Positions 1 through 64,000 of a stretch of 64,000 nt of DNA are shown here, piece after piece (within the stretch, counting starts at the first letter, position 1; every line of letters begins with the position of its first letter). The stretch covers positions 422 to 64,421 of the forward strand of contig DATDOM010000082.1 in NCBI GenBank assembly GCA_035293285.1, written 5' to 3'. The stretch is from Candidatus Nanoarchaeia archaeon (lineage in GTDB: Archaea; Nanobdellota; Nanobdellia; Woesearchaeales; GW2011-AR4). The notes beneath the pieces were generated by a model. That model was not told where the DNA came from and did no database searches. It saw nothing but the letters and a program-made list of their open reading frames with translations. Made by a program: the position numbers and the translations under genes.

Positions 1-80
1 AACAAAAAGACCCTAAAGCTTGAAAACAGCCTGTAGAAAGCAAAACCAATGTACGCCATCCAGTTTTCAATCTTTTTCAT
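1..80 (-). CDS. 5' end of an unidentified gene running off the window (N-terminus MKKIENWMAYIGFAFYRLFSSFRVFL...)
   Basis: ATG at 80-78 with an open frame to position 1. A TTTAAATA-type box (complement of 103-110) lies about 25 nt upstream, matching boxes before other genes here. Only 26 codons are visible. Confidence 0.3.
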   Translation of the reverse strand, partial: MKKIENWMAYIGFAFYRLFSSFRVFL

Positions 81-137
81 TAGAGGAAGAAAGATGAAGT
101 GATATTTAAACGTTTTGAGAGATTGTGGATTATATAT

Positions 138-2021
138 TCAAAGAGGTTTTTTGCTTAGCCTAAAAGCAAGAAATCCAACAACAGCAATAATGACAAGGAT
201 TACAGCCCAGATTACAGGCTTATTCTCAGTTATCCTGCTGTCTTTTTTATCGCATGCGTCTCCAGTTCCGTCGCTGTCTGCATCAGTCTGCTTGTACTCA
301 TTTCCTATGTAAGTTCTTGGGTTGGTATCATAGAGGCAGTTGTCCTCGAAATTAAGCACTCCGTCATTGTCAAAATCCTCGCAGGCATCTCCAATTCCAT
401 TGTTGTTTTGGTCATCCTGATTTGGATTTTTTACGTCATTGCAGTTGTCTTTTGGATTTATTATACCATCTCCATCAGAGTCATCACAAATATCTCCAAC
501 TCCGTTGCTGTTACTGTCTGACTGCTCAGGATTTTTTGTATTAATGCAATTGTCGCAAGTGTCTCCTAAACCATCACTGTCAGAATCCTTCTGGTCTGAG
601 TTGGCCTTATTTAAGCAGTTGTCCTTGTAATTTGGAGCATTGTCATTATCATCGTCTTCGCACACATCCCCGATTTTGTCATTATCTTTGTCAAACTGGT
701 TTGGGTTGTAGCCCTCAAGACAGTTGTCACACGCGTCGCCTATCCTGTCATTGTCAGAGTCTTTTTGGTCGGGGTTTGGCTTGTTTATGCAGTTATCACG
801 CGAAAAAGGGATATTGTCACCATCTATATCCTCGCAGGCGTCGCCTATGCCGTTCCTGTCCCTGTCGCTTTGGTCCTGATTGGGAGAACTTGCGCAATTG
901 TCTTGCGAGTTGATTACACCGTCTTTGTCAGAGTCATCGCATACATATCCGACATCATTCAGGTTATCATCATACTGGTCTGGGTTGTAATTGTTTTTGC
1001 AGTTGTCACACGCGTCGCCACTCCCGTCGTTGTCTGAGTCGAGCTGGTCTGAGTTGGCTTTTGATTGGCAGTTGTCGCACACATCCCCAATTCCGTCGTT
1101 GTCTGAGTCGAGCTGGTCTTGGTTTGATTGCGTTGGGCAGTTGTCTTTAAGCACGCTGTCTTCATCGCTGTCAAAATTATAAGCAGTATTTTCCTGTTGA
1201 AATCCAAGTGTTAAAACTGGAGTCGTTTTCTTGACAGACAATTTGGAAATATCATAGTTTTGTGCATCTGCAAACTTGCTCCCGTAGTAAAGCCTATATT
1301 CCTTGCCGGATTTTGGACTGAATACAATCTGGCCAGAATAAGCACCGTAAATTTCAATTTCGTTAATGACTAGGCTTTGAGTGTGCCAGAATGAAAATTT
1401 CAGAAATTTGTATTCAAAAGGAGAGTAAGTGACTGTTCTTGTTTCTGATATGTCATATTTCGTCCTGCTTTTGATTATTTTCCAATTTTGGCCGTCGCTG
1501 CTTCCTTCAACCTGTATTTCAGTCCATGTATAGTCACCATTAAGGTTCCATAGTTTTACTTTGTCTGTAAATACCGGGCTTTCAAATTCAAGTGTAATCC
1601 AGGAATAAACCGGGTCAATTGACGAATCTATCTGAAAATAAGCGCCGTCTTTATTGCTGTAATCCCCGTCAATTAATTTAGCGGGGCTAAAACTTGTTCC
1701 CCTGAAAACCTGCCTTTCTGAGCTTGATTCAACAGCCTTTGCCTTATGTGCCAATTCTTCAACTGGAAATATTGTTGCCTTAAGCGGCACTTCATTACCA
1801 TTCTCCAAAATTCTCAAGTCCGAGCCATCAGGCTTCATGCTATTAAGCACCTGATAGTCAAGGTTTACCTTAGCCGGCTCATTTATTGAAGCTGGAAGAT
1901 TTATTTTCTTAAAATAAGGATACTGGGTTAAGTCAAGTGCGAGCGCGCTCTGGATTAAAACCAAAAAAACTAGGCTTAATGCCAAAAACAATTTTGAATT
2001 TGGAAATTTGTTAATTTTCAT
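138..2021 (-). CDS. Secreted, C-terminally anchored adhesin-like protein: discoidin/F5-8 type C-like domain plus about ten thrombospondin type-3 Ca-binding repeats
   Basis: ORF 138-2066 trimmed to the second Met (MKINKF...). That start gives a Sec-type signal ([11 protein letters not shown]) and abuts the upstream stop. Discoidin-like segment [17 protein letters not shown]...[13 protein letters not shown]. Repeated DxDxDGxGDxCDNC units. C-terminal [20 protein letters not shown]. Confidence 0.75.
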
Positions 2022-2025
2022 CTGA

Positions 2026-4356
2026 TTAAAGATATTCTTTGTATTTGTTGTATAAGAAAGCGCCAAGCAAGGCTATTACTCCAAGCACTATGAAAGAGAT
2101 TATCCTATAGCCCGTCTCAAGATTGCTCAAGTCATACAGGAACACTTTAAGGATTGAAAGCCCAAAAAGGATAAGCCCCATCAGTCTAAAAAGCTTGATC
2201 TTTGCAGAAAATCCAAATCCAAGTATCGTAATTGCCTGCAGAATAAATGCAAGAGAAGTCCAGAGCTTCTTTGCATTAATCATCATGCTTGTGTCCCATA
2301 TTTCAAGCCAGATGATAATTGTCGTAAGGAGTGTTGCCGCTATTGCGTATGCTGCATTCACATAGATTACATAGTTTTTGTAGTCCTCAAACTTGTCCTT
2401 GTTTTTGTAATAAAGATAGGCGATAATGTAGAAAAGGACTATAGTTGCAAGGAAAGCAAACAATCTTGTGCTGTTTAAAAAATTGGATGTGTCTATTGGA
2501 TTAAGCCTGTAGGAATCATATCCGAGGAGCCTTCCAAATGTGATTAATGCTACAACTGAGCTTGAGATTCTAATAGTGTTTTCCTTAAGCCTGAAGCTCA
2601 ATACAACTAATATGAACGTAAGCACTGCCCAGGATATTGTAACCCATTCCCTGTTAAACTGAAGCGGGACTGCAAGAGTGAGATGGCCAAAGCATAGCAC
2701 AATATATGTGTTGAAATAATGGGAAATTTTTCTGTTGTAAGCGATGTATGCAAAGACAAGATAGACTATTGCCAGCGCTGCTGTGAATAATCCCTGGTAG
2801 CCTTTATCAAAATGAATTGCCGGCCAGATATTAAGGCCGTAATAAAACCCGGAATTAAGGACTATTGCGATGACATTGCTTGCCTTGTTTTTTTCAGAAG
2901 AAAGCAAGAATAGTATGATGTTGAAAAAAACAAAATAAATTGTCAGGGCAATGAAATTAATGTACAATGAAGATGTATTAAGATTGGAATCAAGCCATTT
3001 GGAATGGACTATATATGTCATGATTATGCCTGCAGCAGTGAAATAATTCCACCTGAATTTAATCACTATAAAAGCCAAAAACAAAACCATCAGCGAGAGA
3101 GGGACTAGTGCCGTAAGTGACTTGCTAAAATCGAGATTAAAGAAAAATATGTAGGTGATTATCAAAACTGCCCCAATCAAATTTCTTGAAGTAAAAAAAT
3201 CTTCTAATTCCTCGTTAGTTTTGCCTTTTGGCTCGTCCTTGTTTTTCAGGGCAACTGTTGTGAACATTAAAAGATAAACGAAAAGAAAGACTATATTAAG
3301 CAAATTTTTGTCAGTGCCCGAATAGTTATCAAGCCAGAAGATGTGGGTAATGTACATTGCGGCTATTCCGCCTGCACCAAGAATTTTCCAGTTTTTGAAG
3401 TACGCAAGCGCCGTCAACCCTGCAGTAAGTGCTACTGCATACATCAGGAAAAAAGTATTTACTGAGGAAGTAAGCAGCGGAACAATATATCCTAAAAAGA
3501 AAGCCTCTGCAGCAATGATTTTTGAGTTGTATTTTACTGAAAAAAATACTGTGCCTATCATTATCAGCGTAAGCGCTCCTACATCAGCTGTTAAAGGCAG
3601 CAGGCTGTAAAACCTGTATGCTGCAAACATTGCAAAATATATTATTGCAAATCCCCCGCCAACAATTGTCATCCCATAATTATAATATTTTTTCCTATAG
3701 AAAAAATCGCCGGCAACTATCAAGGATATTCCTGCCAATGCTCCCAAGGCAACCTGCCCTGTAGGCCCTATCCACTTGTTTTGTATTGCATAGATTACGA
3801 AAAATGCGACACCAAGCACTATAGAAATTATTCCTATCTTCGGAAGCCATTTTTTCCCTATGTCCGCCTCAAAATTGCTTTTTGATTTTTTCGAACTCTT
3901 TTTTGCGGAAACGTCTTTTGCCTTGGATTCTTCCTTGTCCTCCTCCTTATATTTATTTGGGTAAAGAGAATCCTGGCCCAAATCAATTTCCCTGCGCTCT
4001 TTTTTTACTTGCTTCCCGCTTTTTGGGTTCATTATGATAATTACAATTCCGGCGATGATAGAACCTAAGGGTAGAATTCCAGTCATTTCTCCGGGAAGGA
4101 GGTACCTTAATGAGCCAAAACCTAAAAACCATGGCCCTATGAAGAGAAAAATTCCAAGCCATATCAATCCCCACCCGAGTTTTCTTTTTGGGTTGCCCTC
4201 ATAGATTACTTCTGTCTCAACTGTTGCCTGCCCTGATTTCTTAGAAAGCGTCCCTACTTGCTTTTCAAGTGTTTCTATGCGCCTTTCAAAGCTGCCGAGA
4301 GTCTTGTTTAGTTTGTTAAAATAATCAGACCAGTTTTCTTTGGGCTTTGCAGTCAT
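2026..4356 (-). CDS. Polytopic membrane protein, DUF2339-like, with an N-terminal coiled-coil
   Basis: 776-aa ORF. N-terminal coiled-coil ([18 protein letters not shown]), a Lys-rich linker, then more than 15 hydrophobic helices, as in the DUF2339 family. Confidence 0.6.
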
Positions 4357-4473
4357 TAAAAATCCTCTAGGCTATTCTCAAATAGAAGGTATATAAACTT
4401 TTTGCAGAAAATCATATTTTCGCATTCTTCAGAATATGAACTGAAACAATCTGCCTTTGTTCTGCCTGTCCCT

Positions 4474-5592
4474 TTATCTGCTTGACAATATTACACCTTC
4501 AATTGCCAATGTCTTAATTTTATCATTACTGTATCTAAGTTCAATTAAGATTTTTTTAGTATGCTGCCCAATCTTTGGGGACTTTCGGTTTGATGAAGTC
4601 CTAAAATTTGAAAAACCCATTGGAATTTTTGGCAAAAGAAAGATTCCGTTTCTTTCAAGCAGCTTTTTAGACTGGTTTTCTTTTAGTGCAGTTTTGATGT
4701 CCATTACAGGCTCACAGCAAAAGTCGTACTTTGAGTTCATTGATTTCCAGTAAGCAAGATTTTTGCTTTTGAATAGTTTTTGCATACTATTTATTGTGGA
4801 ATTTGAGCTATCAAACTGCTTTTTTATAAGATTTTGATTATTCGTTGCATTGTAAAATGCCTTCCAGAATCTAGGCTCAATTGCGCAAAGGCTCACAAAT
4901 TTTTTGTCCTTTGTCTGATAGATGTTGTAACATGCGCATCCTGACAGAATTTGCTTTCTGCTTGAGCAGGATGCAAAAGCCACCTGTGCAGCCATCATCG
5001 AAATTGCGCTTGACATCATGGAAACGTCAACGTAATTGCCCTTATTTGAGCGTTCCCTTGAAAAAAGCGAAGCTATAATTGATATTGCTGCAAAAAGCGC
5101 ACTGCTTGTATCTGCAATCTGAACTCCGGGAACAAAAGACTTGTCTGAAATCATAGCTAACATCCCGCTTGAAGAAAGGAAGTTTAGATCGTGCCCTGCC
5201 TTATTTTTGTCTTTTCCAGTTTGCCCGTATCCTGAAATTGAGCAGTAGATTATTTTCGGATTTAGTTTTTTCACTTCTGAATATCCAAATTCAAGCGAAT
5301 CCATTTTTCCTGGCCTAAAGCTTTCCAAGAAAACATCAGAGTTTAGAATAAGCTTTCTCAAAATTTTCTTGCCTTCTTCAGTTTTAAGGTTTATTGCAAC
5401 GCTTTTCTTGCCCCTGTTAAGCGCTTCAAAGTAAGGGCTTTTGCCTTTTACTTTTTCAAAATTCCTGAGAGGATCTCCCTGCATGCTTTCTATTTTTATT
5501 ACATATGCACCAAGACTCGCAAGAATCATTGAGCACATAGGTCCGGGTATCAGATTTGACAAATCGAGTATTTTTATCCCTTTCAAAAGCAT
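4474..5592 (-). CDS. Family III CoA-transferase (CaiB/BaiF / alpha-methylacyl-CoA racemase-like)
   Basis: N-terminus LKGIKILDLSNLIPGPMCSMILASLGAYVIKIE and YCSISGYGQTGKDKNKAGHDLNF match the family III CoA-transferase signature regions. Confidence 0.75.
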   Translation of the reverse strand: MLLKGIKILDLSNLIPGPMCSMILASLGAYVIKIESMQGDPLRNFEKVKGKSPYFEALNRGKKSVAINLKTEEGKKILRKLILNSDVFLESFRPGKMDSLEFGYSEVKKLNPKIIYCSISGYGQTGKDKNKAGHDLNFLSSSGMLAMISDKSFVPGVQIADTSSALFAAISIIASLFSRERSNKGNYVDVSMMSSAISMMAAQVAFASCSSRKQILSGCACYNIYQTKDKKFVSLCAIEPRFWKAFYNATNNQNLIKKQFDSSNSTINSMQKLFKSKNLAYWKSMNSKYDFCCEPVMDIKTALKENQSKKLLERNGIFLLPKIPMGFSNFRTSSNRKSPKIGQHTKKILIELRYSNDKIKTLAIEGVILSSR

Positions 5593-5596
5593 TTTG

Positions 5597-6736
5597 TTAA
5601 TTAAGGTTTTTTAGGATGTGGACGGTTGCGACACTGCCTACACCGCCGATATTGTGCGCCAGGGAATACTTTGGAACTTTTACCTGCCTGTCTCCTGCCT
5701 GTTTCCTCATCTGCTTGACAAGCTCGTAAACCTGGCTTATGCCTGTCGGGCTTATCGGATGCCCTCTTGCTTTTAGACCGCCGCTAGTATTTACTGGAAG
5801 GCTGCCATTGAGATTTGTGGTCCCGCCCCTGATAAGTTTTGCGCCCTCCCCTTTTTTGCAAAGCCCCAAATCTTCATAAGATATCAATTCCAAAGGAGTA
5901 AATGCATCGTGAAGCTCGACAAGCTCCAGGTCTTTTGGGCCTATGCCAGCTTCCTCGTATGCGCTTTTTGCTGCTTTTCTTGTTGATTCTAAGGATGTCA
6001 TGTCATCGCGCTCAAAGGGGCTCAAGAAGTCTCCCTCTTCAGAAGAGCCTGTAATTTCTATGTCGCTTTTTTCCTTAGATATTATGACAGCTGCGGCTCC
6101 GTTGCACGATATGCTGCAGTCAAAAAGCCTTAATGGGGATGCCACGACCGGCGAGCTTTTTATCTCTTCCAAAGTAACTTTTTTTTTGTAGAATTTTGCT
6201 TTTGGATTTAGGTATGCGTTGCTGTGGTTTTTGAATGCAACTAGAGAAAGGTCGTCCATTGTTGCGCCGTATTTTCTCATATATTGCTGGGCGCACAGTG
6301 CATTTTGGGCAGGGAAGTTAAGTCCTTCGGTCTGCTCATAGATTCTTTCTCCGCCCATCAAAATTTCATCCGTTACATTCTTGCTTGTGTTTGCCATTAT
6401 TTTATCAACGCAAAGCACAAGTATGTTATCATAATTATTGGCCTGGTTTTTTAGGATTTTTACTGAAGTCCATAAAGCAGAGCCTCCGCCTGCGCATCCT
6501 GCCGGAATGTTTAGTATCGGGCATTTTTTTTGGAAAAGGCTGCTAAGCATTGAAGCTGTGTGCTTTTGGCGCTCGCCATTGCTTGGGCTTTCCATACATG
6601 ACATTATTATCGCGTCAATCTTTTCAAACGGCATTTGAGAATCATCTATGGCCTCCATTGCTGCCTCGTAAGCCATATGGCTGCCTTGCTCAAGGTCAGT
6701 TCCAAACTTAGTCATTCCGACGCCTTTTATGAACAT
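5597..6736 (-). CDS. Thiolase-family protein (archaeal acetyl-CoA C-acetyltransferase / SCP-x type), paralog 1
   Basis: MFIKGVGMTKFG start, active-site Cys context IPAGCAGGGSALW, GGLKARGHPISPTG, C-terminal HNIGGVGSVATVHIL. Confidence 0.8.
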   Translation of the reverse strand: MFIKGVGMTKFGTDLEQGSHMAYEAAMEAIDDSQMPFEKIDAIIMSCMESPSNGERQKHTASMLSSLFQKKCPILNIPAGCAGGGSALWTSVKILKNQANNYDNILVLCVDKIMANTSKNVTDEILMGGERIYEQTEGLNFPAQNALCAQQYMRKYGATMDDLSLVAFKNHSNAYLNPKAKFYKKKVTLEEIKSSPVVASPLRLFDCSISCNGAAAVIISKEKSDIEITGSSEEGDFLSPFERDDMTSLESTRKAAKSAYEEAGIGPKDLELVELHDAFTPLELISYEDLGLCKKGEGAKLIRGGTTNLNGSLPVNTSGGLKARGHPISPTGISQVYELVKQMRKQAGDRQVKVPKYSLAHNIGGVGSVATVHILKNLN

Positions 6737-8211
6737 TACTTTGTCACCTTTGAAAGAAGCTTTGACATTTTTGACTTGACTTTGTCAACAGGAGTTATTT
6801 TTGGAGTGCCTTTTGTTGTAAGGAGCTTTTTTAGAAGCACTACCTGTTCAACAGGGTCGTCTCTTTCACTGATTTTTGCAGTGTAGCCTAGTTTCATCTC
6901 ACCCATTTTCTTTATTGCACAGTCTCCAAGCGCAACAATCCTGTCCCTGCCTTTTAACTTTGATTCGTCCAGGACTGAACCAATAACAACATAAAGCTCA
7001 TCTCCTCTTAGCCCAACAAGCTTTGAAGTAAGTGAATTCATTGCGTTAAGGCATGCAGGACACGCTTTGCCATCAATAACTTTAATGTCAGGATGAGGTG
7101 TTTCATGAGGGTTTGAAGAGTTTATCTGATATTTTAGCACATCAATTGAGTTTCCCACAACTTCAATGTCATGTGCGCTTGTTTTTTCTCCTGAATTCAA
7201 AACGTGCTCAGGAATCAAAAGCATTGAAGCTTCGCAAAATGCCAAGTCAAGGGCCTGAGGATTCTTGCTTGAATACACAATATTTAGAAATGCAGGCTCG
7301 CCGAGTGCCAGCGGACCCTGCCCCTGCAGGCCGAATGAGCCGTCTGCAATATGGAGCATAGGAATTCCTTTTTCTTTTACATTTTTGTTCAAGGCTTTCA
7401 GCAGCTTTGGTAAAGTTCCATCTATATTATCATAATACATATTCCTCTGCGTCTTTTCATCAACTAATCTTGCAAGGTTTTCAAGCGCCCCTGAAATCCC
7501 AAGCTGGAAATTGGTTTTTAGGATTGGAACGTTGATAATTCTTCGGTTGAGCGCTTCCCTGAAAACATTGAACTTGTATCCATCCTGTTCAATTTCCTCA
7601 AAAGGACCTTTTGATATGTCCTGAACTGCAACTCCGTATTTTTTGCATACTGAAATCGCTCCTGCCTTTACTGCTGCCGAAGTTGCATCGCTTCCTATGA
7701 GAGCCTGCTCTGCAACAAGGATGTTTTCCTTGCTTACTCCGGTTTCCAAAAGATATTTCAATAAAGCATCCAAAAATTCAGGGTTTACATTTACAGCCTG
7801 GTAAGGATAAGCTGCTGTCACAATGCTTGGCTTAATTAATATTTTTTCATCCTTTAAGTTTACATCTTTTAGCAAAGACAATGACTCCTTGATTGCCTCG
7901 TAAATATCGTATTTTATCTTGATTATTGAAACTGCATCATCGGTTTCTGCTTCCTCTTCAACGTACTCATCATCAATTTCGTAAGACTCCATTGTCTTTT
8001 TTGGAAGCCTGTTTCCATGCTCATCCTGCAAAAGGATTATGTTGTAAGGAACTATAGGGTGCATTGGAGAAGGAATCATAACGTTTGTTATTCCGATTAC
8101 TTTTAGTTTTGAGCCATGCTGTTTTGTTATATCTCCCTTGCAATAGATACATTTTTCAACGGGATAAATCCATTTCTTACTGCAATTTTCACATATCCAT
8201 CTTGTTATCAT
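6736..8211 (-). CDS. Fusion protein: DUF35-like Zn-ribbon/OB-fold N-terminus plus DUF362 domain
   Basis: N-terminal CENCSKKWIYPVEKCIYCKG followed by an OB-like stretch (DUF35/acyl-CoA-associated type). The rest matches DUF362 landmarks: ILIKPSIV..., PILKTNFQLGISGALENL, HIADGSFGLQGQGPLALGEP, SSKNPQALD. Start and stop overlap both flanking thiolase genes. Confidence 0.6.
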   Translation of the reverse strand: MITRWICENCSKKWIYPVEKCIYCKGDITKQHGSKLKVIGITNVMIPSPMHPIVPYNIILLQDEHGNRLPKKTMESYEIDDEYVEEEAETDDAVSIIKIKYDIYEAIKESLSLLKDVNLKDEKILIKPSIVTAAYPYQAVNVNPEFLDALLKYLLETGVSKENILVAEQALIGSDATSAAVKAGAISVCKKYGVAVQDISKGPFEEIEQDGYKFNVFREALNRRIINVPILKTNFQLGISGALENLARLVDEKTQRNMYYDNIDGTLPKLLKALNKNVKEKGIPMLHIADGSFGLQGQGPLALGEPAFLNIVYSSKNPQALDLAFCEASMLLIPEHVLNSGEKTSAHDIEVVGNSIDVLKYQINSSNPHETPHPDIKVIDGKACPACLNAMNSLTSKLVGLRGDELYVVIGSVLDESKLKGRDRIVALGDCAIKKMGEMKLGYTAKISERDDPVEQVVLLKKLLTTKGTPKITPVDKVKSKMSKLLSKVTK

Positions 8212-9332
8212 GCTTTCACCTTCTTGAGTATATGAACTGAGACTGTGCTGCCCGCGCCTCCGATATTTTGCGCAAGCGCGTAATCGGTCTTTTCGACCTG
8301 CCTGTCTCCAGCCTGTTTTCTCATCTGCTTTGCTAGTTCGTAAATTTGAGATACTCCTGTTGCGCTTATCGGATGTCCTTTTGCCTTTAGGCCGCCGCTT
8401 GCATTTACCGGAAGACTTCCATTAAGATTTGTGATTCCCTTTCTGATTAAGTATTTGCCTTCGCCTTTTTTGCAAAAACCCAAATCTTCGTAAGAGATGA
8501 GCTCAACTGAAGTAAATGCATCATGAAGCTCAGCTAGGTTTATGTCTTTTGGAGTTATGCCTGCCTGTGCAAATGCTTCTTTTGCTGCAGACACTGATGC
8601 ATCCCATGAAGTCATGTCCTCGCTTTCAAAAGTGGCAATCCTGCCTGTCGATAATGAGCTTGCGACTATTTCTATATCTGTCGGCTCTTTTGATAATACT
8701 ACTGCCGCTGCACCATTTACTGAAAGGCTGCAGTCAAAAAGCCTTAATGGAGATGCCACTACAGGCGATTTCTTTATCTGCTTTAACGTAACTTCTTTTT
8801 TATAGAATTTTGCTTTTGGATTTAGATATGCGTTGCTGTGGTTTTTGAATGCAACTAGTGAAAGGTCGTCCATTGTTGCGCCGTATTTTCTCATGTATTG
8901 CTGGGCTACAAGGGCGTTTTGCGCAGGAAAGTTAAGTCCTTCAGTCTGCTCATAGATTCTTTCTGCCGCCATCATAATTTCATCAGTTATTCTTACTGAA
9001 TTATTTGTCAAAAGTCTATCAACCCCAATAACAAGAATGTTTTTGTAATCAAGATTTATTGCACTCCATAAAGCAGCGCCGCCACCGCCGCATACTGCTG
9101 TGGGATTAATGATTGGGACTTTTCTCCTTAAGATGCTGCTGATTACATTTGCAAAAAGCCTCTGGCGCTCGCCGTTGCTTTCTGTGTCTATTGAAGAAAT
9201 TACTATTGCATCAATCTGGTCCATCCCTATGTTAGAGTCTTCAATGGCCTCCATTGATGCCTGATAGACGAGCTCCTGGCTTGAATCTTTCTGAGAACCA
9301 AACTTGGTCATTCCGACGCCTTTTATGAACAT
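8208..9332 (-). CDS. Thiolase-family protein, paralog 2
   Basis: Same N-terminus MFIKGVGMTKFG, PTAVCGGGGAALW, GGLKAKGHPISATG, QNIGGAGSTVSVHIL. 4-nt overlap with the downstream gene. Confidence 0.8.
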   Translation of the reverse strand: MFIKGVGMTKFGSQKDSSQELVYQASMEAIEDSNIGMDQIDAIVISSIDTESNGERQRLFANVISSILRRKVPIINPTAVCGGGGAALWSAINLDYKNILVIGVDRLLTNNSVRITDEIMMAAERIYEQTEGLNFPAQNALVAQQYMRKYGATMDDLSLVAFKNHSNAYLNPKAKFYKKEVTLKQIKKSPVVASPLRLFDCSLSVNGAAAVVLSKEPTDIEIVASSLSTGRIATFESEDMTSWDASVSAAKEAFAQAGITPKDINLAELHDAFTSVELISYEDLGFCKKGEGKYLIRKGITNLNGSLPVNASGGLKAKGHPISATGVSQIYELAKQMRKQAGDRQVEKTDYALAQNIGGAGSTVSVHILKKVKA

Positions 9333-9342
9333 TTCGCACCGT

Positions 9343-9834
9343 TTATTTTGAGAATTTTCCTCTAAAATCAGATTTGTCTACAATTGCCACAATTAAGTAC
9401 GCTTCAGCAACAAGCGAATCCTTGACAAATGCCTTGCCTTGCAATACTCCACCCCTTTGATCCTGGGCTATCATATGAACATCAAACTTTAGCTGGTCGC
9501 CCGGAAAAACCGGTGCCATGAATTTTACATCCTTTAGCCTGTATGCCAAAACATCTTTTTCGTGATGATTGGTAATATTTGCCCTTGCAAGAAGAGTAGC
9601 TGCCTGTCCTATGCCTTCAACTGTCAAAGCACCGGGCATTATTGGAAAACCTGCAAAGTGGCCCTTGAAAAAGTCTTCGTTGCCTGAAAGGTTCTTGATT
9701 GCAACTATCCTGTCATTAGTCAAAGTCAGCACTTTTTCAACAAACAAGAAGTGCTCGTTGTAAGGGATAATCTTCATGACATTTTCGGTCTCGATTTCAC
9801 CTTTACTGTTCCTTAGTTCTTTGAACGGTTCCAT
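9343..9834 (-). CDS. Hotdog-fold dehydratase, FabZ-like (3-hydroxyacyl thioester dehydratase)
   Basis: FabZ active-site region FFKGHFAGFPIMPGALTVEGIGQAATLL. Size is 163 aa. Confidence 0.7.
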   Translation of the reverse strand: MEPFKELRNSKGEIETENVMKIIPYNEHFLFVEKVLTLTNDRIVAIKNLSGNEDFFKGHFAGFPIMPGALTVEGIGQAATLLARANITNHHEKDVLAYRLKDVKFMAPVFPGDQLKFDVHMIAQDQRGGVLQGKAFVKDSLVAEAYLIVAIVDKSDFRGKFSK

Positions 9835-9950
9835 AGCTTAATGCTTAATCTTGGCCGGTTTAAAAACGTTTCTACATGATGATTTGAGGGTGATGAGATT
9901 AGCTAGTTGCTATTTATCTTTCAAAATTTAAAAAAGACGAAGGAATTATG

Positions 9951-10270
9951 GGCCTCGCCATTAGCTCGTTGAACGTTGTTATGTTTTATCTAAATTAAAA
10001 AGACGCTGCATCATATCTAGGCCGCACCAATAGTGCGGCGTACATAGATAATCAAACCCGCACAACTCGCCCCATTTGGGCGAGAATTAAGGATTATCAT
10101 CCGTGGATGAACATCGAGTGCAGAGGGAAAATCCATACGAAGTAGGGATTTTACCTTTGCGAGCAGGGTTTTCACAAAGAAAGCCCGTGTGTGAATCCTT
10201 ACTCAGGGAATATATTTCTGAATAAACAGAGGTAAGCCTACCTATCGCGAAGCATATTTTAGTTAATAAA
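9951..10270 (+). repeat. GC-rich multi-hairpin intergenic element, copy A (long, interrupted form)
   Basis: GGCCTCGCCATTAGCTCG at 9951. Hairpin GCCGCAC-CAATA-GTGCGGC plus TACATA at 10021-10045. CGCACAACTCGCCCCATTTGGGCGAG at about 10058-10084. Conserved right end CCTA..CGCGAAGCATATTTTAGTTAA at 10238-10267. Confidence 0.6.
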
Positions 10271-10362
10271 AATAAGAGATCATAGAATAAAGTAGCATTA
10301 TTTAATATATACTTTTTAAACTAGCTATCAAAAGCTATATTTTTAAGTCTAAAAATCCCATA

Positions 10363-12306
10363 ATGTTTATAAAACAAGTTGCAAAAAGTAATGTTATGCT
10401 TAAAGACAAGAAGGCAAAGCTGAAAGTAAATGCAAGGCAAAAAGTCCTGATTGATACTATAAACATAGCACTAAAGCCAATTGAAAAGTCTTATCGGCTT
10501 ATCAAGGCAGGGACTTTAAAGGCAAAAGACAAGTTTCCTTCGGTTTACAACTATTTTGAAAGAATTGTAGACCAGCACATAGTTTCAGCAAGCAGGGACT
10601 TGTTCAAGACAAAATCCATAGATTTGGATATAATTACAACAAATGTAATGAAAAGGCTGCCCCACACAGACGAGTCCCAAATCCAGAGCATCCTAAACGA
10701 TCCGTCCAAAAAATCGTTCCTTGAAATCCTGACCAAAGGTTTTGGCATAAGCAGGGAAAAAAGCTACTCGGTCCTCAAAGAGCAGGGGTTCAAAAGAATC
10801 CTGATTGCAAACAGGGGGGAAATTGCATTAAGAGTCATCAGGGCTTGCAGGGAGCTTGGAATTGAAAGCGCTGTAGTTTACTCTGATGAGGAAAAAGACT
10901 CACTTGTTGTGAAGTTTGCAGACAAGTCATTTAACCTTGGAAAGTCAAAAAATTACCTAAACATCAAGAAAATTGTCGAGATTGCAAAAAAGGCAGAATG
11001 CGATGCAATACACCCAGGATATGGATTTTTGTCCCAAAATCCCAAGTTTGCAAAGCTTTGCGAGAAAAACAAAATCAAGTTCATCGGCCCAAGCTCAAAG
11101 ATGATTGAAAGGCTTGGAGATAAGATTGAGGCAAAAAAAGCGATGCAAAAGGCAAATGTTCCGGTAATTGAAGGATTCAAGGAAGACCTTAAAAATGAGC
11201 ATCAGGCGCTAAAAGTTGCACTCCGAATCGGGTTTCCAGTCATACTGAAAGCATCAGCAGGAGGAGGCGGAAAAGGAATGAGAATTGTCACAAAAGAAGG
11301 TGACGTGATTGAAGCGTACAAAAGCGCCAATAATGAGGCGATAAATGCATTTGGAGACGGCTCATTATATATAGAAAGGTACATAGAAGACCCAAGGCAT
11401 ATTGAGTTTCAGATACTTGCAGACCAGCACGGGAATGTCATACACCTTGGAGAAAGGGACTGCAGCATCCAAAGAAGGCATCAAAAGCTGATTGAAGAAT
11501 CACCAAGCCCTGCACTTAATGAAGAATTAAGAAATGTGATGGGAACTGCAGCAGTAACTGCTGTCAAGGCAATTGGCTATGAAGGCGCCGGAACAATTGA
11601 GTTTTTGCTTGACAAAAGCCGGAACTTCTATTTTATTGAAATGAACACAAGAATACAGGTTGAGCACGGCGTCACCGAGATGGTTACAAATGTAGACCTT
11701 GTCAAAGAGCAGATAAAGCTTGCAGAAGGCGCGGTTTTGGCATACAGGCAAGAAGACATCAAGATTGAAGGCCACGCTATTGAATGCAGGATAAATGCAG
11801 AAGACCCTTCCAATAATTTCACGCCATCGCCAGGAACAATTGTGAATTATCTTCCTCCAGGCGGCCCTGGCATAAGGATAAGCAGTTCTGCGCATTCAGG
11901 GTTTACAATACTCCCTCATTTTGATTCGCTTATTGCGCTTTTAATCTGCCACGGAAAGACAAGGCAGGAGGCGATAATAAGGATGAAAAGGTCACTTGAC
12001 GAGTATATAATAGAGGGAGTCAAGACAACAATACCTTTCAATAAACTTGTTTTAAACAAAAGGGCTTTTGTCAAAGGCAATATTACGACTTCTTTCATTG
12101 AAAACAACAAAATTATGGAAACTTTGCTGGACTCAAAAGTCAAAAAAGAAGAAATCACAAAAGAAGCGAAGATACTTGTAGTGACAACTGCAGTTTCACA
12201 GTACCTTACAAAAAAACAGCAGATTGCAGGGCAAAAAGGCAAAATAAGCCCGTGGGTTCTTGCGGCAAGGCAGGACTCGATGAAAGAAGGGAATTTGGGA
12301 GAATAA
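10363..12306 (+). CDS. accC: Biotin carboxylase (acetyl/propionyl-CoA carboxylase BC subunit) with an N-terminal extension
   Basis: Canonical BC core from FKRILIANRGEIALRVIRACRELGIE through GGGGKGMRIV, EMNTRIQVEHGVTE and ECRINAEDP. The only in-frame starts upstream of the core are 10363 and ATG 10648, so an extension of about 40-140 aa is unavoidable. No biotinyl (AMKM) domain. Confidence 0.85.
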   Translation: MFIKQVAKSNVMLKDKKAKLKVNARQKVLIDTINIALKPIEKSYRLIKAGTLKAKDKFPSVYNYFERIVDQHIVSASRDLFKTKSIDLDIITTNVMKRLPHTDESQIQSILNDPSKKSFLEILTKGFGISREKSYSVLKEQGFKRILIANRGEIALRVIRACRELGIESAVVYSDEEKDSLVVKFADKSFNLGKSKNYLNIKKIVEIAKKAECDAIHPGYGFLSQNPKFAKLCEKNKIKFIGPSSKMIERLGDKIEAKKAMQKANVPVIEGFKEDLKNEHQALKVALRIGFPVILKASAGGGGKGMRIVTKEGDVIEAYKSANNEAINAFGDGSLYIERYIEDPRHIEFQILADQHGNVIHLGERDCSIQRRHQKLIEESPSPALNEELRNVMGTAAVTAVKAIGYEGAGTIEFLLDKSRNFYFIEMNTRIQVEHGVTEMVTNVDLVKEQIKLAEGAVLAYRQEDIKIEGHAIECRINAEDPSNNFTPSPGTIVNYLPPGGPGIRISSSAHSGFTILPHFDSLIALLICHGKTRQEAIIRMKRSLDEYIIEGVKTTIPFNKLVLNKRAFVKGNITTSFIENNKIMETLLDSKVKKEEITKEAKILVVTTAVSQYLTKKQQIAGQKGKISPWVLAARQDSMKEGNLGE

Positions 12307-12316
12307 TTTAATCTAA

Positions 12317-12652
12317 ATGGATGAAAAAGAAAAAAACTCTAATAATAGAAAATTAGCTAAAAGTAACTATCTCCCTTTTAAATTTGATGAAAGAGGCAAA
12401 AATAAAGAAATCCTTCAACAAGAATACGATAAGCATTTGGCTATTTATACTGGATTGTGGGTATCAGCAATAATTATTTTTCTTGATTTAGTTGATGATC
12501 TCTTTAAGTTTTTTGAATATCCGACTCAAGCCATTATTTGGATAAAATCTATGGTGTTAATAATTATTGTTTGGGGAGCTTATATAAAATATGAATGGAT
12601 AAGAGATCGAAAAACATTTCTCTCAAGTATCAAATGGAAGCAGGATAAATAG
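12317..12652 (+). CDS. Small membrane protein, unknown function
   Basis: 111-aa ORF with two hydrophobic helices, located between accC and birA. No recognisable motif. Confidence 0.4.
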   Translation: MDEKEKNSNNRKLAKSNYLPFKFDERGKNKEILQQEYDKHLAIYTGLWVSAIIIFLDLVDDLFKFFEYPTQAIIWIKSMVLIIIVWGAYIKYEWIRDRKTFLSSIKWKQDK

Positions 12653-12691
12653 TTTAATTCTATGAAAATAATATACTGAAATTCAAAACAT

Positions 12692-13459
12692 ATGTCGAGA
12701 ATGAAGCAAAACTCAGAAAAGTTTTACAATGGGATGTCTAAATTAAAGATCCATCATTTTAAATCCCTATCTTCAACACAGGACAAAGCAAAAGAATATA
12801 CCAAGAAAGGATTAAGTAATTTGGTTGTTGTTTCAGAAGTGCAGACAAAGTCGCGTGGCCGCCTTAACAGAAAATGGGTTTCGTCAAAAGGTGGCTTGTG
12901 GATATCGATACTTGTAAAACCAAAAAATATTGAGAAGCTGCAGTACCTGACTTTTGCCGCAGCTGTTTCGGTCCAGAAATCAATCAGGAAAATTGCCAAA
13001 ATTGATGCAAAAATAAAGTGGCCAAATGATGTCCATTACAAAGGGAAAAAGATCGGCGGCATCCTGACAGAAGGAATTTTTGGAAAGGAAAATCATGTGA
13101 TTGTCGGCATTGGGCTGAATGTGAACCAGACAAAGTTTCCTTCTGAAATAAAGAATCTCGCTACTTCGCTTAAGATAATTGCAAAGAAAAGCTTTGATAT
13201 GAAAAAACTGGAAAAGAATATTGTGAAGGATTTTTTTAATATTTTTAATTCATGTTACAATAATGGAAAGTTTGATAAAATTTTGGCATTGTGGAAGGAC
13301 CATTGCGATACTCTTGATAAGGATGTTGAGGCAACGACAAGAAAAGGGAAAATAAGCGGCTTTGTTTCTGGTGTTGATAATGACTGCAATCTTTTGCTTA
13401 AGTTAAAGACAGGAGAAATTATGAAAATTGCAGAAGGAGATATCAAAGTGAGATATTAG
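12692..13459 (+). CDS. birA: Biotin-[acetyl-CoA-carboxylase] ligase (BirA catalytic domain, no HTH)
   Basis: GRGRxGRxW-type motif SRGRLNRKWVSSKGGLWISIL, KIKWPNDV, GILTEG. The start could instead be the internal MSKLKI. Confidence 0.8.
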   Translation: MSRMKQNSEKFYNGMSKLKIHHFKSLSSTQDKAKEYTKKGLSNLVVVSEVQTKSRGRLNRKWVSSKGGLWISILVKPKNIEKLQYLTFAAAVSVQKSIRKIAKIDAKIKWPNDVHYKGKKIGGILTEGIFGKENHVIVGIGLNVNQTKFPSEIKNLATSLKIIAKKSFDMKKLEKNIVKDFFNIFNSCYNNGKFDKILALWKDHCDTLDKDVEATTRKGKISGFVSGVDNDCNLLLKLKTGEIMKIAEGDIKVRY

Positions 13460-13854
13460 CCGGTTTTGAGCTTATTTTTTACACTTTCCGGAATTTTTGT
13501 CGATTTCATTTCTTTTGAATCAACAAAAACATTGACTGTATGGCCAGTAACGAGCAGCTTCACTCCATCTTTTTTGAAAAGTTTGTATTCAAATTTAATG
13601 CTTTTCTCCTTGATTTCCGCGATTGAAGTCTCAAGCAAAAGCAAATCGTCGTATCTTGCCGGCGCAAGATAATTACAGTGAACTTCGACCACAGGAACAA
13701 GTATTCCTTTTGACTGAAGTGAATTATAGTCTATTTCAAGATTTCTAAACAGCTCTCTTCGTCCTGATTCAAACCATTTCAGATAGTTTGCATAGTAAAC
13801 TACCCCTCCCGCGTCGGTGTCTGCATATATTACCCTGTGTTCTGTCTCGTGCAT
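13456..13854 (-). CDS. Acyl-CoA thioesterase, 4HBT/YbgC family (hotdog fold)
   Basis: HRVIYADTDAGGVVYYANYLKWFE N-terminal signature. Size is 132 aa. Confidence 0.75.
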   Translation of the reverse strand: MHETEHRVIYADTDAGGVVYYANYLKWFESGRRELFRNLEIDYNSLQSKGILVPVVEVHCNYLAPARYDDLLLLETSIAEIKEKSIKFEYKLFKKDGVKLLVTGHTVNVFVDSKEMKSTKIPESVKNKLKTG

Positions 13855-13918
13855 AGGACAAAGAAAATAAAATCTGTTTATATTAATTGCTAATCACCAA
13901 TAGCATTAAAAATATCGG

Positions 13919-14965
13919 ATGTTTCCGGAATTTATGTTTGACCAAGCGGCAAAAAAACTCATTGAAAGCCTTAATGCACAGAATGATTTTTCCGAGGAGT
14001 ATCCTAAATTTTCTTCGGAAGATTACCTGCCTTTCAAGATAGAAAAAAAGAATTTTCATGAAATAAAAGAGGATTGGACTGATAAAACTGTGGCTTTTGT
14101 TGACGGCGGCAGCGCTGAAATAGTGGGCTCGGCAAATTTCTCGCTCAATATTATACGCATCTGTTTTGTATGCTATAAAGGCAATAAGAAAATCATTCAC
14201 GGGAAAAAGGAATTTCTCCTGCTTGTAAATGCAGAGAATAAAGATGGGGAGATATCCTACAAATCCTCGTTTTTTGGAGACGGCGCAGACCTGAGCGAAT
14301 TGTCTTTTAGCTCTTTTGACAAAACTCTGATGAAAGGGGTAAACAGGGCCGAGATTGGAAGCATTGCAAATGCAGTGAGGAGATTTTCAGAACTTCTCCT
14401 TGCAAAATCAATGAGCGACGGGAAAAAAGCTGATATAATAGTTCTTGACGGAAACCTCCAATGCACATTGACAAACGAGAAAAAATACATGGATTCTTTG
14501 CAAAAATCATGCAGTGAAAATGGAGTTGTGCTTTCAGCGCTTGCAAAGACTAGCTCATTATTCACGGACAAGGGAAACATACTTACCTCTGCAATTGCTA
14601 GCGCCGGAGAAAAGGGGCTATGGTTTTACAATCCTGTTGCCGAAATAAAATCTCCCAGCCACAAGGCAGAAATGTATTTTGCAAAGCTCCACGAGAATTC
14701 AAGGCATGTTTTCAGACTTGAAGTTTATAATGAGCAAAAAAAATATGCCTTTGATGTAATAAGTGCAGTAGCTTCAAGCTGCAATGACGCGGTTTTTGTC
14801 GGATATCCCTACGGGCTTGTCGAGGCTGACAGGGCGGCACGTGTGACAAACCAAGAAAAAGAATCAATGAAAACTGTTTTTCTTGGAAAGCTTAAAGGAA
14901 ATGATATTTCCAAATACATAAACTCAAAAAACGCCCATGAAATTCTTGACAGGATAAGCTTCTGA
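13919..14965 (+). CDS. nurA: NurA-like 5'-3' nuclease domain protein
   Basis: NurA-type acidic motifs VAFVDGGSAEIVG and IIVLDGNL with an archaeal-typical size. No adjacent herA. Confidence 0.5.
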   Translation: MFPEFMFDQAAKKLIESLNAQNDFSEEYPKFSSEDYLPFKIEKKNFHEIKEDWTDKTVAFVDGGSAEIVGSANFSLNIIRICFVCYKGNKKIIHGKKEFLLLVNAENKDGEISYKSSFFGDGADLSELSFSSFDKTLMKGVNRAEIGSIANAVRRFSELLLAKSMSDGKKADIIVLDGNLQCTLTNEKKYMDSLQKSCSENGVVLSALAKTSSLFTDKGNILTSAIASAGEKGLWFYNPVAEIKSPSHKAEMYFAKLHENSRHVFRLEVYNEQKKYAFDVISAVASSCNDAVFVGYPYGLVEADRAARVTNQEKESMKTVFLGKLKGNDISKYINSKNAHEILDRISF

Positions 14966-14968
14966 TTT

Positions 14969-15994
14969 TTGACAAAGTTTATATATTATATTTTTAAAAT
15001 TAGCAAAATGGTTTGGAATTGGCTGAGCGCAAAGCTTAATTTTAAAGGAAAGAAGCGTGTAGAAGATTACATCAGGAACGTCGAGTCTCTTGAACACAGA
15101 GATAGAAAGAATTCTGAGTATATAAGAAATTACTTGTCCCAGGTAGAAGCAGAGTTTTACAAAAAAAGGGCCATAATCAGGCTCGTTACAATAAAAAAGT
15201 TCAAGCCATATATGACACCTCAAAGGCTGGCCAATGAGATAGAAGACCGGATTAGAGTACAAAATGATAAACTGAGGGATATGAAAGAGTTATTTGAAAC
15301 AGAGCGCAATAAGATTGCAGATATAGTGACAAGCCCTTACAAAAAAGAAAATGAGTTTTTTATTTCATTTTCGGCCGGACTCGGGGAATGTGCTGGTGTT
15401 GTAGAGGTTTATCAAACAAAACTCAAAAGCCAGACTGATTTACTCACTTCAAATAAATTTCCCGATTTTGAAGCAAAAAAAGAAATTTGGAATGAGGTCC
15501 CGGAGATAAGTCTGTTGCATAAAAATTATGAAAAACTGGTTGGCCCGGAAGAAGTATTACACATTAAAGCTGATTCCATGAAACGGCAAAAAGCGATATT
15601 TGACAAATATGGAGAGGAGATAGAGAAATTAATAAAAGAGTTGCAGAGCTCCATAGATTCCAACGTTTCTTATAAATTTCCTTATATATCCGGCCTGAGC
15701 GGCGAGCCTCTTAAAAAAGGCGATGCTAAAGAGGCTAGTACATCCACTAAAAGTTATTATAATGTGAATGGAGTCCTGTTGGAAACAGAAGAAATTAAAA
15801 GAAGATGCAAGTCGTTTAATGAAAAACATTACCAATTGATAGGTCTTATTTCAGGATTAACTCATTCATTCGGCTGGACCGGAGAGTATTACAAAGAAGA
15901 AGTAGCTGAGTTTGAAAGGAAGCTGGGAGTTTTTACAAAAATCAAGGAAGGGTACGCTGCGTGCTACGGGGGATTTTTTTATCTGTCTAATTAA
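14969..15994 (+). CDS. Hypothetical coiled-coil protein
   Basis: 341-aa ORF, charged and coiled-coil rich. Alternative start MVWNW at 15008. No recognisable domain. Confidence 0.45.
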   Translation: MTKFIYYIFKISKMVWNWLSAKLNFKGKKRVEDYIRNVESLEHRDRKNSEYIRNYLSQVEAEFYKKRAIIRLVTIKKFKPYMTPQRLANEIEDRIRVQNDKLRDMKELFETERNKIADIVTSPYKKENEFFISFSAGLGECAGVVEVYQTKLKSQTDLLTSNKFPDFEAKKEIWNEVPEISLLHKNYEKLVGPEEVLHIKADSMKRQKAIFDKYGEEIEKLIKELQSSIDSNVSYKFPYISGLSGEPLKKGDAKEASTSTKSYYNVNGVLLETEEIKRRCKSFNEKHYQLIGLISGLTHSFGWTGEYYKEEVAEFERKLGVFTKIKEGYAACYGGFFYLSN

Positions 15995-16033
15995 AACAAT
16001 AATTATTTATACCATCAATCTTGGTTTGTTTTC

Positions 16034-17017
16034 ATGTTTGATGTAATAACTGTCGGCAGCGCAACGCTTGATGTATTTGCCAAGACAAAGTTTTCTGAGC
16101 TTATCAAGATAATTGACCCGAAAGGCGAGACTGACCTTTTGGCATATCCAAGCGGCTCAAAAATCCTGATTGAGGAGCTTGAATTCAGCTCAGGAGGCGG
16201 CGGGACTAACACTGCTGTGGCGTTTTCAAGGCTTGGGCATAAAGTCGGATTCATAGGAAAGCTTGGCGAAGGAACCAATTCAGAATTCGTGCACAAAAGC
16301 CTCAGAAAAGAAAAAGTCAATTTACTCTGCTCCCACGGAAAAGGCCACATAGGCTATTCCATAATTCTTGACAACCTTGAGCACGACAGGACAATACTGA
16401 CTTACAAGGGGATAAATGACCAGTTGCACCACGACGATGTGCCTTTTAAAAAGCTGAAGACAAAATGGTTTTATTTTTGCTCAATGATGAATGAGTCATT
16501 TCATACAATGGAAAATCTTGCGGAGTTTGCGGAAAAAAACAGAATCAAGATTGCGTTCAACCCAAGCTCTTACCTTACTGAAAAAGGACCTACATTCTTA
16601 AAAAATATACTCTCAAGGACAGAACTTTTGATATTAAACAAGGAAGAAGCGTGCATGCTTGGAGGAAAGCTCCCTGTAAAAGAACTGATGCTGAGCCTCA
16701 GAAAGCTTGGCCCAAAGACCGTTGTCGTGACTGACGGCAAAAATGAGATTTATGCGATGCATAATGGATTCATTTATTCTGCAAAGCCCAAAAAAATCAA
16801 GGTTGTCGACCCAACAGGAGCAGGCGACGCATTTGCAGCTTCATTTTTGTCAGGGATGATGAAGAGAAATGATGTAGAGTTTGCAATGAATCTTGGGGTT
16901 GTGAATGCCCAGTCAGTAGTTTCTTATTATGGAGCTAAAAATATCCTGCTTACTTTCGGTGAAGCAGTGAAGGCAATGAAAAAAAGCAACCTCAAGGTCA
17001 GTAAAAAGAAAATTTAA
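16034..17017 (+). CDS. PfkB-family carbohydrate/nucleoside kinase
   Basis: N-terminal GGGGTN di-Gly region and the C-terminal DPTGAGDAFAASFLSG signature. Confidence 0.8.
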   Translation: MFDVITVGSATLDVFAKTKFSELIKIIDPKGETDLLAYPSGSKILIEELEFSSGGGGTNTAVAFSRLGHKVGFIGKLGEGTNSEFVHKSLRKEKVNLLCSHGKGHIGYSIILDNLEHDRTILTYKGINDQLHHDDVPFKKLKTKWFYFCSMMNESFHTMENLAEFAEKNRIKIAFNPSSYLTEKGPTFLKNILSRTELLILNKEEACMLGGKLPVKELMLSLRKLGPKTVVVTDGKNEIYAMHNGFIYSAKPKKIKVVDPTGAGDAFAASFLSGMMKRNDVEFAMNLGVVNAQSVVSYYGAKNILLTFGEAVKAMKKSNLKVSKKKI

Positions 17018-17022
17018 TTTAA

Positions 17023-17328
17023 TTATCCCAAGGAAACAAAGATTTCTCCGTTTTCGACTTTTACCTTGTAACAGGAAACTCTTGCAGGCATTAACGGGCT
17101 TTCTCCAGTCCTTACATTAAACTGCCAGCCGTGCAGGGGGCAAGTTACAATTTCATCTTCAAGAATTCCTTCTCCCAAGGGGCCGTTTCTGTGCGGGCAT
17201 GAATTTGAAATTGCATAGACATCTCCGTCAACGCTGAAAAGCGCAACTTCTTCCCCATTTACATTTACTACCAACCCTTTTCCGGGGTTAAGGTCATTTT
17301 CGTTTGCAACTTTCACAAAATTTTCCAT
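17023..17328 (-). CDS. Rieske [2Fe-2S] ferredoxin-like protein (NirD-like)
   Basis: CPHRNGPL ... CPLHGWQF (CxH / CxxH Rieske ligands). Size is 101 aa. Confidence 0.8.
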   Translation of the reverse strand: MENFVKVANENDLNPGKGLVVNVNGEEVALFSVDGDVYAISNSCPHRNGPLGEGILEDEIVTCPLHGWQFNVRTGESPLMPARVSCYKVKVENGEIFVSLG

Positions 17329-17371
17329 ACTGTTTTGAAACAGGCTGAGTTATTTAATTATATCTATTAAG

Positions 17372-17535
17372 GCTCCGTCCTAAATCTCGCATTCGCTCGG
17401 GTTATTGCCAAGCTCGGTTTTCGCAATTCAAATCGTGGGCTGACATTTCCCGTATGGAGCAACCCCTTTGTCAGCTTTTCATCCGTAGAAATCATGGCCT
17501 CGCAAAAAGGCAATAACCTACATTTAGGACGGAGC
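17372..17535. mobile_element. MITE-like non-autonomous element (164 bp) with perfect 14-bp TIRs and an 11-bp target-site duplication
   Basis: TIR GCTCCGTCCTAAAT (17372-17385) and ATTTAGGACGGAGC (17522-17535). Flanking direct repeat TATCTATTAAG at 17361-17371 and 17536-17546. Internal inverted repeat GGTTATTGCC/GGCAATAACC. No coding capacity. Confidence 0.8.
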
Positions 17536-17551
17536 TATCTATTAAGAAAAC

Positions 17552-17559
17552 TTTAAATA
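17552..17559 (+). promoter_or_regulatory. TATA box (TTTAAATA) for the first pilin gene
   Basis: The TTTAAATA motif recurs upstream of many genes in this window. Here it lies about 50 nt before the ATG, with an AGAGGTG Shine-Dalgarno sequence in between. Confidence 0.4.
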
Positions 17560-17610
17560 TCAGCTGGCCAATAATACACTCAATGGTTGATTCTAAAAGA
17601 GGTGTGTTAG

Positions 17611-18063
17611 ATGAAATTTTTCATTTTTCAGAATAATAAGTCGCAGGCTGCAATGGAATTCCTGATGGCTTACGGCTGGGCCATTTTGGTTGTTTTAGTC
17701 GCTATCGGCGCTTTAGCTTATTTTGGGGTTTTAAGCCCTCAGAAGTTTTTGCCTGAAAGGTGCATTCTTGAGTCAGGTTTTAGCTGTGTAAGCCATAAAG
17801 TTGAGCCTTCCAGGATAACGCTCATCATTTCAAATGCCAAGGGAAGGGATATTACAATTACAAACATAAAAGTTGCAGACTGCGAGTCTGGCCTTTCGCA
17901 GGATTTGGCAAATGGTGCGCAGAGCTCGTTTACAGTAGGCGGGTCCTGCAGCAACGGAATACAAAAAGAAAGATTTGACGGCGAAATATCCATAAGCTAT
18001 ACTGAAAAGGACACTGGCCTTACAAAGACTGCCTTTGGAAACCTAAATACCAAAATAGAGTAA
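17611..18063 (+). CDS. Archaeal type IV pilin-like protein (class III signal peptide, DUF361/EppA-type)
   Basis: N-terminus NNKS/QAAMEFLMAYGWAILVVLVAIGALAYFG with Q at +1 and E at +5 after the predicted cleavage site. Confidence 0.75.
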   Translation: MKFFIFQNNKSQAAMEFLMAYGWAILVVLVAIGALAYFGVLSPQKFLPERCILESGFSCVSHKVEPSRITLIISNAKGRDITITNIKVADCESGLSQDLANGAQSSFTVGGSCSNGIQKERFDGEISISYTEKDTGLTKTAFGNLNTKIE

Positions 18064-18130
18064 AAAACAGTTAAATTTAAATAGAGGCCATTCCAAGAAT
18101 ACATAATTAAAATCAAATGAGGTGAATTTA

Positions 18131-18565
18131 ATGATGAACAGAAAGTCACAAGCAGCCCTTGAGTTCATAATGACTTATGGTTGGGCCATTCTTGTTGTTT
18201 TAGTCGCTATCGGCGCATTAGCTTATTTTGGGGTTTTAAGCCCGGACAGATTTTTACCGAATAAATGCACACTGCAGTCTGGAATTGCGTGCACTGACTT
18301 CAAGGCAACTTCTGGAAGTGTAATTGTACATATAACAAACTCACTTGGACAGGACCTTGATACAGTAGTTATCGGTGCTGGCGACTGCGGAAATTCAGGT
18401 GCCGGAGTAACATTGGCAAACGGCGCATCGTCGACGTTTACAGTGACTTGCAACCCAGTATTGACCGGAAGCAAGTATAATGCGCAATTAAACGTATCTT
18501 ATGTTGTAACTGACACATCAGTTTCGCACAACAACGTAGGACAGATAACGGCAAGGCTTGAGTAA
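18131..18565 (+). CDS. Archaeal type IV pilin-like protein, tandem paralog
   Basis: MMNRKS/QAALEFIMTYGWAILVVLVAIGALAYFG. ATG 18131 preferred over GTG 18122 because the GAGGTG Shine-Dalgarno sequence lies just upstream. Confidence 0.75.
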   Translation: MMNRKSQAALEFIMTYGWAILVVLVAIGALAYFGVLSPDRFLPNKCTLQSGIACTDFKATSGSVIVHITNSLGQDLDTVVIGAGDCGNSGAGVTLANGASSTFTVTCNPVLTGSKYNAQLNVSYVVTDTSVSHNNVGQITARLE

Positions 18566-18594
18566 AGCTTTTGTTTTTTTCTTTATTTTCTTTC

Positions 18595-19023
18595 TTATTT
18601 TTTCTTGAAATCCATTAGATTAAGCCCTATAGAATCATTGTAAGTCCTGCCTATGTTTGCATTTAATTTAACCAGGAAGATTTCGCAGGCTGCAGATATT
18701 TTTCCTTCCTTAAGGTGGCCTGCTATCAGGTTCATTTTGTTGTCAGAAAGTGATATGTGGCAGTGCAGATAAGGTTTATTGCCCATATTTGTAATGTTGC
18801 CGTTAAGGCTTATGATTTCAAGCGGCTTTTTGAATAATTTTGAAGTGTATTTCCTGCTTTCAACTGTGTAATGCGCAAGCTCAGCTTCATCCAATGCTCC
18901 AAGGCCTGAAAAATAGCCGCACTTGATTTTTTGGGAAGTGCAAAATTCTTTGAGTGTTTCAATTATTTTTTCGCCGCGCCCAATGCTTATGATAAAAGTG
19001 TTTCCTGATTTTTTGAATTTCAT
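18595..19023 (-). CDS. PPC/DUF296 (PD1-like) domain protein
   Basis: ORF trimmed to MKFKKSGNTF..., which abuts the upstream stop at 19026. GYFSGLGALDEAELAHY and HCHISLSD resemble DUF296. Confidence 0.5.
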   Translation of the reverse strand: MKFKKSGNTFIISIGRGEKIIETLKEFCTSQKIKCGYFSGLGALDEAELAHYTVESRKYTSKLFKKPLEIISLNGNITNMGNKPYLHCHISLSDNKMNLIAGHLKEGKISAACEIFLVKLNANIGRTYNDSIGLNLMDFKKK

Positions 19024-19025
19024 TT

Positions 19026-19466
19026 TTACTGCCCCCAGATAAAATACCATGACGCAAGTGCGATTATAGCATTTAAAATATAATAAAGCGGGATGTGGAA
19101 TTTCAAAATTTTTACCCAAGGGTACCATTTGACTTTTTCAGGATTCCAGTCTTTGAGCCTGAAAACTGGATTGACTACAAACCAGAAAAAATCTTCTATG
19201 ATTAATCCTGAAGAATATGCGCTTATCAGGATTCCAAAGAGTATTTTATCAAACCCGTAGATTACAAGAGGCAATGATAAAAGCAGAGGATACATCACAA
19301 CAAAAAGCCAGAAGTGATATGCAGTCAGTATGACTTTTCCCTTAAAATGTATTTTCCATCCAAGCTTACCCTTGTCCCATGCGTGCTTGCCCTCGACATA
19401 AGCTTCCCAGAAGGAATTTGCAACCATTGCAGCATAAACAATCAGAAATATTGGCAAAGCTTCCAT
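19026..19466 (-). CDS. Integral membrane protein, unknown function
   Basis: 146-aa ORF with 4 hydrophobic helices, rich in Trp and Tyr. Confidence 0.45.
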   Translation of the reverse strand: MEALPIFLIVYAAMVANSFWEAYVEGKHAWDKGKLGWKIHFKGKVILTAYHFWLFVVMYPLLLSLPLVIYGFDKILFGILISAYSSGLIIEDFFWFVVNPVFRLKDWNPEKVKWYPWVKILKFHIPLYYILNAIIALASWYFIWGQ

Positions 19467-19497
19467 AAAACACCTTGTTTGAAACTCATTTTTATTT

Positions 19498-20211
19498 TTA
19501 TTTGCTATTTTTCAAAATAATGATATTGCCTCTTCCTTTTTTTATTTTTTGCACAATTCCTTTGTGCTCAAGCTCGGCTATCATCAGGCTGATTTTTGCT
19601 TCTGAAAGAGGTATTTCTTTTCTTATGTCCTTTTGGGTTGCCCTTCCCCCTTCTTTTTTTATTATTTCAACTACTTTATCCAAATCACTGCCTTGCACTT
19701 GGCCGGTTTTGGGATTTTTTGCAGTCCCTGCTTTTTGGCCTGTTTTGTTTCTAAAAAACAGATAGAGGATTAAGAACAGGGCTGCAATCAGCACTATTGA
19801 AATTATGAGGGGAGAGTTAAATGCTGCTTTGTCGCTGCTTATTGTTTCTATCGGGTCCGAGTCAAAATCAACACCTATGGCCTCAACTCCTTCCTCAATG
19901 TCAGGGATTAGTATAAGGTCAAGCACGTAGGCGCCTTCCTGCCTGACGCTTATGTTTTCTTCTGAATATGCAACTATTGTATTTTTTTGGAGCATCTTTG
20001 CCTTGATTGAATAGAATCCGTAAGGCACATTAAATGAGTAAGAGCCGTTTTGGGCGACAAAGAACTGCCTTGGGTTTGTGTCTATCTCAACCATTGCATT
20101 TTGGACTTTTTTAAGTGAAGTGTCATAAACCGTTCCGTAAATTGTTGCGGCCATTGAGCTGTTTACTAAAACCAAAGCAAGAAAGCACATAATGGCAATT
20201 TTTCCAAGCAT
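19498..20211 (-). CDS. Membrane-tethered winged-HTH protein (COG2512-like) with an extracellular carboxypeptidase-regulatory-like domain
   Basis: Signal peptide, then a beta-sandwich-like ATIYGTVYD...NGSYSFNVPYGFYSIKA. TM PLIISIVLIAALFLILYLFF. Cytoplasmic wHTH ATQKDIRKEIPLSEAKISLMIAELEHKGIVQKIKKGRGNII. Confidence 0.6.
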   Translation of the reverse strand: MLGKIAIMCFLALVLVNSSMAATIYGTVYDTSLKKVQNAMVEIDTNPRQFFVAQNGSYSFNVPYGFYSIKAKMLQKNTIVAYSEENISVRQEGAYVLDLILIPDIEEGVEAIGVDFDSDPIETISSDKAAFNSPLIISIVLIAALFLILYLFFRNKTGQKAGTAKNPKTGQVQGSDLDKVVEIIKKEGGRATQKDIRKEIPLSEAKISLMIAELEHKGIVQKIKKGRGNIIILKNSK

Positions 20212-20479
20212 AGATGATGTGATTTTTTTGAGGATATAAAAATATTTTGAAATTTTGAAAAATTATAAGGCTTGAAAAAGTTTAAAGTGAGCTATACCAT
20301 CCCTTTAAAGTAAAATAAGGTAAAATAAAGCTTTGTAAAGCTTTAAATGCCAGATTAAAGCATGAAAAATCCCAATTAAAAAGTTTGTTTATAAACAAGA
20401 CATACATTCCATCATTGTTGATTTTGAAACCAAAGCCAACAATCAGATTAAAAAAATAAATCAAACGGAGGAAAATAAA

Positions 20480-21700
20480 ATGAAAAAATTAACAGCAATC
20501 GGATTGGTTGTTATGTTTTTAGTCAGTCTTGTACCAATTGCTTTCGCTGAAAGCGGCCCGGGAAAACTCGGAATAAGGGACAATCTTGAGGATATAAGAG
20601 ACTCAAAAGAGGATATACTGGATGCAAAGGAAGACATACGGGACAAGTCTCAAATTGATGTTGCTGCCTGCATTAAAAAATGCAATGGCACAAATAATAC
20701 AAACTCAACAAGCTGCGAGGCAAGGTGCAAAGCTGCCGACAGATTTGAAGACAGGCTTGATTCCCAGGAAGACAGGTCTGACAGGAGAGAGGATAGGAGA
20801 GAAGACAGACGAGAGGACAGAATTGGCCACTTAGTAAAGATTAGGGGAATTGGTGAATTAAAGCTAAGGCAGATTTCAAAGGAAGATAAGGAGAAAATAA
20901 AGATGAAGTTTGACGAGGCAAAAGACAAGTTTGACGAGGCAAAAGACAAGCTAAAAGACGCAAGAGATGAGCTAAAAGATGCAGTAAAAAAAGGCGACAA
21001 AAACCAGACAATAAACTCATCAAAGGAGTATCTGCTTAACAGCGTTGATGTAATGATTAACCAGCTTGGCAAGATAAAAACCAAAGTTCAGGAAAATGAG
21101 AACATTGGAGATGACTTGCAGGCAAACATCACTGCTGAAATTGATGTGCAGATAACTGAGCTTAACCAGATTAAGACTGATATAAACAATGCAACTACAA
21201 AAGAACAGCTGAAAGACATTGCAAAAAAATTAAGGGCAAAGTGGAACAGGCTTAAGCACTTAATAGAACTGCATTCCTACAGAGTTGTCTCGGCAAGAGT
21301 AAGGGGCATTGTAAACCAGGGACTTGTGCTTGAAAAAAGACTTGACAATGCACTTGACAAGCTTGAACAGAGCGGAAAAAATGTCAGTGTTGATTCAGAG
21401 GTTGCATCATTCAAGCAGCACATAAATGATTCAAGGAACTTTTACATACAGGCGCAGGAAAAGTTCAAGATGGTGCTTGATTTGAGGGCTGGAGGAGAAC
21501 CTGCTGAGAGCGAACAGATTAAGACGCTGATGCAGGAAGCAAATGACTTGCTTAAGCAATCAAGGGACGCACTAAAAGATGCTTTAAGTGATCTTAAGGG
21601 AATTATTCAGAAGATAAAGGGAGCAGATTCAAGCATCGACCTTTCAGTCGAAACTGAGATTGAAGTCGAGACACTGAGCGACCCTGCCGAATCGTCATAA
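20480..21700 (+). CDS. Secreted coiled-coil protein with charged tandem repeats
   Basis: Signal peptide MKKLTAIGLVVMFLVSLVPIAFA. EDRREDRREDRREDR and KFDEAKDKFDEAKDK repeats. A long heptad-like region. Confidence 0.55.
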   Translation: MKKLTAIGLVVMFLVSLVPIAFAESGPGKLGIRDNLEDIRDSKEDILDAKEDIRDKSQIDVAACIKKCNGTNNTNSTSCEARCKAADRFEDRLDSQEDRSDRREDRREDRREDRIGHLVKIRGIGELKLRQISKEDKEKIKMKFDEAKDKFDEAKDKLKDARDELKDAVKKGDKNQTINSSKEYLLNSVDVMINQLGKIKTKVQENENIGDDLQANITAEIDVQITELNQIKTDINNATTKEQLKDIAKKLRAKWNRLKHLIELHSYRVVSARVRGIVNQGLVLEKRLDNALDKLEQSGKNVSVDSEVASFKQHINDSRNFYIQAQEKFKMVLDLRAGGEPAESEQIKTLMQEANDLLKQSRDALKDALSDLKGIIQKIKGADSSIDLSVETEIEVETLSDPAESS

Positions 21701-21724
21701 GGCAACTTGAAGAACGCAGACAAT

Positions 21725-21759
21725 GGGCAAAAGCCCAAATTTTTTCTTTTATTTTTTTT
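21725..21759 (+). terminator. Putative terminator: GGGC-AAAA-GCCC hairpin followed by T-tracts
   Basis: Hairpin at 21725-21736 followed by TTTTTTCTTTTATTTTTTTT, directly after the stop of the coiled-coil gene. Archaeal termination uses oligo-T. Confidence 0.4.
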
Positions 21760-21811
21760 GATTAAGAAAAATTTAAATAGGAACAAAATTTATGAAGCAA
21801 GGTGAGTCTTA

Positions 21812-22054
21812 ATGAAAAAAATTTTAATTATCGCTTTTGTATTGATGATTGTAGTTTTGGCCGCGTGCCAAAAGCAGGCTGCTGAAGTGAAAAAACAGGA
21901 TACTTCCGGTGATTCTGCCGCTTCGCAGGCATCAGACAAGGCAGTTGACAGCATAGGCACAGACATTAATAATGTTGACAGCATTGATGCTGAATTAAGC
22001 ACAGATGAATTAAACGACATGGATGCCGGCCTGTCTGATGTTGAGAATATCTAG
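21812..22054 (+). CDS. Small acidic lipoprotein
   Basis: Lipobox VVLAAC after a hydrophobic signal. TTTAAATA box at 21772-21779 and an AAGGTGAG Shine-Dalgarno sequence upstream. Confidence 0.5.
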   Translation: MKKILIIAFVLMIVVLAACQKQAAEVKKQDTSGDSAASQASDKAVDSIGTDINNVDSIDAELSTDELNDMDAGLSDVENI

Positions 22055-22087
22055 ATTTTTATATTTTGACTTTTTCTTTTTTGTTTT

Positions 22088-23182
22088 ATGATAAAAATTG
22101 ACGGTTCGTATCTTGAAGGAGGAGGACAGATTGTGAGGACTGCGCTTGCAATTTCCACAATAGCAAAAAAGCCGTTTGAAGTTTATGACATAAGAAAGGG
22201 CAGAAAAGAGCCGGGGCTGAAAAACCAGCACCTTTACTGCATTAAGGCATTAAAGCAGTTATGCTCGGCTGTTTGCGAAGGAGATGAATTAGGTTCAACT
22301 TCGATAAAATATTATCCAAAAAAGATAACTTCAAAAAACCTTCATGTAGACATAGAGACTGCCGGTTCAATAACCCTGCTTATGCAGGCGGTGCTTATTC
22401 CGTCAATTTTTGTGAGCAAACCGATAAAGATTTCGCTTATTGGAGGGACTGATGTTAACTGGAGCATGAGCTTTGATTATTTTTCAAGTGTTATTTTGCC
22501 CCAAGTGCAAAGGTTTGCAAAAGTCGAGGCAAAACTCCTAAGGCGAGGATATTATCCGAAAGGAGGAGGGAAAATAGAGATTAAGATAAATCCGAAATTC
22601 AAGCTAAATGATTTTGACAGTTTTGAAGAATTTTTGGGAAAATTGAGAGAAAGCGTCAGGACTTTTGATTTGACTGAGCAGCATCATTTAATACAAATAA
22701 AAGGAGTTTCCCACGCATCAATTGATTTGCAAAAGGCAGAAGTTTCAGAAAGGCAGACAAAGGCTGCAAAACAGATTTTAATGCAGAAATTTGAAGTTCC
22801 AATTAATATTACAGCTGAATATCAGGATACATTATCAACAGGCTCAGGGATTACTTTATGGGCAATTTTTTCTAAGAATAAAGATGACATTGATGAGATA
22901 AATCCAATAAGAATTGGCTCAGATTGCCTTGGAGAAAGGGGCAAAAAATCAGAGGATGTCGGGCAGGAATGCGCGAGAAATCTGATAAGAGAAATCGAAT
23001 CTGGCGCGCCAGTTGACAGGCATCTTTCTGACCAGCTGGTTCCTTTTCTTGCATTGATTGGAGGTAAAATAAAGACTTCTGGAATTACTGACCACTGCAA
23101 AACAAATATTTATGCTGTAGAGCAGTTTTTTGGCAAGGTTTTTGAGGTAGATGAGGGGAATAATATAATATCAATAAAATAA
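22088..23182 (+). CDS. rtcA: RNA 3'-terminal phosphate cyclase
   Basis: IDGSYLEGGGQIVRTALAIS N-terminal signature. Length and overall layout are typical of RtcA. Confidence 0.85.
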   Translation: MIKIDGSYLEGGGQIVRTALAISTIAKKPFEVYDIRKGRKEPGLKNQHLYCIKALKQLCSAVCEGDELGSTSIKYYPKKITSKNLHVDIETAGSITLLMQAVLIPSIFVSKPIKISLIGGTDVNWSMSFDYFSSVILPQVQRFAKVEAKLLRRGYYPKGGGKIEIKINPKFKLNDFDSFEEFLGKLRESVRTFDLTEQHHLIQIKGVSHASIDLQKAEVSERQTKAAKQILMQKFEVPINITAEYQDTLSTGSGITLWAIFSKNKDDIDEINPIRIGSDCLGERGKKSEDVGQECARNLIREIESGAPVDRHLSDQLVPFLALIGGKIKTSGITDHCKTNIYAVEQFFGKVFEVDEGNNIISIK

Positions 23183-23183
23183 G

Positions 23184-24779
23184 TCAAAATTTAGGCTCTT
23201 GATACTCCCCATAATGATTTCTGAATACATCACAAATTTCGCCGAGCGTTGCATCGTTTCTGACGCAATTTAATATCGATGGCATCAGGTTTTCCGCGAT
23301 TTTGGCAGAACTTAAAAGCTGCTCAAGTGAACTTTGAACAGCGGAATTATCTCTTCTTTCTCGAAGTTTACCGAGGCTGACTATTTGTTCCTTCTCAACA
23401 GAATCATCAATTTTGAGTATGGGTATCTGAGTTTCGTTTTCTAAAATATAATCATTAACCCCTACAATAGTCCTATCTCCTGCCTCAAATTCTCTTTGCT
23501 GGTCGTAAGATGCGTCTTGTATTTCTCTTTGCGGAAAACCTTTTTCTATTGCAGCAACCATCCCTCCCAAAGAATCTAACTTTTCAAAATAGCTTCTACA
23601 TCCAATTATGAAATCCTGGGTTAATCTCTCAATAAAATAAGAACCTGCCAATGGATCAACCGTGTTTGTAACTCCTGTTTCATGAGCTATTATTTGCTGG
23701 GTTCTAAGCGCAATTCTTGCTGCGTTTTCTGTCGGCAAGGCGAGAGTTTCGTCAAGTGAATTTGCATGATGTGACTGGGTGCTCCCAAGAGCCCCTGCAA
23801 GTGTCTGAATAGCTACTCTAACTATGTTATTGTATGGCTGCTGCGCTGTTAAAGAAACCCCTGCAGTTTGGGAATGGAATCTAAGCTGTGCTGATTTAGG
23901 GTCTTTTGCCCCAAACCTTTCTGTCATAATTTCATACCAGAGAGGCCTAGCTGCCCTGAATTTAGCAATTTCCTCAAAAAAATCGTTATGAACATCAAAA
24001 AAGAAAGATATTCTTGGAGCAAAATCATCGACTTTGAGTCCCCTGTTCAAAGCCCATTTTACATATTCTATTCCGTCATAAAGTGTAAAAGCCAATTCCT
24101 GAAGTGCTGTTGAGCCTGCTTCCCTGATATGGTATCCGCTAACAGAAATCGTATTCCATTTCGGAACATATTTGCTTCCAAATTCCATTGTGTCAACGAC
24201 AAACTTCATGGAAGGTTTTGGCGAGCATATCCACTCTTTTTGTGCAATGTATTCTTTTAGAATGTCGTTTTGAAGTGTTCCGTTTAATTTTTCCCAAGAC
24301 ACTCCCTGTTTTTCTGCAACAGCCAAGTACATCGCCCAAATCACGGCCGCAGGGGCGTTTATAGTCATTGATGTGCTAACTTTATCAAGTGGAATTCCGT
24401 GAAGAAGTTTTTCCATGTCATAAAGTGAGTTTATTGAAACACCACATTTTCCAACTTCACCTTCAGAAAACTTATGGTCCGAGTCGTAGCCGTATAATGT
24501 TGGAAGGTCAAAAGCAATTGACAATCCTGTTTGGCCGTTAGCAAGCAAATATTTGAAGCGTTCGTTTGTATCTTCTGGAGTGCCAAATCCTGTAAATTGC
24601 CTCATTGTCCACAGTTTAGTTCTATACCCTTCTTTGTGAATCCCCCTTCTGTAAGGCGGCTGTCCAGGTTCTCCTATATCCTTACCATAATCTATGTCCC
24701 GAACATCATCTGGAGTGTATACTCTATTAATCTGAGTGCCAGAAATAGTTGTAAAAATTTGTTTTCTTTCAGCCATCAA
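23184..24779 (-). CDS. Methylmalonyl-CoA mutase, large (catalytic TIM-barrel) subunit
   Basis: [35 protein letters not shown] and the downstream MCM core. No B12-binding domain in this ORF or in its neighbours. Confidence 0.85.
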
Positions 24780-24867
24780 TAGTACGATTTAAATCAGATT
24801 TAATAATTTTATGATACTCATTATCAAAACAACAACCTTTTTAAACCAAATTCTTATCCCACGTAGT

Positions 24868-25041
24868 ATGACAAAACAATCATTATGCATCTCGTGCAGC
24901 AAAAGAATCACAAATACAATCGGCTCGACTAAATTCATGTGCCCAAAATGCGCAAAGAACGAGATTGTAAGGTGCGACCACTGCAGGCAGATTGCGGCAA
25001 AGTATTCATGCACCTCGTGCGGCTTTGAAGGGCCAAACTAG
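24868..25041 (+). CDS. Zn-ribbon protein (COG2888-like, usual neighbour of aEF-1beta)
   Basis: Four CxxC pairs (CISC, CPKC, CDHC, CTSC). Start taken at MTKQSL. Conserved archaeal synteny with ef1b. Confidence 0.6.
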   Translation: MTKQSLCISCSKRITNTIGSTKFMCPKCAKNEIVRCDHCRQIAAKYSCTSCGFEGPN

Positions 25042-25051
25042 AATTCTTAAA

Positions 25052-25327
25052 ATGGCAGACATAGTTGTTACATTAAGGATTATGCCTAGCAGCCCTGAGG
25101 CTGATTTGCACAGCATTGAAACTAACGCAAAGAAGGAAATTGTGCACTTTTGCAATTCAGAGGAGTTCAAAACAAACATACAGCCAATAGCATTTGGGCT
25201 AAAAGCCGTTGAGATTTTATTTGTAATGGATGAAAAAATAGGCTCAACTGAAGCTCTTGAAGAAAAGATAAAACACATTGAAAATGTCGAGTCTGTTGAA
25301 GTGACTGATGTGAGAAGGACTGTTTAA
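25052..25327 (+). CDS. ef1b: Translation elongation factor aEF-1 beta
   Basis: MADIVVTLRIMPSSPE...IAFGLKAVEILFVMDE...VESVEVTDVRR, about 91 aa. Start taken at the internal MADIVV of ORF 24992-25327. Confidence 0.8.
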   Translation: MADIVVTLRIMPSSPEADLHSIETNAKKEIVHFCNSEEFKTNIQPIAFGLKAVEILFVMDEKIGSTEALEEKIKHIENVESVEVTDVRRTV

Positions 25328-25348
25328 TTCGATATTTTTTAGCTAAAA

Positions 25349-26425
25349 TTAATTTCTTAGTTTAAGGATTTTTACAAGTTTTTTTTCTGAAATATTGCTC
25401 CTTACTGCGCTTCCCTTAAAGTGGGTCCCGCTTGCAGGATATCTGAGTTTTTTTGCCTTTTCTATGATGAATTGTTTTTTTGGAGGGTTTTTCAACTTAT
25501 ATTTGCTGCAAAGCTCATTAATATCATGAAATCCTACACAGGCAATCTTTGATTCGTCTTTTATGACCCTTAACAAGTCCATTAGACCCTTATTTTTGCT
25601 AAATATTATATCTTTTGCCGCATTATTGTAAATTTTGACTGCCAATTTTGAATCCCATAATTGTCCTGCCCATAAAGGCCCGGCGTCTTTGAAATAATCA
25701 TGCTGTTTCAATATTTCGTCTACTGAAGTTTTTCCTTTTGTGTTTGAAAAGAAAATTCTCATGTAGTGCTCTTTTGAGTATGAAAAAATAGGGACAAGAG
25801 CTTTGTCGTATTGGGCACCAATTAGCTGGACTTTTCTTATCAGTATTCTTAATCCAATTTCGTGCATCAGGTAATTATTACTTGGCACTGCCCAGTATTT
25901 TCTAATGCATGCGTCTTTATACGTGCCGCATAATGGGGCTGTGTCAGTTGCAGTCACTGCCAAAATTCCTTCTCTTGAAATTCTTTTGCATGCTGAGTCA
26001 AGAAATGGATTCGGAGTTCCAAATGGGTCTATGTCGATATAGTCGAATCCCATTGAATTTAACAGGAATAAATTTGCCTCTTCATTTATTATTTGTATTT
26101 TTTTGCTTTCTTTCCATTTTATTTTATTGAGCTCTAAATTAGATTTTATTAGTTTTATTGCATCTTTGCTGTAATCGTTGACTGTGATGTTTTTTATCTT
26201 GCCTTTTTTTAATTCTTTTAGAAACCTTATTGATCTTATTCCTGAAGCCGCAAGAGGGTCTGCAATCTGCATGCTCTTATTTTCCATTGAGTTTAGCAAG
26301 AGAACTGAAATGTCCCTGTTTTGCTGCATCACCGGGTTATAGAAAACACCCATATCTTTTGAAACTTTTTCTGCAAGCGGGATTTTCAGCCTAGCTTTTC
26401 CTTCCTGGATTATTTTATAGTTCAT
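25349..26425 (-). CDS. trm1: tRNA (guanine26-N2)-dimethyltransferase Trm1
   Basis: IIQEGKARLKIP...VFYNPVMQQNRDISV...DPLAASGIRSIRF...IDIDPFGTP motifs. Confidence 0.85.
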   Translation of the reverse strand: MNYKIIQEGKARLKIPLAEKVSKDMGVFYNPVMQQNRDISVLLLNSMENKSMQIADPLAASGIRSIRFLKELKKGKIKNITVNDYSKDAIKLIKSNLELNKIKWKESKKIQIINEEANLFLLNSMGFDYIDIDPFGTPNPFLDSACKRISREGILAVTATDTAPLCGTYKDACIRKYWAVPSNNYLMHEIGLRILIRKVQLIGAQYDKALVPIFSYSKEHYMRIFFSNTKGKTSVDEILKQHDYFKDAGPLWAGQLWDSKLAVKIYNNAAKDIIFSKNKGLMDLLRVIKDESKIACVGFHDINELCSKYKLKNPPKKQFIIEKAKKLRYPASGTHFKGSAVRSNISEKKLVKILKLRN

Positions 26426-26503
26426 AATCAAAAACAAATTTCTTATTATTTAACTCTTTTCATTGTAAGGTGAAATTTAATATTAACTTTGAATAAATTT
26501 TAA

Positions 26504-26697
26504 GTCATGTTTAGGCCTCGCCAATAGCTCGGCATACATTTTATCTGCAAGTTGCACAACTCACCTGCATTACGGCGAGAGTTAATGGAATTATAAAATC
26601 CGTTTAAAGAAGCAACTCACGCAATGCGACGTGGTAGCTTTATGTATGCGCGCCAAATGCGGCGCGCCTAGAATCCGCGAAGCATCTTTTAGTTAAC
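26504..26697 (+). repeat. GC-rich multi-hairpin intergenic element, copy B (full, palindromic layout)
   Basis: GTCATGTTTAGGCCTCGCCAATAGCTCGGCATACAT, then GCACAACTCACC..CGGCGAGAGTTAAT. Inverted module ATGTATGCGCGCCAAATGCGGCGCGCCTAG (hairpin at 26648-26667). Right end CCGCGAAGCATCTTTTAGTTAAC. Confidence 0.65.
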
Positions 26698-26774
26698 AGA
26701 TTTAGTCAGAATGAAAATCGAAATTTAACTTTGCACAACGTTTAAAAACAAAGTTGATTTACTTTTCACTTAAA

Positions 26775-28538
26775 ATGCTGAGGCAATTGATAATAACTGT
26801 AATGGGGAACGTGGATGCAGGCAAGACGCAGCTGCTTGACTCTATAAGAAAGACTTCCGTTGTTGAATCGGAGCCCGGTAAGATTACACAGTGCATAGGC
26901 TGCTCTACAATTACAATGGATTCAATAAAAAGAATCTGTGGAAGCCTGCTTGAAAAAAGCAAGATGGAGATGAAGATACCTGGATTCATAATTCTTGACA
27001 CTCCAGGCCACGCAAGCTTCACAAGCCTCAGGAAAAGAGGAGGAAACTTGGCGGACATTGCAATACTTGTCATTGACATAAATGAAGGAGTAAAGCCTCA
27101 GACAATCGAGTGCATAGAAATTCTCAAGAATTACAAGACCCCATTTGTTATTGCATTAAACAAGCTTGATTTGCTCGTCGGATGGCAGACTCATAAAGAT
27201 ATGAATTTAGTGCAGAGCATACAAAACCAAAATGAAAGCGCCGTCATGCTGATTGAAAAAAAGCTTTACGAAGTTGTGGGAAAGCTGAGCGAGTACGGAT
27301 TAAATGCCGACAGGTTTGACAGGGTTTCTGATTACACAAAACAGATTGCAATAATACCCATTTCTGCAAAAACAGAAGAAGGATTTGCAGAACTTCTGAT
27401 GGTAATAACCGGCCTGTCACAAAAATTTCTTGAAGAAAACCTGAAAGTAAATGTGGACGGGCGTGCAAAAGGAACTGTGATTGAAGTCAAGGAAGAAAAG
27501 GGACTTGGCACTACAATGGACGTGATAATTTACGACGGCAGGCTAAAATACGGTGATACTATAGTAATTGGTTCGCTATCTGATCCAGTTGTTACGAAAG
27601 TCAAGACAATGTTTGAGCCTGCAGCCCTTTCTGAAATGCGCGACAAGAAAACAAAATTCAAGTCAGTAAAAGAAGTTATTGCTGCTACTGGCGTCAAGAT
27701 TTCTGCGCCAGGAATGGAAAATGTTGTTGCAGGAATGCCACTAAGAAGCTGCGAGCCCAATGAAGTTGAAAAAGTCAAAGAAGAACTGAAAAAAGAAGTG
27801 GAAGAGGTTTTGATACAAACTGACAATCAGGGAATTGTGGTAAAGGCTGATTCTCTTGGCTCGCTTGAAGCGGTAATCAAGCTTTTTAAAGAAAAAAATA
27901 TTGACATAAAGAAAGCATCAATTGGCAATATCTCAAAAAAGGACATGTCAGATGCCGAGTCAAGTTATGACAAAGACCCGCTTCACTCCTGCATTATTGG
28001 ATTTAATGTTTCAATGAACCAGGATTTAAAGGCAAATGAAAAAGTTAAGATGATATTCAACAATGTAATTTACAAACTAATTGAAGATTTTGAAAAGTGG
28101 GAAAGTGAGACGAGAAAAATGCTTGAGGCAAAAGAAATCCAGTTTTTGCAAAAGCCCTGCAAAGTCATGATTATGAAAGGATATGTATTTAGGCAAAACA
28201 ATCCTGCAATTGCAGGAACTGAAGTGCTCTTGGGAACTTTGCAGACTGGAACTCAGCTGATGAAAAAAGACGGAATTCCATTAACAGAAGTCAAAGGCAT
28301 GCAAAAAGAGCAGGAGAACTTAAGCTCTGCGGCAAAAGGAATGCAGATAGCAGTTTCAATGCCAAATGTTACAATTGGAAGACAGCTTTTGGAAGGGGAT
28401 ATATTATATTCTTTTGTGACTGAAGATAATTTCCGCAAATTCAAGGAATTCAAGAAATATCTTTCGCAGGAAGAGATAGTGGTCTTAAGGGAGATTGCAG
28501 AAATAATGCGTAAAAGCAATCCTATGTGGGGGATTTGA
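26775..28538 (+). CDS. infB: Translation initiation factor aIF5B (IF-2 family GTPase)
   Basis: G1 VMGNVDAGKT, G3 DTPGH, G4 NKLD and the aIF5B domain order. ATG 26775 preferred over TTG 26754. A TTTAAAAA box lies about 26 nt upstream. Confidence 0.85.
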   Translation: MLRQLIITVMGNVDAGKTQLLDSIRKTSVVESEPGKITQCIGCSTITMDSIKRICGSLLEKSKMEMKIPGFIILDTPGHASFTSLRKRGGNLADIAILVIDINEGVKPQTIECIEILKNYKTPFVIALNKLDLLVGWQTHKDMNLVQSIQNQNESAVMLIEKKLYEVVGKLSEYGLNADRFDRVSDYTKQIAIIPISAKTEEGFAELLMVITGLSQKFLEENLKVNVDGRAKGTVIEVKEEKGLGTTMDVIIYDGRLKYGDTIVIGSLSDPVVTKVKTMFEPAALSEMRDKKTKFKSVKEVIAATGVKISAPGMENVVAGMPLRSCEPNEVEKVKEELKKEVEEVLIQTDNQGIVVKADSLGSLEAVIKLFKEKNIDIKKASIGNISKKDMSDAESSYDKDPLHSCIIGFNVSMNQDLKANEKVKMIFNNVIYKLIEDFEKWESETRKMLEAKEIQFLQKPCKVMIMKGYVFRQNNPAIAGTEVLLGTLQTGTQLMKKDGIPLTEVKGMQKEQENLSSAAKGMQIAVSMPNVTIGRQLLEGDILYSFVTEDNFRKFKEFKKYLSQEEIVVLREIAEIMRKSNPMWGI

Positions 28539-28542
28539 ATCA

Positions 28543-29001
28543 ATGCAACAATTAAAAATATTAAACAGCAAGGAAATAAAGGAAGTGACCAAGCTCATTG
28601 GGGATCAATGGGATTCTGACTTAAAACTTGATTATGGATTTTTGAAGAGTGCTAAAAACAGGATTTTTCTTATAAACAAGGAAATATCCAAAATTGATTT
28701 AACAAAATTGAGGATTAATAGTATGGGGATGTACTTCTGCGAGCTTGATGAAAGGGGAATAAGGCTAAGCATTGAAGGCAGCCAGCTTATTGGCCCTCAT
28801 GCCAAAAAAAATGTTGTTGAAATCAACTCACTTGAATCAAGAAACTGGCTCAGGGGAGAGGATTTGGAAAAAGAGTGCTTAAGCATAAGCGGCTCAGTCA
28901 TAATAAAAAATAAAAATGATTTTCTAGGCTGCGGAAAATATAATAACGGAAAAATCCTTAATTTTGTAAGCAAGACAAGAAGGATAAGCAGTAAGGATTA
29001 G
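28543..29001 (+). CDS. Small RNA-binding protein, Nip7/PUA-like
   Basis: 152 aa. The C-terminal half (GIRLSIEGSQLIG...NWLRGEDL...GSVIIKNKNDFLGCGKY) resembles PUA-domain Nip7/UPF0113 proteins. Confidence 0.4.
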   Translation: MQQLKILNSKEIKEVTKLIGDQWDSDLKLDYGFLKSAKNRIFLINKEISKIDLTKLRINSMGMYFCELDERGIRLSIEGSQLIGPHAKKNVVEINSLESRNWLRGEDLEKECLSISGSVIIKNKNDFLGCGKYNNGKILNFVSKTRRISSKD

Positions 29002-29411
29002 GATTGTCGTCTTTGTTTTTTGTATTTGTTTATATCTCCAAGAATACCTTGGACGACTGGAGCATTATCACGTTTGAATTGTAAATAATCATCGATGGTC
29101 AACTTTCCATTTACCCTTATGGATTCCGCCAGAATTCCAGTTATATTATCTTCTCCAGTTAATAATGTTAAAGTTTTATTTCCTAAAGGCAGTGGTTCAT
29201 GACCTGCCCTTTCTGGATTAGGTAAATACCTTAATTCTCCATCTACGTCATAGATTTCTATGATTGAACTTGTAATTTTGTCCCCAACCTTTAAATTAGC
29301 TGAGTATGCGCCTATTAAACTGTGGTCTTGGTACTCCCTGACTTGTGAAACAGAGGAATAGCTAGAGCTTGTTACAGAACCACCACCATTTGAACTACTG
29401 CCGTTTACCAT
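28998..29411 (-). CDS. Hypothetical protein
   Basis: 137-aa ORF with a Ser/Gly-rich N-terminus. No recognisable motif. Confidence 0.35.
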   Translation of the reverse strand: MVNGSSSNGGGSVTSSSYSSVSQVREYQDHSLIGAYSANLKVGDKITSSIIEIYDVDGELRYLPNPERAGHEPLPLGNKTLTLLTGEDNITGILAESIRVNGKLTIDDYLQFKRDNAPVVQGILGDINKYKKQRRQS

Positions 29412-29529
29412 AAATCTGTAAAACTTTAATTCATTTATAAATCTTTCTATTTTTTACTACTAAATAGTTAATATAATTAAGCAACTTTACAGCAATAAGT
29501 TTATATTTTATTTGCCATGAGCTTGGTTT

Positions 29530-30609
29530 ATGCACAGTTCATTTATGGAAAAGCTTGGAATTGGCAAGGTTTTCTATTTTATGCTTTTGTTCATTCCACT
29601 AAGCATTTATTTTGCGTTTTTTGGCGACAACCTCACACTGACTTTTATCACTGCTGTAATTGCAATTATTCCTCTTGCAAGGATTATAGGGGTCTGCACG
29701 GGGCAGCTTGCACTTCAGACAAACCCGACAATAAGCGGGCTTGTGTCTGCAACTTTTGGCAACGCAGTTGAACTGATTATTTCAATTATAGCGCTAAGCA
29801 GGGGTTTGGACAGAGTTGTAGAAGCTTCAATAATTGGCAGCATAATTGGAAACATCCTTTTATTGATAGGAATCAGTATTTTTATCGGTGGCTTAAAGCA
29901 CAAGCACCAAAAATTCAACAAAGAAGCTATCGGCGTGTCTGCAACAATGCTGATAATAGTTGTAGTTGCAATATCAGTCCCAAGCGTTTATTCTTTTGTG
30001 TCACCTGAAAGCGAGCATATAACAATATTAAGCGACGCTGTTGTAATTGTGATGGCGCTTATCTACATTGCAGGACTTATTTTTTCACTAAAAACCCACA
30101 GGGACATGTTTGATGCAAGCGACGAGATAAAAAAGCTGCATAAAACTCCGTTTGTTTCGAAAACAACTGCAATAATGGTACTTTTGATAACTACAGTTAT
30201 TGTTGCATTTGAGGCTGAGTTTTTAGTGAGGGGGCTTGAACATGCAGCGATTAGCATAGGCCTGACAGAAACATTTATCGGAGTTGTGATTATTGCAATC
30301 ATCACAAACATTGCCGAAAAGTCTGCTGCAATCCAGTTTGCACTTGAAAACAAGCTTGATTTATCCCTTGAAATCGGGCTAAGCAGCGCAATACAGATTG
30401 GATTATTTGTAGTGCCCATACTTGTTCTGATTAGCCGCATTTTCGGGTTTGGATTTAACCTTGTCTTTACGCTTTTTGAAATTATTGCAGTATTGTTTTC
30501 AGTGATGATTATAAACTATTTAAGCTCTGACGGAAAATGCAACTGGCTTGAAGGCGCCCAGATAATTTCTGTTTATCTTATACTTGCAATTGCTTTTTTC
30601 TTTGTTTGA
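29530..30609 (+). CDS. Ca2+/H+ antiporter (CaCA/CAX family)
   Basis: Two alpha-repeat signatures, GNAVELIISIIAL and TNIAEKSAAIQFA, within about 11 TM helices. Confidence 0.8.
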   Translation: MHSSFMEKLGIGKVFYFMLLFIPLSIYFAFFGDNLTLTFITAVIAIIPLARIIGVCTGQLALQTNPTISGLVSATFGNAVELIISIIALSRGLDRVVEASIIGSIIGNILLLIGISIFIGGLKHKHQKFNKEAIGVSATMLIIVVVAISVPSVYSFVSPESEHITILSDAVVIVMALIYIAGLIFSLKTHRDMFDASDEIKKLHKTPFVSKTTAIMVLLITTVIVAFEAEFLVRGLEHAAISIGLTETFIGVVIIAIITNIAEKSAAIQFALENKLDLSLEIGLSSAIQIGLFVVPILVLISRIFGFGFNLVFTLFEIIAVLFSVMIINYLSSDGKCNWLEGAQIISVYLILAIAFFFV

Positions 30610-30678
30610 TTGAAAAGAATTGTTGTTGATCAAAGAACATTTAAAAAAATTAAATAATGGTAGGATCCAGCCATCAAT

Positions 30679-30831
30679 ATGAAAAAATTAACATTTACAA
30701 ACTCTGCAGTGTTTATCATCTTTTTTGGCATAGCATTGATAGAGGCATTTCAAAAGCAAAGCTGGATTGAAGCGTTGCTTTTTTTGTCTTTAGGGATAAT
30801 TTCTCTTTGGGCTGATTTTAAGAAAACATAA
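30679..30831 (+). CDS. Small (50 aa) two-helix membrane protein
   Basis: Below the ORF-track cutoff. ATG 30679 to TAA 30829-30831 encodes MKKLTFTNSAVFIIFFGIALIEAFQKQSWIEALLFLSLGIISLWADFKKT. Confidence 0.3.
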   Translation: MKKLTFTNSAVFIIFFGIALIEAFQKQSWIEALLFLSLGIISLWADFKKT

Positions 30832-30846
30832 AAATGACTTCCTATT

Positions 30847-31035
30847 TCATTTTTCCTGGTATCTCTTCTTCAAAATTTTTGTGGGAAAAAGGTTGGAAAA
30901 TATTTTTTGCTGCCACTTGATGAATTTATCAACACATTCAAGGCATATATCTACAGAGTGATGTTCATCAACGGTTAAACGATTAAAACTAGAATTATAG
31001 TTATTTATATTTTTCCCGCATAGGCTGCATTTCAT
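30847..31035 (-). CDS. Small Zn-ribbon protein
   Basis: CSLCGK ... CLEC pairs. Size is 62 aa. Confidence 0.4.
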   Translation of the reverse strand: MKCSLCGKNINNYNSSFNRLTVDEHHSVDICLECVDKFIKWQQKIFSNLFPTKILKKRYQEK

Positions 31036-31095
31036 GTTAATTGTAAACCACCATATACCAATAAAAAATAAAAATAAATTTAGCTTGTAGTGAAT

Positions 31096-31464
31096 TTATT
31101 TCTTTTTTGCGTAATCAACTGCTCCCTGAAAGTCGACTACTACAACAGGCTCATTTCCAACAACCCATGCATCGTGCCCCATTGGAAGGGATGAAATTTC
31201 TCCTGCTTTTATGTCTTTTTCTGTGCCGTCGTCCATTAAGACGTGTATCACGCCCGACACTTGGTATTGAAAGTGCGGAGCTTCGCAGCTCTTTGTTTTT
31301 GCAATCGGCTTGACGTGCTTTGACCATTTCCATCCCGGCTGGAGAGTAAGCCTTCCTATCATTACTCCTCCGATGTTCACAAGCTCAACTTTTCCTTTTT
31401 CAAAAGTCCTGACTTCATCAGGCTTGGCAAAATCTTTTATCTCCACTTTATCCTGTTTTATCAT
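31096..31464 (-). CDS. Cupin-domain protein
   Basis: 122 aa. Cupin-like beta-barrel pattern: GRLTLQPGWKWSKH ... HVLMDDGTEKDIKAGEISSLPMGHDAWV. Confidence 0.55.
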   Translation of the reverse strand: MIKQDKVEIKDFAKPDEVRTFEKGKVELVNIGGVMIGRLTLQPGWKWSKHVKPIAKTKSCEAPHFQYQVSGVIHVLMDDGTEKDIKAGEISSLPMGHDAWVVGNEPVVVVDFQGAVDYAKKK

Positions 31465-31584
31465 TTTTCCACCCCGCTTAATAATTTTTGATTGACGAGA
31501 ATGTAATTTTAAACTTTATAAATTTTTCCAATATATTATTTCTATTTCAAAATACCAGTTGGCATATGCACCGAATCAAAAAAA

Positions 31585-31695
31585 TACGGCTGCCGGGACT
31601 TTCATTGATTGCTCAATATTGAACCCGGGCCACAACCTCTTTCATAACATTTCTGCTATTGGGAAGGTCGGATCATGCCGTTAGACCACAGCCGT
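31585..31695 (-). tRNA. tRNA-Gly (anticodon CCC) with two putative introns: 21 nt at the canonical 37/38 site and about 19 nt in the T-loop
   Basis: Hand fold of the reverse complement. Acceptor ACGGCTG/CAGCCGT plus discriminator A. D-arm GTCT-AACGGCA-TGAT. Anticodon stem CGACC/GGTTG with loop TTCCCAA interrupted by ATAGCAGAAATGTTATGAAAG. T-stem CCGGG/CCCGG encloses 26 nt (TTCAAT...GT) where 7 are expected. An oligo-T tract follows the 3' end. The mature length would be 71 nt. Confidence 0.65.
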
Positions 31696-31777
31696 ATAAT
31701 TTTTAGGAGATGATTTGAGTTATTATAATTTTTGTTGTTTGTTTTTAGATTTTGATTTCGTAATTAAAAACCCTGAC

Positions 31778-31960
31778 GTCATGTTTACGCCTCGCCATTA
31801 GCTCGGCATGTATGGATTCTCAATTCCGCACACTCGCCCCATTAGGGCGAGGTTTAATGATTTTGGTAAGATTATTGCAATGAATCGAGGCAAATTTTAG
31901 TGCTAATCAAAATTTGCCGAGCGAAACTAGGGGAGCGAAGCGACGAGTTTAAGAGTTAAT
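31778..31960 (+). repeat. GC-rich multi-hairpin intergenic element, copy C
   Basis: GTCATGTTTACGCCTCGCCATTAGCTCGGCATGTAT. CGCACACTCGCCCCATTAGGGCGAGGTTTAAT. Long hairpin CGAGGCAAATTTT-AGTGCTAATC-AAAATTTGCCGAG at 31886-31921. Right end CTAGGGGAGCGAAGCGACGAGTTTAAGAGTTAAT. Confidence 0.65.
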
Positions 31961-32028
31961 ATATCAATGCAGGAAACTAATCAAAGAAAACAAAATAGAA
32001 AATAAAGGAAATTATCTAAATAAAAAAA

Positions 32029-33978
32029 TCAAACTCTGTTTTTTGCAAGAGTTTCTACAACGTTTGGATCAACTAAAGTTGAAGTGTTTCCGTAGTCTTT
32101 TGCGCCTTCTGCGATTGCCTTTAGGATTCTTCTCATTATTTTCCCGCTTCTTGTTTTTGGCAAGTCATCGGCAAACTGGATTTTGTCAGGCTTTGCGATA
32201 GGGCCGACGGTATTTGAAACGTGCTGCTTTAGTTTTTCCTTGAGCTCTTCAGTCTTCTGCACGCCTTTTTTCAAAGTTACAAAAGCATAAAGCGCCTGAC
32301 CCTTTATTTCGTGAGGGAAAGGAACAACTGCAGCTTCGGCAACAGCCTCGTGGCTTACTAATGAGCTTTCAACTTCAGCGCTTCCAATCCTGTGGCCTGC
32401 AACTTTTATGACGTCATCGCTCCTGCCCATGACCCAGTAATATCCGTCTTCATCTACTTTTGCAGTGTCGCCTGAAAGATAAACTTTGTAAGGCTCAAAG
32501 TAGGATTTTTTGTACCTGTCGGGGTTGTTCCAGACAGTCCTTAGCATTCCAGGCCACGGCTTTTTTATTACCAAAAGGCCGCCTTCGTTTGTGTTTGCCT
32601 TTGTTCCGTCTTCTCTTAAAATTTCAGGGACAATTCCAAAAAAGGGCTTTGTTGCTGAGCCAGGTTTTGTAGGAGTTATTCCAGGAAGGGGTGTAATCAA
32701 AATGCCGCCGGTTTCAGTCTGCCACCAGGTGTCTACTATGGGACATTTTTCGCGCCCTATGTATTTGTGGTACCAAATCCATGCTTCAGGGTTTATCGGC
32801 TCGCCGACCGAGCCGAGTAATCTTAGGCTGCCCAAGTCGCAGTTGTTTGGCCAGTCATTGCCCTCTTTTGCCAAAGCCCTGATTGCAGTTGGTGCAGTGT
32901 AAAAAATTGTGATAGAGTGCTTTTCAATTATTCTCCAGAACCTGTCAGGGTTTGGATAGGTTGGCCCTCCTTCATACATTACCACAGTTGCTGCATTTGA
33001 TAACGGCCCGTAGACAATGTAAGAGTGCCCCGTAATCCACCCTATGTCTGCCGTGCAGAAAAAAATGTCATCGTCTTTTATGTCAAAAATATACTTGAAA
33101 GTCTGGTTTACGTAAAGCAGATATCCCGCCTGAGTGTGCAAAACTCCTTTTGGCTTGCCTGTAGTTCCTGAAGTGTATAAAATAAAAAGCGAGTCCTCTG
33201 AGTTCATGCTTTCACAGTCGCACCAAGTTGAAATTCCTTTTTCGTTGACTAAGTCGTGCCACCATAAATCTCTGCCTTTTAGCATCTTGACTGAGTTTTT
33301 TGTCCTTTGCACAACAACTACACTTTTTATGGATGGGCAGTCCTTTAATGCAATGTCTGCATTATCCTTTAACGGGACTACTTTTGTGTTCCTAAAGCTG
33401 CCGTCGGCAGTAACCAAAACTACTGCAGAAGAATCCTGTATCCTGTCCTTTAATGCATCACTGCTAAAGCCTGCAAATACAACTGAATGAATTGCGCCGA
33501 TTCTTGCGCACGCAAGCAATGTGATTGGCAGCTCTGGAATCATCGGCAGATAAACCTGAACAACCTGTCCTCTTTTGACGCCGAGCTTTTTCAAGACATT
33601 TCCAAATTTGCATACTTCTTTTAGGAGCTGGCCATAAGTGTAAGTCTTTGTTTCGCCCGATTCTGCTTCCCAGATAAATGCAACCTTGTTTTTCTTTCCT
33701 GATTTTACGTGCCTGTCAAGGCAGTTGTATGATACATTGAGGATGCCACCTTCAAACCACTTGAAAAATCCCATATCATTTCTTAAAACAGAATCCCAGC
33801 GCTTGAACCAGTCCAAATCATTTGCCTTTTCAGCCCAGTATTGCTCAGGATTGTCAACGGATTTTTTGTATTCTGCCTCGTACTCCTGCACACTCTTGAT
33901 TCTTGCATTGTTTCTAAAATCGTCTGACGGGTAGAATTTTCTGTTCTCTTTTAAGATAGAATCTATGTAATTGTCCAT
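32029..33978 (-). CDS. acs: Acetyl-CoA synthetase (AMP-forming)
   Basis: [23 protein letters not shown]-binding motif, WWQTETGG, and [29 protein letters not shown]. Length 649 aa. Confidence 0.9.
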
Positions 33979-34100
33979 AACACACCTCTTTTTTTAGTAA
34001 TCAGTAAAATAAGGGTATTTATAGGTTTCGGAAAAGACGAGATGCAGTTAAATTAAAATATGAACCAGAATAAAATTTTACTGGATTTTTTATTTTAATC

Positions 34101-34165
34101 GGTCGTTTGACGACAATAGCTACACTCGGCAAATTTTGACTGGCACTAAAATTTGCCTCGATTTA
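34101..34165 (-). repeat. Partial copy D of the hairpin element (module 3 only), inverted relative to copy C
   Basis: The reverse complement reads ATCGAGGCAAATTTTAGTGCCAGTCAAAATTTGCCGAG (34125-34160), nearly identical to 31886-31921. A GTCGT-CAA-ACGAC hairpin follows. Confidence 0.55.
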
Positions 34166-34215
34166 TTACAATAATTGAAACTAAATATTGTTAAATGGGT
34201 TTGCCATCAATAGAA

Positions 34216-35280
34216 TCAATACTTCATCTTAAACCTTAAAACTGCCCCAATCCCGCCAAGGCCGTCAAGCTTCATGCCGCCGTCGTGGTCTGAGCTTATT
34301 ATTTCAATTTCGCCTTTTGACGAATCTACTTTTTTCATGATTGACTCAAGCTCAAAATAGAAATTTTCTGCCCTGGATTTCTGGATTAATGAGTCTGTCA
34401 AAAGCAGCTCCTTAATTGCGCCCATTTCTGCAGCCTCTTTTGTCTGCTTTAGGCCGTAAGCTGCAAGGTTGTTTTTTGCAATCTCGGTAAACAGCTCCTC
34501 AACCTTGTTCATTTCCTTTGCACTCCTTTCCTGCTTTAGGGCAACTTTTACTTCAGGCCTTTTTATGACTTCGTCAATGCCATTCTTTGTCGCCGATGAG
34601 CAGGTTGCAAGGATAACTATCTTTTTTATTTCATCATTTTTAATTTCCTTCAAAAAGTCTTCTTTCCAGAATGCAGGAGACGCCAAGATAACCTGCTTTA
34701 TCTTGTATCGTTCAATGTATTCCTCGAGTTTTTTTTGCATCTCTGCATAGAAATTACCGCTTGACTTGTTTTCGGTCCGTTTTTTTTGAACATTTCCCTC
34801 GATATGCAAAAGCACTTCATAGCCGTATTTCTTGAAAAGCGCAAAATACCCCTCTTCGCGGTCGTGCACCAGTATAAGAATTGATGATTTTGTTTCGGAG
34901 CACGCCTCTTTTAGCTTGTCAAGCTGGTATTTTAGCCATTTTTCCTTGATTATCTCAACAGTCGTGTTCTCATCAATGTTAAAAGTGTGGTAATCTCCAA
35001 GCGGAATGTCTTCAGGCGCTGCCTTGATTATGCCGGAAACCCTTAAAGTGTTGTTATGCTTTGAGAATTCGACTTTTTCCACAAGGATTTTGAGAAATAC
35101 AGGCTTTTTTGATGCTTCCTTTGCCCGTTCTTCTGAACTTGCCACTTTTATTTTCCTTAAGGTCTTGCCTTGAAGATAGTCATTTGGCTCAATGATGTTG
35201 CTTAGATACCAAAGGTCATCAAGTTCCTGTGTTAAAAGCTTGATTTCTCCTTTTTTAAGATTTGAATGGATTAGTTTCAT
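34216..35280 (-). CDS. pelA: mRNA surveillance / ribosome rescue factor Pelota
   Basis: MKLIHSNLKKGEIKLLTQELDDLWYLSNIIEPNDYLQGKTLRK N-terminal domain and an eRF1-like C-terminal layout. Confidence 0.85.
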   Translation of the reverse strand: MKLIHSNLKKGEIKLLTQELDDLWYLSNIIEPNDYLQGKTLRKIKVASSEERAKEASKKPVFLKILVEKVEFSKHNNTLRVSGIIKAAPEDIPLGDYHTFNIDENTTVEIIKEKWLKYQLDKLKEACSETKSSILILVHDREEGYFALFKKYGYEVLLHIEGNVQKKRTENKSSGNFYAEMQKKLEEYIERYKIKQVILASPAFWKEDFLKEIKNDEIKKIVILATCSSATKNGIDEVIKRPEVKVALKQERSAKEMNKVEELFTEIAKNNLAAYGLKQTKEAAEMGAIKELLLTDSLIQKSRAENFYFELESIMKKVDSSKGEIEIISSDHDGGMKLDGLGGIGAVLRFKMKY

Positions 35281-35392
35281 TGTACTAGTTTTTTAGAATG
35301 GACTATTTAAAGATTAATATAAAATTATGTGAAAAATTGGATTGTTTGGGGATTACTTCCCTATTTAGATAAAATATGCTCCGCGGTTGATA

Positions 35393-35559
35393 GGCGGCCT
35401 TCATTAGGGCCGCATTCATTACCGCACAACCCGCTGCATTTCGGGGTTTTTTGTTTTCTATCGAAATAAATGATTAAGTCAAGAAGCAATTTTCGCCCAA
35501 ATGCAGGCGAATATGGGAATTGGAGACAAAATGCATGCCGAGCAAATGGCGAGGCCTAG
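35393..35559 (+). repeat. GC-rich multi-hairpin intergenic element, copy E (palindromic layout)
   Basis: GCGGCC-TTCATTAG-GGCCGC, then CGCACAAC-CCCG..CGGGG. Inverted modules TTCGCC-CAAATGCA-GGCGAA and ATGCATGCCGAGCAAATGGCGAGGCCTAG. Confidence 0.6.
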
Positions 35560-35735
35560 ATTTTACACGATTTTTAAGAAAACGCCCAAAGTTTTATACT
35601 CCAAGCAGGCGAAAACTAAAATCAAAGAAGTAATAAGTATTAATTTTCCTAAATATTTATACAAAACAAAAACATTTAAATATGTTTATGTTAAGTTCAC
35701 AACATAAAAGTTAATACAGGAATTTAAAAGGTACA

Positions 35736-36914
35736 ATGATGAACAAGAAGGGCCAGGGCGGAATAAATGCCGCTGTGCTTATAGCAATTATAGCAGCGCT
35801 GATAATTCTTTACATCATATTCCTCCCAACGTCTGAACGCGAGAATGTGCTTGGCGAGAATTCAGGCTCTTCATCAGACGGAGGCTCGTCAGTTTCTTCT
35901 GTTTCCCTTTTAAAGACAAATCCCGGCAAGCTCACAAGCCAGGGTGATTTGGAAAATGAAAAGCAGATACCAAACGTGTTTTTGGTGGAGACAAGCAATG
36001 CAAAAGAGCTTGACAGGATAAACCCCTTCATTGTAAGAAACGGCTGGTTTGACACAAAAGACAGCAAGATAGAATTTTCGCTCGATGAGCCGGAAAATAC
36101 CGACAATGCAGTCCTCTCATTTGGCACAAAAAAAAGGCAGGGTGTGCTGACAATAAAGCTAAATGGAGTCATAATTTTTGAAAATGAGCTTACAAGCGAC
36201 ATACCTGAGCCTGTAAAGCTTGACCGAAAGCTCCTGCAAAAGGCAAATTCGCTTGAATTCAGCGTATCTTCAGTCGGCGCAAAATTCTGGCAGACAAATG
36301 AGTATTCGCTTGAAAACATAAAAATCATTGGAGACATAACTGACACAAGCAGGCAGGCGTCAGAAAATGTTTTTGACATAACTGAAAGCGAGTTTTCGAA
36401 CCTGGAGCGGGCAACACTTAGGTTTGCACCATACTGCAGCGATACTGCAAATGTCGGACTATTGGAAATATTTGTCAACACCAAAAAAGTGTTTTCAAGC
36501 GTTCCTGTCTGCGACAATCCTTACAAGCAGAGCCTGCCAAAGAGCCTCTTAAACCAGGGGGAAAACAATATTGTATTCAAGACCAAAAAGGGCAGCTACA
36601 GCATTGAACAGATAAGAGTTGCCCTGGACTTTAAAAGCGCTGCATCAAAAACCTATTATTTTGAGCTTACCCCTGAGCAGTATTCAGCAATAAAAAGCGG
36701 AAGCAAGAGCGTGATTGCAACGCTGAAATTCGTGGATGACAAAACACAGAAAAGGCTGAAATTAGATGTCAACGGCAAGGCAGAAACAATAGAGACTGAC
36801 AAGGATTCAGTTACAAAAGCAATAGGAACTAAGGTGTCAGAGGGAAACAACTACATCAAGATAGACCCTTTTGAAGACCTTGAGCTTGTCGAGCTAAAAG
36901 TTGACCTTAACTAA
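35736..36914 (+). CDS. Secreted protein with a prepilin-like (class III) signal peptide, unknown function; first gene of the plus-strand surface operon
   Basis: MMNKKGQGG-INAAVLIAIIAALIILYIIFL, then a Ser/Gly linker and a roughly 330-aa beta-rich region. An ATTTAAATA box lies upstream. Confidence 0.6.
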   Translation: MMNKKGQGGINAAVLIAIIAALIILYIIFLPTSERENVLGENSGSSSDGGSSVSSVSLLKTNPGKLTSQGDLENEKQIPNVFLVETSNAKELDRINPFIVRNGWFDTKDSKIEFSLDEPENTDNAVLSFGTKKRQGVLTIKLNGVIIFENELTSDIPEPVKLDRKLLQKANSLEFSVSSVGAKFWQTNEYSLENIKIIGDITDTSRQASENVFDITESEFSNLERATLRFAPYCSDTANVGLLEIFVNTKKVFSSVPVCDNPYKQSLPKSLLNQGENNIVFKTKKGSYSIEQIRVALDFKSAASKTYYFELTPEQYSAIKSGSKSVIATLKFVDDKTQKRLKLDVNGKAETIETDKDSVTKAIGTKVSEGNNYIKIDPFEDLELVELKVDLN

Positions 36915-37017
36915 TTGCCTTTCAATCATCATCATAATATTCCGGTTCATATGAAAAGAGGTGGCTTTGGGAAGAATTCTTTAGAGGTTGTTATTTTGGA
37001 TTATATGGTGACTGAAA

Positions 37018-40000
37018 TTGGCTGACGACGGAGAAACTGAAAATCAAGAGGAGAATCCTGCAAGCGGAAGCTCCAGGTGGTCCAGATTTAAAGAGAAAGC
37101 AAGACAGGGCTACAAGAAGGGTAAAGAAAAGATAAGCCAGTCTGGACAGGGAGATGATTCTGGTGATGACAGCGGCGAGGCGCGCGGCAAGGGAACAATG
37201 CCAATCAATGTAACAAATATTGTTGAGCGCGCAAAGTCTGGAAATTTCGTCGGTTGGATAATTGTTGTTGCGCTTGTTTACATAGCTGCATATTACTGGT
37301 TTTTGCCGTTTAGGGTTTGGATCGGCATCTGGGGCTTTAAGCTTTTAGTCGGAATAATTTGGGTCTGCTTCATTTTATATGGGCTGTTTTCTGGTTTCTG
37401 GAACAAGGGTAAGGAAAATATTTCAATAACCAATTTTTTTGTCGGGCTTGTGCTGTTAGTATGGCTATTGGACATGATACCTGCAGACTTTCCGCTTTTT
37501 GGAAGCATTCTTGGCGGGCCCTATGCCGGTTTTGAGTTTGACTGGAAGAGTTTTTCATTTGGATTTTCAACAACGATACTGGCAGTAATAACATCTGGAA
37601 TAACATTTGCATTCTTGTATGTGAACATGATATTTGACATAATAAAAAAAGATGTCATAATGTTTGGGTTTGGGTTTGGGTTTATTGTATTGACAAACAA
37701 GCTTTTGGCAAATTTCATTCCAAGCTATTTGAGCGGCTCTTTTGTGCTCGTCTGGGGGTTTTGGATTTATTTCATTGTTACTGCCGTCCTTGTGGTGCTT
37801 GCAGTGTGGCTTGCAAAAAGATATGATGTGAAGTTAGGAGAAAAATCCGGTGATTTTTTCACTTATCTTCTTATGGCTTTTGTGTTCTCATTTTTTTGGA
37901 TAAACAACGGCTGGATTCACAGCACAAAAGCACTTTACCATGCGATATTCATACTTTGTTTTGGATTTTTTTACATCCAGCCGCATGAGAGGAAAAATCC
38001 TGTAGCATGGCACATTATTATCCCCGCTTTATTGATAATTGACTTTTATGGCTATGGACTTTTGTACTCGACAGATATCCTCTTTGTGCAGTTTATCCCC
38101 GTACTTGTGATTTTTGTCCTTGCTTACTGCTATTACCAGACCAAAAGTAAATATGCCCTGGTTTCTTTCATATTTCTTGTAACTGTGATACTTATCCTTA
38201 GCCTTGTGGCAGTCAACGCATACCAGACAGGCTCAATCCAGTTTCAGGCAAGAGGGGACGGAAAATCATTTTCAACTTTTCTCAATACGCTGACAAAGCA
38301 GACTACAAGCCTTCTCGAGGGGCAGCTTGAAACTGCAACAGGCGGATTATACAGAAGCCAGGTTGAAAAAAACCAGTATGAACCTTTGGGAGTCTACCTC
38401 ACGGACATACGGGCGTCCCAGCCAAGGTACAGGAGTGACGAGCCTGTTACAATCTGGGGCAAGATTAGTGCAAAAACACTGAGCGACCCAATAATAATAA
38501 ATTTCAACTGCTACAGGTTTGAGGGAAAAGACGAGAACAAACAGAAAATTCCAATAAAAGCAGAAGGGCTTTATCCAAACAAGCCTTTCAGTGTTTTTAC
38601 ATATGAGGAGAAAGACACCGAATGCAACTTTAACACCGAAGAAGACCAGGTTGAGCTAAAACCAGGCTCAAACGAAGTTTCATTGTCCGCAACCTATAAT
38701 TTTGACACAAGCGCATACCACAAAGTTTACTTCATTGACAAAGCAAGGCAGCGCTCAATGCTTGTTGAAGGGCTTGACCCATTAAAGGAGTTTGGGATAA
38801 CTGATAAAAACCCGGTTACCGTCTACACAAACGGCCCTGTTGAGCTTGCAGTAAGCATTTCAAACATTGTGACTGTTTCTTCCGAAGATGATTTGGCTCC
38901 GGTCATAGGAATACTCTTAAAAAACCGCGACAGGATAAGCGACAAGGCAGGAAGCCCGCTTGGACAGTGGGAGGGAAAGATAAAGGACATAAAAGAGCTT
39001 GTTTTGGTGCTTCCAAGGGGAGTTTCACTTAAAAAAGTGGAGAAAGACCAAAGATATGACTGCAAGCCTTCGCCTTTCAAGGATTACAGCTCACAAGACT
39101 GCAAAAACTCGTGCCAAACCTACGTGACTGAGCCATGCCATAAAATCTGCAACGAAAACGAGCAGTGCATTGAGCGTGACTGCAAGCCTTCAGAAAAAAG
39201 ATGTTTAGAGGAATGTGACGATTTGTTCAGGGTTGATTCTGCAGGCGGCGCAGAGCTCAAAGGATACCAGCTTGACATTGAAAGCATAAAATCGGAATTC
39301 AAATCAGATGACTTGAAAGATATAGATAAGTTTCGGACTTTTGGCTGCAGGCTTGAATTGGATGGCAAGGAGGTTTTGGATAACACGCCGATTACTACAA
39401 AATTCATAAGGTTAAAGGCAAGATACAATTACACTGTTGAGAAGGGTTTTAACATCAATGTTGATTCAATAAAAATAGATGAAACTGTAAACGGGGGACT
39501 GGTTTCTGATGACGGCTCGGGAAGATTTCCAGTAAGCAATTGTCAGTATAATGGACAGGAGTTTGCATCGAAAAAGTCCAACATAGACAAGATAATAAAC
39601 GGTCTTGCAGCTGCAGGAATAAATACAAAAAATGGAATTTCAGGCGTTCTTGGAAACTTCCGGCAGGAAAGTAACTTTGACCCGACAAAACAAGGTAAAT
39701 TTGGCGACTTGACTTGCTCTAATGACAGAATTGGACCACAGCAGGGGGCAATAGGAATTGCGCAGTGGTGCCGTGAACGCAGGACAAAACTAATCAGTAA
39801 ACACCCGAATTCATACCTGACAATTGATTCACAAGTGGATTATCTTGTATCTGAATTAACGGGGGACTACAAGGGGGCTGTTGCAAAAATGAATGCTGCA
39901 GGATCTCCGGAACAGGCTGCATTAATATGGCAGGGCAAAGCTTTTGAAAGTGCCACGCCAAGTCTAGCGGGGCCAAGAGATGAATATGCAAGGCAGGTTT

Positions 40001-40023
40001 ATAACGGTCTCGAGTGCACTTGA
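37018..40023 (+). CDS. Giant fusion protein: polytopic membrane domain, unknown ectodomain, Cys-rich linker and C-terminal phage-tail-lysozyme-like domain
   Basis: The ORF starts at TTG 37018 and the first ATG lies about 60 codons in. About 10 TM helices (residues about 75-400). The ectodomain shares landmarks with the three downstream paralogs. Cys-rich CKPSPF..CKNSCQTYVTEPCHKICNENEQCIERDCKPSEKRCLEEC. C-terminus GVLGNFRQESNFDP...GAIGIAQWCRERRTKL...QVDYLVSEL resembles Pfam Phage_tail_lysozyme (PF18013). Confidence 0.65.
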   Translation: MADDGETENQEENPASGSSRWSRFKEKARQGYKKGKEKISQSGQGDDSGDDSGEARGKGTMPINVTNIVERAKSGNFVGWIIVVALVYIAAYYWFLPFRVWIGIWGFKLLVGIIWVCFILYGLFSGFWNKGKENISITNFFVGLVLLVWLLDMIPADFPLFGSILGGPYAGFEFDWKSFSFGFSTTILAVITSGITFAFLYVNMIFDIIKKDVIMFGFGFGFIVLTNKLLANFIPSYLSGSFVLVWGFWIYFIVTAVLVVLAVWLAKRYDVKLGEKSGDFFTYLLMAFVFSFFWINNGWIHSTKALYHAIFILCFGFFYIQPHERKNPVAWHIIIPALLIIDFYGYGLLYSTDILFVQFIPVLVIFVLAYCYYQTKSKYALVSFIFLVTVILILSLVAVNAYQTGSIQFQARGDGKSFSTFLNTLTKQTTSLLEGQLETATGGLYRSQVEKNQYEPLGVYLTDIRASQPRYRSDEPVTIWGKISAKTLSDPIIINFNCYRFEGKDENKQKIPIKAEGLYPNKPFSVFTYEEKDTECNFNTEEDQVELKPGSNEVSLSATYNFDTSAYHKVYFIDKARQRSMLVEGLDPLKEFGITDKNPVTVYTNGPVELAVSISNIVTVSSEDDLAPVIGILLKNRDRISDKAGSPLGQWEGKIKDIKELVLVLPRGVSLKKVEKDQRYDCKPSPFKDYSSQDCKNSCQTYVTEPCHKICNENEQCIERDCKPSEKRCLEECDDLFRVDSAGGAELKGYQLDIESIKSEFKSDDLKDIDKFRTFGCRLELDGKEVLDNTPITTKFIRLKARYNYTVEKGFNINVDSIKIDETVNGGLVSDDGSGRFPVSNCQYNGQEFASKKSNIDKIINGLAAAGINTKNGISGVLGNFRQESNFDPTKQGKFGDLTCSNDRIGPQQGAIGIAQWCRERRTKLISKHPNSYLTIDSQVDYLVSELTGDYKGAVAKMNAAGSPEQAALIWQGKAFESATPSLAGPRDEYARQVYNGLECT

Positions 40024-40027
40024 AACA

Positions 40028-41056
40028 ATGAACAGCAAAAACATTAGCTTGATTATGGTCATATGTATTTTTATTAGCTCCTGCTCCTCTTCAAATAACC
40101 AGCAGTCATCGCTTGCCCAGCCGATTTATGGCTTTGACGGGCTTAAAATTGAGTTTGCAAAAGGGTTGTCACCAAAAGTTTTCGAGAAAAGCAGCTTTCC
40201 GCTGATTTTAAAGATATCCAACCAGGGCACTTACACAATTAATGAAAACGACAAAGCAGTGCTCTCAATTGGGACTGAAAAGGATTACATTCCTTCTTTT
40301 GAGTTTCTTCCAAGCGATGCACGTATTGAGACATCTATAAATCCAAATCAGAGGATGTTTGCTTTAGAAGGAAGAAGCCCTTTTAACCCCAGAGGAGAGG
40401 AGATTTATGTAGGACTCAATGCAAAGACAAGCAAGCTTGATGCACAGAGCGAGAAAAGGGTGTCAACCCTGACTGCAAGCCTTTGCTACCGTTATAAGAC
40501 AGTCTTAAACACAGATGCGTGCATAGACACAGACATTGTTGGGATAAGAACTGGAAAAAAAGTGTGCACTGTAAAAGACATTGTTTTTCCAAACGGGCAG
40601 GGCGCGCCCATTGCAGTAACAAAAATAGAGCAGCAGATAATACCACAGCAGGATTCTGTAAAGCAGCAGTTTCTCATATACGTTGAAAACAAGGGAAACG
40701 GGCATCCATTAAATCCGAGTAACTACCTGTCAATATGTGACAGCCAGGATTTTTCGCCAAAACTCTGGAATGTCGCATTCCTAAAGGCATTTAGGGTCGG
40801 AGGCGGCCCTGAAGGAGAGCAGATGATATGCTGCCCTAACATAAACGGCGAGTGCATTGAAACTGAAACTGACCCGGAGAAGATGGCAGGATTCATAAGG
40901 CTAAAGGACAACAAGGATTTTGTAAGATGCACGTTTGCAAAAGGAGTGGGGTTTGACAAAGACACTTTTATTTCACCAATAAAAATAGAAATAGAATATG
41001 GATATTCACAGACAATTTCGACTGATGTAGTAATCCAGAGGCCGATAAAATACTAA
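40028..41056 (+). CDS. Lipoprotein, novel ~340-aa family, paralog 1 of 3
   Basis: Start taken at MNSKNISLIMVICIFISSC. Shared landmarks LCYRYKT..ACIDTD, KKVCTVKD..GQGAPIAVTKIEQQ, IKIEIEYGYSQT. Confidence 0.6.
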   Translation: MNSKNISLIMVICIFISSCSSSNNQQSSLAQPIYGFDGLKIEFAKGLSPKVFEKSSFPLILKISNQGTYTINENDKAVLSIGTEKDYIPSFEFLPSDARIETSINPNQRMFALEGRSPFNPRGEEIYVGLNAKTSKLDAQSEKRVSTLTASLCYRYKTVLNTDACIDTDIVGIRTGKKVCTVKDIVFPNGQGAPIAVTKIEQQIIPQQDSVKQQFLIYVENKGNGHPLNPSNYLSICDSQDFSPKLWNVAFLKAFRVGGGPEGEQMICCPNINGECIETETDPEKMAGFIRLKDNKDFVRCTFAKGVGFDKDTFISPIKIEIEYGYSQTISTDVVIQRPIKY

Positions 41057-41098
41057 GCTTAGCAAAGTTTATATAAATGAATAAGAAAAAAATAAAAA

Positions 41099-42151
41099 AT
41101 GAAAGTGTTTAATAAAAAAATCCAGAGCATAATCCTTTTCTTTATTTTAGCCCTTTTTGTCTTTGGATGCTCTGCAAGAAAAGACGTAAAGGATGCAAAA
41201 GACAATGTAAGGGCCGGAATTGAAGGCATGTCAATTGCCTATGTTGCAAACAACCCCCCAAATGAGATTCATATTGATGAATCATCCACAAACGACTTCA
41301 AGATTTTGATGGAAGTGAGAAACAAAGGGGCATATCCGCAGCCTGGGGAAACTGGATTTGGAGAAAATTCAAAAATTTACATAAGCGGATTTGACCCCGA
41401 TATTATTGAACTTGGGCCGCTGGATTCAAGCATAGACAATAAAATCAGCAACCTTGCGCTTGACGGAAGGAGTGACTTGAATCCATACGGCAGCCTGGAT
41501 GTCATGGCATTCCAAGGAAAAATACATTATGATAAAATGATTGTTGAAAAATATGAACCCATCCTTCTTGCGACGTTGTGCTATAACTACAATACAGTTG
41601 CCGGGCCTTCTGTCTGTATCGACCCTGACCCATATTCAATAACAAGCGAAAAGAAAGTTTGCCAGATACATAACTTCAACCTCGACGGGCAGGGCGGGCC
41701 TGTTGCGGTGATAGGAATACAGGAAGAGGCATTTGCATCAAAAACATCTTTTAAGATAACTGTAAAGAATGTCGGCGGCGGAGACGTATTAAGGCCGTCA
41801 GAAGAAACGCTGGAAAAATGCAATCCAAGCAAACCAGGAACAGGAGGGGCATTTGAAGTCTCAAAAAGCAAAGTTACGCTTGATGACATGAACAAAATTT
41901 ATGTTGATGAAGTATCGATTTCAGGAAAAAATCTGGAATGTGCGCCTTTTATGGACAGCGCGGGCTCAACAAGAGCGAGCAGCGGGATTATGAGGCTTGT
42001 AAATGGAGAGGGATTCATTATTTGCGACCTTAAAAAAGAGCAGTATGGGCAGACTGTAGCAGCATACACAACACCGCTCCAGATAAAACTAAGCTATGGA
42101 TACAGGACATCAACTGCAAGAAAGCTGCTCATAATCAAAGAGCCTTCCTGA
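41099..42151 (+). CDS. Lipoprotein, novel ~340-aa family, paralog 2 of 3
   Basis: Signal plus VFGC. LCYNYNT..VCIDPD, KKVCQIHN..GQGGPVAVIGIQEE, LQIKLSYGYRTS. Confidence 0.6.
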   Translation: MKVFNKKIQSIILFFILALFVFGCSARKDVKDAKDNVRAGIEGMSIAYVANNPPNEIHIDESSTNDFKILMEVRNKGAYPQPGETGFGENSKIYISGFDPDIIELGPLDSSIDNKISNLALDGRSDLNPYGSLDVMAFQGKIHYDKMIVEKYEPILLATLCYNYNTVAGPSVCIDPDPYSITSEKKVCQIHNFNLDGQGGPVAVIGIQEEAFASKTSFKITVKNVGGGDVLRPSEETLEKCNPSKPGTGGAFEVSKSKVTLDDMNKIYVDEVSISGKNLECAPFMDSAGSTRASSGIMRLVNGEGFIICDLKKEQYGQTVAAYTTPLQIKLSYGYRTSTARKLLIIKEPS

Positions 42152-42210
42152 TTGGGATAAACAGAAAGTTTTATATACCGAATTTGAAATAAAATGTTGA
42201 AAGAGGTAAA

Positions 42211-43233
42211 ATGAAAAAACAATATCTAATGTGCCTGCTCGTTGTTGCCATTCTTGCTTTGGCTGCCTGCTCAAAAAGCGGAACATCAAGCGGAAGCGCT
42301 CCTACAACTCCTTTTATCGGCGGAACCTCCGGAATGGTCATAAATTTTGAAAAAGACAGCCCCCCTCCTGAAGTCACGGATGACCAGTCATTTGCATTCA
42401 ATGCCATCGTAAGGCTTCAAAATGACGGGGAGCACACTGTTGAAAAAAATGACGTGAAACTGCAGCTTTTGGGGTTTGACCCAGCTGACTTTGGCGCGGC
42501 ATTTGAAGATGTGAAGGACGTTGAGCCTGAGGACGATCTTACATCAAAAAAAAGGGATGCTGAAGGAAACATAATCGAGGGAACCACTACTTTTGCGACA
42601 TTTCCGAGAAACGGAGGATTTTTTGTCCCAACTAAATTTCCAGGAAACACTGAATTCACTGTAAGGGCAAATGTGTGCTATAACTATGAAACTCAGTCTA
42701 ATTCAAAACTGTGTGTTTTAAGGGATATGATTAATGTCCGCGATGATGCAATCTGCAGGCCAAACGGCGCAAGAACAGTTTACAGCTCGTCAGCGCCTGT
42801 GCAAGTAACAAGCCTGAGGCAGACTGTTGTCGGGCAAAACAAGATTTCATTCAGCTTTGACATTGTGTTAAGCGGGAACGTTGATATTTTCTGGGATGAT
42901 ACTGAGACAACGCCTTCAAGCGGCTTTGATGTTGCGTGCCCAAGAGCGCCAAGGGAAAGAAGAATAAGGGAAAGCAGGGTCGGAGTCGAAGTAACAGAAA
43001 AAAGAGAAACCGCAGGCTCTGTGTTTACAAACCTTAAGTGCGGCGGGCTTTTCAATTCAGCAATTGGGGACGTGCAGCTTGTGAACGGAAGAAGGACAAT
43101 CACGTGCACAGCTGACATGGTTGAAGACAGAGTAGACCTTGAAAAGCAGGTAGAGATTTTGCTTAAATACAACGTCCTGGACAACAAGGAGACAAGGATT
43201 GTTGTAAAGCACCTTTCAACTGACGCTGATTAA
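42211..43233 (+). CDS. Lipoprotein, novel ~340-aa family, paralog 3 of 3 (most divergent)
   Basis: Lipobox LALAAC. VCYNYET..LCVLRD, AICRPN..SAPVQVTSLRQ, VEILLKYNVLDN. Confidence 0.6.
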   Translation: MKKQYLMCLLVVAILALAACSKSGTSSGSAPTTPFIGGTSGMVINFEKDSPPPEVTDDQSFAFNAIVRLQNDGEHTVEKNDVKLQLLGFDPADFGAAFEDVKDVEPEDDLTSKKRDAEGNIIEGTTTFATFPRNGGFFVPTKFPGNTEFTVRANVCYNYETQSNSKLCVLRDMINVRDDAICRPNGARTVYSSSAPVQVTSLRQTVVGQNKISFSFDIVLSGNVDIFWDDTETTPSSGFDVACPRAPRERRIRESRVGVEVTEKRETAGSVFTNLKCGGLFNSAIGDVQLVNGRRTITCTADMVEDRVDLEKQVEILLKYNVLDNKETRIVVKHLSTDAD

Positions 43234-43333
43234 AAGTTTTATTTTGTTTAGTTTTATTATTTCTAATCGAGTCTCTCGATTGGATTATATTTTTAATTTA
43301 ATTAGTTCTTCCTAAAAAAGCGAATAATAGATA

Positions 43334-43405
43334 GGCCTCGCCATTAGCTCGGCATATATTTTATCATCCAATTCGCACAACTCGCCCCATTAGGGCGAGA
43401 GTTGA
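43334..43405 (+). repeat. GC-rich hairpin element, copy F (short form, modules 1+2)
   Basis: GGCCTCGCCATTAGCTCGGCATATAT...TTCGCACAACTCGCCCCATTAGGGCGAGAGTTGAT, lying between the two convergent surface operons. Confidence 0.65.
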
Positions 43406-43437
43406 TATTAAATTTAGTTATTACAAGAACTGATGGA

Positions 43438-45444
43438 TTAATTCTGAAGCTTTAATATCTGTGCGTTTGTCTCTCCAAGATTTACTTTTGTGTCTGAATT
43501 CAGGTCGGCAATTGGGTTTCCGCTGCTGTCTGAAGCCACAACAAAGAAATAGTAGACGTTCTCATTCAAATTACCCATAAACTTTATGATTATTTTTTCA
43601 TTCACCGGTGGAATTAATTCTGCCTCACTGTCCTCTCTTGATTTGTCTGTTGGCATTAAGTCGCTTATCGCGACATCGTTTAAGATGCCCTGAATTCTAT
43701 TTTGGTCAAGCGGCTTTGATTTTGAATCTGATTTATAATAAACCCTGTAACTGATCACATCAGAAACAACTGACCCATCTGCATTAACAGTTGCTTTGTT
43801 TATTAATGGTATTTCGATTTGTCCTGACTGGTTGGGGAGCTGCAAAGATGATATGCCTACCAGGTTGTCTGAGCTTGGAAATAAATCATCAGTTGAGGCA
43901 AAAGTCGCGTAGTTTTGCCCGCTTAGAATATATTTATTTCCTTCAATGCTCTTGTCATTGTCAAGCTCAATGTTTCCGTCGTTTGCTGCAGTGACTGCAA
44001 AATTGTATTCCTGCCCGTCATTGGGAATGCTTATTTTAATTAACATGCTTTTTTCATCAGGCTCTTCATTTTTTGAAAATCTAAGATTTTCAGCATAATG
44101 GAGTTTTGCTGTGTATAAGGGCACGTCAAATACGCTTGAGCCGATTTTGCGGTATCTGCACGGAGTTTTTGGAGAAGTGAATTCACAATTTGTGATGTCG
44201 ATTGAGTCAAGGGTTTCCTCAGCATCTGAAATGACTTTCACCCTGTTAATTGTCCCTTTTGAAACTTCTTTTTTTATGTCATCCATTTTCATATCAATAA
44301 AGCTTATTTCTTTTGGAGCGTAATATATTGCATAGCTTTTCGTAAGTGTGTCATCGCTTTGCCTCCATTTTAGTATTACAGATTTTTCTGACTTTAAGGA
44401 ATCAAAAACTTTTAAGGATTCAATCGGTTTTGGAGCAGGATTTGGAATTGTGACTGCAAATCTGTAAAAAATATTTCTCAGCTTGACTTGATTATCAGAT
44501 TCATCGAAAGCATAAACCTGCTTGTCGCTTTTATAACAATATGTTACGCCTTTCTTTAATGGAAGGTCTATTATTGTGTTTAATGAAGGTGACAGAAAGT
44601 TACCTTCTTCGCCTTTTGCTATGAACTTCAGCTGCGCTAGTTTCTGGTCCTCGCCGTCTAGTTTTGAAATTTTTGATGTCTTGTATACTATTATGCTTTC
44701 GCCGCTTAATGCAAGCTCAGCGTATTCAGGATATGCAATGTTTGGGAAGTTTTCAGACCTGAACTGGCTGATTTTCTGTTCGCCTTCTTTCCCAAGCTTG
44801 ATTCTCACGGAGTCGGTATATTTGCATACATTGCTTTTTGCCTGTAGGTTTTCCTGGCAGAAGACGTCTCTTGAAACATAGTCTGTGTAAAGAAGATTGC
44901 CTGTTTCGATGTAGCTAAGGGCCAAAGAGTCTAAAGGCTTTTCTGAATCTGCTATTGAAGCCTTTATTTGTCCATTTTCTGTTGTGAGGGTGATTTCATA
45001 GTTTTTGCCTACTTTGACGTCAATTGTCGAAAACCTGCAAACACCATTGTCCTGCTCTGTGCTTATGCACTCTGTTAACTTGTTTGAAAAATCATCAATT
45101 ATGGCCTTTGGCTCATTTTCTCCGGAATTTACGCATCCCCACTTTGCATCATTGGATTTTTCCATAAAACAAGAAAAAACGTTTTCAGATATTTTACAGG
45201 GCTCGATGACTTCTGACCTGAACTCGTCTTTTACTTTTTTGTATTCCTCCTCCATTTTATAGTCCATTTTTGCCCTGAATGAAGGGTTTATTGAGTATGA
45301 GCCTATGATTGGGTTAATTTCTTTTTCTTCGTCAACTGCAAATCCGGTTATTCCGGTTATTGGGCCGTGGCTGCTAAGAGCAACAACTGTTAAAAGTAAT
45401 AAAATCGGAATTCCAACAATCAAAAAGAATTTTTGCAGTTCCAT
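43438..45444 (-). CDS. Large N-terminally anchored extracellular protein, unknown function (possible FN3/Ig-like repeats); last gene of the minus-strand operon
   Basis: MELQKFFLIVGIPILLLLTVVAL anchor. A beta-rich 640-aa ectodomain with an FN3-like stretch KPIESLKVFDSLKSEKSVILKWRQ...YAIYYAP. The start overlaps the upstream stop. Confidence 0.55.
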   Translation of the reverse strand: MELQKFFLIVGIPILLLLTVVALSSHGPITGITGFAVDEEKEINPIIGSYSINPSFRAKMDYKMEEEYKKVKDEFRSEVIEPCKISENVFSCFMEKSNDAKWGCVNSGENEPKAIIDDFSNKLTECISTEQDNGVCRFSTIDVKVGKNYEITLTTENGQIKASIADSEKPLDSLALSYIETGNLLYTDYVSRDVFCQENLQAKSNVCKYTDSVRIKLGKEGEQKISQFRSENFPNIAYPEYAELALSGESIIVYKTSKISKLDGEDQKLAQLKFIAKGEEGNFLSPSLNTIIDLPLKKGVTYCYKSDKQVYAFDESDNQVKLRNIFYRFAVTIPNPAPKPIESLKVFDSLKSEKSVILKWRQSDDTLTKSYAIYYAPKEISFIDMKMDDIKKEVSKGTINRVKVISDAEETLDSIDITNCEFTSPKTPCRYRKIGSSVFDVPLYTAKLHYAENLRFSKNEEPDEKSMLIKISIPNDGQEYNFAVTAANDGNIELDNDKSIEGNKYILSGQNYATFASTDDLFPSSDNLVGISSLQLPNQSGQIEIPLINKATVNADGSVVSDVISYRVYYKSDSKSKPLDQNRIQGILNDVAISDLMPTDKSREDSEAELIPPVNEKIIIKFMGNLNENVYYFFVVASDSSGNPIADLNSDTKVNLGETNAQILKLQN

Positions 45445-46655
45445 TATGGCAATGACCTCGGCCTTGTGCCAGTCTGCTTTTCAATTTCAGAAGCTTTTAC
45501 TGCCCTTTTTGTGCTGCAGCACTCAAAATGCCACGGCTCTGCCTGATACCTTACCCAGCCTGCCTTATACATTATGTCTTCAAGAGTCATCCAGTCTTTT
45601 TGTGTCATTGGCCTTCCTGAAATCCTTATGTCAACTGCATTTCCTGAAAGATGAGGGCATCCGAGAGCGCCGTTTGTCGGGTCGCAGACATATTTTCTCC
45701 TCATTTTTGGGTCAGGATAAATTCTCGCCCATTTTCCATTCCACAAAGCCTTTTGCATCCTTATGTCCCTGTAAGTTGAAGTGAGCTGAAGAGAAACTCC
45801 GTAATCCTTTTTTGCAATTGACTGTGCTTTTGCAATTTTTTCGACTGCATCTTCCTTTAAGAGGCAGCGCTGGCCTTTTTGGCACATTTCGCTAAAACTT
45901 ACCCTCATAATGTCTTTTCCTTCCCCAATATTGACAGACCCTATTTTATTGATGTCAACAAGCACTACGCTTTTCGACTGGTCGATTTTTCCTGCCTCGG
46001 TGCCGCTCACCACCTCCTCTCCGTTGTCATCAAAAACCACTTTGTCAACTTTGTTTAGCTGCTTTAGGCTGTCAAGGAACAACAGCTCCCTGGCATCAGC
46101 CTCGTCATAATCCTCAAAAATGTTGAATTTCATTTTGCTTATTGCGCTTGCAGCTATCTCGAGATTTCCCTTCACGTTAAAATAATAATTATCCAGAAAG
46201 AAGCTGTATGGAGATGAAGAAAGGTATTTGCCGAGCTCATCGTTGAAATAGAATTCAATGTTTGAGTATGGCATTGTCTCGTTAAAGCATTCGGTTTCCT
46301 TGTACACTGCCCCTGTTTTTTTTATTGAAAACCAGACATTGGCATCGTCAATTTTCCCGCAGGAGTTGACTGAAACCTCATCTTCTCCTGACTCGATTGA
46401 TTGCAGCATTCCGCCGTTTTTTGCCATATCATAAGAAGCCTGCTGGATTGCAAAGCTGGCCGATTCGTCAACATACAGGAGTGCAGCTTCTGATTTTAGG
46501 TGTGTTTGAATCAGATTAAACTGTCTTTTTCCAAGAGTTTCTTTCCCGAAAGGAGCTTCTTTATCAAGAAGCACAATATACAGGTAAATCAAAGCTATGA
46601 GGCAAAAAATAACCACAAGCGGCAAAAAATAAAACGAGCTTTTTCTGTTTTTCAT
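45444..46655 (-). CDS. N-terminally anchored peptidase M15 (VanY / LAS-family D-Ala-D-Ala carboxypeptidase or endopeptidase-like)
   Basis: MKNRKSSFYFLPLVVIFCLIALIYLYIV anchor. C-terminal LQLTSTYRDIRMQ, CPHLSGNAVDI and AGWVRYQAEPWHFE match the SxxR..Q / HxxGxAxD / ExWH zinc-ligand pattern of M15/VanY. Confidence 0.7.
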   Translation of the reverse strand: MKNRKSSFYFLPLVVIFCLIALIYLYIVLLDKEAPFGKETLGKRQFNLIQTHLKSEAALLYVDESASFAIQQASYDMAKNGGMLQSIESGEDEVSVNSCGKIDDANVWFSIKKTGAVYKETECFNETMPYSNIEFYFNDELGKYLSSSPYSFFLDNYYFNVKGNLEIAASAISKMKFNIFEDYDEADARELLFLDSLKQLNKVDKVVFDDNGEEVVSGTEAGKIDQSKSVVLVDINKIGSVNIGEGKDIMRVSFSEMCQKGQRCLLKEDAVEKIAKAQSIAKKDYGVSLQLTSTYRDIRMQKALWNGKWARIYPDPKMRRKYVCDPTNGALGCPHLSGNAVDIRISGRPMTQKDWMTLEDIMYKAGWVRYQAEPWHFECCSTKRAVKASEIEKQTGTRPRSLP

Positions 46656-46682
46656 TTTAAGGTTAAAGGATCATATCCTGGA

Positions 46683-47195
46683 TCAGATTTTTTGGGTTGT
46701 CCCGAGTTTTACTTCTATAAGCCCGTTATATGATGGGATTACAACAAGCTGGCTTGGGCACGGGGCATTTGCCTGGCAGTCATCACTGTCCGAATACTTG
46801 TCCCATTTGTCATATTCCCCCTCATATTTTTCCCTACTTATGCAAACCATGCTGCAGTAGCTTGAAAATGAAAATGAGACGGAGTCTCCAAGATATTTTC
46901 CAAGGTTATTTTTTATCCAATCTTTTATTGAAGGGTCTATTCTTGAAAGGGCTATTGCCTGGGCTATGTCAATTTGAGCGCCGTCTATTGTTACAGGGGT
47001 CTTGAGAAAATTCATCAGGTCAACTTTTTCCTGCACTTTTACCGACGCCCCGTTTATGTCGTAAGTGAATTTTCCGGTAGAGATTTTTATTAGAAAATAA
47101 AATATTACAATAATAAGTGCAAAGAAAAGAATGGAGAACAGGTCTGCCAATGCCATTCCTTTTTTACCTGTTTGGAAGAATTGTCTCGATTTCAA
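46683..47195 (-). CDS. Prepilin-like signal protein, unknown function
   Basis: QTGKKG-MALADLFSILFFALIIVIFYFLI. A 32-nt overlap with the upstream ORF, or an alternative start at 47156. Confidence 0.5.
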   Translation of the reverse strand: MKSRQFFQTGKKGMALADLFSILFFALIIVIFYFLIKISTGKFTYDINGASVKVQEKVDLMNFLKTPVTIDGAQIDIAQAIALSRIDPSIKDWIKNNLGKYLGDSVSFSFSSYCSMVCISREKYEGEYDKWDKYSDSDDCQANAPCPSQLVVIPSYNGLIEVKLGTTQKI

Positions 47196-47688
47196 GTGTG
47201 CCTCCTTTCAGTTTTTCCCCGTCTTTTATAAGTACATAATAATAGTGCCTTAGTTTTTGGGCAGAGCCTTTTCCGGAAAGTTTTGCCTCGACAAGGACTT
47301 TTTTCTCATAATAAAGCTCTTTATTGTAGTATGCCTCGTATTTTTTGTCAGAGTCTGATTCATATAATGTCATTTTTGCAGAAGACTCTGAATTTATCTT
47401 TCCGTAAAAAATCGAATCCAAAAGGTTTTTGTCAAGCTCGCTTGACTGGAATTTCTGCAAATCGACAGTTGCTGCATAAATTCTTCCTGTATCAGGATCA
47501 ACATAGCTTATTTTATCAGAAAATAGAATCCTGTAGGCTGCAAGGTCTGCTTCAAGGTCAAAAATATCTATGTTCCTAATGATGAATGTCCTTGAGAGCA
47601 GCACAACTGAGAGAAACATGCAGACAACCACCATAAGCCTTACTATGTCCACAACTGCATTGAACTGGGATTTTTTATGGATTTTCAT
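47164..47688 (-). CDS. Prepilin-like signal protein, unknown function
   Basis: MKIHKKSQ-FNAVVDIVRLMVVVCMFLSVVLL. Size is 174 aa. Confidence 0.5.
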   Translation of the reverse strand: MKIHKKSQFNAVVDIVRLMVVVCMFLSVVLLSRTFIIRNIDIFDLEADLAAYRILFSDKISYVDPDTGRIYAATVDLQKFQSSELDKNLLDSIFYGKINSESSAKMTLYESDSDKKYEAYYNKELYYEKKVLVEAKLSGKGSAQKLRHYYYVLIKDGEKLKGGTLEIETILPNR

Positions 47689-47714
47689 TTTGTTTCTTAA
47701 TATTTTTCAATCAA

Positions 47715-48752
47715 CTATTTTCCGGAGCACCAGGCCCAAACAGATTCTGCCCAGGACTTGTAATTTGAAGGATGGCCGTCTTTTGAACGCGGCTCTATTT
47801 TAAGCTGAGAGGAGTCATAATACAAGACTGATGGCGGAATGTTTCGGGATATTATTCCTGATATTACCGAAGTGTCGTATCCTGGCCAGGTTGGCGGCCC
47901 TATCCAGTAAATTACTGGCCTGCTTCCGATTTTCTGTATAAGTGCCCTGGTATCTTCTGCAACTGCCTGCTCGTTTTTTTTCCTGATTCCGGAGGTTTCA
48001 TCATTTACCCCCAAAGAAATGAACACTATGTCCGGATTGAATTTTAATGCGTTTGTCAATATTGAACTTTCATCCTTTGCCCACTGGCCAATCCTTTTGC
48101 CGCTTATTGCATTGTTTGAGAACGTGCCGCTTTGGGCAGAAACTTTTGAGCTTATGTGCGGCCCGAGCCCCTGGCCAAGCGAATCTCCTATCATCAAAAC
48201 TTTTGCTCCCTGAATATTAGAACATCCAGTTGTTTGAGTGTTATCCTGCTTTTGGCCAGGAGATTCTCCTGCTTTTGGCTGGCCGCGGATTGGCGCACTA
48301 ATTATTGTTTGTGGATCTTTGATGACTAAATTGCCCTGCCCTTTAGATACTATGAGATAATTTGCCCCAGACACTGAATAAGTTTCTCTTTTCTGGGAAT
48401 TTTTTCCATAAGGATATATTTTAGGTGTTCCTTCGGTTCCAACCCTGGCAACAGGCTTATCATCAGTCTCGCTTAACTGCCCGAGCTGAAAGCTGAATTT
48501 TGGAAAATCAAGCTTTTCAAGCAGGTATTTGTATTCCAGGTCGCCTGGAATAGCATAGGCAGAATTTGAAAACATTGCAATATCCCTGCTCAGGAATAGT
48601 TTTTCGAATTCCGTACTTCTCTCTATAGAGCTTACATAAGAGAGCAGAAGAAAAAGAACAAAGGCAGCGATTCCTATTTTGGTTATGTGCTCAAGAACCT
48701 GCCTTATGGAAATCTGGCCTGATTTATTGGCTTCAAAAAACCTCTTTTTCAT
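47715..48752 (-). CDS. Prepilin-like signal protein with a C-terminal SGNH/GDSL hydrolase domain
   Basis: KSGQ-ISIRQVLEHITKIGIAAFVLFLLL. SGNH blocks VLMIGDSLGQGLG (I), ISLGVNDE (III) and SKDGHPS (V, with one-residue shorter D..H spacing). Confidence 0.55.
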   Translation of the reverse strand: MKKRFFEANKSGQISIRQVLEHITKIGIAAFVLFLLLSYVSSIERSTEFEKLFLSRDIAMFSNSAYAIPGDLEYKYLLEKLDFPKFSFQLGQLSETDDKPVARVGTEGTPKIYPYGKNSQKRETYSVSGANYLIVSKGQGNLVIKDPQTIISAPIRGQPKAGESPGQKQDNTQTTGCSNIQGAKVLMIGDSLGQGLGPHISSKVSAQSGTFSNNAISGKRIGQWAKDESSILTNALKFNPDIVFISLGVNDETSGIRKKNEQAVAEDTRALIQKIGSRPVIYWIGPPTWPGYDTSVISGIISRNIPPSVLYYDSSQLKIEPRSKDGHPSNYKSWAESVWAWCSGK

Positions 48753-48847
48753 AGGCAGATTATTTCAACCTTTGTTTAAATTCTTTTCTAAAAGGGAGTG
48801 TTTCAGATTTAATGCCGGCATGCACAGAAGTGCATCCAAAATCAGCG

Positions 48848-49657
48848 TCAGGAAGGGGTAGTATTTACGTAATTGCGTGCAGACATTGGGGTTTCAATAC
48901 GTTGGTTTCTTGAAATAACATCTGGATCTTTCATATCTCCAAATCCTATATAATAAATGTCATTCTTGTCTTTGAATTTTTCGATGTAAATGCGCCTGTT
49001 TGACCACTCCAGTTCCAGGTCGCATTGGCCGTAAAGTGTTACAAAATAATTTTGGCGTGAGGTTTCGTATGGCAGTTTCCAGTCAGTCTTGCTTCCATAA
49101 AAGTGGCCGCTCTTCCCCAAAGCCAGTGATAAGAACACTATCTTTTCAGCAAATTTCTTGCACTTGACCGGAGCTGCCATTGGCTCATGCTTATCAAAAT
49201 CATAAATGCCGCCTGCGCCTGACCCAACTGCATGATAATTATTGTACAAGCACAAGCATGAAAACTTTTCGCATGCCTTTGGCCTTGATTTGTCTATAGG
49301 CTCGGGCTTTTCTCCTTCAATAGTGCAATAACTGAGCATTTGACTGTTATCCTGATAATTGAATCCTACGAGTATGTAGTCATCCGGCAATTCGTATATC
49401 ATTGTGTCTTTAAGGACTGCAACATTGCTTGTTTCTGAGCCTCTAGGGTCGCGCATCATGTCAGTGATTTTTTTGTTAAGCTCATCAAGATTGTTGACTG
49501 CTGCATCGTATTCCTGGTTGCTTGTGAAAAGGTTTGAAAGCCTGTAGCCTATGTAAATTAGGAAAAGCACTACAATTACGGCCAAAAAAACCTCAAGAAT
49601 CTGGATCAGGGAAATTTCCGTTGAAGATGTGCCCTTTTTATTTTTTTTTAATTTCAT
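48848..49657 (-). CDS. Prepilin-like signal protein, unknown function
   Basis: Start taken at MKLKKNKKG-TSSTEISLIQILEVFLAVIVVLFLIY. ORF track start 49684 would overlap the upstream gene. Confidence 0.5.
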   Translation of the reverse strand: MKLKKNKKGTSSTEISLIQILEVFLAVIVVLFLIYIGYRLSNLFTSNQEYDAAVNNLDELNKKITDMMRDPRGSETSNVAVLKDTMIYELPDDYILVGFNYQDNSQMLSYCTIEGEKPEPIDKSRPKACEKFSCLCLYNNYHAVGSGAGGIYDFDKHEPMAAPVKCKKFAEKIVFLSLALGKSGHFYGSKTDWKLPYETSRQNYFVTLYGQCDLELEWSNRRIYIEKFKDKNDIYYIGFGDMKDPDVISRNQRIETPMSARNYVNTTPS

Positions 49658-49674
49658 ATTTTTATAGAAAATAA

Positions 49675-50070
49675 TCAGGTACAACGATTATCGCTTGTTT
49701 TTTTGCCGTTGCATTCAAAGACCGTATCATCGTTCGAATCTTTGTCGCATGCGTCCGGCATCCCGTCCAGGTCCTTGTCATTGATATTGGCGCTGTCAGT
49801 GCCTTTTATGCATATATCACATGCATCAGGCCTTCCATCCTTGTCTGCATCCGTAAAGTCTATGCCGCGCTCCATCGCATCATTTCCTTTATTGACACAT
49901 GCTTTGTCCCTTATCTTTAATTCGGACGGGCCTATGACATTTGATGCCGCTGTCGAGCCCTTAAAAAGAAAGTGATAAGCAAAAAATAATACGGCAAGCC
50001 CTACCAAAATCCCCATTACCATTTTTAACCCTGAGCTTGTCTGGCTTTTTTTGTGTATTTTTGGTTTCAT
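49675..50070 (-). CDS. Anchored protein with thrombospondin type-3-like Ca-binding repeats
   Basis: Start at MKPKIHKKSQTSSGLKMVMGILVGLAVLFFAY, chosen because ATG 50070 forms an ATGA overlap with the upstream stop. DADKDGRPDACDIC and DKDLDGMPDACDKD repeats. Confidence 0.55.
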   Translation of the reverse strand: MKPKIHKKSQTSSGLKMVMGILVGLAVLFFAYHFLFKGSTAASNVIGPSELKIRDKACVNKGNDAMERGIDFTDADKDGRPDACDICIKGTDSANINDKDLDGMPDACDKDSNDDTVFECNGKKTSDNRCT

Positions 50071-50306
50071 TTTGAGCAGCATACCGGAGTTTCTTTTGGG
50101 CATGTATAGCTTGGTGCCGGAGTGCTGCACTGCCCTTTTACGGTGCATTTGAACCCCTTAGATTCGCAACCAAAAGCATCCTTGTTAAAAGTTGATGAGC
50201 CTTTGGATATAAAAATAAAGCTTACTACAAGTATTGCAAGAAGTATTGCAGCGGCAATTATCATGTTTAGAGCAGCTGCCTCTGCCCTTTTTTTCTTTAT
50301 GTTCAT
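50067..50306 (-). CDS. Small pilin-like protein with a Cys-rich C-terminus
   Basis: MNIKKKRAEAA-ALNMIIAAAILLAILVVSFIFI is homologous to the N-terminus of the pilin at 53485. 6 Cys residues in the last 45 aa. Confidence 0.55.
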   Translation of the reverse strand: MNIKKKRAEAAALNMIIAAAILLAILVVSFIFISKGSSTFNKDAFGCESKGFKCTVKGQCSTPAPSYTCPKETPVCCSK

Positions 50307-50346
50307 GGTAGTTTTATTGTAAAGGTCATTTTTATAGTTTTGTTTT

Positions 50347-51237
50347 TCATGTTTTCCCGCATATGGGCCATTTTTGTGCCCAGTTTTTATACTGGTCTTC
50401 AGTTAGGCAGCCGAATTTTTCAAAGCACCTTGAGTGGGAGAGTTCTGACTCACAAACCTGATATGAAACTCTTCCAACAGTATCTCCAGGAAGCCTTGTA
50501 TCTTCCACGACGCATCGGCAAGGATAATTAAGTATTACACATGACCCGGGTCCGTCTGTATTGCATACAGGAAGCTTTTCAATCAGGAAATTATTTGAGA
50601 TTGAGCAGGCCGCGAGAGCTTCTGTGTAAAGCTTGTTTTTGTTTGAGTCTTTTGGCACTGAGAAGCCTGGATAATAAAAGTGAAGGTCATCTGACTTCTT
50701 GCATCCTGCATTATGATTGTAGCACCTATAGCCTGTGTCGCAGTATTGTCCGTTGTCCTTGCCTTCATAGCAAATGCACGGCCCGTTTTTAACGTTGCAG
50801 GAGAACTTATCTGTCTGGCATTCGCTTGAAGCTTGTCCAATATTCTTTTTCAAGTCTGCGCAGTTTTCCAGGTTGTGCTGTACTGGAAGAGTGTTGCTGC
50901 ATCCAATAAACCCATCATAGCAATAGGGTTTTTCAGGGCTGCACTGGTCGGGCCTTTGTTTTAGTTCTTTTTCCTTTGCTGAAAAGCAAAGGCAGGGAAA
51001 TGAAGAAGCTTTACAGCTTGAAGCATCAACATCACACCTGTGTTTTTGATAATCTACAAGAACATTGTTCCATAACAAGTCAGGGTCTGCTGATTCAACA
51101 ACCTCGTTTTTTGTGATTCCAAGCGCATCCTTGATTAGTTTAGAGATGTTTGAGGAAAAAAACATGCCAAAAACTATGAAAAAAAGAACGATTGCTATGA
51201 CAATCATTTCTGAAAAACCCATTGATTTTTTGTTCAT
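50347..51237 (-). CDS. Prepilin-like signal protein, extremely Cys-rich ectodomain
   Basis: Start at MNKKSMG-FSEMIVIAIVLFFIVFGMFF (TAAAATG junction with the upstream gene). About 30 Cys residues in 296 aa. Confidence 0.55.
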   Translation of the reverse strand: MNKKSMGFSEMIVIAIVLFFIVFGMFFSSNISKLIKDALGITKNEVVESADPDLLWNNVLVDYQKHRCDVDASSCKASSFPCLCFSAKEKELKQRPDQCSPEKPYCYDGFIGCSNTLPVQHNLENCADLKKNIGQASSECQTDKFSCNVKNGPCICYEGKDNGQYCDTGYRCYNHNAGCKKSDDLHFYYPGFSVPKDSNKNKLYTEALAACSISNNFLIEKLPVCNTDGPGSCVILNYPCRCVVEDTRLPGDTVGRVSYQVCESELSHSRCFEKFGCLTEDQYKNWAQKWPICGKT

Positions 51238-51238
51238 T

Positions 51239-51382
51239 TTATCCAAAAATTGAGCCAAGCGAGCTGTCCAGTGATTTTGAGATTTCAGGAGAAGTGAGGA
51301 TAACTATAATCAGCACTACCATCGCAATAACCAGCAGTGCTACAAACTCCCATGAAATCGCAATCGCTTTTTTGTGTTTCAT
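51239..51382 (-). CDS. 47-aa pilin-like micro-protein
   Basis: Below the ORF-track cutoff. MKHKKA-IAISWEFVALLVIAMVVLIIVILTSPEISKSLDSSLGSIFG. Its stop is followed immediately by the next ATG (GGATAAAATGAAC). Confidence 0.5.
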   Translation of the reverse strand: MKHKKAIAISWEFVALLVIAMVVLIIVILTSPEISKSLDSSLGSIFG

Positions 51383-51413
51383 ATTATTGATGTTTAGAGG
51401 TTTGTATAAATAA

Positions 51414-52232
51414 TTATTGCTGCAGCACCGGCAAATCCTTGCAGTTTAGTGCAGTCAGCTGCTCGGGATTATAAGGAATAAAGTTTATCAGGGCTATGTG
51501 CTGAAAAGGATCTTTTGTGAAATAAGTTTCAAGTCCTGCCCAAATTGCACCTCCGGCAACTAGGATTGTTCCTATGACAGGGTGCTGTGCTATCAGCATG
51601 ACTCCGACAATGACCGAGCCTGCTCCGGGCGCCGCATTTCTGGCCTTTTTCAAGTATTCATCAAGGTATTTTTTGCCTTTTATGTAAGTGAAGACTACAG
51701 CATACTTGTCATCTTTTGAGCCGTCAATGGCATCTGAAATTTTCTTGTTGTTGAATTCTTCAATGAATCCTGTGTCATCAGTCTTTTCAGTTGTGAGGTA
51801 TTTCAAGTATGAAACCGACTTGCTTGAGTCTGACTTGCTTGCAAGGAATTTTGAAAAGTCGTTGATTTTCACGTCCTTGCCAAAATCAACCCTATAACAA
51901 ACGGCGCAGTATACATTATCATCGGTAAAAAGCTCGAGCTTTCCCCTTCCAAAATTGTCCCAGCAGTCCCGCATCAAATCCGCGATTTTCTTTTTTGCAG
52001 CTTCCTCATTTTTGTCATTTATCTTCAATTTAACCGTAGGGCATTTCACGTCGCTTGAAAAGTCTGCATACCTTAATTTGAGCTTTGCGTGTGTTTCAAC
52101 ACTTGCCTTGCAGGTTTGTTTTGCTGTTGCATGATCATACAAGTCTTTTAATTTTCCTTCTGTTGAAAAAAACATGAATAGTGCCAAGAGGACTATTATT
52201 GTAGAAACAAAGGCTATTGTTGTTATCCTCAT
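51414..52232 (-). CDS. Anchored extracellular protein, unknown family (paralog of 52234-53022)
   Basis: MRITTIAFVSTIIVLLALFMFF anchor. Shared pattern C..CP..(D/L)CW..C..C with the upstream gene. C-terminal hydrophobic segment GSVIVGVMLIAQHPVIGTILVAGGAIWAG. Confidence 0.5.
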   Translation of the reverse strand: MRITTIAFVSTIIVLLALFMFFSTEGKLKDLYDHATAKQTCKASVETHAKLKLRYADFSSDVKCPTVKLKINDKNEEAAKKKIADLMRDCWDNFGRGKLELFTDDNVYCAVCYRVDFGKDVKINDFSKFLASKSDSSKSVSYLKYLTTEKTDDTGFIEEFNNKKISDAIDGSKDDKYAVVFTYIKGKKYLDEYLKKARNAAPGAGSVIVGVMLIAQHPVIGTILVAGGAIWAGLETYFTKDPFQHIALINFIPYNPEQLTALNCKDLPVLQQ

Positions 52233-52233
52233 T

Positions 52234-53022
52234 TTAGTTTAATATTATGTCGCATATTTTGGCGTCTACATTAGCTTCTTTTGATAAAGTAACTGTGTAA
52301 AATGAATTCTTATCTCCAAGGTCTTCAGCAGCCCATGTTGGCTTAAACCCAATAAAAAACATAGAATACTTTTCATAGTTTTTTAGGATATCAGGAACCA
52401 AATAATCACCTCCACTATCAGAAAATTGACCTACTTTTAGGTAATTTTCTTTAATTTTGCTTTTTGGGGCTACTGCCAGATAGTCAAAATATGTCTGAGG
52501 GTTTTTTGGTATTTTATTTTCTTTTAGGTAATTTATAAATTCCTTTATTTCATGAATATTATCAGAATTTACATCAAATTCCATAGACGAGCAGATTAGG
52601 CATATATTATTGTCTCCAAATGCAGTGCCGGGATTCTCAAAGACCAAACCTTTTCCTTCAAGCAGCTTATACCAGCAAAGGCGCAGTTCCTCTGCAAACA
52701 CTTTTTTTACTGAATCCTCATAATTTTTCCCAATAGGGTATTCCTTTGCCTTTTTGCCGTTTATCTCAACTTTATTATCGTATATTTTTATAACTCTTCT
52801 TGGGCAGTCCAAAGGAATTGTCGTGCTGCCGGTAGGGTTCAATGCTCCAAGAGTTTTTAGCTCTATGCTTTGCGCAAGCGCGCTTGTCCTGCATACTTCA
52901 ATATCACCTTTCTTTTTTGACTGGGTTACAAAACTGTAAGTGAATGCTATTAGTATTCCTGCAACTACAAGAAAGATTATGAGGATGACCAAAGTTTCGT
53001 CAAGTATTGCTTTTTTGTCCAT
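52234..53022 (-). CDS. Prepilin-like signal protein, unknown family (paralog of 51414-52232)
   Basis: Start at MDKKA-ILDETLVILIIFLVVAGILIAF (TAAAATG junction). CRTS..DCPRR..LCWYKL..NICLICS pattern. Confidence 0.5.
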   Translation of the reverse strand: MDKKAILDETLVILIIFLVVAGILIAFTYSFVTQSKKKGDIEVCRTSALAQSIELKTLGALNPTGSTTIPLDCPRRVIKIYDNKVEINGKKAKEYPIGKNYEDSVKKVFAEELRLCWYKLLEGKGLVFENPGTAFGDNNICLICSSMEFDVNSDNIHEIKEFINYLKENKIPKNPQTYFDYLAVAPKSKIKENYLKVGQFSDSGGDYLVPDILKNYEKYSMFFIGFKPTWAAEDLGDKNSFYTVTLSKEANVDAKICDIILN

Positions 53023-53023
53023 T

Positions 53024-53167
53024 TTATCCCAATATCCTGTTTGCTGCATTTCTTACTGCAAGAGCGACAAGCAGAGAAAACAAAATCCCTATTAGCACGT
53101 AAAGCATGGTCTTGAGGGCAATGGTTATTCCTTTATTGCAATTTACAAGCCTATAGGGTCTTAACAT
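53024..53167 (-). CDS. 47-aa single-helix micro-protein
   Basis: Below the ORF-track cutoff. MLRPYRLVNCNKGITIALKTMLYVLIGILFSLLVALAVRNAANRILG. Same length and same GGATAAAATG junction as 51239-51382. Confidence 0.4.
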   Translation of the reverse strand: MLRPYRLVNCNKGITIALKTMLYVLIGILFSLLVALAVRNAANRILG

Positions 53168-53209
53168 ACAGAAACCAAGAATTAATGTATATAAAAATAT
53201 TTGTTTATG

Positions 53210-53485
53210 TTAAATGCAGCAGCACACGTTTCCTTCTGTAGTTATGTCTGCATAGGTTCCTGGCAATACCTGGCCCTGAGAGCTTGTGCATCCCGGCCTG
53301 TCTGTTTCAGTCCATGACTTTCCAAGGCCTGCGCATCCATTCTGGCAGGATGTCGTGTCTGCAACTCCTTTTGAGAATATTCCAAGCCTTCCTGTAAAAA
53401 TTAAGAACAAAACAACCAAGACTGCAAGGCCAATGGCGGCAATAATGATAGTGTTTATTGAAATTCCCTGTGCTTTTTTCTGCAT
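53210..53485 (-). CDS. Archaeal type IV pilin-like protein; first gene of the minus-strand surface operon
   Basis: MQKKAQG-ISINTIIIAAIGLAVLVVLFLIF class III signal. Small Cys-containing globular part (91 aa). Confidence 0.7.
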   Translation of the reverse strand: MQKKAQGISINTIIIAAIGLAVLVVLFLIFTGRLGIFSKGVADTTSCQNGCAGLGKSWTETDRPGCTSSQGQVLPGTYADITTEGNVCCCI

Positions 53486-53510
53486 TTCAGCTGAATTCTG
53501 GGATAAGTTA

Positions 53511-53518
53511 TATTTAAA
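53511..53518 (-). promoter_or_regulatory. TATA box (TTTAAATA on the minus strand) of the pilin-led operon
   Basis: CTTTAAATAT, identical to the box before the pilin at 17611, lies 26-33 nt upstream of ATG 53485, implying a short leader or a leaderless transcript. Confidence 0.4.
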
Positions 53519-53611
53519 GATTTGGGTTTTTGCATAGTTGCCGCCAATGGAAAGGATAGGTTTATAAGTAGTGACTGGTTAGGAGTGAAAATATACTTAG
53601 TGTGTATTAAA

Positions 53612-55165
53612 ATGAGTTTAATGGATTTGGTTAGGGGGCTTGCTAGGCCTGGTGGTATGTTCGGATCATTAAAGGAGTATGAAATAGAGCCTACTCCGCG
53701 AGGATTAATAGTTAGATTAGATGGGATTGATTTGATTTCTTCAAGTGTCATAGATAGAAGCTATTTTCCAAAAAAAGAATTTAAAGATTATGAACTAGAA
53801 TTGATTACAGAATTTGAAAGATTTGTGCAGGAGACTTATAGAAAACTTGGTTCAAGAAAATATAGCGGAATGCCATGGTGGTACCATATAGACAGTGATG
53901 TAAGAACATCTTTTGAAATTGCAAATTCGGAGTTTAAATTGCCTGGTGGAGAAGTTTACCTTCCTAAAACCAAAGTAAATTTAGAAGATGTTCTAGTTTT
54001 ATTAGGGCATGATTATATTGAAGATGATGAAGAAATTAGGGGTAAAATTCACGAATGGGAGGAGAGCACTAAGGCAGGCGATCATAACCAAAGGCAAAGA
54101 TTCGACGCTGAGTTAAGAGTCATGAGGAGAAATAAAGCTTCCACAACGTATGATTTCTTGAGTCAAGTGGTCAAAAGAATAGTAGGATCTTATGGTTTGA
54201 GGATTGGTGAAATTGAAAAATTGGAAAATATAGTGGAACGTGTACCAAAACTCATTCACGATTTGACAAGATTTTCAAACGAAAATGCTTATCCTGTATC
54301 AATGCAATATGTTTATTCGAGGCAGTTTTTAGATAAAGAGGGGACCCAAGCCGAACCTTTAATCTCGACTCTTAAAAGAATTAATGCAAAAAGCCCAGAT
54401 AGGTGCAGCAATAATGAAGAACAGGGACCAATCTATCCCGTGGACATAATGGAGCAACTCGGACTCGCTTGGAGCGATACCTCAAAATACGGTGATTATA
54501 TTCCAATTGATGTGCTGTCGCGGTTAGGAACTGTAAGATTAAGCTCAAAAGAAATGTCTCCTGCAGTAAAAGTTGCAACTGCATTTAATAATTTCTGGTG
54601 TTGTCAGTTTGGCAATTCTACAATGAATCTTTACAGAAATGAGATATTTTCATCCGGTGAGGACCACGTTATGGCCTTAAACACATATAGAAAAGGCAGA
54701 AAATTATTGATTAAATCTAGTTTGGCTTTGTTATCATCAGCTATCAAACAATATGAATCAGAGAGATTTATTCATAAACATATACAGGCTGCTGTCGAAA
54801 GCGACATAGAACAAGATAAGAAGAGTGATTACTTTTTCCAGGTAACTTCAGATGGAATAATTAAAGATTTTGTTTTATATGATACTGGTGGTATGGGGTA
54901 TCTAGAGAGGCTTGATAAGGATAAGCCTACACGAGCAAAGATTTATGATGCCGCAAAACGATTGGCAGTTGAGATGCCCCTATTCGAGAATTGCTATCAA
55001 GAAGGTCAAAATGTTTCATTTGGAAGCCCGTTTTTATTCAATGATGATGTGTATGACCCAAGCAAAAAACATATTTTTTTTACCGTAAGTGGTGTTGATA
55101 AAGAAATAGAAAAACTGAGGAAGGATTATTGGAGATTGTTCGCAAGAAATAGGAGGGGTTTCTGA
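53612..55165 (+). CDS. Large hypothetical protein (517 aa from MSLMDLVRG)
   Basis: ORF 53522-55165 trimmed to the Met preceded by AGGAGTG. Soluble, with no motif I recognise. Confidence 0.5.
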   Translation: MSLMDLVRGLARPGGMFGSLKEYEIEPTPRGLIVRLDGIDLISSSVIDRSYFPKKEFKDYELELITEFERFVQETYRKLGSRKYSGMPWWYHIDSDVRTSFEIANSEFKLPGGEVYLPKTKVNLEDVLVLLGHDYIEDDEEIRGKIHEWEESTKAGDHNQRQRFDAELRVMRRNKASTTYDFLSQVVKRIVGSYGLRIGEIEKLENIVERVPKLIHDLTRFSNENAYPVSMQYVYSRQFLDKEGTQAEPLISTLKRINAKSPDRCSNNEEQGPIYPVDIMEQLGLAWSDTSKYGDYIPIDVLSRLGTVRLSSKEMSPAVKVATAFNNFWCCQFGNSTMNLYRNEIFSSGEDHVMALNTYRKGRKLLIKSSLALLSSAIKQYESERFIHKHIQAAVESDIEQDKKSDYFFQVTSDGIIKDFVLYDTGGMGYLERLDKDKPTRAKIYDAAKRLAVEMPLFENCYQEGQNVSFGSPFLFNDDVYDPSKKHIFFTVSGVDKEIEKLRKDYWRLFARNRRGF

Positions 55166-55326
55166 AAAAGTACCCAGTCTGTATAATTTGATGTTATAGA
55201 TTCGCTTTTAAACATGCAGGATGAGCAGTCGGTATTGCTTCATCAGCTCAAGGGAAGAGAAAAGCTCTTTAGCAGATCACTGGAGATTTTATCAAACTAT
55301 TTTAGTGGAAAATACAGCTGAATAAA

Positions 55327-56628
55327 ATGACAAAAAAGAATACATTTAATCCCACAAGGCTAAACAACATATTGGACGTTTTTTATGGCAAAGCTTTCAT
55401 CGCAAAAGTATTTAACGATGTTTTTAATGAATATTCCCAATCCAGAATCCGAAGGACAAATTCAAGTGATTTGGAGGGAATTTTAGAGGAAATATCAGAG
55501 CGTCCCGATGTTTTGCAGCTGCAAAGCCAGCTTCACAATGAAATTTCACATGGAAAGATTCTGCTTGCAACACACGTAGGAAGAGTCTTTAAATATTTGC
55601 CATTGCCAAGATCTGGGACGCATGAAGTGTATGGAAAACAATATAATGAAGTAGAAGCATACTGCGATAACTGTGAACAAAGGGTTGCGATAGGATTATT
55701 TGACCCGAGGATTGAAGTTAACAGGAGTTCTTTTATCCCTGAGCAGGTATTATATGCAGATAATTTACGGGAAATTTTTGACGGAGGAAAAATCTCCTGT
55801 GGTGAATGCGATAATCCAAACCTTAGCTACAATACCAGAGGATTTGTTCATGTTTACAGGGAAAAATTTAAAGACAGAGACCGCGAGCTGGAGCGCCGTG
55901 TAAAGGCGATAATAAAAAATGTTGCAGCCAGGAGGCTATCCGGCAGCAGAAACAAAAGAGAAAGTTACGTAAAAATCAATGAAACTATAGTCAATTCACT
56001 TTACGAAATTTTTACTTCTGCTAAAAATAAGGATGGTTCAATTAATTATGGAGCTATGTATTACCTATTTGAGTGGGTAAAGAGGGAAAACTTGGATTTA
56101 GCCCAGCTTGGCATGGACGTTGGACTGGCAGAAGGCCTCAGGCGGGAAATTTTTCAAAATGAATTGATACAGCTGCCTTATGCCGTTGTTACTGGAAGAG
56201 TAAAAAGCAGGGAAAGGATGTTTGAAAAAGTTCTGGAAGTCCTATACAATATCAGGGCTGGCAAAAAAGGTGATGGCAAAAAATTCACTGACCTGTATGG
56301 GCTTACCTGGGTCCTGCCGGATACAGCTTCCTGTTATATACTCCTGGATAAAATAGTCAAAGAATATGGAGTTAAATCCAACAGAGTGGAAGATAATTTA
56401 ACTAAGCCAAGGCCTAATGGCTACAGGTCAGTTCATGTAAATCCTGAAGATTCTGGCATAGTTTTTGAATTTAGAATCAGGACGCACGAGATGGACAGGC
56501 AAATAAGAACAGACCCTGACCTTTTGCATGGCGAGACTTATCTTGTGAAAAAAAGAGCTCTAATTGATAAGGCAGCCCCATATAAAATACAAAAAGTTGT
56601 TGCAACCGTGCTCGGAGTTCAAAGGTAA
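55327..56628 (+). CDS. Zn-ribbon plus RelA/SpoT-like nucleotidyltransferase (small-alarmone-synthetase / toxSAS-like) protein
   Basis: CDNCEQ...CGECDN ribbon in the N-terminal half. C-terminal GRVKSRERMFEKV, FTDLYGLTWVL, KPRPNGYRSVHV and VFEFRIRTHEMD match the RelA_SpoT synthetase motifs (GRxKS / DxxGxR / NGYRSxH / ExQIRT). Confidence 0.7.
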   Translation: MTKKNTFNPTRLNNILDVFYGKAFIAKVFNDVFNEYSQSRIRRTNSSDLEGILEEISERPDVLQLQSQLHNEISHGKILLATHVGRVFKYLPLPRSGTHEVYGKQYNEVEAYCDNCEQRVAIGLFDPRIEVNRSSFIPEQVLYADNLREIFDGGKISCGECDNPNLSYNTRGFVHVYREKFKDRDRELERRVKAIIKNVAARRLSGSRNKRESYVKINETIVNSLYEIFTSAKNKDGSINYGAMYYLFEWVKRENLDLAQLGMDVGLAEGLRREIFQNELIQLPYAVVTGRVKSRERMFEKVLEVLYNIRAGKKGDGKKFTDLYGLTWVLPDTASCYILLDKIVKEYGVKSNRVEDNLTKPRPNGYRSVHVNPEDSGIVFEFRIRTHEMDRQIRTDPDLLHGETYLVKKRALIDKAAPYKIQKVVATVLGVQR

Positions 56629-56635
56629 TTGATAA

Positions 56636-57139
56636 TTATTTCTCCCTCAATTCAAATATCGAGCTAAGCTTGTGCTCAATTACATTTCCGCTTTTTGCGT
56701 CAATCTTCATGTTCAGCGTGTTAAAAGCCTGCGTCACGTAAGTGATGTTCCACACATTGCCGAGATTCGGGAGATTCTGAAGGATTGCTATTGTCTTGAT
56801 GCTCTTGTCCTTTGGAAAATTTTTGTTCTGAAAATTTGCTGCTGCGTCAAGTACAGTTTCAAAATCAAGCGAGACTTTTTCAAAATCAATTCCCGAGATT
56901 CTTGACTCGTCTTTTTTGAACACTTCCTCTTCAGGTCTTTTTTCTATGGAATTTTGGCTTACGACAAAGGTAGTTATATTGTCTTTTTTCGGATTGTAAA
57001 AGCCAAGCTGCCATTCTTCAGGCTTCATCTCCTGGGGTATTTTAAAAGCGTGCGAAAAGTAAGAGTTCTTGTTCTTTGATTTCCATTTTTTGAATTCACT
57101 AGTTTGCTCAAGATTGTCAAGTATTTTCTTTATGCTCAT
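56636..57139 (-). CDS. Hypothetical protein
   Basis: 167-aa ORF with no recognisable motif. Confidence 0.4.
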   Translation of the reverse strand: MSIKKILDNLEQTSEFKKWKSKNKNSYFSHAFKIPQEMKPEEWQLGFYNPKKDNITTFVVSQNSIEKRPEEEVFKKDESRISGIDFEKVSLDFETVLDAAANFQNKNFPKDKSIKTIAILQNLPNLGNVWNITYVTQAFNTLNMKIDAKSGNVIEHKLSSIFELREK

Positions 57140-57263
57140 GATGGCAAAAAAAACCTTAAAATTTATATAGCTTTGGGTGTTGCATAAGTTTAAGGATTGA
57201 GGCCGTAGAGCAATTTTAATTGAAGCTGTGAATGGATTGATTCAGTGGTTAAATAATGAAATC

Positions 57264-57390
57264 GGGCTTCGCCACCAGTTACTCGCGCCAGTATTGGCGC
57301 GACATATATTACAAATTACAACGAACGCAAAAAGTCAATGAATGTTCCGAGGCGAAATTTTAATGGCAGAGAAAACTTCGCCGAGCGAAT
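57264..57390 (+). repeat. GC-rich multi-hairpin intergenic element, copy G (divergent)
   Basis: Hairpin TCGCGCCA-GTAT-TGGCGCGA plus CATATAT at 57283-57309. Module 3 CGAGGCGAAATTTT..AAAACTTCGCCGAGCGAA at 57348-57389. Confidence 0.55.
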
Positions 57391-57466
57391 CTATTGAAAA
57401 TCCTCTAAGGATTTTCCGGTTTAAATTGTAAAAACGGTAAAAAATAAACAAAATCCAACAACTAAA

Positions 57467-58417
57467 ATGATAGAGCCAAATGTAAAATTAATACTGAAAA
57501 ACCAGCAGTATGAAGAAGTTGGAAAACATAGCAGGGTTAAAACCTGCCACTGGACAAAAAGCGAGCTCCGAGGCGAAGGGGGGTGCTACAAGCAGAAATT
57601 CTACGGAATATCAAGCCACCAGTGCATCCAGATGACGCCGACTTATGTGTGCAACAATGCATGTGTTTTTTGCTGGCGTGACTTAAGATACCATACACAG
57701 AATGCAATGGATGAAGGCATGGATGAGCCAGCAGATATTGTGAGCGGGACTATTGAATCACAAAAAAAGCTTTTGGCCGGATTTGGAGGAAATGCAAATA
57801 CTCCTAGGGAAAAATTCAATGAGGCTATGAAGCCAAAGCACGTTGCGATATCGCTTGACGGCGAGCCGACTTTGTATCCAAAGCTTGCAGAGTTAATCAA
57901 GGAATACAGGAAAAATGGGTTTTCGACATTTGTTGTAAGCAATGGGTTACTGCCTGAAAAAATTGAAAAATTAATTGAAGAGCCTCCAACACAGCTTTAC
58001 ATCAGCGTTGATGCGCCGAATGAAGAATTATTCAACATTATTGACAGGCCGATAATAAAAAATGCGTGGCAGGGGCTGATGAAAACGCTCAGCATTTTGC
58101 CAGAGATTAAGAAAAAATCGAGAACTGTTTTGAGGTTTACTTTAATTAAAGAAATGAATATGACAAATCCCGAGCAGTGGGCAGAAATAATAAAACTAAG
58201 CAATCCTACATTTGTTGAAGTAAAATCGTATATGTGGATTGGCATGTCAAGAGAAAGGCTGGGGCAGAAAAACATGCCGTTTCACAGCGAAGTGAAATCA
58301 TTTTCAGAAGAGATTACAAAGCACTGCGGCTACAGGATAATTGACGAGCACGAGCCTTCAAGAGTAGTTCTATTGATGAAAGAGGACTTTGAAGGAAGAG
58401 TAATGAAGTTTGACTAA
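57467..58417 (+). CDS. taw1: Radical-SAM tRNA 4-demethylwyosine synthase (Taw1/TYW1)
   Basis: CHWTKSELRGEGGCYKQKFYGISSHQCIQMTP, the radical-SAM cluster CNNACVFCWR, and ISLDGEPTLYP. Confidence 0.8.
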   Translation: MIEPNVKLILKNQQYEEVGKHSRVKTCHWTKSELRGEGGCYKQKFYGISSHQCIQMTPTYVCNNACVFCWRDLRYHTQNAMDEGMDEPADIVSGTIESQKKLLAGFGGNANTPREKFNEAMKPKHVAISLDGEPTLYPKLAELIKEYRKNGFSTFVVSNGLLPEKIEKLIEEPPTQLYISVDAPNEELFNIIDRPIIKNAWQGLMKTLSILPEIKKKSRTVLRFTLIKEMNMTNPEQWAEIIKLSNPTFVEVKSYMWIGMSRERLGQKNMPFHSEVKSFSEEITKHCGYRIIDEHEPSRVVLLMKEDFEGRVMKFD

Positions 58418-58507
58418 GCTGCAATTAAGTTTATATATGCCTATCAATTACCAGATAACAAAGGGGTGAATACAGTAGCCTCACTATTTCTGTGAGGGGA
58501 GTTTAAA

Positions 58508-59899
58508 ATGATTCCGCCATCTGAATACAGTGCAAGAAGAGAAAGGCTGATGAGGATGTTTTCTGCAGACGACTGTATAATTTTCTTGCAGGGTGATGCT
58601 GGGGGAAACAGAAACCCAGACGTGCCTTTGGAGCCAAGACAGAATTCTTTTGTCAGGTATTTAGCCCCGTTAAATGGTGTTGGATACTCTATAATGCTTG
58701 TGCCAAAAGAGAATAAATTCATACTGTTTGCACCGGAAAACACCAGAGACGATATAGTATGGAAAGGCAGAAGGCCGGATTTTGAAGAGCTCAAACATTT
58801 GTATGGGGCAGATGAAGTACATTCTCCAAAAAAAATTAGTGAAATTGCCATAGCTTACAATCCAAGAAACGTTTATTCCCTTAAGGGTTCAAATGGAGAC
58901 TTCAGATATTTCAGGGATGAAGACCTTGCAAAAGCGCTTGTTGGCATGAGACTAATCAAAAGTGAGGACGAGGTCAGGGAGATAGAAAAGGCATTGGAAA
59001 TTACATCCAAAACATATGATGCAATGTTCAGGCTGACAAGGCCGGGCAGAAATATGAAAGACTTGTTGGGAGCTTTAAGAATGATATACTATATGAACGA
59101 TGCCACCCATTCATTTATGCCAATAATAACAAACAGGGCTGATGTGCTTCATCTTGAGGAAATCAAAGGAGTGTTAAAAAGTGGAGATTTGGCTTTGTAT
59201 GATACTGGAGCTGAGTTAATTGAAAGCGGCTATGGCTCTGACATAACAAGGACTGCTGCTGCCAATGGAAAGTTTACTCCGGAGCAGCTGGATATTTACA
59301 ATATTGTTCTTCAGGCGCAGATTGAAGCTATTGCAATGCTAAAACCAGGAGTTAACTACCGGGACGTTCATTTTCATGCAGAAAAGATTGTTGCGCAGGG
59401 ATTAAAAGACATGGGGATTCTCAAAGGCAGCTTAAATGATATTTTAGCGAACGGTGCGCATAGGTTATTTTTCAGGCACGGCCTTGGGCATCATGTCGGG
59501 CTGGATGACCATGATTGCGGCGGGCCTTATGCCGACATAGCAGCTGGTTATGACGAAAGCAATCCAAGAAGTGAAAGATTTGGTATCGATAAATTAAGAT
59601 TTGCAGGAACTGTTAAACCAGGCATGGTCTTAACTGCGGAACCTGGAACATACCGCCTTACAGAATTCAAGGATGATAATGAGTTGCTTGACGATCATAA
59701 AATATATGTTGATTTTGGCAAAGCAGAAAAAATTATGGCTCTTGTCCCTGGTGTGAGGATTGAAGATTGTGTATATATTACAGAATTTGGCCCTGTTGTG
59801 CTCGGCCCAAATATTCCAAAGACAGTTATTGGCTTGGAAGGGATTGTTGGTGCCGGAGATTCTTATCTTGAAAAAGCAATTGAAAGATATAAAATATAA
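58508..59899 (+). CDS. M24B Xaa-Pro aminopeptidase/dipeptidase
   Basis: AMP_N-like N-terminus. Metal-ligand motifs YDTGAE..YGSDITRT, HGLGHHVGLDDHD, EPGTY, VRIEDCVYIT. Confidence 0.8.
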   Translation: MIPPSEYSARRERLMRMFSADDCIIFLQGDAGGNRNPDVPLEPRQNSFVRYLAPLNGVGYSIMLVPKENKFILFAPENTRDDIVWKGRRPDFEELKHLYGADEVHSPKKISEIAIAYNPRNVYSLKGSNGDFRYFRDEDLAKALVGMRLIKSEDEVREIEKALEITSKTYDAMFRLTRPGRNMKDLLGALRMIYYMNDATHSFMPIITNRADVLHLEEIKGVLKSGDLALYDTGAELIESGYGSDITRTAAANGKFTPEQLDIYNIVLQAQIEAIAMLKPGVNYRDVHFHAEKIVAQGLKDMGILKGSLNDILANGAHRLFFRHGLGHHVGLDDHDCGGPYADIAAGYDESNPRSERFGIDKLRFAGTVKPGMVLTAEPGTYRLTEFKDDNELLDDHKIYVDFGKAEKIMALVPGVRIEDCVYITEFGPVVLGPNIPKTVIGLEGIVGAGDSYLEKAIERYKI

Positions 59900-59914
59900 A
59901 ATTTATGTTATTAT

Positions 59915-60520
59915 TTATAGTTTTATTATTTTTCCAAAAGGCCCTGGATTAATCACTTTTGTTTTTCCGATTTTGTCTTCTTTTCCAAAGTTCTCGTGTA
60001 TGTGGCCGCAAACCATCAAGTCTATTTTATTTTTCTCAACAAATTTCCTGTAGGACTTATTGCCGCAGTATGATTTTCCAATCCTGTCCAGCCTTGTCCT
60101 GTAAGGCGGGGCGTGAGTCAACAGTATTATTTTCAGCCCTTTGTTTCCCTTGATTAGCTTGGAAAATTGCTTTTTTCCAAGCGATTCAAATTCCCTGTCG
60201 GTATGTAAAAAACCTCCGCCGCCATGCCCCAAAACCAAAACACCCTCAACTATGCAGTGTTTTTTATGGATGTAAATCAGATTTTTTGATTTTTTGCAGA
60301 GTTTTGAAAATGTTGATTCGTCCTCGTGGTTTCCGTGTATCAGTATTATTTTTCTGCTTAGCCTGTCAAGCTCTGCAAAAATCTTTATTATTTTTGATTC
60401 AAAAATCGAGACGTCGCCTGCGCATAAAAGAAAATCAGGATTTTCCCTTTTTATCTTTATTTTCAGCTTCTTGATTGCCAGAAATGAACCGTGAATGTCT
60501 GTGAATGCAAGGATTTTCAT
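59915..60520 (-). CDS. Calcineurin-like metallophosphoesterase
   Basis: FTDIHGS, CAGDVS, GNHED, GHGG, GHIHE motif series. Confidence 0.8.
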   Translation of the reverse strand: MKILAFTDIHGSFLAIKKLKIKIKRENPDFLLCAGDVSIFESKIIKIFAELDRLSRKIILIHGNHEDESTFSKLCKKSKNLIYIHKKHCIVEGVLVLGHGGGGFLHTDREFESLGKKQFSKLIKGNKGLKIILLTHAPPYRTRLDRIGKSYCGNKSYRKFVEKNKIDLMVCGHIHENFGKEDKIGKTKVINPGPFGKIIKL

Positions 60521-60610
60521 AAGTCTTGGAAGCTAAAGCTATTATTTAAAGTTAATCGTTACTACTGCAAGATTAGAAAGATTTATAAAAATTCATATAA
60601 TTATAGATTT

Positions 60611-61057
60611 ATGAAATCCCATAATTATAGAGGCACAATTGAAGCTAGGATTAGCGAAAATAAGATTGTAGTCCCTTATACTCCTAAAAGACTAAAGATA
60701 GTTTCGGGAGAATTTTTTATGAGGAAAAATGAAGCAGGCGATTTGAAAAGTCTCTATGTTTTGCCGGTAAAATATGTTGACAACATAATTGTTGCTGATT
60801 CTGAACAGGGTATTGCTTCGACTGTAGAGTTTCTGGCGCACATCTCCAGGGTCAGAATAAAAACTTCCAATGGCCGATATTCTTTTAAAATTCCGCAGCC
60901 TTTTTTAGACTATTTAGATTTAAAGGGTGATAATCCACTTTTGGTTGGGAGAAATAATTATTTTTTGATTTGTAAATCATCTGAGCTTAAAGAAAGGGTT
61001 TTAGAAGAGCATCTTTTTAATAGAATTCAATTAGAGTATTTCCAAATAAACATTTAA
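60611..61057 (+). CDS. Hypothetical protein, possible AbrB/SpoVT-like C-terminal domain
   Basis: Start taken at MKSHNYRG, with a TTTATAAAA box about 30 nt upstream. SNGRYSFKIPQPFLDYLDLKGDNPLLV resembles a swapped-hairpin DNA-binding motif. Weak evidence. Confidence 0.35.
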   Translation: MKSHNYRGTIEARISENKIVVPYTPKRLKIVSGEFFMRKNEAGDLKSLYVLPVKYVDNIIVADSEQGIASTVEFLAHISRVRIKTSNGRYSFKIPQPFLDYLDLKGDNPLLVGRNNYFLICKSSELKERVLEEHLFNRIQLEYFQINI

Positions 61058-62287
61058 CTACAAACTATAATAATCCTCTAGCACAATCTGGTCCATATTT
61101 TCAAGATTTTTTACGACATAAAGGCGCCCTTGCCCGAGCGAAACTATTTTTTCTGCAAAATTTCGGCCCTTTTCATCAAGATTTATGCCTATCAGGGATA
61201 TTGTTATTCCCTTGCTCACTGCCTCAGCTGCCTCGTTTAGCGCTTTTTCTTCAGGGTTTTGCCCGATTGTTGGAAGCGCATCAGTAATAAGGATTAAGTG
61301 CTTGGTCACGTTATCATCAGGAAAAAGCTCAATTGATTTTTTTAGTGTTACCGCAAGGTCGGTTTCTTTTGCTGCCTTTATTTTTACAATCTCTTTTAGA
61401 ATCCTTGGAAAATCAAGCGTCGGCTCTATTATTTCCTTGACGTCAGAGCCAAATACTATAAGCCCGACTTTATCGCGCTCTGAAATTGCCTTGTATGCCA
61501 ATGCAACTCCTGCTTTTTTGCAGGCCTCGATTTTTTTGCCCTTCATTGAGCCTGAGGCGTCAAGCGCATAAATAACATAAGTCTGGCCTTTTGTCTGCCT
61601 TTGAAAAATCTGCAAATCTTTCTTGTCAAAATCGGTATGGTTTCTCCTTATTGCAAGCTTGATTGATTTTTTTAGCGCAATGTCCCTGTACCTGTCGCCT
61701 TTTTTGAACTGCCTTGAATTTTCCTTCTCGCCGTAAATATGTATTTTTTTGCTGATTTTTTGGCCGACTAAGCCTTTTGGCACAATCTTATCAAGCTCTT
61801 CAAAATATAAAACAAGCGCTGCAAGCTCAAAGCCTTTTTCAGAAATGGAATTGTCTTTTTGCAAAAATCCAAGGTCTTTTAGGTCCTCGATTTTCTTGTT
61901 TATCCTTGCGCGCAATTCTTTTTGAAATTCAGGAATTCCAATATTTTTTTTGACATAATCAGGCTCATATCCAGAAACTAATCTTATTATCGACTCGCCA
62001 AAAATCTGCTTTGCGATTGAATAATTATTGACAAGCTGCTCAAACATCAAATCAGGAGAAAAAGCGCTGGCGTTATTATTTATGGCATCGTTAAGAAGTT
62101 TTCCGTCGTCAATTGTCTTTTTGTCGTTTTCCATGACAGAGTGCATGAACTTGTCTTCAAGCTGCTGAAATGCCATCTTGCCTGAAAGCTCTTCGGACTT
62201 ACTGAAATCCTTTAGCTCGACAGCCTCGCTACCGTGAATCACCACCTTTTTCTTCCTCAAGCTGGTTTTGCCAGTTTGAGCCTTCAA
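61058..62287 (-). CDS. von Willebrand factor A domain protein (ChlD/MoxR-partner type)
   Basis: MIDAS region YVIYALDASGSMKG, VGLIVFGSDV, ILITDALPT. The start is uncertain: 62287 overlaps the upstream gene by 59 nt, and an alternative Met lies at 62176. Confidence 0.7.
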   Translation of the reverse strand: MKAQTGKTSLRKKKVVIHGSEAVELKDFSKSEELSGKMAFQQLEDKFMHSVMENDKKTIDDGKLLNDAINNNASAFSPDLMFEQLVNNYSIAKQIFGESIIRLVSGYEPDYVKKNIGIPEFQKELRARINKKIEDLKDLGFLQKDNSISEKGFELAALVLYFEELDKIVPKGLVGQKISKKIHIYGEKENSRQFKKGDRYRDIALKKSIKLAIRRNHTDFDKKDLQIFQRQTKGQTYVIYALDASGSMKGKKIEACKKAGVALAYKAISERDKVGLIVFGSDVKEIIEPTLDFPRILKEIVKIKAAKETDLAVTLKKSIELFPDDNVTKHLILITDALPTIGQNPEEKALNEAAEAVSKGITISLIGINLDEKGRNFAEKIVSLGQGRLYVVKNLENMDQIVLEDYYSL

Positions 62288-63269
62288 TATTTTTCTTGAA
62301 CTGCTCCATTATGTAATTTTCTGCTGATTCAAGGTATCTTGCGCTTGGCTTTAGCCTTATCCTGTGAGAAAGAACTGAGAGAAGGACATCTTTTACATCA
62401 TCAAAATCAGCTGACTTCTTCCCTTTAATCAGTGCGTTTGACTGTGCCCTTTCGTAAAGGCCGATTGTTGCCCTGACACTTGGCTTTTTCTCTATTTTTT
62501 CATCGTTTCTCAAAAGCCTTATAAAATGGACAATCAAAGTAAGGATTTCATCGTCCATTTTTATTACAGTTTTTCCCTTTGATTGCACAATTGACTTTTC
62601 AATCATCAGAGTTTCGGGATACTGCATGTAAACCATGTCAAAGCGGTCAAGCAGAACATCGCTTAGTTTTTCAGTTGACGAGTCTTCGGGGTTCATTGTT
62701 GCAATAAAGACAAAATCAACGTCAAAATCGACGTCATAAGAGCCTATTGTGGATTTTCTTTCCTCAAGAACCTGGAGCAGCGCGTTTTGAAGCTTTTCAG
62801 GGCATCTGTTTAATTCATCAAAAAATAAAACGCCATTATTTGCCTTGAATATTTTTCCCGGAGTAAATGCTTCGGTACTAAGCGGGCCGAATTTGAGGGC
62901 CTTTACAGGGTCAATGTCTCCAAGAAGGTCTTCAACAGTAAGGTCAGGCGAGCCCTGGATTCTTACAAACCTTTTTTCTCCAGGTATCTTCACAGTCTTG
63001 TGCTTTGAGAGCTGCTTGCACGAAGGGCAGACCGGATTTTCCTTTATGCAGTGAAAGCTGCAGCCTTCAATGACATCAAGCTCCGGCAATAATTTTGAGA
63101 TGTTTTTTGCCAAAGTTGTCTTTCCAATTCCCGGAGGGCCGACTATTGTGATGTTCCTCCCCATTATGAGGGCAGACTTCACATCAAGCTTTGCGATGTT
63201 TTGGCCCACAATGTCGGAAAACGGGTCTTTTGCAGCCAAAAGTGCATTTTTTAAGGTGTCTTTTATCAT
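62229..63269 (-). CDS. AAA+ ATPase, ChlI/MoxR-like (COG1239-type)
   Basis: FSDIVGQ, Walker A GPPGIGKTT, Walker B VLFFDELNR, sensor regions, and an inserted Cys cluster CSFHC..CPSC. Confidence 0.8.
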   Translation of the reverse strand: MIKDTLKNALLAAKDPFSDIVGQNIAKLDVKSALIMGRNITIVGPPGIGKTTLAKNISKLLPELDVIEGCSFHCIKENPVCPSCKQLSKHKTVKIPGEKRFVRIQGSPDLTVEDLLGDIDPVKALKFGPLSTEAFTPGKIFKANNGVLFFDELNRCPEKLQNALLQVLEERKSTIGSYDVDFDVDFVFIATMNPEDSSTEKLSDVLLDRFDMVYMQYPETLMIEKSIVQSKGKTVIKMDDEILTLIVHFIRLLRNDEKIEKKPSVRATIGLYERAQSNALIKGKKSADFDDVKDVLLSVLSHRIRLKPSARYLESAENYIMEQFKKNIEGSNWQNQLEEEKGGDSR

Positions 63270-63334
63270 TTTTGCAAAAATATTGAATCAGGGTGATAAA
63301 TGCCCTTACTTTATAAAATTTTGTTTAATTGATG

Positions 63335-63949
63335 CTAAAAAAAGAACAGAACCAGCCTTAGTGCCCAAATTGCCGCGCCTGCAGCTATTGGAATTGTGAG
63401 ATTGTCATCAATTCTTGCAAACCCTATTTTGATGTCAACTCCCTCAACTACCATTGCAATAAAAGAGCCAATAATAGCTTCGTACCATCTTGCAAAGACA
63501 AGCGCTCCGATAAACCCAAATATGAACCCTGCAATTGAGCCTTCAAGGAATTTCTTGTCTGAGAAAGGGTGCCTTATTTTTCCAAAATATTTCCCGTAAA
63601 TGTGCGAAATGGAGTCGCCAAGCGCAAGAACCATTATTGAGGCAAGAGCAATGTCCTTTTCAAAAAGGGCAAGCGATGCGTATACCCCTCCAAAATAAAA
63701 TATAGTCCCCTTGCCTGGAAAATTGTTTATATCTTCCTGCCTTTCAAACTTCGAAAGAAGCCAGTGTATCACCGGTATGTCTGTTTTTTGGCAAAGCAGG
63801 GAGAGTGTGATGCCAAAAATAAGGATTATTAGTATTGTGCCCTTGTCCAAAACTCCAAACATCAGCAATGCGACTATTGCCAGCCCTAAGAAAATGTGAA
63901 AAAGCTGCCTGTTCCATTCAAGGTTTTCATTATTTGGGATAATTTTCAT
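63335..63949 (-). CDS. CTP-dependent polyprenol (dolichol) kinase / CdsA-family membrane protein
   Basis: 6-7 TM helices. LALGDSISHIYGKYFG and KFLEGSIAGFIFGFIGAL resemble the cytidylyltransferase-family C-terminal motifs. Confidence 0.5.
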   Translation of the reverse strand: MKIIPNNENLEWNRQLFHIFLGLAIVALLMFGVLDKGTILIILIFGITLSLLCQKTDIPVIHWLLSKFERQEDINNFPGKGTIFYFGGVYASLALFEKDIALASIMVLALGDSISHIYGKYFGKIRHPFSDKKFLEGSIAGFIFGFIGALVFARWYEAIIGSFIAMVVEGVDIKIGFARIDDNLTIPIAAGAAIWALRLVLFFF

Positions 63950-64000
63950 ATAGCCACACAGAAAAAATTCCTATTAAGAGCCCCAAAAGCGCGCCGAACA

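Follow-up and report, generated by a model that had tools for sequence, protein, structure and literature searches.

A family of GC-rich intergenic hairpin repeats with co-varying stems in a Woesearchaeota-like DPANN archaeon

The repeat family and its unit

In the 64-kb stretch of DNA analyzed here (the window), the genes for Trm1 and aIF5B are separated by a GC-rich element, copy B, which lies between their core promoters. Our analysis confirmed that it belongs to a repeat family of intergenic elements, 75-230 nt long, with GC-rich hairpins and co-varying stems, hosted by a Woesearchaeota-like DPANN archaeon. A preliminary description had proposed this family, and sequence inspection found the described modules at 7/7 loci (copies A to G, Table 1), a density of seven loci in 64 kb. 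An nhmmer profile found no additional copies in the window beyond these. A repeat search of the window picked up the family as repeat groups D6, D12, and D14, and the 21-mer GCCTCGCCAWTAGCTCGGCAT occurs four times in the window at ≤1 mismatch, compared with 0.00 times in dinucleotide-preserving shuffles. With a covariance model (CM) of the unit, window copies score 67-96 bits: 96.5 bits in copy A (at 10012-10092), 89.4 in copy C, 94.2 in copy F, 85.4 and 16.8 in the L and R halves of copy B, and 67.2 and 24.9 in copy E. The scores of copy G are weak (CM 13 bits; nhmmer E = 0.18), and it was assigned to the family because of the module order and motifs that it has in common with the other copies. 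The GC content of the elements (0.42-0.51) is higher than that of the AT-rich spacers, and the neighbors of the copies are housekeeping genes, not transposases. Copy A sits between divergent genes encoding a FabA-like protein and a biotin carboxylase, and copy F lies between convergent genes.

The basic unit of the family is a "half-element" of approximately 100 nt. Its parts, from the outside inward, are a tail that holds the mini-hairpin H0 (GCGNAGC), the TAG/TAC tag, hairpin H1, the motif NTxxAT, and a spacer, followed by CACAA, hairpin H2 with a CATT loop, and then ARTTG. This unit of two to three hairpins over ~100 nt is fixed, with H1 (19-25 nt) and H2 (16-20 nt) always part of it. Three arrangements are seen: a single unit (copy F), a pair of unlike halves, L and R, in inverted orientation (copies B and E), and a unit joined to a third hairpin, "module 3" (copies C, D, and G). 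The preliminary description had portrayed the element as an imperfect palindrome of about 165 nt. In copies B and E, its modules 1 and 2 do recur as an inverted pair, but these copies are not simple palindromes because their halves are unlike (L-type vs R-type). We also revised the limits that had been given for D and E, as well as the end of G, to those in Table 1. The tails vary as well, being inverted at both ends in copy A and in L019, L002, and L007 (L numbers are our handles for sequences from outside the window) and, in degenerate form, in copies E and F, and occurring singly or in direct orientation in B, C, L004, L010, and L018. Among 28 units from the window and metagenome contigs, the tag is TAG in 17, TAC in eight, and TTG in two, and TTAC abuts the unit in 8/28. 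GTAG on the opposite strand was seen only in L002, L007, and the units borne by an insertion sequence (IS; see below). The 19-mer of the H1 in the L half of copy B, allowing loop variants, is present in 17/28 units and in the IS-borne units. The centre of copy A matched no other sequence that we fetched.

Table 1. Positions of the seven copies and their parts in the window
Copy	Feature	Position	Strand	Sequence or description
A	Whole copy	9951-10266	+	Composite
A	H1 fragment, left part	9951-9968	+	Truncated
A	Inverted tail, left part	9990-10020	+
A	H1	10021-10039	+	GCCGCAC caata GTGCGGC
A	H2	10066-10084	+	CTCGCCC cattt GGGCGAG
A	Centre			~150 nt, unique, own hairpin
A	Tail	10241-10266		Contains GCGAAGC
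B	Full element	26504-26696	+	L-type half, AT-rich centre, inverted R-type half, tail
B	L-half H1	26515-26533	+	GCCTCGC caata GCTCGGC; conserved tandem T.C/C.T mismatch; TAG tag before, ATACAT after
B	L-half H2	26560-26579	+	CTCACC tgcattac GGCGAG; one A.C mismatch; TGCACAA before, AGTTAAT after
B	R-half H2 (inverted)	26618-26633	+	CACG caatgcga CGTG
B	R-half H1 (inverted)	26648-26667	+	GCGCGCC aaatgc GGCGCGC; perfect 7-bp stem
B	Tail	26668-26696	+	CTAGAATCC GCGAAGC ATCTTTTAGTTAA; holds mini-hairpin H0 of GCGNAGC type
C	Whole copy	31778-31959	+
C	L-half H1	31789-31807	+
C	L-half H2	31833-31851	+
C	Module 3	31886-31921	+	CGAGGCAAATTTT..AAAATTTGCCGAG
C	Tail	31927-31959	+	With GCGAAGC
D	Whole copy	34092-34160	-
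D	Module 3	34125-34160	-
D	Tail	34092-34124	-	H0 GTCG tcaaa CGAC (minus-strand reading)
E	Full element	35368-35582	-	Canonical order
E	Tail, R side	35368-35393	-	GCGGAGC (minus strand)
E	R-half H1	35394-35413
E	R-half H2	35430-35445
E	L-half H2	35492-35511
E	L-half H1	35537-35555
E	Inverted tail, L side	to 35582		Degenerate
F	Solo L half	43332-43406	+
F	H1	43335-43353	+
F	H2	43381-43399	+
G	Whole copy	57264-57426	+	Diverged
G	Inverted tail	57264-57282	+	GCTTCGC
G	H1	57283-57302	+	TCGCGCCA gtat TGGCGCGA
G	Module 3	57348-57385	+
G	Tail	57391-57426	+	H0 GAAAATCC tctaa GGATTTTC

Covariation and mismatches in the stems

All of the stem pairs pointed out in the preliminary description are present and complementary (those at 10021, 26648, and 57283, as listed in Table 1, and CTCGCCC/GGGCGAG at 43381), and so are both module 3 variants, GGCAAA/TTTGCC and GGCGAA/TTCGCC. 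We analyzed covariation in the 28 units, a sample biased toward the L type because most of the extra copies were retrieved by the L-type H1 pattern. Because a MAFFT alignment was structurally inconsistent, with shifts in the stem registers, the arms were delimited by flank anchors using a script and, separately, an Infernal alignment was used. H1 has six distinct outer arm pairs, five of them perfect, and H2 has 11, and the observed pairing was matched by 11 of 5000 shuffles for H1 and by 0 of 5000 for H2. The covariance-model check also gave a signal above shuffles: in the Infernal alignment both-sided changes occur in 5/14 pairs, and the covariation score of 0.162 (vs 0.077 in shuffles) was reached in 0/500. 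The covariation is thus real, as had been proposed, but this does not by itself establish an RNA function, and recognition of folded DNA would fit it equally well.

While the stems vary, the unpaired loops (CATT) and the flanks (TAG, NTxxAT) are conserved. The commonest module 1 hairpin, GCCTCGC..GCTCGGC, earlier described as a 6-8-bp GC stem, is imperfect: all copies retain a tandem T.C/C.T mismatch. The distinct stems contain 120 Watson-Crick pairs and six others, all six of which are G.A or G.T on the outward strand, and this strand bias comes from three independent sites. It is also on the outward strand that H0 reads GCGNAGC, and d(GCGNAGC) is described as an extraordinarily stable DNA mini-hairpin (PMC13037366). 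Nearest-neighbor folding of the common H1 gave -2.7 to -7.8 kcal/mol, and for both H1 and H0 the two strands differed little, in a model whose scoring does not extend to GNA mini-hairpins. For module 3 of copy C, folding gave a z of ~ -3.

Insertion, rearrangement, and a unit within an insertion sequence

Comparison with related genomes points to the origin of individual copies. The Trm1/aIF5B spacer is 338 nt long with copy B, compared with 59 nt in relative L027, where the gene order is kept; in relative L024 another gene lies between Trm1 and aIF5B, and the spacer upstream of aIF5B is 80 nt. The spacer between a 392-aa gene and the Pelota gene is 456 nt with copy E, compared with 81 nt (L039) and 52 nt (L041). 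Judging by gene order, B and E are insertions, and the equivalent gene junctions in related genomes lack them. These empty sites come only from relatives that are 72-76% identical in the neighboring proteins, which is too distant for base-level junctions, and target-site duplications or sharp ends are not definable because no highly identical filled/empty pair was found. The copies have AT-rich flanks and fuzzy ends, with no consistent target-site duplication.

No copies were found in ~140 kb of related DNA: the CM had no matches in relatives L020-L029 or L039-L041, and the relatives contain no GC-rich hairpins of the family type. The exact H1 21-mer had no match in 185,579 representative genomes, three patterns had none among viral contigs, and a BLAST comparison of copy B with plasmids and phages gave no match. 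These searches and spacers show that the insertion of copies into intergenic DNA is confined to this lineage. The copies differ from one another by 19-28%. With this divergence, the insertions B and E, the lineage restriction, and the IS-borne unit, the earlier suggestion of an "old MITE family" comes close to the evidence.

The copies behave as repeats, as assemblies break at them. Two public contigs (L001 and L042) terminate within copy B, and L001 also terminates at 31914, within module 3 of copy C. The organism is present in at least eight samples, among them ERZ27254752, ERZ27254767, ERZ28563803, ERZ4903055, JGI 3300025323, 3300002124, and SRR3989295. The copies are also shown to promote rearrangement. 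Strain variant L030 is 100% identical to the window up to copy D and consists of unrelated DNA beyond it, with the breakpoint inside copy D; all 20 differences lie at 34096-34151, where L030 has a different module 3 variant with compensatory stem changes. We considered whether the downstream gene of L030 is the ancestral neighbor found in L039, but the proteins are unrelated. Exact-protein look-ups for strain variants without B or F returned only identical arrangements or repeat-broken contigs, and copy F is identical in three further public contigs.

An IS5-like IS includes one unit as a constant component and therefore carries it along when it moves. This IS comes from the same samples as the elements, in which IS5-like ISs are active, and has a length of 1194-1208 bp, a DDE_Tnp_1/IS5-like transposase, GGCTTCATCCAA terminal repeats, and a 9-bp target duplication. 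In 9/9 contigs a single L-type unit lies downstream of the transposase stop codon and before the right end of the IS, in sense orientation and followed by T5 runs. The ORFs of two IS variants are 82% identical, and their H2 changes from CTCGCCC/GGGCGAG to CTCACCC/GGGTGAG. The H1-tag-H0 segment is better conserved than the transposase ORF, differing by only one compensatory G-C to A-U change. The GGCTTCATCCAA repeats are absent from the window and from the free copies. We rejected the IS in L002 as the parent of the elements, as its terminal repeats are unrelated and its unit is internal, and we likewise rejected the solo units as IS remnants, since the homology ends at H2.

Interpretation and comparison with known systems

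The copies are probably lineage-specific, non-autonomous, non-coding mosaic repeat DNA of a REP/BIME- or MITE-like kind, and their host is a Woesearchaeota-like DPANN archaeon. Bacterial REP/BIME or MITE elements are much closer to them than small-RNA genes are. We suggest that the hairpins would be kept since something reads their folded form on the outward strand, in the order H2, H1, tag, H0, T-run. This strand is favored because all of the non-Watson-Crick pairs are tolerable there (tandem G.A, G.T, GNA loop). Our preferred reading, which we hold tentatively, is that on the transcript the unit forms a 3'-end module of three hairpins and a U-tract, which would terminate transcription or hold back exonucleases, most chromosomal copies then being neutral or selfish insertions. 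The placement of the IS-borne unit is that expected of a 3'-end module, and its sense orientation after the transposase gene and its T5 runs would fit the idea, raised in the preliminary description, of a transcription or RNA-processing signal at this site. However, a general role as a terminator is argued against because 4/7 window copies are flanked by divergent promoters, a setting with no evident use for a 3'-end module; at least three of 14 non-window metagenome copies (L004, L009, and L010) have such positions too. The orientation toward the upstream gene is outward in only 5/7 solo units, and the T-runs downstream of H0 often have only 3-4 T. The free copies may have been spread by a DDE transposase that uses the tails as terminal inverted repeats, or about as plausibly by a hairpin-recognizing single-strand (HUH-type) enzyme; no candidate mobilizing enzyme was seen in the available DNA.

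It is unlikely that the full elements are classical MITEs, derived from an autonomous DDE-type IS through internal deletion or as chimeras and moved in trans. The transposase would then bind the ~30-nt inverted tails (CTAAAT..GCTCCGC..TAG), and the hairpins would be incidental or subterminal binding sites. Copies with tails inverted at both ends (A, L019, L002, and L007, degenerate in E and F) agree with this, but many others are one-tailed or direct-tailed (L004, L010, and L018), and solo units are common. The small size (75-230 nt), the non-coding and intergenic nature, and the AT-rich flanks are those of MITEs, yet target-site duplications are not visible. The samples contain active IS5-like ISs, but none with matching ends was found, and the associated IS has unrelated terminal repeats. 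In an automated census, the density given for one Woesearchaeal genome is 105 MITEs per Mb, near our seven loci per 64 kb (PMC11602168). What a transposase reading terminal repeats only leaves unexplained is that the stems stay paired and the loops conserved despite 19-28% divergence.

It is rather unlikely that the units are an archaeal counterpart of REP/REPIN, in which the folded form of one defined single strand (the one with the tandem G.A and the GNA mini-hairpin) is read by a dedicated enzyme or host factor other than a known RAYT, and that the IS5-like element co-opted the module as an essential part of its 3' end.

The preliminary description had also offered a structured small-RNA family. 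Under this reading the units or elements would be transcribed on their own as structured RNAs, with selection on RNA function behind the covariation. Our results make this improbable. The compensatory stem changes, the conserved loops, the GC-rich composition (0.42-0.51) against AT-rich spacers, the restriction of G.A/G.U-compatible mismatches to one strand, and the outward strand ending with H0 and a T-run are all features that such genes could have. However, whole-element folds, as RNA or DNA, are ordinary (z -0.5 to -2.0, not clearly better than in shuffles), and the centres lack a conserved TATA/BRE of the host-promoter kind. The modules recombine freely, with truncated and solo forms, one unit lies within an IS, the orthologous sites are empty, and ~140 kb of related genomes has no copies. 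The preliminary description had assigned the elements to no RNA family, and they match none in Rfam: there were no gathering-score matches in the whole window among 4227 families (Rfam 15) and none on copy B even at E up to 10, and on copies C, D, and E the sole match is an unrelated chance match within the Pelota gene.

An explanation without selection, in which palindromes self-correct by intrastrand template switching or by gene conversion between arms or copies and the elements are decaying junk, is just as improbable. Each hairpin is palindromic DNA on both strands, and the module 3 variant of L030 was swapped in one step, apparently by inter-copy recombination rather than point mutation. 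Self-correction should remove mismatches, but 17 L-type units and both IS variants share the same tandem T.C/C.T; the CATT loops and the TAG and NTxxAT flanks are conserved while stems vary, and the H1-tag-H0 segment of the IS is better conserved than the transposase ORF. A SINE-like tRNA origin (a tRNA scan of the window was negative), integron attC sites (syntenic housekeeping genes flank the copies, and an R'/R'' consensus is lacking), CRISPR (the spacing is irregular), replication-origin boxes (there are seven loci in 64 kb), and outward promoters in the tails (which match the host aAAG-TTTATATA promoter poorly) were all rejected.

DPANN archaea have small, compact genomes, and with ~100 loci per Mb the family is therefore a notable force in their evolution. 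Its copies more than quadruple the length of promoter-bearing spacers, split shared promoters, and seed rearrangements. In practical terms, they break short-read assemblies of the lineage and could be used as strain markers. The family is also an unusually clean natural experiment in structure-level constraint, as loops, tags, and the stem mismatch are kept while the stems co-vary, and this is also visible in the IS, where the unit is kept with compensatory changes. To our knowledge, signals for termination and RNA decay are barely known in DPANN archaea. A reader of the hairpins, if found, would reveal either a new archaeal route for moving non-coding DNA or a portable transcript 3'-end module. 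An archaeal REP counterpart, if true, would give DPANN archaea a mobile or regulatory DNA system built on hairpins, for which no equivalent has been described.

Among known systems, the ERIC elements of enterobacteria and the BOX elements of pneumococci are imperfect palindromes or boxA-boxB-boxC arrays with predicted intergenic stem-loops, and we know of no transposase for them. The archaeal elements are likewise intergenic imperfect palindromes or modular arrays with predicted stem-loops, but there is no sequence relation, ERIC and BOX are bacterial, and covariation with conserved loops is not known as their defining trait. The ends of IS200/IS605 elements and of PATEs, their non-autonomous derivatives (including the hairpin terminator of the IS200 left end), have subterminal hairpins that are recognized as folded single-stranded DNA; such elements lack inverted ends and insert 3' of a fixed tetra- or pentanucleotide. 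Their left and right ends are unlike, as here, and some of our copies abut TTAC, which is the target of IS608. In contrast, the halves of our elements are inverted homologues, unlike the layout of IS200/IS605, only 8/28 units have TTAC, and the IS that carries a unit is of the DDE type. Neither a Y1 transposase nor TnpB was seen near copies in the available DNA. Among archaeal IS families, IS200/IS605 is the most widespread (PMC13343696).

Prokaryotic MITEs, such as Correia elements in Neisseria and those of Sulfolobus and haloarchaea among the archaea, resemble our elements in being non-coding, 75-230 nt long, intergenic, and lineage-specific, with some inverted ends and a density near 100 per Mb, and a Woesearchaeal genome is among the most MITE-rich in archaea (PMC11602168). 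They differ in that for our elements no target-site duplication, sharp termini, or parent IS with the same ends was found (the sole related IS carries the unit internally), and in that our elements are modular with solo units and strongly diverged, with compensated stems and conserved loops.

The repeats also have much in common with REP, BIME, and REPIN elements, which are short, GC-rich imperfect palindromes beside a short conserved tag, extragenic, and present in many copies (compared with seven loci in 64 kb here), and which also occur singly or as inverted pairs, form mosaics with other motifs, and have a conserved in-stem mismatch. Known REPs are mRNA 3'-end stabilizers or terminators as well as recombination sites, and they are mobilized by RAYT (TnpA-REP) tyrosine HUH transposases, whose genes usually have REPs on both sides. 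We found no match to RAYT, Y1_Tnp, or other HUH proteins in 50 window ORFs or in 30 ORFs adjoining the metagenome copies. General background on REP-type repeats is available (PMC3733652, PMC2817692); GTAG/CGTC repeats are reported for bacterial phyla (PMC3733652), and REP-type Y1 classes only from bacteria (PMC6006769). In contrast, the host here is an archaeon, and the tag is TAG/TAC, with neither GTAG nor CGTC as the tag at one palindrome end. H1 and H2 each fit the 20-40 nt of a REP palindrome individually, but instead of one hairpin of this length the unit comprises two to three over ~100 nt. The members of a pair have unlike stems, and one unit has become part of a DDE-type IS.

Architecture and extent of the repeat family

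At all seven loci (copies A to G), reading of the sequence recovered the modules named in the preliminary description, together with every complementary stem pair that it listed; the loci are real, but three had been drawn too short (D, E and G, whose revised limits are in the table). A repeat search of the window also recovered the family (as D6, D12 and D14), and the 21-mer GCCTCGCCAWTAGCTCGGCAT occurs there four times at ≤1 mismatch, versus 0.00 in dinucleotide-preserving shuffles. No additional copies were found in the window by an nhmmer profile or by a covariance model, the latter calibrated short and its E-values rough. The H1 21-mer does not occur in 185,579 representative genomes or in viral contigs, and was found on 18 metagenome contigs, 14 of which carry new copies adjoining housekeeping genes (including those for Hsp70, GrpE, Nop56/58, RFC, TruD and endonuclease V) and one of which (L005) is the window itself. 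Divergence between copies is 19-28 %. The host DNA covered is 64 kb plus short contigs, and sampling beyond the window is biased to L-type H1.

Alignment of the copies defined a basic unit of ~100 nt. Read inward, it comprises a tail, AAAT(A/C)(T/C)GCTCCGC-N4-(G/T)A; a tag, TAG or TAC; hairpin H1; NT(A/T)(C/T)AT and a spacer; CACAA; hairpin H2, with CATT within the loop in 26/27 units; and A(G/A)TT(G/A). In L-type units, H1 invariably reads GCCTCGC..GCTCGGC, carries a tandem T.C/C.T mismatch and is set 19-21 nt from H2 by the spacer, while R-type H1 has perfect yet variable stems (GCGGCC, GCGCGCC, GCGGCCC, GCCGCCGC) and a spacer of 8-10 nt. Full elements (B, E) join an L-type unit to an inverted R-type unit across an AT-rich centre, a pairing rule drawn mostly from copies fetched by the L-type pattern, with B and E as the only unbiased sample. 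There are also solo units (F and fetched contigs L008, L011 and L015) and units joined to module 3, CGAGGC-AAATTTT..AAAATTT-GCCGAG with tandem G.A/A.G (C, D, G and contig L012). The tail contains a third small hairpin, H0, mostly GCGGAGC or GCGAAGC, with longer-stemmed alternatives (GTCGTC/GACGAC, GTCGCC/GGCGAC, GTCG/CGAC, TTGC/GCAA, GAAAATCC/GGATTTTC); d(GCGNAGC) has been described as a DNA mini-hairpin of extraordinary stability (PMC13037366). The centre of copy A, ~150 nt, has no counterpart in the other fetched DNA and carries its own hairpin, GGAAAATCC..GGATTTTAC, similar to H0 of the copy G tail.

Positions of repeat copies and other features (window coordinates unless a contig is named)
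Feature	Position	Setting or content
Copy A	9951 (start)	divergent genes
Copy A centre	10093-10240	
Copy B	26504 (start)	divergent genes
Copy C	31778 (start)	tandem genes
Copy D	34092-34160	tandem genes
Copy D counterpart	L030:2170-2240	strain variant
Copy E	35368-35582	divergent genes
Copy F	43332 (start)	convergent genes
Copy G	57264-57426	divergent genes
aIF5B core promoter	26731-26775	CACAACGTTTAAAAA
Palindromic TATA region	35640-35690	with 392-aa gene
Same region in relatives	L039 9920-10000; L041 3845-3896	ACATATTTAAATGT
1194-bp IS	L002:164-1357	unit inside
1208-bp IS variant	L046:84-1291	
IS110-family gene	L046:1416-2453	DEDD_Tnp_IS110 / Transposase_20
642-aa protein gene	138-2066 (minus)	thrombospondin type 3 repeats, F5/8 type C domain; periodic DNA repeats of 69/105 nt (families D3-D5)
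Thiolase-like paralogues	5597-6736; 8208-9332	2614 nt apart; DNA stretches 73-83 % identical (D1, D2, D8)
Neighbouring paralogues	17611-18063; 18122-18565	150 and 147 aa; no Pfam match; 77 % DNA identity across 147 nt (family D7)
Large-protein block	37018-46655	mostly without Pfam matches
433-aa protein gene	55327-56628	RelA/SpoT nucleotidyltransferase domain, in archaeal genome

Covariation and strand

Arms were anchored on conserved flanks, which makes their register independent of pairing. H1 has 6 distinct outer 6-nt arm pairs, five of them wholly Watson-Crick, and H2 has 11 distinct arm pairs of 4 nt; when 3' arms were re-dealt among copies, the observed pairing was reached in 11/5000 (H1) and 0/5000 (H2) cases. 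With 22 units aligned in Infernal (model R1), 85 % of cells are paired, 5/14 pairs show two-sided change, and the covariation score is 0.162 vs 0.077 when shuffled (reached by 0/500), figures that are supportive and not exact because the alignment was fitted to the structure and holds mostly L-type units. Variability is lower in the loops, tag and post-stem motif than at inner stem positions. That the tag, loops and stem mismatch are conserved while the stems co-vary argues that the folded unit is recognised by something. Passive palindrome self-correction would also keep hairpins paired, but it ought to erase the stem mismatch, and this argues against it.

Counted over distinct stems, Watson-Crick pairs number 120 and other pairs 6, the latter reading T.C, C.T, A.C or C.A inward and G.A, A.G or G.T on the outward strand. 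The outward strand, which runs H2, H1, tag, H0 and T-run, carries H0 as GCGNAGC; for the IS transposase described below it is the sense strand. Three independent sites and H0 are suggestive only, hinting that the outward strand may be the one that matters; nearest-neighbour energies hardly tell the strands apart.

Host setting, insertions and breakpoints

The window (G+C ~39 %) encodes archaeal housekeeping proteins, among them Trm1, aIF5B, Pelota, acetyl-CoA synthetase, RNA cyclase and a wyosine-formation radical-SAM enzyme. As the nearest named homologues of aIF5B and Pelota, from Candidatus Woesearchaeota, reach only ≤73-76 % identity, the host is a DPANN archaeon for which no close relative has been sequenced. 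Of 50 window ORFs, none matches a transposase family. Elements take up most of the long spacers, four of them between divergent genes, two tandem and one convergent. Elsewhere in the window, the cluster around the thiolase-like genes also holds CoA-transferase, DUF362, FabA-like dehydratase, biotin carboxylase, biotin ligase, thioesterase and methylmalonyl-CoA mutase, an acyl-CoA metabolism richer than expected of a DPANN archaeon. The large-protein block includes a 1001-aa protein with a phage-tail-lysozyme domain at its end and another with an M15 peptidase domain, and the syntenic protein of relative L039 has glucosaminidase domains instead; these proteins may be a cell-wall-lytic toolkit for host attack.

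The copies are insertions, not conserved genes. Trm1 and aIF5B lie back to back in relative L027, 59 nt apart, and are separated by 338 nt including copy B in the window; relative L024 has an extra gene between them and an 80-nt spacer upstream of aIF5B. The aIF5B core promoter is conserved and lies outside copy B. It sits ~30 nt before the ATG and is kept in four relatives (protein identity 66-73 %), and its first portion is similar to the CGCACAAC motif ahead of H2 in the repeats. The junction of the 392-aa gene and Pelota measures 81 nt in L039, 52 nt in relative L041 and 456 nt, including copy E, in the window. In both relatives the two genes share one palindromic TATA region, which in the window stays with the 392-aa gene; a separate TTTAAATAG box lies ~35 nt ahead of the ATG of window Pelota, and spacer expansion apparently split a bidirectional promoter. 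The covariance model had no match in ~140 kb around relatives of the flanking genes, and a scan of the relatives' DNA contained no GC-rich perfect hairpins of the family type. Public short-read contigs of the same organism break off within copies B, C, D and E, as expected of dispersed repeats.

Strain variant L030, which comes from a different sample, matches the window at 100 % identity over 34152-36329, and all 20 differences fall within copy D (34096-34151). The module-3 stem, GGCAAATTTT/AAAATTTGCC in the window, is GGCAAAAATT/AATTTTTGCC in L030 with pairing kept; loop and H0 also differ, and past D the DNA is unrelated, with other genes where the window has acetyl-CoA synthetase. The pattern resembles the product of recombination between a pair of copies, and it shows that the elements are breakpoints in a living population.

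A unit-bearing insertion sequence, spread and affinities

Contig L002 carries a 1194-bp IS with a unit inside and perfect 16-nt inverted repeats at both ends; its DDE_Tnp_1 transposase has IS5 as best family match. A 1208-bp variant lies on eight more contigs (L046-L053), some from samples that also contain the window's Pelota gene; the transposases are 89 % identical and the ORFs 82 % identical in nucleotides. This IS5-like IS of Woesearchaeota, with GGCTTCATCCAA as terminal inverted repeats and a transposase of 315-316 aa, is active; it occupies several different sites in several samples, matching flanks across contigs (GTTTTGGGC, ACTCCAAAC) indicate 9-bp target duplications, and public data hold hundreds of homologues at 73-92 % identity. 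An IS110-family transposase gene directly adjoins it on L046, suggestive of a region rich in ISs in that community.

In every IS the unit is L-type, lies in sense orientation after the stop codon and before the right end, and is followed by two T5 runs. Between variants, the 57-nt H1-tag-H0 segment differs at two positions, a compensatory G-C to A-T change with the tandem G.A kept, and H2 changes from CTCGCCC/GGGCGAG to CTCACCC/GGGTGAG. This identity pattern and the compensatory changes indicate purifying selection on the unit within the IS, where it is physically mobile as a passenger. Neither the window nor the free copies contain the IS ends, so the action of this IS transposase on those ends cannot account for the free copies.

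The best-supported view is that the family is lineage-specific, mosaic, non-autonomous repeat DNA. Its free copies fit a DDE-type MITE in the inverted tails of some copies, and a HUH-type single-strand mechanism in their tagged hairpins and unlike ends; the window and fetched contigs yielded no mobilising enzyme, duplication or sharp junction for them. As for function, we prefer a role at 3' ends: on transcripts, the outward strand would form three hairpins and a U-tract that could define or protect the 3' end, in keeping with its position in the IS. Bacterial REPs define or protect 3' ends on transcripts. A general terminator is argued against by the many chromosomal copies between divergent promoters, and for the same reason most copies are probably neutral or selfish. 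The structured small-RNA family first proposed is not supported, as the absence of Rfam matches within the elements, weak whole-element folds (z -0.5 to -2.0), the lack of any conserved counterpart of the host promoter pattern aAAG-TTTATATA in element centres, empty orthologous sites and modular shuffling together make independent small-RNA genes unlikely.

The other early proposal, a MITE family, keeps the inverted tails of some copies and the insertions absent from relatives, but the family shows only part of what defines MITEs. An automated census gave a Woesearchaeal genome 105 MITEs per Mb (PMC11602168) and may have counted elements of this kind; its main text and the other literature searched contain no description of them. 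REP-type Y1 enzymes have been reported in bacteria only (PMC6006769). The GTAG/CGTC tag that defines REP/BIMEs (PMC3733652) is not that of the repeat family, and their other defining trait, a RAYT gene, was not found in the window or beside the fetched copies; the closest functional analogue of the family is nevertheless the REP/BIME system.

What the first reader, a model, noticed from the sequence alone, without database searches (positions are those of the whole stretch)
35736..53485. 18-kb pair of convergent operons: 19 consecutive prepilin-signal or anchored surface proteins carrying a murein-attack toolkit in an archaeon
Seen in sequence:
- 5 plus-strand genes (35736-43233) and 14 minus-strand genes (53485-43438) converge on a hairpin repeat at 43334-43405.
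- The genes are tightly packed. Most gaps are under 50 nt, and there are ATGA and TAAAATG stop/start junctions.
- Every product starts with a short K/R-rich stretch followed by a 20-25 aa hydrophobic helix.
- About ten fit the archaeal class III (type IV prepilin) pattern: K-K-[G/A/S], then a polar or acidic residue a few positions in. Examples are MQKKAQG-ISINTIIIAAIGLAVLVVL, MMNKKGQGG-INAAVLIAII, KKA-IAISWEFVALLV, KSGQ-ISIRQVLE, KKA-ILDETLVIL and KKG-MALADLF.
- Three others have lipoboxes.
- Three domains resemble murein-acting enzymes: phage-tail-lysozyme-like (end of 37018-40023), M15/VanY LAS peptidase (45444-46655) and SGNH esterase (47715-48752).
- The remaining roughly 15 proteins match nothing I recognise. 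They include Cys-rich, TSP3-repeat and paralogous families.

Established knowledge: archaea lack murein. Class III signals route proteins to pilus-like or bindosome-like surface assemblies. DPANN archaea live attached to host cells.

Inference: this may be a pilus or pseudopilus-associated surface apparatus that displays glycan-cleaving, peptide-cleaving and de-O-acetylating activities against a bacterial cell wall (host, prey or competitor). In other words, it could be an undescribed contact or attack system. No PilB/ArlI-type ATPase, PilC/ArlJ platform or prepilin peptidase lies in the window.
Basis: partly seen in the sequence, partly recalled or inferred. Interest (0 to 1): 0.9.

Follow-up and report, generated by a model that had tools for sequence, protein, structure and literature searches.

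The report
Two Woesearchaeal murein-targeting surface operons
A wall-less DPANN archaeon (Woesearchaeota) carries two separately conserved surface-protein operons side by side, one a membrane scaffold with a swappable bacterial-cell-wall-cutting head and one a pilin-like gene cluster with a cell-wall peptidase, which gives concrete candidates for how these uncultured archaea engage bacteria.

Summary
There are 5 plus-strand and 14 minus-strand tightly packed genes. 13 of the 19 products have class III (prepilin-like) N-termini and 3 have lipoboxes. Pfam confirms all three enzyme calls: Phage_lysozyme2 (5e-20), Peptidase_M15/VanY (2e-8) and GDSL_2 (2e-8). The host is a Woesearchaeota/Nanoarchaeia MAG with housekeeping flanks and no provirus signs.

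The "one apparatus" reading is only partly supported, because these are two independent conserved units.
- **Operon A (g1-g5)** sits beside pelota in 5 of 5 genomes examined and is never next to operon B elsewhere. Its 1001-aa protein has a conserved scaffold of about 830 aa. Homologues carry different peptidoglycan-hydrolase heads on that scaffold: SLT 18, glucosaminidase 8, amidase 1, lysozyme-type 2.
- **Operon B (g17-g6)** is collinear in about 15 Woesearchaeota loci, with 11-16 pilin-like genes per locus. It always includes an M15 protein with intact LAS motifs. The SGNH fusion occurs only in this genome.

No pilus ATPase, platform protein or prepilin peptidase lies in the window or in 470 kb of related loci.

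Large murein hydrolases in Woese-/Pacearchaeota are already published. I did not find the operon architectures, the head swapping or the enzyme-bearing pilin-like proteins in the searchable literature. I rate this a new variant of a known kind, with interest about 0.65.

The parts
35736..36914 (+). g1, 392 aa. First gene of operon A. Class III-like signal (MMNKKG|QGGINAAVL...) followed by a beta-rich ectodomain.
   Evidence: There is a weak CBM-like Pfam hit (E = 7e-4, below cutoff). Orthologues are 58-62% identical and sit in the same position in L003 and L005, with the K/R-[AG]-QGG motif conserved.
37018..40023 (+). g2, 1001 aa. It has a disordered cytoplasmic N-terminus, about 10-12 TM helices (residues 77-395) and an Ig-like beta ectodomain with a Cys-rich helical hairpin (456-816). 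A disordered linker (817-853) leads to a muralytic head (855-996, nt 39580-40005).
   Evidence: Pfam PF18013 scores 4.9e-20. 35 homologues are 33-45% identical over the scaffold only. Heads differ between homologues. The catalytic Glu (E884, 'QES') is at least 90% conserved. The head is 31-35% identical to Bacillus and Staphylococcus phage tail lysins. The family profile matches MltC, Slt70 and g-type lysozyme in PDB only at the head.
40028..41056 (+). g3, lipobox protein (ISSC|S). Paralogue of g4 and g5. The ORF opens at 39980; the likely start is ATG 40028.
   Evidence: invariant lipobox Cys and 8 further invariant Cys/Tyr/Gly positions.
41099..42151 (+). g4, lipobox protein (VFGC|S). Paralogue of g3 and g5.
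42211..43233 (+). g5, lipobox protein (LAAC|S) with a two-domain tandem Ig-like beta-sandwich. It is the most conserved member (63-64% identity to orthologues).
   Evidence: The AF2 model has pLDDT 93.4 and pTM 0.86. Foldseek finds only low-TM matches to MSCRAMM adhesins and integrin legs. The family has 962 clusters in 1.84e9 representatives.
43234..43437 (.). Convergent intergenic spacer with terminator-like hairpins. It contains one copy (43332-43405) of a dispersed two-hairpin repeat of about 75 nt.
43438..45444 (-). g6, 668 aa. Last gene of operon B. N-terminal hydrophobic anchor (not class III-like). Orthologues carry fn3.
   Evidence: 6 homologues, 31-37% identity, PF00041 precomputed. 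It follows the M15 gene in nearly all related loci.
45444..46655 (-). g7, 403 aa. Pilin-like N-terminus (MKNRKS|SFYF...; the L008 orthologue has KNKKG|IGLEWYF) and a C-terminal LAS/M15 (VanY-type) zinc peptidase.
   Evidence: Pfam M15 scores 2.1e-8 and VanY 3.6e-5. S292-x-Y-R, H334-x6-D341 and W374-H375 (ExWH) are invariant in 4 orthologues. It was found in 18 Woesearchaeota loci. The same domain (48% identity) sits beside SLT in a 2401-aa protein.
46683..47195 (-). g8, 170 aa. Class III-like (GKKG|MALADLF, Asp at +5).
   Evidence: Orthologues are in L009, L011, L012, L013, L015 and L026.
47164..47688 (-). g9, 174 aa. Class III-like (HKKS|QFNAVVD).
   Evidence: It is 52-53% identical to the L009 and L026 orthologues.
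47715..48752 (-). g10, 345 aa. Class III-like (NKSG|QISIRQVLE) pilin-like module fused to an SGNH/GDSL domain (residues about 185-345).
   Evidence: Pfam GDSL_2 scores 2.4e-8 and DUF459 3e-5. GDS and GxND blocks are present, while block V reads D-G-H. The best PDB match is the peptidoglycan O-acetyltransferase PatB, but it is weak (E = 0.4). Orthologues in the closest relatives are 130-200 aa and align only to the N-terminal part of g10; two longer distant ones (L027, L028) have no Pfam domain. The esterase is therefore a fusion seen only here.
48848..49684 (-). g11, 278 aa (likely start 49657). Class III-like (NKKG|TSSTEISLIQ).
49675..50148 (-). g12 (likely start 50070, giving an ATGA overlap with g13). 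Class III-like (HKKS|QTSSG), with TSP3-like Asp-rich Ca-binding repeats.
   Evidence: There is a weak NCBIfam thrombospondin-3-type hit. Orthologues are in L009 and L026.
50067..50306 (-). g13, 79 aa. Small pilin-like protein with a 6-Cys C-terminal knot. Paralogue of g17.
50347..51258 (-). g14, 303 aa (likely start 51237). Class III-like (NKKS|MGFSEMIV, Glu at +5), with a 24-Cys ectodomain.
51239..51382 (-). g14b, 47 aa mini-pilin-like protein (HKKA|IAISWEF).
   Evidence: Orthologues of 47-56 aa occupy the same position in L007 and L009.
51414..52232 (-). g15, 272 aa. N-terminal anchor plus two C-terminal TM helices. Paralogue of g16 (shared CW...G.G...F...C..C motif). Not class III-like.
   Evidence: It is 51% identical to the L009 orthologue and 45% to the L026 orthologue.
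52234..53049 (-). g16, 271 aa (likely start 53022). Class III-like (DKKA|ILDETLV).
53024..53167 (-). g16b, 47 aa mini-pilin-like protein (NKG|ITIALKT).
   Evidence: The L009 orthologue is 47% identical (E = 3e-7).
53210..53485 (-). g17, 91 aa. First gene of operon B. Class III-like (MQKKA|QGISINTIII) with a 6-Cys head. It is the candidate major subunit.
   Evidence: It is present in 2-3 tandem copies, 45-57% identical, in most related loci. A TATA-like TTTAAATAT lies 33 nt upstream.

Best explanation
The 18-kb stretch is two separately inherited, Woesearchaeota-wide surface-protein operons that happen to abut in this genome.

Operon A (35736-43233, + strand) is a core-genome cluster next to pelota. 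Its central protein, g2, is a polytopic membrane scaffold. It has about 10-12 TM helices, an Ig-like ectodomain and a Cys-rich hairpin. A flexible linker holds out an exchangeable head that cleaves murein glycan strands. Here the head is of the phage-tail-lysin type; in relatives it is SLT, glucosaminidase or amidase. The scaffold is accompanied by one pilin-signal beta-rich protein (g1) and three lipid-anchored tandem-Ig paralogues (g3-g5), which probably build or brace the ectodomain stalk.

[quoted passage not shown] It encodes:
- two small Cys-knot pilins, the likely major subunits;
- two 47-aa mini-pilins;
- eight larger 'minor' or modular pilin-like proteins;
- two proteins anchored without a pilin signal.
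One modular member always carries an intact LAS/M15 D-Ala-type peptidase. In this genome only, another carries an SGNH (PatB/DUF459-like) esterase.

Inferred mechanism: a prepilin peptidase and an assembly ATPase/platform encoded elsewhere process these proteins and assemble them into a fibre or short pseudopilus. That structure exposes the peptide-cleaving and O-acetyl-acting enzymes, while the operon A scaffold exposes the glycan-cleaving head. Because the archaeon makes no murein, both act on bacterial cell walls at cell-cell contact, for attachment, local wall breaching or feeding.

Shown: the gene content, the domains and their motifs, the signals, the two independent synteny blocks and the head swapping. 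Inferred: signal cleavage, filament assembly, the complex between g1-g5, the substrate, and the biological role.
For: - Taxon and context: g2 is identical to an NCBI 'Candidatus Nanoarchaeia archaeon' MAG protein. All 18 genome loci found with the M15 protein are Woesearchaeota MAGs. Flanks are housekeeping genes such as pelota, ACS, aIF5B, Trm1 and Tyw1, GC content is even across the region, and there is no tRNA or integrase.
- Independence of the operons: operon A sits beside pelota in the window, L003, L005, L029 and L030 and is followed there by unrelated genes. Operon B is collinear in L007-L009, L011, L012, L015, L017, L018, L020, L023 and L025-L027, with varied neighbours. In one genome the two operons are on different contigs.
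- Murein focus: heads across 36 scaffold homologues are SLT 18, glucosaminidase 8, amidase_2 1, Phage_lysozyme2 1 and Lysozyme_like 1. Nearest scaffold neighbours carry different heads. Glu884 is conserved, and the head matches PDB lytic transglycosylases and phage tail lysins. The LAS motifs of M15 are invariant. The same M15 domain is fused to SLT in a 2401-aa protein in L024.
- Pilin-like signals: 13/19 locus products versus 3/41 other window ORFs (p = 2e-6). In 10 related loci the counts are 142/181 versus 3/56 (p = 6e-24). The +1 residue is Gln in 54 of the 142. This matches the Methanococcus EppA-type pilin signal of leader-Gly, +1 Gln and +5 Glu, where major pilins are small and pilin genes lie away from the ATPase locus (PMC3875500). 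Two canonical pilins with the same KSQ|AA.EF signal lie in the window at 17611-18565.
- Structures: g5 is a confident tandem Ig-like protein that resembles adhesins, not enzymes.
Against: - No pilus ATPase, platform protein or prepilin peptidase was found in the window. No T2SSE-type Walker A motif occurs in 470 kb of window plus 30 related loci.
- No archaeal pilin profile (DUF361 or NCBIfam) matches any of the products.
- A groundwater study states that type IV pilus components are missing from DPANN genomes (bioRxiv 10.1101/2020.05.14.094862).
- A K/R-rich N-terminus followed by a helix is also what a plain N-in signal anchor looks like.
- The SGNH block V is atypical (D-G-H), and its PatB similarity is not significant (E = 0.4).
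- The g2 scaffold has no structural relative, so its role is unknown. Invariant D152, H308 and D342 may indicate a function I have not considered.
- Homology between the g2 ectodomain and g3-g5 is not supported (hhalign probability 2-8%).
- No enzyme activity, substrate or host is known.
Confidence: 0.6

Rival explanations
1. All 19 genes would encode one integrated pilus-associated attack machine, with the two convergent operons co-functioning as a unit.
For: - The operons are adjacent here and share a murein theme covering glycan, peptide and possibly O-acetyl bonds.
- g1 of operon A has the same KK[GA]|QG signal as g17 of operon B, and an L005 g1 orthologue gives a weak BLAST hit to g17.
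- Both promoter regions contain TTTAAATAT.
Against: - Adjacency is not conserved. It is absent from all 4 other operon A loci and from every operon B locus that has enough downstream flank.
- In GCA_016187465.1 the operons are on separate contigs.
- The shared 9-mer is a generic TATA-like sequence in AT-rich DNA.
- Functional cooperation without genetic linkage remains possible and is part of my best explanation.
Confidence: 0.15
2. No filament is made. The N-termini would be uncleaved signal anchors, and the products would form a membrane-anchored envelope or pseudo-periplasmic protein layer. The hydrolases would digest free murein debris (necromass) for amino sugars and amino acids rather than attack living cells.
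For: - No assembly machinery is found near either operon in 31 sequences.
- No pilin profile hits were obtained.
- The literature claims that DPANN lack T4P components (10.1101/2020.05.14.094862).
- The organism has comparatively rich carbon metabolism, including ACS, thiolases, a CoA transferase and methylmalonyl-CoA mutase.
- Ultra-small cells have been seen near lysed cells (same preprint).
Against: - The motif is more specific than the positive-inside rule. It is [KR]-[GAS], then often Gln at +1 and an acidic residue at +3 to +7, and it is conserved across orthologues and shared with canonical pilins in the same window.
- Mature pilin-sized 47-91-aa products consisting of little more than the helix (g14b, g16b, g13, g17) make little sense as envelope enzymes.
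- Archaeal pilin genes are commonly unlinked to their ATPase (PMC3875500).
- Cell-anchored enzymes need contact with their polymeric substrate.
Confidence: 0.2
3. The enzymes are housekeeping autolysins that remodel an endogenous murein-like or pseudomurein wall of the archaeon.
For: Operon A is core-genome, vertically inherited and next to pelota. That pattern suits a housekeeping role.
Against: - No Mur ligase, MraY or PBP gene lies in the window or in any of the loci annotated with Pfam families.
- Archaeal peptidoglycan-hydrolase homologues are concentrated in Nanoarchaeota and are almost absent from pseudomurein producers (PMC12352652).
- Woese-/Pacearchaeota hydrolases are interpreted as acting on bacterial walls (PMC8204110).
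- Free exchange among lytic transglycosylase, glucosaminidase, amidase and lysozyme heads is typical of weapons and phage lysins, not of dedicated autolysins.
Confidence: 0.03
4. The locus is a provirus, or a phage-tail-derived (tailocin-like) element.
For: The g2 head matches phage tail lysins and tape-measure PHROGs. Operon A is bracketed by inverted copies of a 22-nt repeat at 35537 and 43332.
Against: - PHROG hits are confined to the lysozyme head and a weak SGNH match. There is no capsid, portal, terminase or integrase.
- Both operons keep conserved chromosomal positions and order across many genomes.
- GC content is even.
- The repeat also occurs in three unrelated intergenic regions.
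- The g5 fold has no specific viral match.
Confidence: 0.02

Closest known systems
[quoted passage not shown] 2021, PMC8204110; Vigneron et al. 2022, PMC9723730; archaeal peptidoglycan hydrolases, PMC12352652)
   Same: Same lineage and same idea: an archaeon without murein carries cell-surface murein hydrolases that presumably act on bacteria. The L024 2401-aa fn3+SLT+VanY protein fits that description.
   Different: - Here the hydrolase sits on a conserved polytopic membrane scaffold of about 830 aa, inside a 5-gene operon linked to pelota.
- The head is exchanged among four or more hydrolase families.
- Three paralogous lipoproteins and a pilin-signal protein accompany it.
None of these features appears in the passages of those papers that I retrieved by term search. 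Whether the g2 family equals fam00969 was not tested.
Methanococcus maripaludis Epd pili / archaeal type IV filament 'system 1' (PMC3875500; bioRxiv 10.64898/2026.04.22.720090)
   Same: - Short leader ending in Gly/Ala/Ser, with frequent +1 Gln and an acidic residue near +5.
- Small (about 50-70 aa mature) candidate major pilins.
- Many different pilins.
- Pilin genes unlinked to the ATPase/platform locus.
- System 1 is reported in some DPANN.
   Different: - There is no DUF361 or pilin profile match.
- A single operon holds 11-16 pilin-like genes.
- Heads are Cys-rich.
- Enzyme modules (M15, SGNH) are attached.
- No EppA, ATPase or platform gene was found nearby.
Modular type IV pilins of bacteria (Streptococcus sanguinis PilB/PilC; PMC8179133) and class III-signal substrate-binding proteins (bindosome) of archaea
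   Same: An N-terminal pilin module carries a grafted functional domain for display on a filament. A peptidase module is listed among the bacterial architectures.
   Different: The grafted modules here act on murein (a LAS peptidase and a PatB-like SGNH domain), and the host is an archaeon. The archaeal survey I could read reports substrate-binding proteins and contains no occurrence of 'hydrolase', 'peptidoglycan' or 'enzym' in its text.
Type IV pili of episymbiotic Saccharibacteria/CPR (PMC9894109, PMC11623550)
   Same: An ultra-small, host-dependent cell uses type IV filaments to find and hold a bacterial host. The ecological niche is the same (groundwater CPR/DPANN).
   Different: That system is bacterial, has known machinery and has been tested by genetics. 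Pili carrying murein hydrolases were not mentioned in the abstracts I saw.
Phage tail-associated lysins and specialised lytic transglycosylases of bacterial secretion systems
   Same: A muralytic domain is held at the tip of a larger structure to open murein locally. The g2 head is 31-35% identical to Bacillus and Staphylococcus phage tail lysins.
   Different: The carrier here is a chromosomal archaeal membrane protein, not a virion or a bacterial envelope-spanning machine. No other viral proteins are present.

Membership tests
Archaeal type IV pilins / class III signal-peptide proteins | Short positively charged leader ending in Gly/Ala/Ser, followed directly by a hydrophobic alpha-helix of about 20 aa | tested here: met
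   13/19 locus products meet this against 3/41 other window ORFs. In related loci the counts are 142/181 versus 3/56. The motif is conserved in orthologues.
Archaeal type IV pilins / class III signal-peptide proteins | Match to a curated pilin N-terminal profile (Pfam DUF361/PF04021, NCBIfam archaeal pilin or flagellin N-terminal models) | tested here: not met
   No such hit at E <= 0.1 (Pfam) or E <= 1 (NCBIfam, 10 proteins).
Archaeal type IV pilins / class III signal-peptide proteins | Cognate prepilin peptidase, PilB/ArlI-type ATPase and TadC/ArlJ platform in the genome | not testable with these tools
   None lies in the window, and there is no T2SSE Walker A motif in 470 kb of window plus 30 loci. 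The rest of the genome could not be searched.
Archaeal type IV pilins / class III signal-peptide proteins | Pilin fold (protruding alpha-1 helix packed on a beta-sheet or Ig-like head) | not tested
LAS / M15 (VanY-type) zinc peptidases | Profile match above the curated threshold | tested here: met
   Peptidase_M15 scores 34.6 bits against a cutoff of 27 (E = 2.1e-8). VanY scores 24.0 against 25. A profile of 4 orthologues hits YodJ and other D-Ala-D-Ala carboxypeptidases only weakly (E = 0.03-0.4).
LAS / M15 (VanY-type) zinc peptidases | Zinc and catalytic motifs S-x-Y-R, H-x(6)-D and E-x-x-H | tested here: met
   S292/Y294/R295, H334...D341 and W374-H375 are invariant in 4 orthologues, and the Glu three residues before H375 (E-x-W-H) is present in all four sequences.
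Lysozyme-like / lytic transglycosylase superfamily (PF18013 Phage_lysozyme2) | Profile match above threshold and a catalytic Glu | tested here: met
   The score is 72.6 bits against a cutoff of 28.2. Glu884 in 'RQES' is at least 90% conserved across heads. The family profile aligns the ES motif to MltC.
SGNH/GDSL hydrolases | Blocks I (GDS), III (GxND) and V (DxxH) | tested here: inconclusive
   PF13472 scores 35.1 bits against a cutoff of 32.9. 'MIGDSLG' and 'LGVND' are present. Block V reads 'KDGHP' (D-x-H) and lies outside the aligned part of the profile. Similarity to PatB is not significant.
Lipobox (bacterial-type) lipoproteins | [LVI][ASTVI][GAS]C at the end of a signal peptide, with the Cys conserved | tested here: met
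   The motifs are ISSC, VFGC and LAAC. The Cys is invariant in 9 sequences and nearly invariant in 96. Lipid modification in this archaeon cannot be tested.
Polymorphic C-terminal effector architecture | Conserved N-terminal carrier with unrelated, exchangeable C-terminal enzymatic domains among close relatives | tested here: met
   No adjacent immunity gene is expected or seen. The analogy is functional, not a claim of family membership.
Provirus / phage-tail-like element | Viral hallmark genes (capsid, portal, terminase, integrase) or variable insertion next to a tRNA | tested here: not met
   Chromosomal synteny is conserved.

The most novel reading that the evidence does not exclude
Woesearchaeota possess a dedicated cross-domain contact apparatus. 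It would combine a type IV filament built from a dozen or more pilin-like proteins, carrying a murein peptidase at its tip or along its shaft, with a core-genome membrane scaffold. The scaffold's exchangeable muralytic head and polytopic domain would breach the wall of a living bacterial host and perhaps form an uptake conduit. That would make these abundant, uncultured archaea obligate epibionts or predators of bacteria, with a machine that has no described counterpart.
Probability: 0.2. Interest if true: 0.9.

Novelty: new variant of a known kind. Interest (0 to 1): 0.65.

Why it matters
Woesearchaeota are among the most abundant and diverse uncultured archaea. Their hosts, and how they engage them, are unknown. 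Murein hydrolases have been the main hint that some of them associate with bacteria. This analysis turns that hint into two defined, lineage-wide genetic modules with testable parts.

- **Operon A** is a core-genome membrane scaffold whose muralytic head has been replaced repeatedly. That is a signature of selection on murein cleavage and possibly of host-range adaptation.
- **Operon B** is a pilin-like operon in which a cell-wall peptidase is itself pilin-like.

The work also questions the working assumption that piliated ultra-small cells in groundwater cannot be DPANN. The same MAG set carries operons with 11-16 pilin-like genes. The heads, the M15 module and the small Cys-knot pilins are tractable targets for expression, antibodies or FISH-correlated cryo-ET, and host prediction.

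Tried and rejected
- **Single-sequence PDB searches:** phmmer with g7, the g2 head and g10 gave nothing. The SGNH domain alone gave only a non-significant PatB match.
- **Foldseek, g2 model:** only generic Ig-like or low-TM hits. The STT3/AglB soluble-domain hits (E about 0.01, TM about 0.1) are too weak to support a GT-C idea.
- **Foldseek, g5 model:** the PDB and viral libraries returned tandem Ig-like adhesin or integrin-leg matches with low TM and no specific relative. The g5 family profile found nothing in PDB.
- **g2 ectodomain versus g3-g5:** I suspected by eye that they are homologous. hhalign gave only 1.7% and 7.9% probability over a terminal beta-hairpin, so I dropped the claim.
- **NCBIfam on 10 operon proteins:** nothing.
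- **PHROGs:** hits only to the lysozyme head and a weak SGNH match.
- **Five extra upstream genes of operon B:** relatives have them (a Cys-rich TSP3 protein plus four pilin-like genes). tblastn shows they are absent from the window.
- **T2SSE-type Walker A motif:** none in any held sequence.
- **Shared regulatory motif between the two promoters:** only a TATA-like 9-mer.
- **Rfam on the window:** no family.
- **Intergenic repeat:** not found in related loci.
- I did not use the third protein-database search, because I had no trustworthy Woesearchaeal pilus-ATPase query for it.

Full report
**1. What is in the sequence**

The region contains 19 ORFs. Five are on the plus strand (g1-g5, 35736-43233) and fourteen on the minus strand (g17...g6, 53485-43438). 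They converge on a 204-nt spacer.

The two 47-aa ORFs (51239-51382 and 53024-53167) are taken as real genes. ORFs of matching size and position exist in related loci, and the second also gives a BLAST hit.

With the likely internal ATG starts for g3, g11, g12, g14 and g16, the junctions are short gaps or ATGA-type overlaps.

The spacer has two terminator-like hairpins and folds better than shuffled sequence (z = -2.9). Five copies lie in intergenic regions of the window, where none is expected by chance, and one of them is upstream of g1. The element is a genome-wide repeat, not a locus-specific signal.

**2. Organism and context**

g2 is identical to a protein that NCBI names from a 'Candidatus Nanoarchaeia archaeon' MAG, on a 65-kb contig. 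Every named homologue is from Woesearchaeota or Nanoarchaeota.

The flanks are ordinary archaeal genes: pelota, acetyl-CoA synthetase, aIF5B, Trm1, Tyw1, methylmalonyl-CoA mutase, thiolases and others. GC content is flat across the locus and there are no tRNAs. PHROG hits are confined to the lysozyme head and a weak SGNH match. I see no sign of a provirus.

**3. The enzymes**

Pfam confirms all three calls made by eye.
- **g2, residues 855-996:** Phage_lysozyme2, E = 4.9e-20.
- **g7:** Peptidase_M15 (2.1e-8) and VanY (3.6e-5).
- **g10:** Lipase_GDSL_2 (2.4e-8) and DUF459 (3e-5).

The LAS motifs of g7 (S-x-Y-R, H-x6-D, E-x-W-H) are invariant in four orthologues.

The g2 head contains the Glu-Ser catalytic motif. 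That Glu is conserved in at least 90% of 36 family members even though their heads belong to different families. The head is 31-35% identical to tail lysins of Bacillus and Staphylococcus phages.

The SGNH domain has blocks I and III, but block V is atypical (D-G-H). Its best PDB match is the peptidoglycan O-acetyltransferase PatB, and that match is not significant (E = 0.4). An action on O-acetyl groups is plausible but not shown.

**4. The signals**

I applied a relaxed FlaFind-type rule: [KR][GAS] within 40 residues of the N-terminus, followed within 10 residues by a strongly hydrophobic 16-mer.
- It picks 13 of the 19 products and 3 of 41 other ORFs in the window (Fisher p = 2e-6).
- Two of those three are textbook archaeal pilins at 17611-18565.
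- In ten related loci it picks 142 of 181 operon B ORFs against 3 of 56 flanking ORFs (p = 6e-24).
- The residue after the predicted cut is Gln in 54 of the 142.

This is the pattern described for EppA-processed pilins of Methanococcus maripaludis: a leader ending in Gly, +1 Gln and +5 Glu. There the major pilins are also small, and the pilin genes lie apart from the ATPase/platform locus (PMC3875500).

The motif is kept in orthologues, including the M15 protein (for example KNKKG|IGLEWYF in L008).

The exceptions are:
- g2, which is polytopic;
- g3-g5, which have lipoboxes whose Cys is invariant;
- g6 and g15, which have plain hydrophobic anchors.

No curated pilin profile matches any product.

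**5. Two units, not one**

*Operon A (g1-g5).* It lies next to pelota, usually with acetyl-CoA synthetase beyond it. This holds in the window and in four other genomes whose g2 proteins are only 35-42% identical to the window's (L003, L005, L029, L030). In those genomes the next genes are RFC, a PRC-domain gene, Cas4 or others, never operon B.

*Operon B.* It is collinear in about 15 Woesearchaeota loci. The order is g17 (2-3 copies), g16/g15, g14, g13, g12, g11, g10, g9, g8, g7 (M15), g6 (fn3). Most relatives add five upstream genes: a Cys-rich TSP3 protein and four more pilin-like genes. The window lacks these. Neighbours differ from locus to locus.

In GCA_016187465.1 the two operons are on different contigs. 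The adjacency seen here is therefore a peculiarity of this genome.

**6. Operon A in detail**

Thirty-five homologues of g2 align over a scaffold of about 830 residues and then diverge. Scanning each member gave SLT in 18, glucosaminidase in 8, amidase_2 in 1, Phage_lysozyme2 in 1 (the window) and Lysozyme_like in 1.

Nearest neighbours by scaffold identity often carry different heads. The window protein (lysozyme-type) is closest to P0002 (SLT), and P0002 is closest to P0003 (glucosaminidase). Repeated replacement by unrelated domains that all cut murein is the strongest evidence that murein cleavage is the selected function.

The AlphaFold model of g2 (pLDDT 70; above 85 in most of the ectodomain) shows:
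- about 10-12 TM helices;
- a beta-sandwich ectodomain containing a Cys-rich helical hairpin;
- a disordered linker;
- the head.

Foldseek finds no convincing relative for the scaffold, and sequence profiles match PDB only at the head. D152, H308 and D342 in the membrane domain are invariant or nearly so. That hints at a catalytic or transport role I cannot assign.

g5 models with high confidence (pLDDT 93, pTM 0.86) as two tandem Ig-like sandwiches. The only matches are low-TM ones to MSCRAMM adhesins and integrin legs. Its family has 962 clusters among 1.84 billion representatives.

I suspected that the g2 ectodomain is a fourth paralogue of g3-g5, but hhalign does not support this.

**7. 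Operon B in detail**

- g17 and g13 are 91- and 79-aa proteins made of the signal, the helix and a six-Cys knot. g17 is first in the operon and is duplicated in relatives, so these are the candidate major subunits.
- g14b and g16b are 47-aa mini-pilins.
- g16, g14, g12, g11, g10, g9, g8 and g7 are larger pilin-like proteins. g7 and g10 are modular, meaning a pilin-like N-terminal part plus an enzyme.
- The g10 orthologues in the closest relatives are 130-200 aa and align only to the N-terminal part of g10. Two longer distant ones (L027, L028) have no Pfam domain. The esterase therefore looks like a fusion specific to this genome.
- The same M15 domain (48% identity) sits next to an SLT domain in a 2401-aa surface protein of another Woesearchaeon. 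This ties the M15 module to murein.

No ATPase, platform protein or peptidase is encoded near operon B in any locus, and no T2SSE-type Walker A motif occurs in 470 kb of held sequence.

**8. Comparison with what is known**

*Murein hydrolases.* Large murein-type lytic transglycosylase proteins in Woese- and Pacearchaeota, and their possible use against bacteria, are published (PMC8204110, PMC9723730). Archaeal peptidoglycan hydrolases that kill bacteria have been demonstrated in other lineages (PMC12352652).

*Display on filaments.* Modular pilins are established in bacteria (PMC8179133). Class III-signal substrate-binding proteins are discussed as a way of functionalising archaeal filaments (bioRxiv 10.64898/2026.04.22.720090). 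Type IV pili drive episymbiosis in Saccharibacteria (PMC9894109).

*What I did not find.* In the library I could search, I did not find:
- the pelota-linked 5-gene operon;
- the conserved scaffold with head swapping;
- the paralogous tandem-Ig lipoproteins;
- the 14-20-gene pilin-like operon with a LAS-peptidase pilin.

*Groundwater claim.* One groundwater study states that type IV pilus components are missing from DPANN and uses pili to identify cells as CPR (10.1101/2020.05.14.094862). Woesearchaeota MAGs with 'NC_groundwater' isolate names (which I take to be from that project) carry operon B (L011, L012, L015, L017, L022, L023, L025).

**9. Verdict**

Filament assembly remains inferred.

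Best explanation (confidence about 0.6): two independent, lineage-wide surface modules directed at bacterial murein. One is a membrane scaffold with an exchangeable glycan-cleaving head. The other is a type IV filament-like set of pilins that displays a peptide-cleaving enzyme.

Main rival (about 0.2): the same proteins act as uncleaved membrane anchors for scavenging wall debris.

Novelty: a new variant of known kinds. Interest: 0.65.

Noticed in passing
window 17611-18063 (+) and 18122-18565 (+): Two tandem paralogous genes (150 and 147 aa) have textbook archaeal class III signals (NNKS|QAAMEFLMAYGWAILVV and NRKS|QAALEFIMTYGWAILVV). They are canonical type IV pilins lying outside the finding. 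They show that the genome uses prepilin-type secretion, although Pfam gave no hit at E < 0.001.
   Followed up: partly
window 9949-9970, 26512-26533, 31786-31807, 35537-35558 (-), 43332-43353, each extending about 75 nt: This is a dispersed intergenic repeat (TAGGCCTCGCCATTAGCTCGGC ... CTCGCCCCATTAGGGCGAG) with two hairpins and a few compensatory changes. There are 5 copies where none is expected by chance. It has no Rfam family and is absent from related loci. It could be a REP/MITE-like element or a small structured RNA or protein-binding site. Copies bracket operon A in inverted orientation, but three other copies lie elsewhere.
   Followed up: partly
L024:2760-9965 (CAZIEE010000031.1): A 2401-aa Woesearchaeal surface protein combines fn3, Big_13, SLT and VanY/M15 domains. 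Its M15 domain is 48% identical to that of g7. It probably belongs to the published class of giant murein-hydrolase proteins.
   Followed up: partly
L009, L011, L012, L017, L018, L020, L023, L025, L026 upstream of the g17 homologues: Most relatives have five more operon B genes that the window lacks. These are a Cys-rich TSP3_bac protein of 400-630 aa and four pilin-like proteins with very conserved N-termini (SQLYGQIFIYILT, KKAFEIQFNWIFVL, KKSQIQIGETIAVLF, KRAQMEILGLAIVV).
   Followed up: partly
window 55327-56628 (+): A 433-aa protein has a RelA_SpoT (alarmone synthetase) domain (E = 4.8e-12). I believe this is uncommon in archaea (my own recollection, not checked).
   Followed up: no
window 4474-13459 and 23184-24779: A cluster encodes a CoA-transferase, two thiolase-like proteins, DUF362, a FabA-like dehydratase, a biotin carboxylase and a biotin ligase. 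Methylmalonyl-CoA mutase lies further along. This is comparatively rich acyl-CoA metabolism for a DPANN genome.
   Followed up: no
window 138-2066 (-), 2026-4356 (-), 61058-63269 (-): Further surface or membrane proteins lie here: a TSP_3 x4 + F5/8 type C protein, a DUF2339 polytopic protein, and a VWA protein paired with a MoxR-like AAA ATPase.
   Followed up: no
window 53522-55165 (+) and 20480-21700 (+): A 547-aa ORF diverges from operon B and a 406-aa secreted Cys-rich ORF lies further upstream. Neither has a Pfam match.
   Followed up: no
g2 residues D152, H308, D342 (window about 37471, 37939, 38041): These polar residues sit inside the membrane domain of the scaffold and are invariant or nearly invariant across 36 homologues. 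They suggest a catalytic or transport function for the carrier itself.
   Followed up: no

What the first reader, a model, noticed from the sequence alone, without database searches (positions are those of the whole stretch)
37018..40023. 1001-aa fusion of a ~10-TM membrane domain, a novel ectodomain, a Cys-rich linker and a phage-tail-lysozyme-like domain
Seen in sequence:
- An acidic N-terminus that exists only if TTG 37018 is the start.
- About 10 hydrophobic helices (residues about 75-400).
- An ectodomain of roughly 370 aa whose landmarks echo the three downstream lipoproteins: GVYLTDIRASQP.., LSATYNFDT.., RLKARYNYTV.
- A 12-Cys linker.
- GVLGNFRQESNFDP...GAIGIAQWCRERRTKL...QVDYLVSEL at the C-terminus.

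Established knowledge: that last motif pattern is characteristic of the lysozyme-like domain on phage tail and tape-measure proteins, which attack peptidoglycan.

Inference: a polytopic membrane base carrying a wall-degrading head could be the platform or conduit component of the locus. I do not recognise this architecture from any described protein.
Basis: partly seen in the sequence, partly recalled or inferred. Interest (0 to 1): 0.7.

Follow-up and report, generated by a model that had tools for sequence, protein, structure and literature searches.

The report
Archaeal membrane protein with bacterial-wall-cutting head
This is a real 1001-residue surface protein of a tiny Woesearchaeota-type (DPANN) archaeon: a membrane-and-ectodomain chassis of no known fold, conserved across that lineage, which here ends in a phage-type enzyme domain that cuts bacterial cell wall, so it most likely serves to attack or feed on bacteria.

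Summary
The ORF and its five-part anatomy are real. It has a charged cytoplasmic tail, 11 TM helices (N-in, C-out), a beta-rich ectodomain with an inserted Cys-laddered helical hairpin, a variable linker, and a PF18013 phage-tail-lysozyme head (E 1e-21) with the catalytic Glu kept. The TTG start is supported.

It is not an orphan. The window is chromosomal DNA of a Nanoarchaeia/Woesearchaeota archaeon, and the TM-plus-ectodomain core defines a family of at least 515 clusters at 50% identity. In nearly every contig long enough to show it, the gene sits in one operon: Pelota(-) | pilin-like ~395-aa protein | this protein | usually three paralogous lipoproteins.

Only the C-terminal head varies. 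Of 161 representatives, 93 are SLT-like, 14 glucosaminidase-like, 12 have no head and 42 are other. The 42 include amidases, crystallin and propeller heads, and this single PF18013 head. Ectodomains 79% identical carry different heads.

The TM domain (pLDDT 81, pTM 0.79) has no match in PDB or Pfam. The claimed similarity between ectodomain and lipoproteins is not significant.

Best reading: a lineage-specific envelope complex that displays interchangeable peptidoglycan hydrolases against bacterial walls. The literature has noted large murein-hydrolase proteins in these archaea. I found no description of the chassis, the operon or the head swapping.

The parts
37018..40023 (+). Whole gene: 1001-aa chassis-plus-head protein, TTG start, TAA/stop at 40021-40023
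   Evidence: collinear homologues
37007..37011 (+). GGTGA Shine-Dalgarno-like site 6 nt upstream of the TTG start
   Evidence: read directly from the sequence
37018..37245 (+). aa 1-76: charged, low-complexity cytoplasmic tail ending in GEARGKG
   Evidence: Homologues carry 24-173 aa tails, many ending in EARG[KRS]G. pLDDT below 50.
37246..38217 (+). aa 77-400: 11-TM membrane domain of unknown fold. D152 (34/36), H308 and D342 (36/36) are conserved; by the inferred topology they lie in the outer half of the membrane.
   Evidence: (pLDDT 81.5, pTM 0.79). No PDB, Pfam or NCBIfam match.
38218..38382 (+). aa 401-455: membrane-proximal segment with the family's most conserved motif, ATGGLYRSQVEKNQYEPLGVY (A440, G443, E450, N452 invariant)
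   Evidence: Used as a search pattern.
38383..39465 (+). aa 456-816: beta-rich ectodomain, 47-49% identical to homologues
   Evidence: Only weak Ig-like or adhesin-like Foldseek hits with TM below 0.25.
39061..39225 (+). aa 682-736: Cys-laddered helical hairpin inserted in the ectodomain. C695/C699/C707/C711 on one helix face C733/C729/C722/C717 on the other.
   Evidence: Helices 692-711 and 715-736. Cys positions give pair sums of 1428, 1428, 1429, 1428. Most of these Cys are invariant or nearly so.
39466..39576 (+). aa 817-853: variable flexible linker
   Evidence: pLDDT about 34. 11% identity to homologues.
39577..40020 (+). aa 854-1001: PF18013 phage-tail-lysozyme head; catalytic-type Glu884 in GVLGNFRQES
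35736..36914 (+). Operon gene 1: 392-aa protein with a near-invariant pilin-like N-terminus (KKG-QGG-INAAVLIAIIAALIILYIIFL) and a weak CBM-like beta-sandwich hit
40028..41056 (+). Operon gene 3: lipoprotein paralogue 1 (lipobox ISS|C). The likely start is ATG 40028, 4 nt after the stop of the large gene.
41099..42151 (+). Operon gene 4: lipoprotein paralogue 2 (lipobox VFG|C)
42211..43233 (+). Operon gene 5: lipoprotein paralogue 3 (lipobox LAA|C), followed by oligo-T runs
34216..35280 (-). Pelota/aRF1-family gene, divergent from the operon; a synteny marker conserved in relatives

Best explanation
The gene encodes the central subunit of a Woesearchaeota-specific cell-envelope complex.

Shown:
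- A cytoplasmic charged tail and an 11-helix membrane domain of unknown fold anchor a conserved beta-rich ectodomain. The ectodomain is stiffened by a Cys-laddered helical hairpin.
- A ~35-residue flexible linker then carries an exchangeable enzymatic head. In this genome the head is a phage-tail-type lysozyme (PF18013) with its catalytic Glu intact.
- The protein is co-transcribed, by gene spacing and strand, with a pilin-like membrane protein and three paralogous lipoproteins. This arrangement is inherited vertically next to Pelota across the lineage.
- In relatives the same chassis carries SLT, glucosaminidase, amidase or non-catalytic heads. Heads have been swapped repeatedly between closely related chassis.

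Inferred:
- These archaea are not known to make murein. Several catalytic families that cleave peptidoglycan at different bonds were recruited to the same position, so the target is bacterial peptidoglycan.
- The complex holds the hydrolase at the archaeal surface, where it opens the wall of a bacterial partner or prey at the contact site. The same action on bacterial wall debris is possible.
- This would give the metabolically reduced archaeon access to the bacterial membrane and to wall-derived nutrients.
- Head diversity would reflect adaptation to different bacterial wall chemistries.

The role of the membrane domain (scaffold, conduit or enzyme) is unknown.
For: - Architecture and topology.
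- Head identity: PF18013 at 72.6-77.9 bits against a cut-off of 28.2. 294 phage records match at 28-35% identity, and those listed are annotated tail lysin, tail-associated lysin or tape measure.
- Catalytic residue: the GxLGNxxxES motif aligns with the phi29 gp13 lysozyme domain, and E884 falls on gp13 residue 45. E884 is kept in 34 of 36 homologues, whatever their head family.
- Archaeal chromosomal context: Pelota, aIF5B, Trm1, RtcA and NurA are in the window.
- Family size and range. All named loci are Woesearchaeota, Nanoarchaeota or Nanobdellota, apart from one 2.5-kb contig binned as Aenigmatarchaeota and MAGs labelled 'uncultured Methanosarcinales' (probably mislabelled).
- Operon conservation. 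It also holds in a distant member on a 1.84-Mb contig.
- Head polymorphism: Pfam tally of 36 homologues gives SLT 18, glucosaminidase 8, Amidase_2 1, PF18013 1. The 161-member tally is 93 SLT-like, 14 glucosaminidase-like, 12 none, 42 other. The 'other' class includes SLT+Amidase_3, crystallin and a DUF5050 propeller. Ectodomains 79% identical carry different heads, and 10 of 12 glucosaminidase bearers have an SLT bearer as nearest neighbour.
- Regional identity: core 40-49%, head 14%.
- Literature: pseudomurein is limited to Methanobacteriales and Methanopyrales (PMC11915815, PMC10117817). Archaeal peptidoglycan hydrolases can kill bacteria (PMC12352652). Woesearchaeotal murein hydrolases have been read as signs of association with, or predation on, bacteria (PMC8204110, PMC9723730).
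Against: - There are no activity, localisation or expression data, and no cultured host-symbiont pair exists for this lineage.
- About 7% of family members have no head (12 of 161). Others carry non-catalytic heads (crystallin, beta-propeller). The conserved function of the chassis therefore cannot be peptidoglycan cleavage itself.
- The operon is core-genomic and syntenic with housekeeping genes. That fits a structural envelope role at least as well as a weapon.
- The head region of the AlphaFold model is poor (pLDDT below 50), so the lysozyme fold rests on sequence only.
- Physical interaction among the five gene products is inferred from gene order alone.
- I could not inspect whole genomes for murein synthesis genes.
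Confidence: 0.6

Rival explanations
1. Structural envelope machine with an incidental head. The five-gene operon builds or anchors the cell surface of these archaea, for example an S-layer anchor, a pseudo-periplasm organiser or a surface-protein assembly factor. The C-terminal head is an optional add-on with no bearing on the main function.
For: - The operon is vertically inherited beside Pelota in essentially every genome examined.
- 12 of 161 members have no head, and some heads are non-catalytic.
- The core is far better conserved than the head.
- The near-invariant TM helix of the upstream protein suggests obligate intramembrane packing.
Against: - About 70% of members carry a peptidoglycan-active head (107 of 161 SLT-like or glucosaminidase-like, plus amidases and further SLT variants found). 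These heads come from at least five catalytic families and keep the catalytic Glu.
- That pattern indicates sustained selection for wall cleavage at this position.
- The two readings are not exclusive. The best explanation already treats the core as a scaffold.
Confidence: 0.2
2. Necromass scavenger. The protein digests free peptidoglycan debris in the environment so the cell can take up amino sugars and amino acids, with no contact with living bacteria. The TM domain might import the products.
For: - Peptidoglycan from dead bacteria has been proposed as an amino-acid source for related Pacearchaeota (PMC11537232).
- The same window encodes a membrane-anchored M15/VanY D-Ala-D-Ala peptidase and a GDSL/SGNH hydrolase.
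- One distant member sits on a 1.84-Mb contig, large for an obligate symbiont.
Against: - A hydrolase tethered by 11 TM helices can act only within a few nanometres of the cell surface. That suits contact better than digestion of dispersed polymer.
- The TM domain resembles no known transporter and shows no internal repeat.
- Repeated head swapping looks like adaptation to particular living targets, although substrate chemistry would also differ among dead walls.
Confidence: 0.13
3. Autolysin for the archaeon's own wall. The head remodels a murein-like or pseudomurein-like polymer made by the archaeon itself, as bacterial lytic transglycosylases do during growth and division.
For: - The gene is core-genomic and single-copy, like a housekeeping autolysin.
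- A VanY-like peptidase is nearby.
Against: - Pseudomurein is reported only in Methanobacteriales and Methanopyrales (PMC11915815, PMC10117817).
- I found no report of murein synthesis in DPANN.
- Heads that cleave different bonds (glycan by SLT, GH73 or PF18013; amide by Amidase_2/3) replace one another, and some members have none. That would be unusual for an essential autolysin.
Confidence: 0.04
4. Viral remnant or assembly chimera. The phage-type lysozyme shows that the gene belongs to an integrated virus, or that a phage fragment was wrongly joined to an archaeal membrane gene.
For: - The head's best database relatives are phage tail lysins.
- NCBI names the protein 'phage tail tip lysozyme'.
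Against: - No phage genes flank it. The neighbours are housekeeping genes in conserved synteny.
- GC content is even across the region.
- The junction lies where every homologue has its head junction.
- The identical protein was called independently in NCBI and ENA records.
Confidence: 0.02

Closest known systems
Large murein-hydrolase surface proteins of Woesearchaeota and Pacearchaeota (fam00969 of Castelle et al. 2021, PMC8204110; GH23 proteins of Vigneron et al. 2022, PMC9723730)
   Same: Same organisms. Large proteins that carry a bacterial-type peptidoglycan-cleaving domain and are interpreted as tools for binding or degrading bacterial walls. Most members of the present family carry the SLT/GH23 domain those papers describe.
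   Different: - Those papers call the proteins 'extracellular' and note only the SLT domain.
- In the passages I read they mention no 11-TM domain, no conserved ectodomain, no five-gene operon and no head exchange.
- I could not check whether fam00969 (up to 3000 aa, also in Pacearchaeota) is this same family.
- The head here is PF18013, not SLT.
Phage tail-associated lysins, e.g. the phi29 gp13 N-terminal lysozyme domain (PDB 3csr), and tape-measure or tail-lysin PF18013 domains of Bacillus and Staphylococcus phages
   Same: The head domain belongs to the same Pfam family, at 28-35% identity, with the GxLGNxxxES catalytic motif. Functionally similar too: a wall-cutting enzyme held at the tip of a larger structure that must get through a bacterial wall locally.
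   Different: The carrier here is a cellular, chromosomally encoded archaeal membrane protein, not a virion tail. There are no phage genes nearby.
Bacterial polymorphic effector systems (CdiA-CT, Rhs, LXG; evolved VgrG or PAAR with peptidoglycan-hydrolase effector domains)
   Same: A conserved N-terminal delivery or display part with a highly variable C-terminal enzymatic domain that is exchanged between close relatives. Some bacterial effectors are also wall hydrolases.
   Different: No sequence or fold relationship. No dedicated secretion system and no immunity gene (none would be needed in a cell without murein). The protein is an integral membrane protein, and nothing shows that the head is released or delivered.
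Modular peptidoglycan hydrolases of other archaea shown to kill bacteria (PMC12352652)
   Same: Archaeal proteins with bacterial-type wall hydrolase domains directed at bacteria. That paper reports Nanoarchaeota as rich in them.
   Different: Those are modular proteins that pair a catalytic domain with a cell-wall-binding domain (the tested examples are zoocin A/M23 homologues). This one is tethered to an 11-TM chassis and has no recognisable wall-binding module.

Membership tests
PF18013 Phage_lysozyme2 (lysozyme-like clan) | Profile match above Pfam's gathering score over most of the model | tested here: met
   72.6 bits for the whole protein and 77.9 bits for the domain alone, against a cut-off of 28.2; model positions 2-138 of 140
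PF18013 Phage_lysozyme2 (lysozyme-like clan) | Catalytic Glu in the GxLGNxxxES motif | tested here: met
   GVLGNFRQES with E884. It aligns with phi29 gp13 GMLGNMQSES, falling on residue 45 by my count. The catalytic role of gp13 Glu45 is recalled from the literature and was not checked here. E is kept in 34 of 36 family heads.
PF18013 Phage_lysozyme2 (lysozyme-like clan) | Lysozyme-like fold | tested here: inconclusive
   The full-length model has pLDDT below 50 in aa 820-1001, because the alignment is heterogeneous there. No usable structural hit.
PF18013 Phage_lysozyme2 (lysozyme-like clan) | Muramidase or transglycosylase activity on peptidoglycan | not testable with these tools
   Needs an enzyme assay
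Phage tail or tape-measure protein | Encoded within a viral structural gene module | tested here: not met
   The neighbours are Pelota, acetyl-CoA synthetase, lipoproteins and other cellular genes, in synteny conserved across genomes
Woesearchaeotal TM-ectodomain chassis family (unnamed; defined here) | Collinear match to the TM7-11 region plus ectodomain core, including invariant H308, D342, A440, G443, E450, N452 and the Cys set | tested here: met
Woesearchaeotal TM-ectodomain chassis family (unnamed; defined here) | Operon Pelota(-) | pilin-like protein | chassis | 2-3 lipoprotein paralogues | tested here: met
   The window and nearly all loci long enough to show it
GT-C glycosyltransferases / AglB-STT3 (considered because of the many TM helices, the C-terminal outside domain and a conserved Asp in an outer loop) | GT-C membrane fold and a Pfam or sequence match | tested here: not met
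   The TM-only model (pTM 0.79) has no PDB hit better than E=1.1 and TM 0.25. No Pfam hit in 25 members. Only weak hits of the full model to AglB soluble domains: E 6e-3 to 1.7e-2, TM-score at most 0.21.
Known transporter or channel folds (MFS, ABC, LeuT and others) | Structural match or internal inverted repeat | tested here: not met
Bacterial polymorphic toxin systems | Conserved N-terminal part with a variable C-terminal domain exchanged among close relatives | tested here: met
Bacterial polymorphic toxin systems | Cognate immunity gene immediately downstream and a dedicated secretion pathway | tested here: not met
   The downstream genes are the conserved lipoprotein paralogues, whatever the head type. 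No secretion-system genes in the window.
Archaeal type IV pilin-like proteins (class III signal peptide), for the upstream 392-aa protein | [KR][GAS] followed by Q and a ~20-residue hydrophobic helix at the N-terminus | tested here: met
   Consensus [KR][KR][AGS]-Q[GS]G[LIV]NAA[ILV]L... in 18 distinct sequences. The motif definition comes from general knowledge. Cleavage by a prepilin peptidase cannot be tested here.
Lipoproteins, for the three downstream genes | Signal peptide ending in a lipobox [LVI][ASTG][GAS]C | tested here: met
   ISS|C, VFG|C and LAA|C in the window, and equivalent boxes in all 17 sequences from six loci

The most novel reading that the evidence does not exclude
The five-gene operon encodes a previously undescribed, lineage-defining archaeal envelope machine. 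A novel-fold 11-TM subunit with outward-facing Asp/His/Asp residues would act as a conduit or enzyme. A pilin-like protein and three lipoproteins would form the scaffold. Interchangeable wall-cutting heads would breach bacterial cells. On this reading Woesearchaeales as a group live by cross-domain episymbiosis or predation on bacteria, and head diversity records an arms race over host range.
Probability: 0.3. Interest if true: 0.85.

Novelty: new variant of a known kind. Interest (0 to 1): 0.6.

Why it matters
Woesearchaeota are among the most widespread uncultured archaea, and neither their hosts nor their way of life is known.

- A vertically inherited surface complex that carries peptidoglycan hydrolases in most species argues that dealing with bacterial cell walls is a basic trait of the lineage, not an occasional acquisition.
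- The chassis gives a concrete handle for experiments. The heads can be expressed and tested on sacculi of candidate host bacteria. The ectodomain and lipoproteins can be used as antigens to locate contact sites. The head type in a MAG may predict the wall chemistry of its partner.
- The 11-TM domain, the ectodomain and the lipoproteins have no Pfam, NCBIfam or PDB relatives, so they are also targets for structure determination.
- For annotation, 'phage tail tip lysozyme' is misleading for this gene. Only its last 15% is phage-like.

Tried and rejected
- Ectodomain-lipoprotein homology: BLASTP and profile-profile hhalign were not significant. The same holds for ectodomain against the upstream protein and lipoproteins against the upstream protein.
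- Known fold for the full protein: Foldseek against PDB and BFVD gave only weak Ig-like or adhesin-like hits with TM below 0.25.
- Known fold for the TM domain: a separate, confident model gave nothing better than E=1.1. Pfam at E up to 10 on six members, Pfam at E up to 1 on 25 members, and NCBIfam all gave nothing consistent. Neither the split-halves nor the self hhalign comparison found an internal repeat in the TM domain.
- GT-C/AglB and PAP2-like ideas, prompted by the conserved Asp and His residues: no support.
- PDB sequence search with the family profile hit only lysozyme and SLT structures, through the heads.
- Word-indexed homologue search with the head alone found nothing. tblastn against phages did.
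- A second copy of the system in the window: none.
- tRNA and Rfam scans of the window: nothing.
- Source names for distant family members: none on record.
- Literature searches for murein synthesis in DPANN or for a description of this architecture: none found.
- Prophage or chimera explanation: rejected on context and on the conserved junction.


Full report
**1. The observation**

Window 37018..40023 (+) is a single 1001-codon ORF that begins with TTG. The identical protein exists in NCBI and ENA as 'MAG TPA: phage tail tip lysozyme [Candidatus Nanoarchaeia archaeon]' on a 65-kb contig.

The window is archaeal chromosome, not a mobile element. It holds a Pelota/aRF1-family gene, acetyl-CoA synthetase, aIF5B, Trm1, RNA cyclase, NurA, methylmalonyl-CoA mutase and thiolases. 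GC content is even, 36-42%.

**2. Start codon**

Residues 2-60 contain no Met, Val or Leu codon that could serve as a start. The choice is therefore TTG 37018 or ATG 37198.
- Thirty-five full-length relatives have a charged, low-complexity tail of 24-173 aa (median 59) before the membrane domain.
- In many of them the tail ends in EARG[KRS]G. The window has GEARGKGT at aa 53-60, upstream of Met61, so that stretch is coding.
- GGTGA lies 6 nt upstream of the TTG.

**3. Anatomy**

- Membrane domain: hydropathy and two AlphaFold models give 11 TM helices between aa 77 and 400.
- Topology: cytoplasmic loops hold 12 K+R in 43 residues and external loops 2 in 53. The N-terminus is therefore inside and everything after aa 400 is outside.
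- Conserved polar residues: D152 (34/36), H308 and D342 (36/36). By the inferred topology they sit in the outer half of the membrane.
- Juxtamembrane motif: after the last helix comes the family's most conserved motif, ATGGLYRSQVEKNQYEPLGVY.
- Ectodomain: beta-rich, aa 456-816, pLDDT 80-93.
- Cys block: nine Cys in aa 682-733. It is not a linker. It is modelled as a helix-turn-helix (692-711, 715-736) inserted in the ectodomain. The pairs C695/C733, C699/C729, C707/C722 and C711/C717 sit at mirror positions (sums 1428, 1428, 1429, 1428). That is the pattern expected for a ladder of inter-helix disulfides or metal sites.
- Linker: aa 817-853, disordered and 11% conserved.
- Head: aa 854-1001.

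**4. The head**

- Pfam PF18013 (Phage_lysozyme2) matches aa 855-996 at E 4.9e-20, and 1.1e-21 for the domain alone.
- tblastn against 50,697 phage records finds 294 matches at 28-35% identity. By organism name, 260 of them are Staphylococcus phages and 18 are Bacillus phages. The listed matches are annotated tail lysin, tail-associated lysin, tape measure or DNA transfer protein, or are unannotated.
- The only solved relative by sequence is the lysozyme domain of phi29 gp13 (3csr). The match is weak (E 0.25) but aligns GVLGNFRQES with GMLGNMQSES.
- E884 is conserved in 34 of 36 family heads, whatever their Pfam family.
- The refutation condition 'no PF18013-like hit' is therefore not met.
- The head is poorly modelled, with pLDDT below 50, so the fold itself is unconfirmed.

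**5. It is a family, and the head is the variable part**

- A homologue search returned 35 proteins of 756-1245 aa, 32-45% identical over the N-terminal 59-87% of the query. All that carry a name are from Woesearchaeota or Nanoarchaeota.
- A profile search of 1.84 billion cluster representatives found 515 at E<1e-30. The match is centred on the later TM helices and the ectodomain.
- A scan of GTDB species genomes gave 51 loci, named Woesearchaeota, Nanoarchaeota or Nanobdellota. The exceptions are MAGs labelled 'uncultured Methanosarcinales', which have the same synteny and look mislabelled, and one 2.5-kb 'Aenigmatarchaeota' contig.
- Identity to the window protein by region: TM7-11 46%, ectodomain 47-49%, linker 11%, head 14%.
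- Pfam on the 36 close members: SLT 18, glucosaminidase 8, Amidase_2 1, PF18013 1.
- Among 161 representatives with a complete ectodomain end: 93 SLT-like, 14 glucosaminidase-like, 12 with no head and 42 other.
- The 'other' class includes SLT+Amidase_3, beta/gamma-crystallin, a DUF5050 propeller, unknown domains, and the window's PF18013 head as a singleton.
- Ectodomains 79% and 75% identical carry glucosaminidase in one protein and SLT in the other. Ten of 12 glucosaminidase bearers have an SLT bearer as nearest neighbour. Heads have therefore been exchanged many times on a stable chassis.

**6. The operon**

In five loci fetched through homologues the order is the same:
- Pelota on the minus strand.
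- A 387-408 aa protein.
- The large protein.
- Two or three proteins of 329-417 aa.

A local HMM screen of all 56 loci then held, plus the window, shows the same arrangement wherever the contig is long enough. A distant member on a 1.84-Mb contig keeps it too.

In the window the gaps between genes are 103, 4, 42 and 59 nt. Oligo-T runs follow the last gene.

The upstream protein has an almost invariant N-terminus, [KR][KR][AGS]-Q[GS]G[LIV]NAA[ILV]LVAIIAGLIILYI. This resembles an archaeal class III (pilin-type) signal and anchor.

The three downstream proteins are paralogues (BLASTP 3e-28 and 9e-8) with lipoboxes. Their family contains only Woesearchaeota hypothetical proteins without Pfam domains.

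**7. What the parts are not**

- The ectodomain is not detectably related to the lipoproteins. hhalign gives 0.6% probability and E 0.09, and only the terminal beta-hairpin aligns. The 'echo' is most simply the look of beta strands with alternating aromatic residues.
- The full model has no convincing match in PDB or BFVD.
- A TM-only model of good quality (pLDDT 81.5, pTM 0.79) has no PDB match better than E=1.1 and TM 0.25.
- No Pfam or NCBIfam family matches the TM domain, ectodomain, upstream protein or lipoproteins.
- The TM domain has no detectable internal repeat.
- I considered a GT-C/AglB-like enzyme because of the layout and the conserved outer-loop Asp. Nothing supports it.

**8. 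Mechanism**

Shown:
- A membrane-anchored, outward-facing chassis.
- A conserved operon.
- An exchangeable head that in most members, and here, belongs to a peptidoglycan-cleaving family with its catalytic Glu kept.

Established knowledge:
- Archaea other than two methanogen orders have no murein-like wall (PMC11915815, PMC10117817).
- Archaeal peptidoglycan hydrolases can kill bacteria (PMC12352652).
- Murein hydrolases in Woesearchaeota and Pacearchaeota have been read as signs of attachment to, or predation on, bacteria (PMC8204110, PMC9723730).

Inference: the complex holds a wall-cutting enzyme on a ~35-residue tether at the archaeal surface. There it opens the peptidoglycan of a bacterial partner or prey at the point of contact. 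Head turnover tracks differences in wall chemistry.

Caveat: members without a head, or with non-catalytic heads, show that the chassis has a function of its own, which remains unknown. I put 0.6 on the best explanation. The rivals and their weights:
- A mainly structural envelope role: 0.2.
- Scavenging of wall debris: 0.13.
- Autolysin for an own wall: 0.04.
- Viral remnant or assembly chimera: 0.02.

**9. Comparison and novelty**

- Membership in PF18013 is met by score and motif. Membership in 'phage tail protein' is not met, on context.
- The protein works like a phage tail lysin (a local wall breach from a larger structure). It is organised like a bacterial polymorphic effector (conserved carrier, variable enzymatic C-terminus), but it has no immunity gene and no secretion system.
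- The presence of large murein hydrolases in these archaea is already in the literature.
- I did not find the 11-TM chassis, the operon, the head polymorphism or a PF18013 head described in the papers I could search.
- I therefore rate it a new variant of a known kind, of moderate to high interest. The main reason is that it turns the question 'do Woesearchaeota depend on bacteria?' into something testable.

Noticed in passing
window 43438-53049 (- strand): A run of about ten genes for secreted or membrane-anchored proteins with no Pfam match. Many have pilin-like N-termini (e.g. KSG-QISIRQVLE, KKG-TSSTEISLIQ, KKG-MALADL). Two are enzymes that could act on bacterial walls: a Peptidase_M15/VanY-like D-Ala-D-Ala peptidase (45444-46655) and a GDSL/SGNH hydrolase (47715-48752). 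Several are Cys-rich. In related genomes the RFC small-subunit gene follows the operon at this position, so this block looks like a genome-specific insertion (compare).
   Followed up: partly
window ~31782-31860 and ~43328-43408; degenerate copy ~35380-35450: A repeated intergenic element of about 75 nt containing a perfect hairpin, CTCGCCC-CATTA-GGGCGAG, and a second CATTAG module. CATTAGGGC occurs 3 times against 0.42 expected. The copies lie downstream of the acetyl-CoA synthetase gene, between Pelota and the operon, and just after the last lipoprotein gene. It could be a terminator-like or small mobile repeat. There was no Rfam hit.
   Followed up: partly
loci L007, L010, L013, L015, L018, L019 and others: Many MAGs titled 'uncultured Methanosarcinales archaeon isolate binchicken_...' carry the Woesearchaeota-type Pelota | pilin-like | chassis | lipoprotein synteny. 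The organism label is probably a placeholder or an error.
   Followed up: no
L057 (contig_49020, 1,838,930 bp), gene at 8001-11339: A distant family member with an SLT head and a 559-aa upstream protein lies on a 1.84-Mb contig with the same synteny. That is a large genome for a DPANN archaeon, and it hints that the operon is not confined to the most reduced symbionts.
   Followed up: partly
window 39980-40027: The mechanical ORF for the first lipoprotein starts at ATG 39980 and overlaps the end of the large gene by 44 nt. The signal peptide (MNSKNISLIMVICIFISSC) begins at ATG 40028, 4 nt after the stop codon, which is the more likely start.
   Followed up: yes
window 138-2066 (-) and 2026-4356 (-): A 642-aa surface-type protein with four thrombospondin type 3 repeats and an F5/8 type C (discoidin) domain lies next to a 776-aa DUF2339 polytopic membrane protein. 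This is another possible adhesion module.
   Followed up: no
window 55327-56628 (+): A 433-aa protein with a RelA/SpoT nucleotidyltransferase domain (E 4.8e-12), a bacterial-type alarmone synthetase domain in an archaeal genome.
   Followed up: no
window 61058-62287 (-): A 409-aa von Willebrand factor A / DUF58-like protein, another candidate surface or adhesion component.
   Followed up: no
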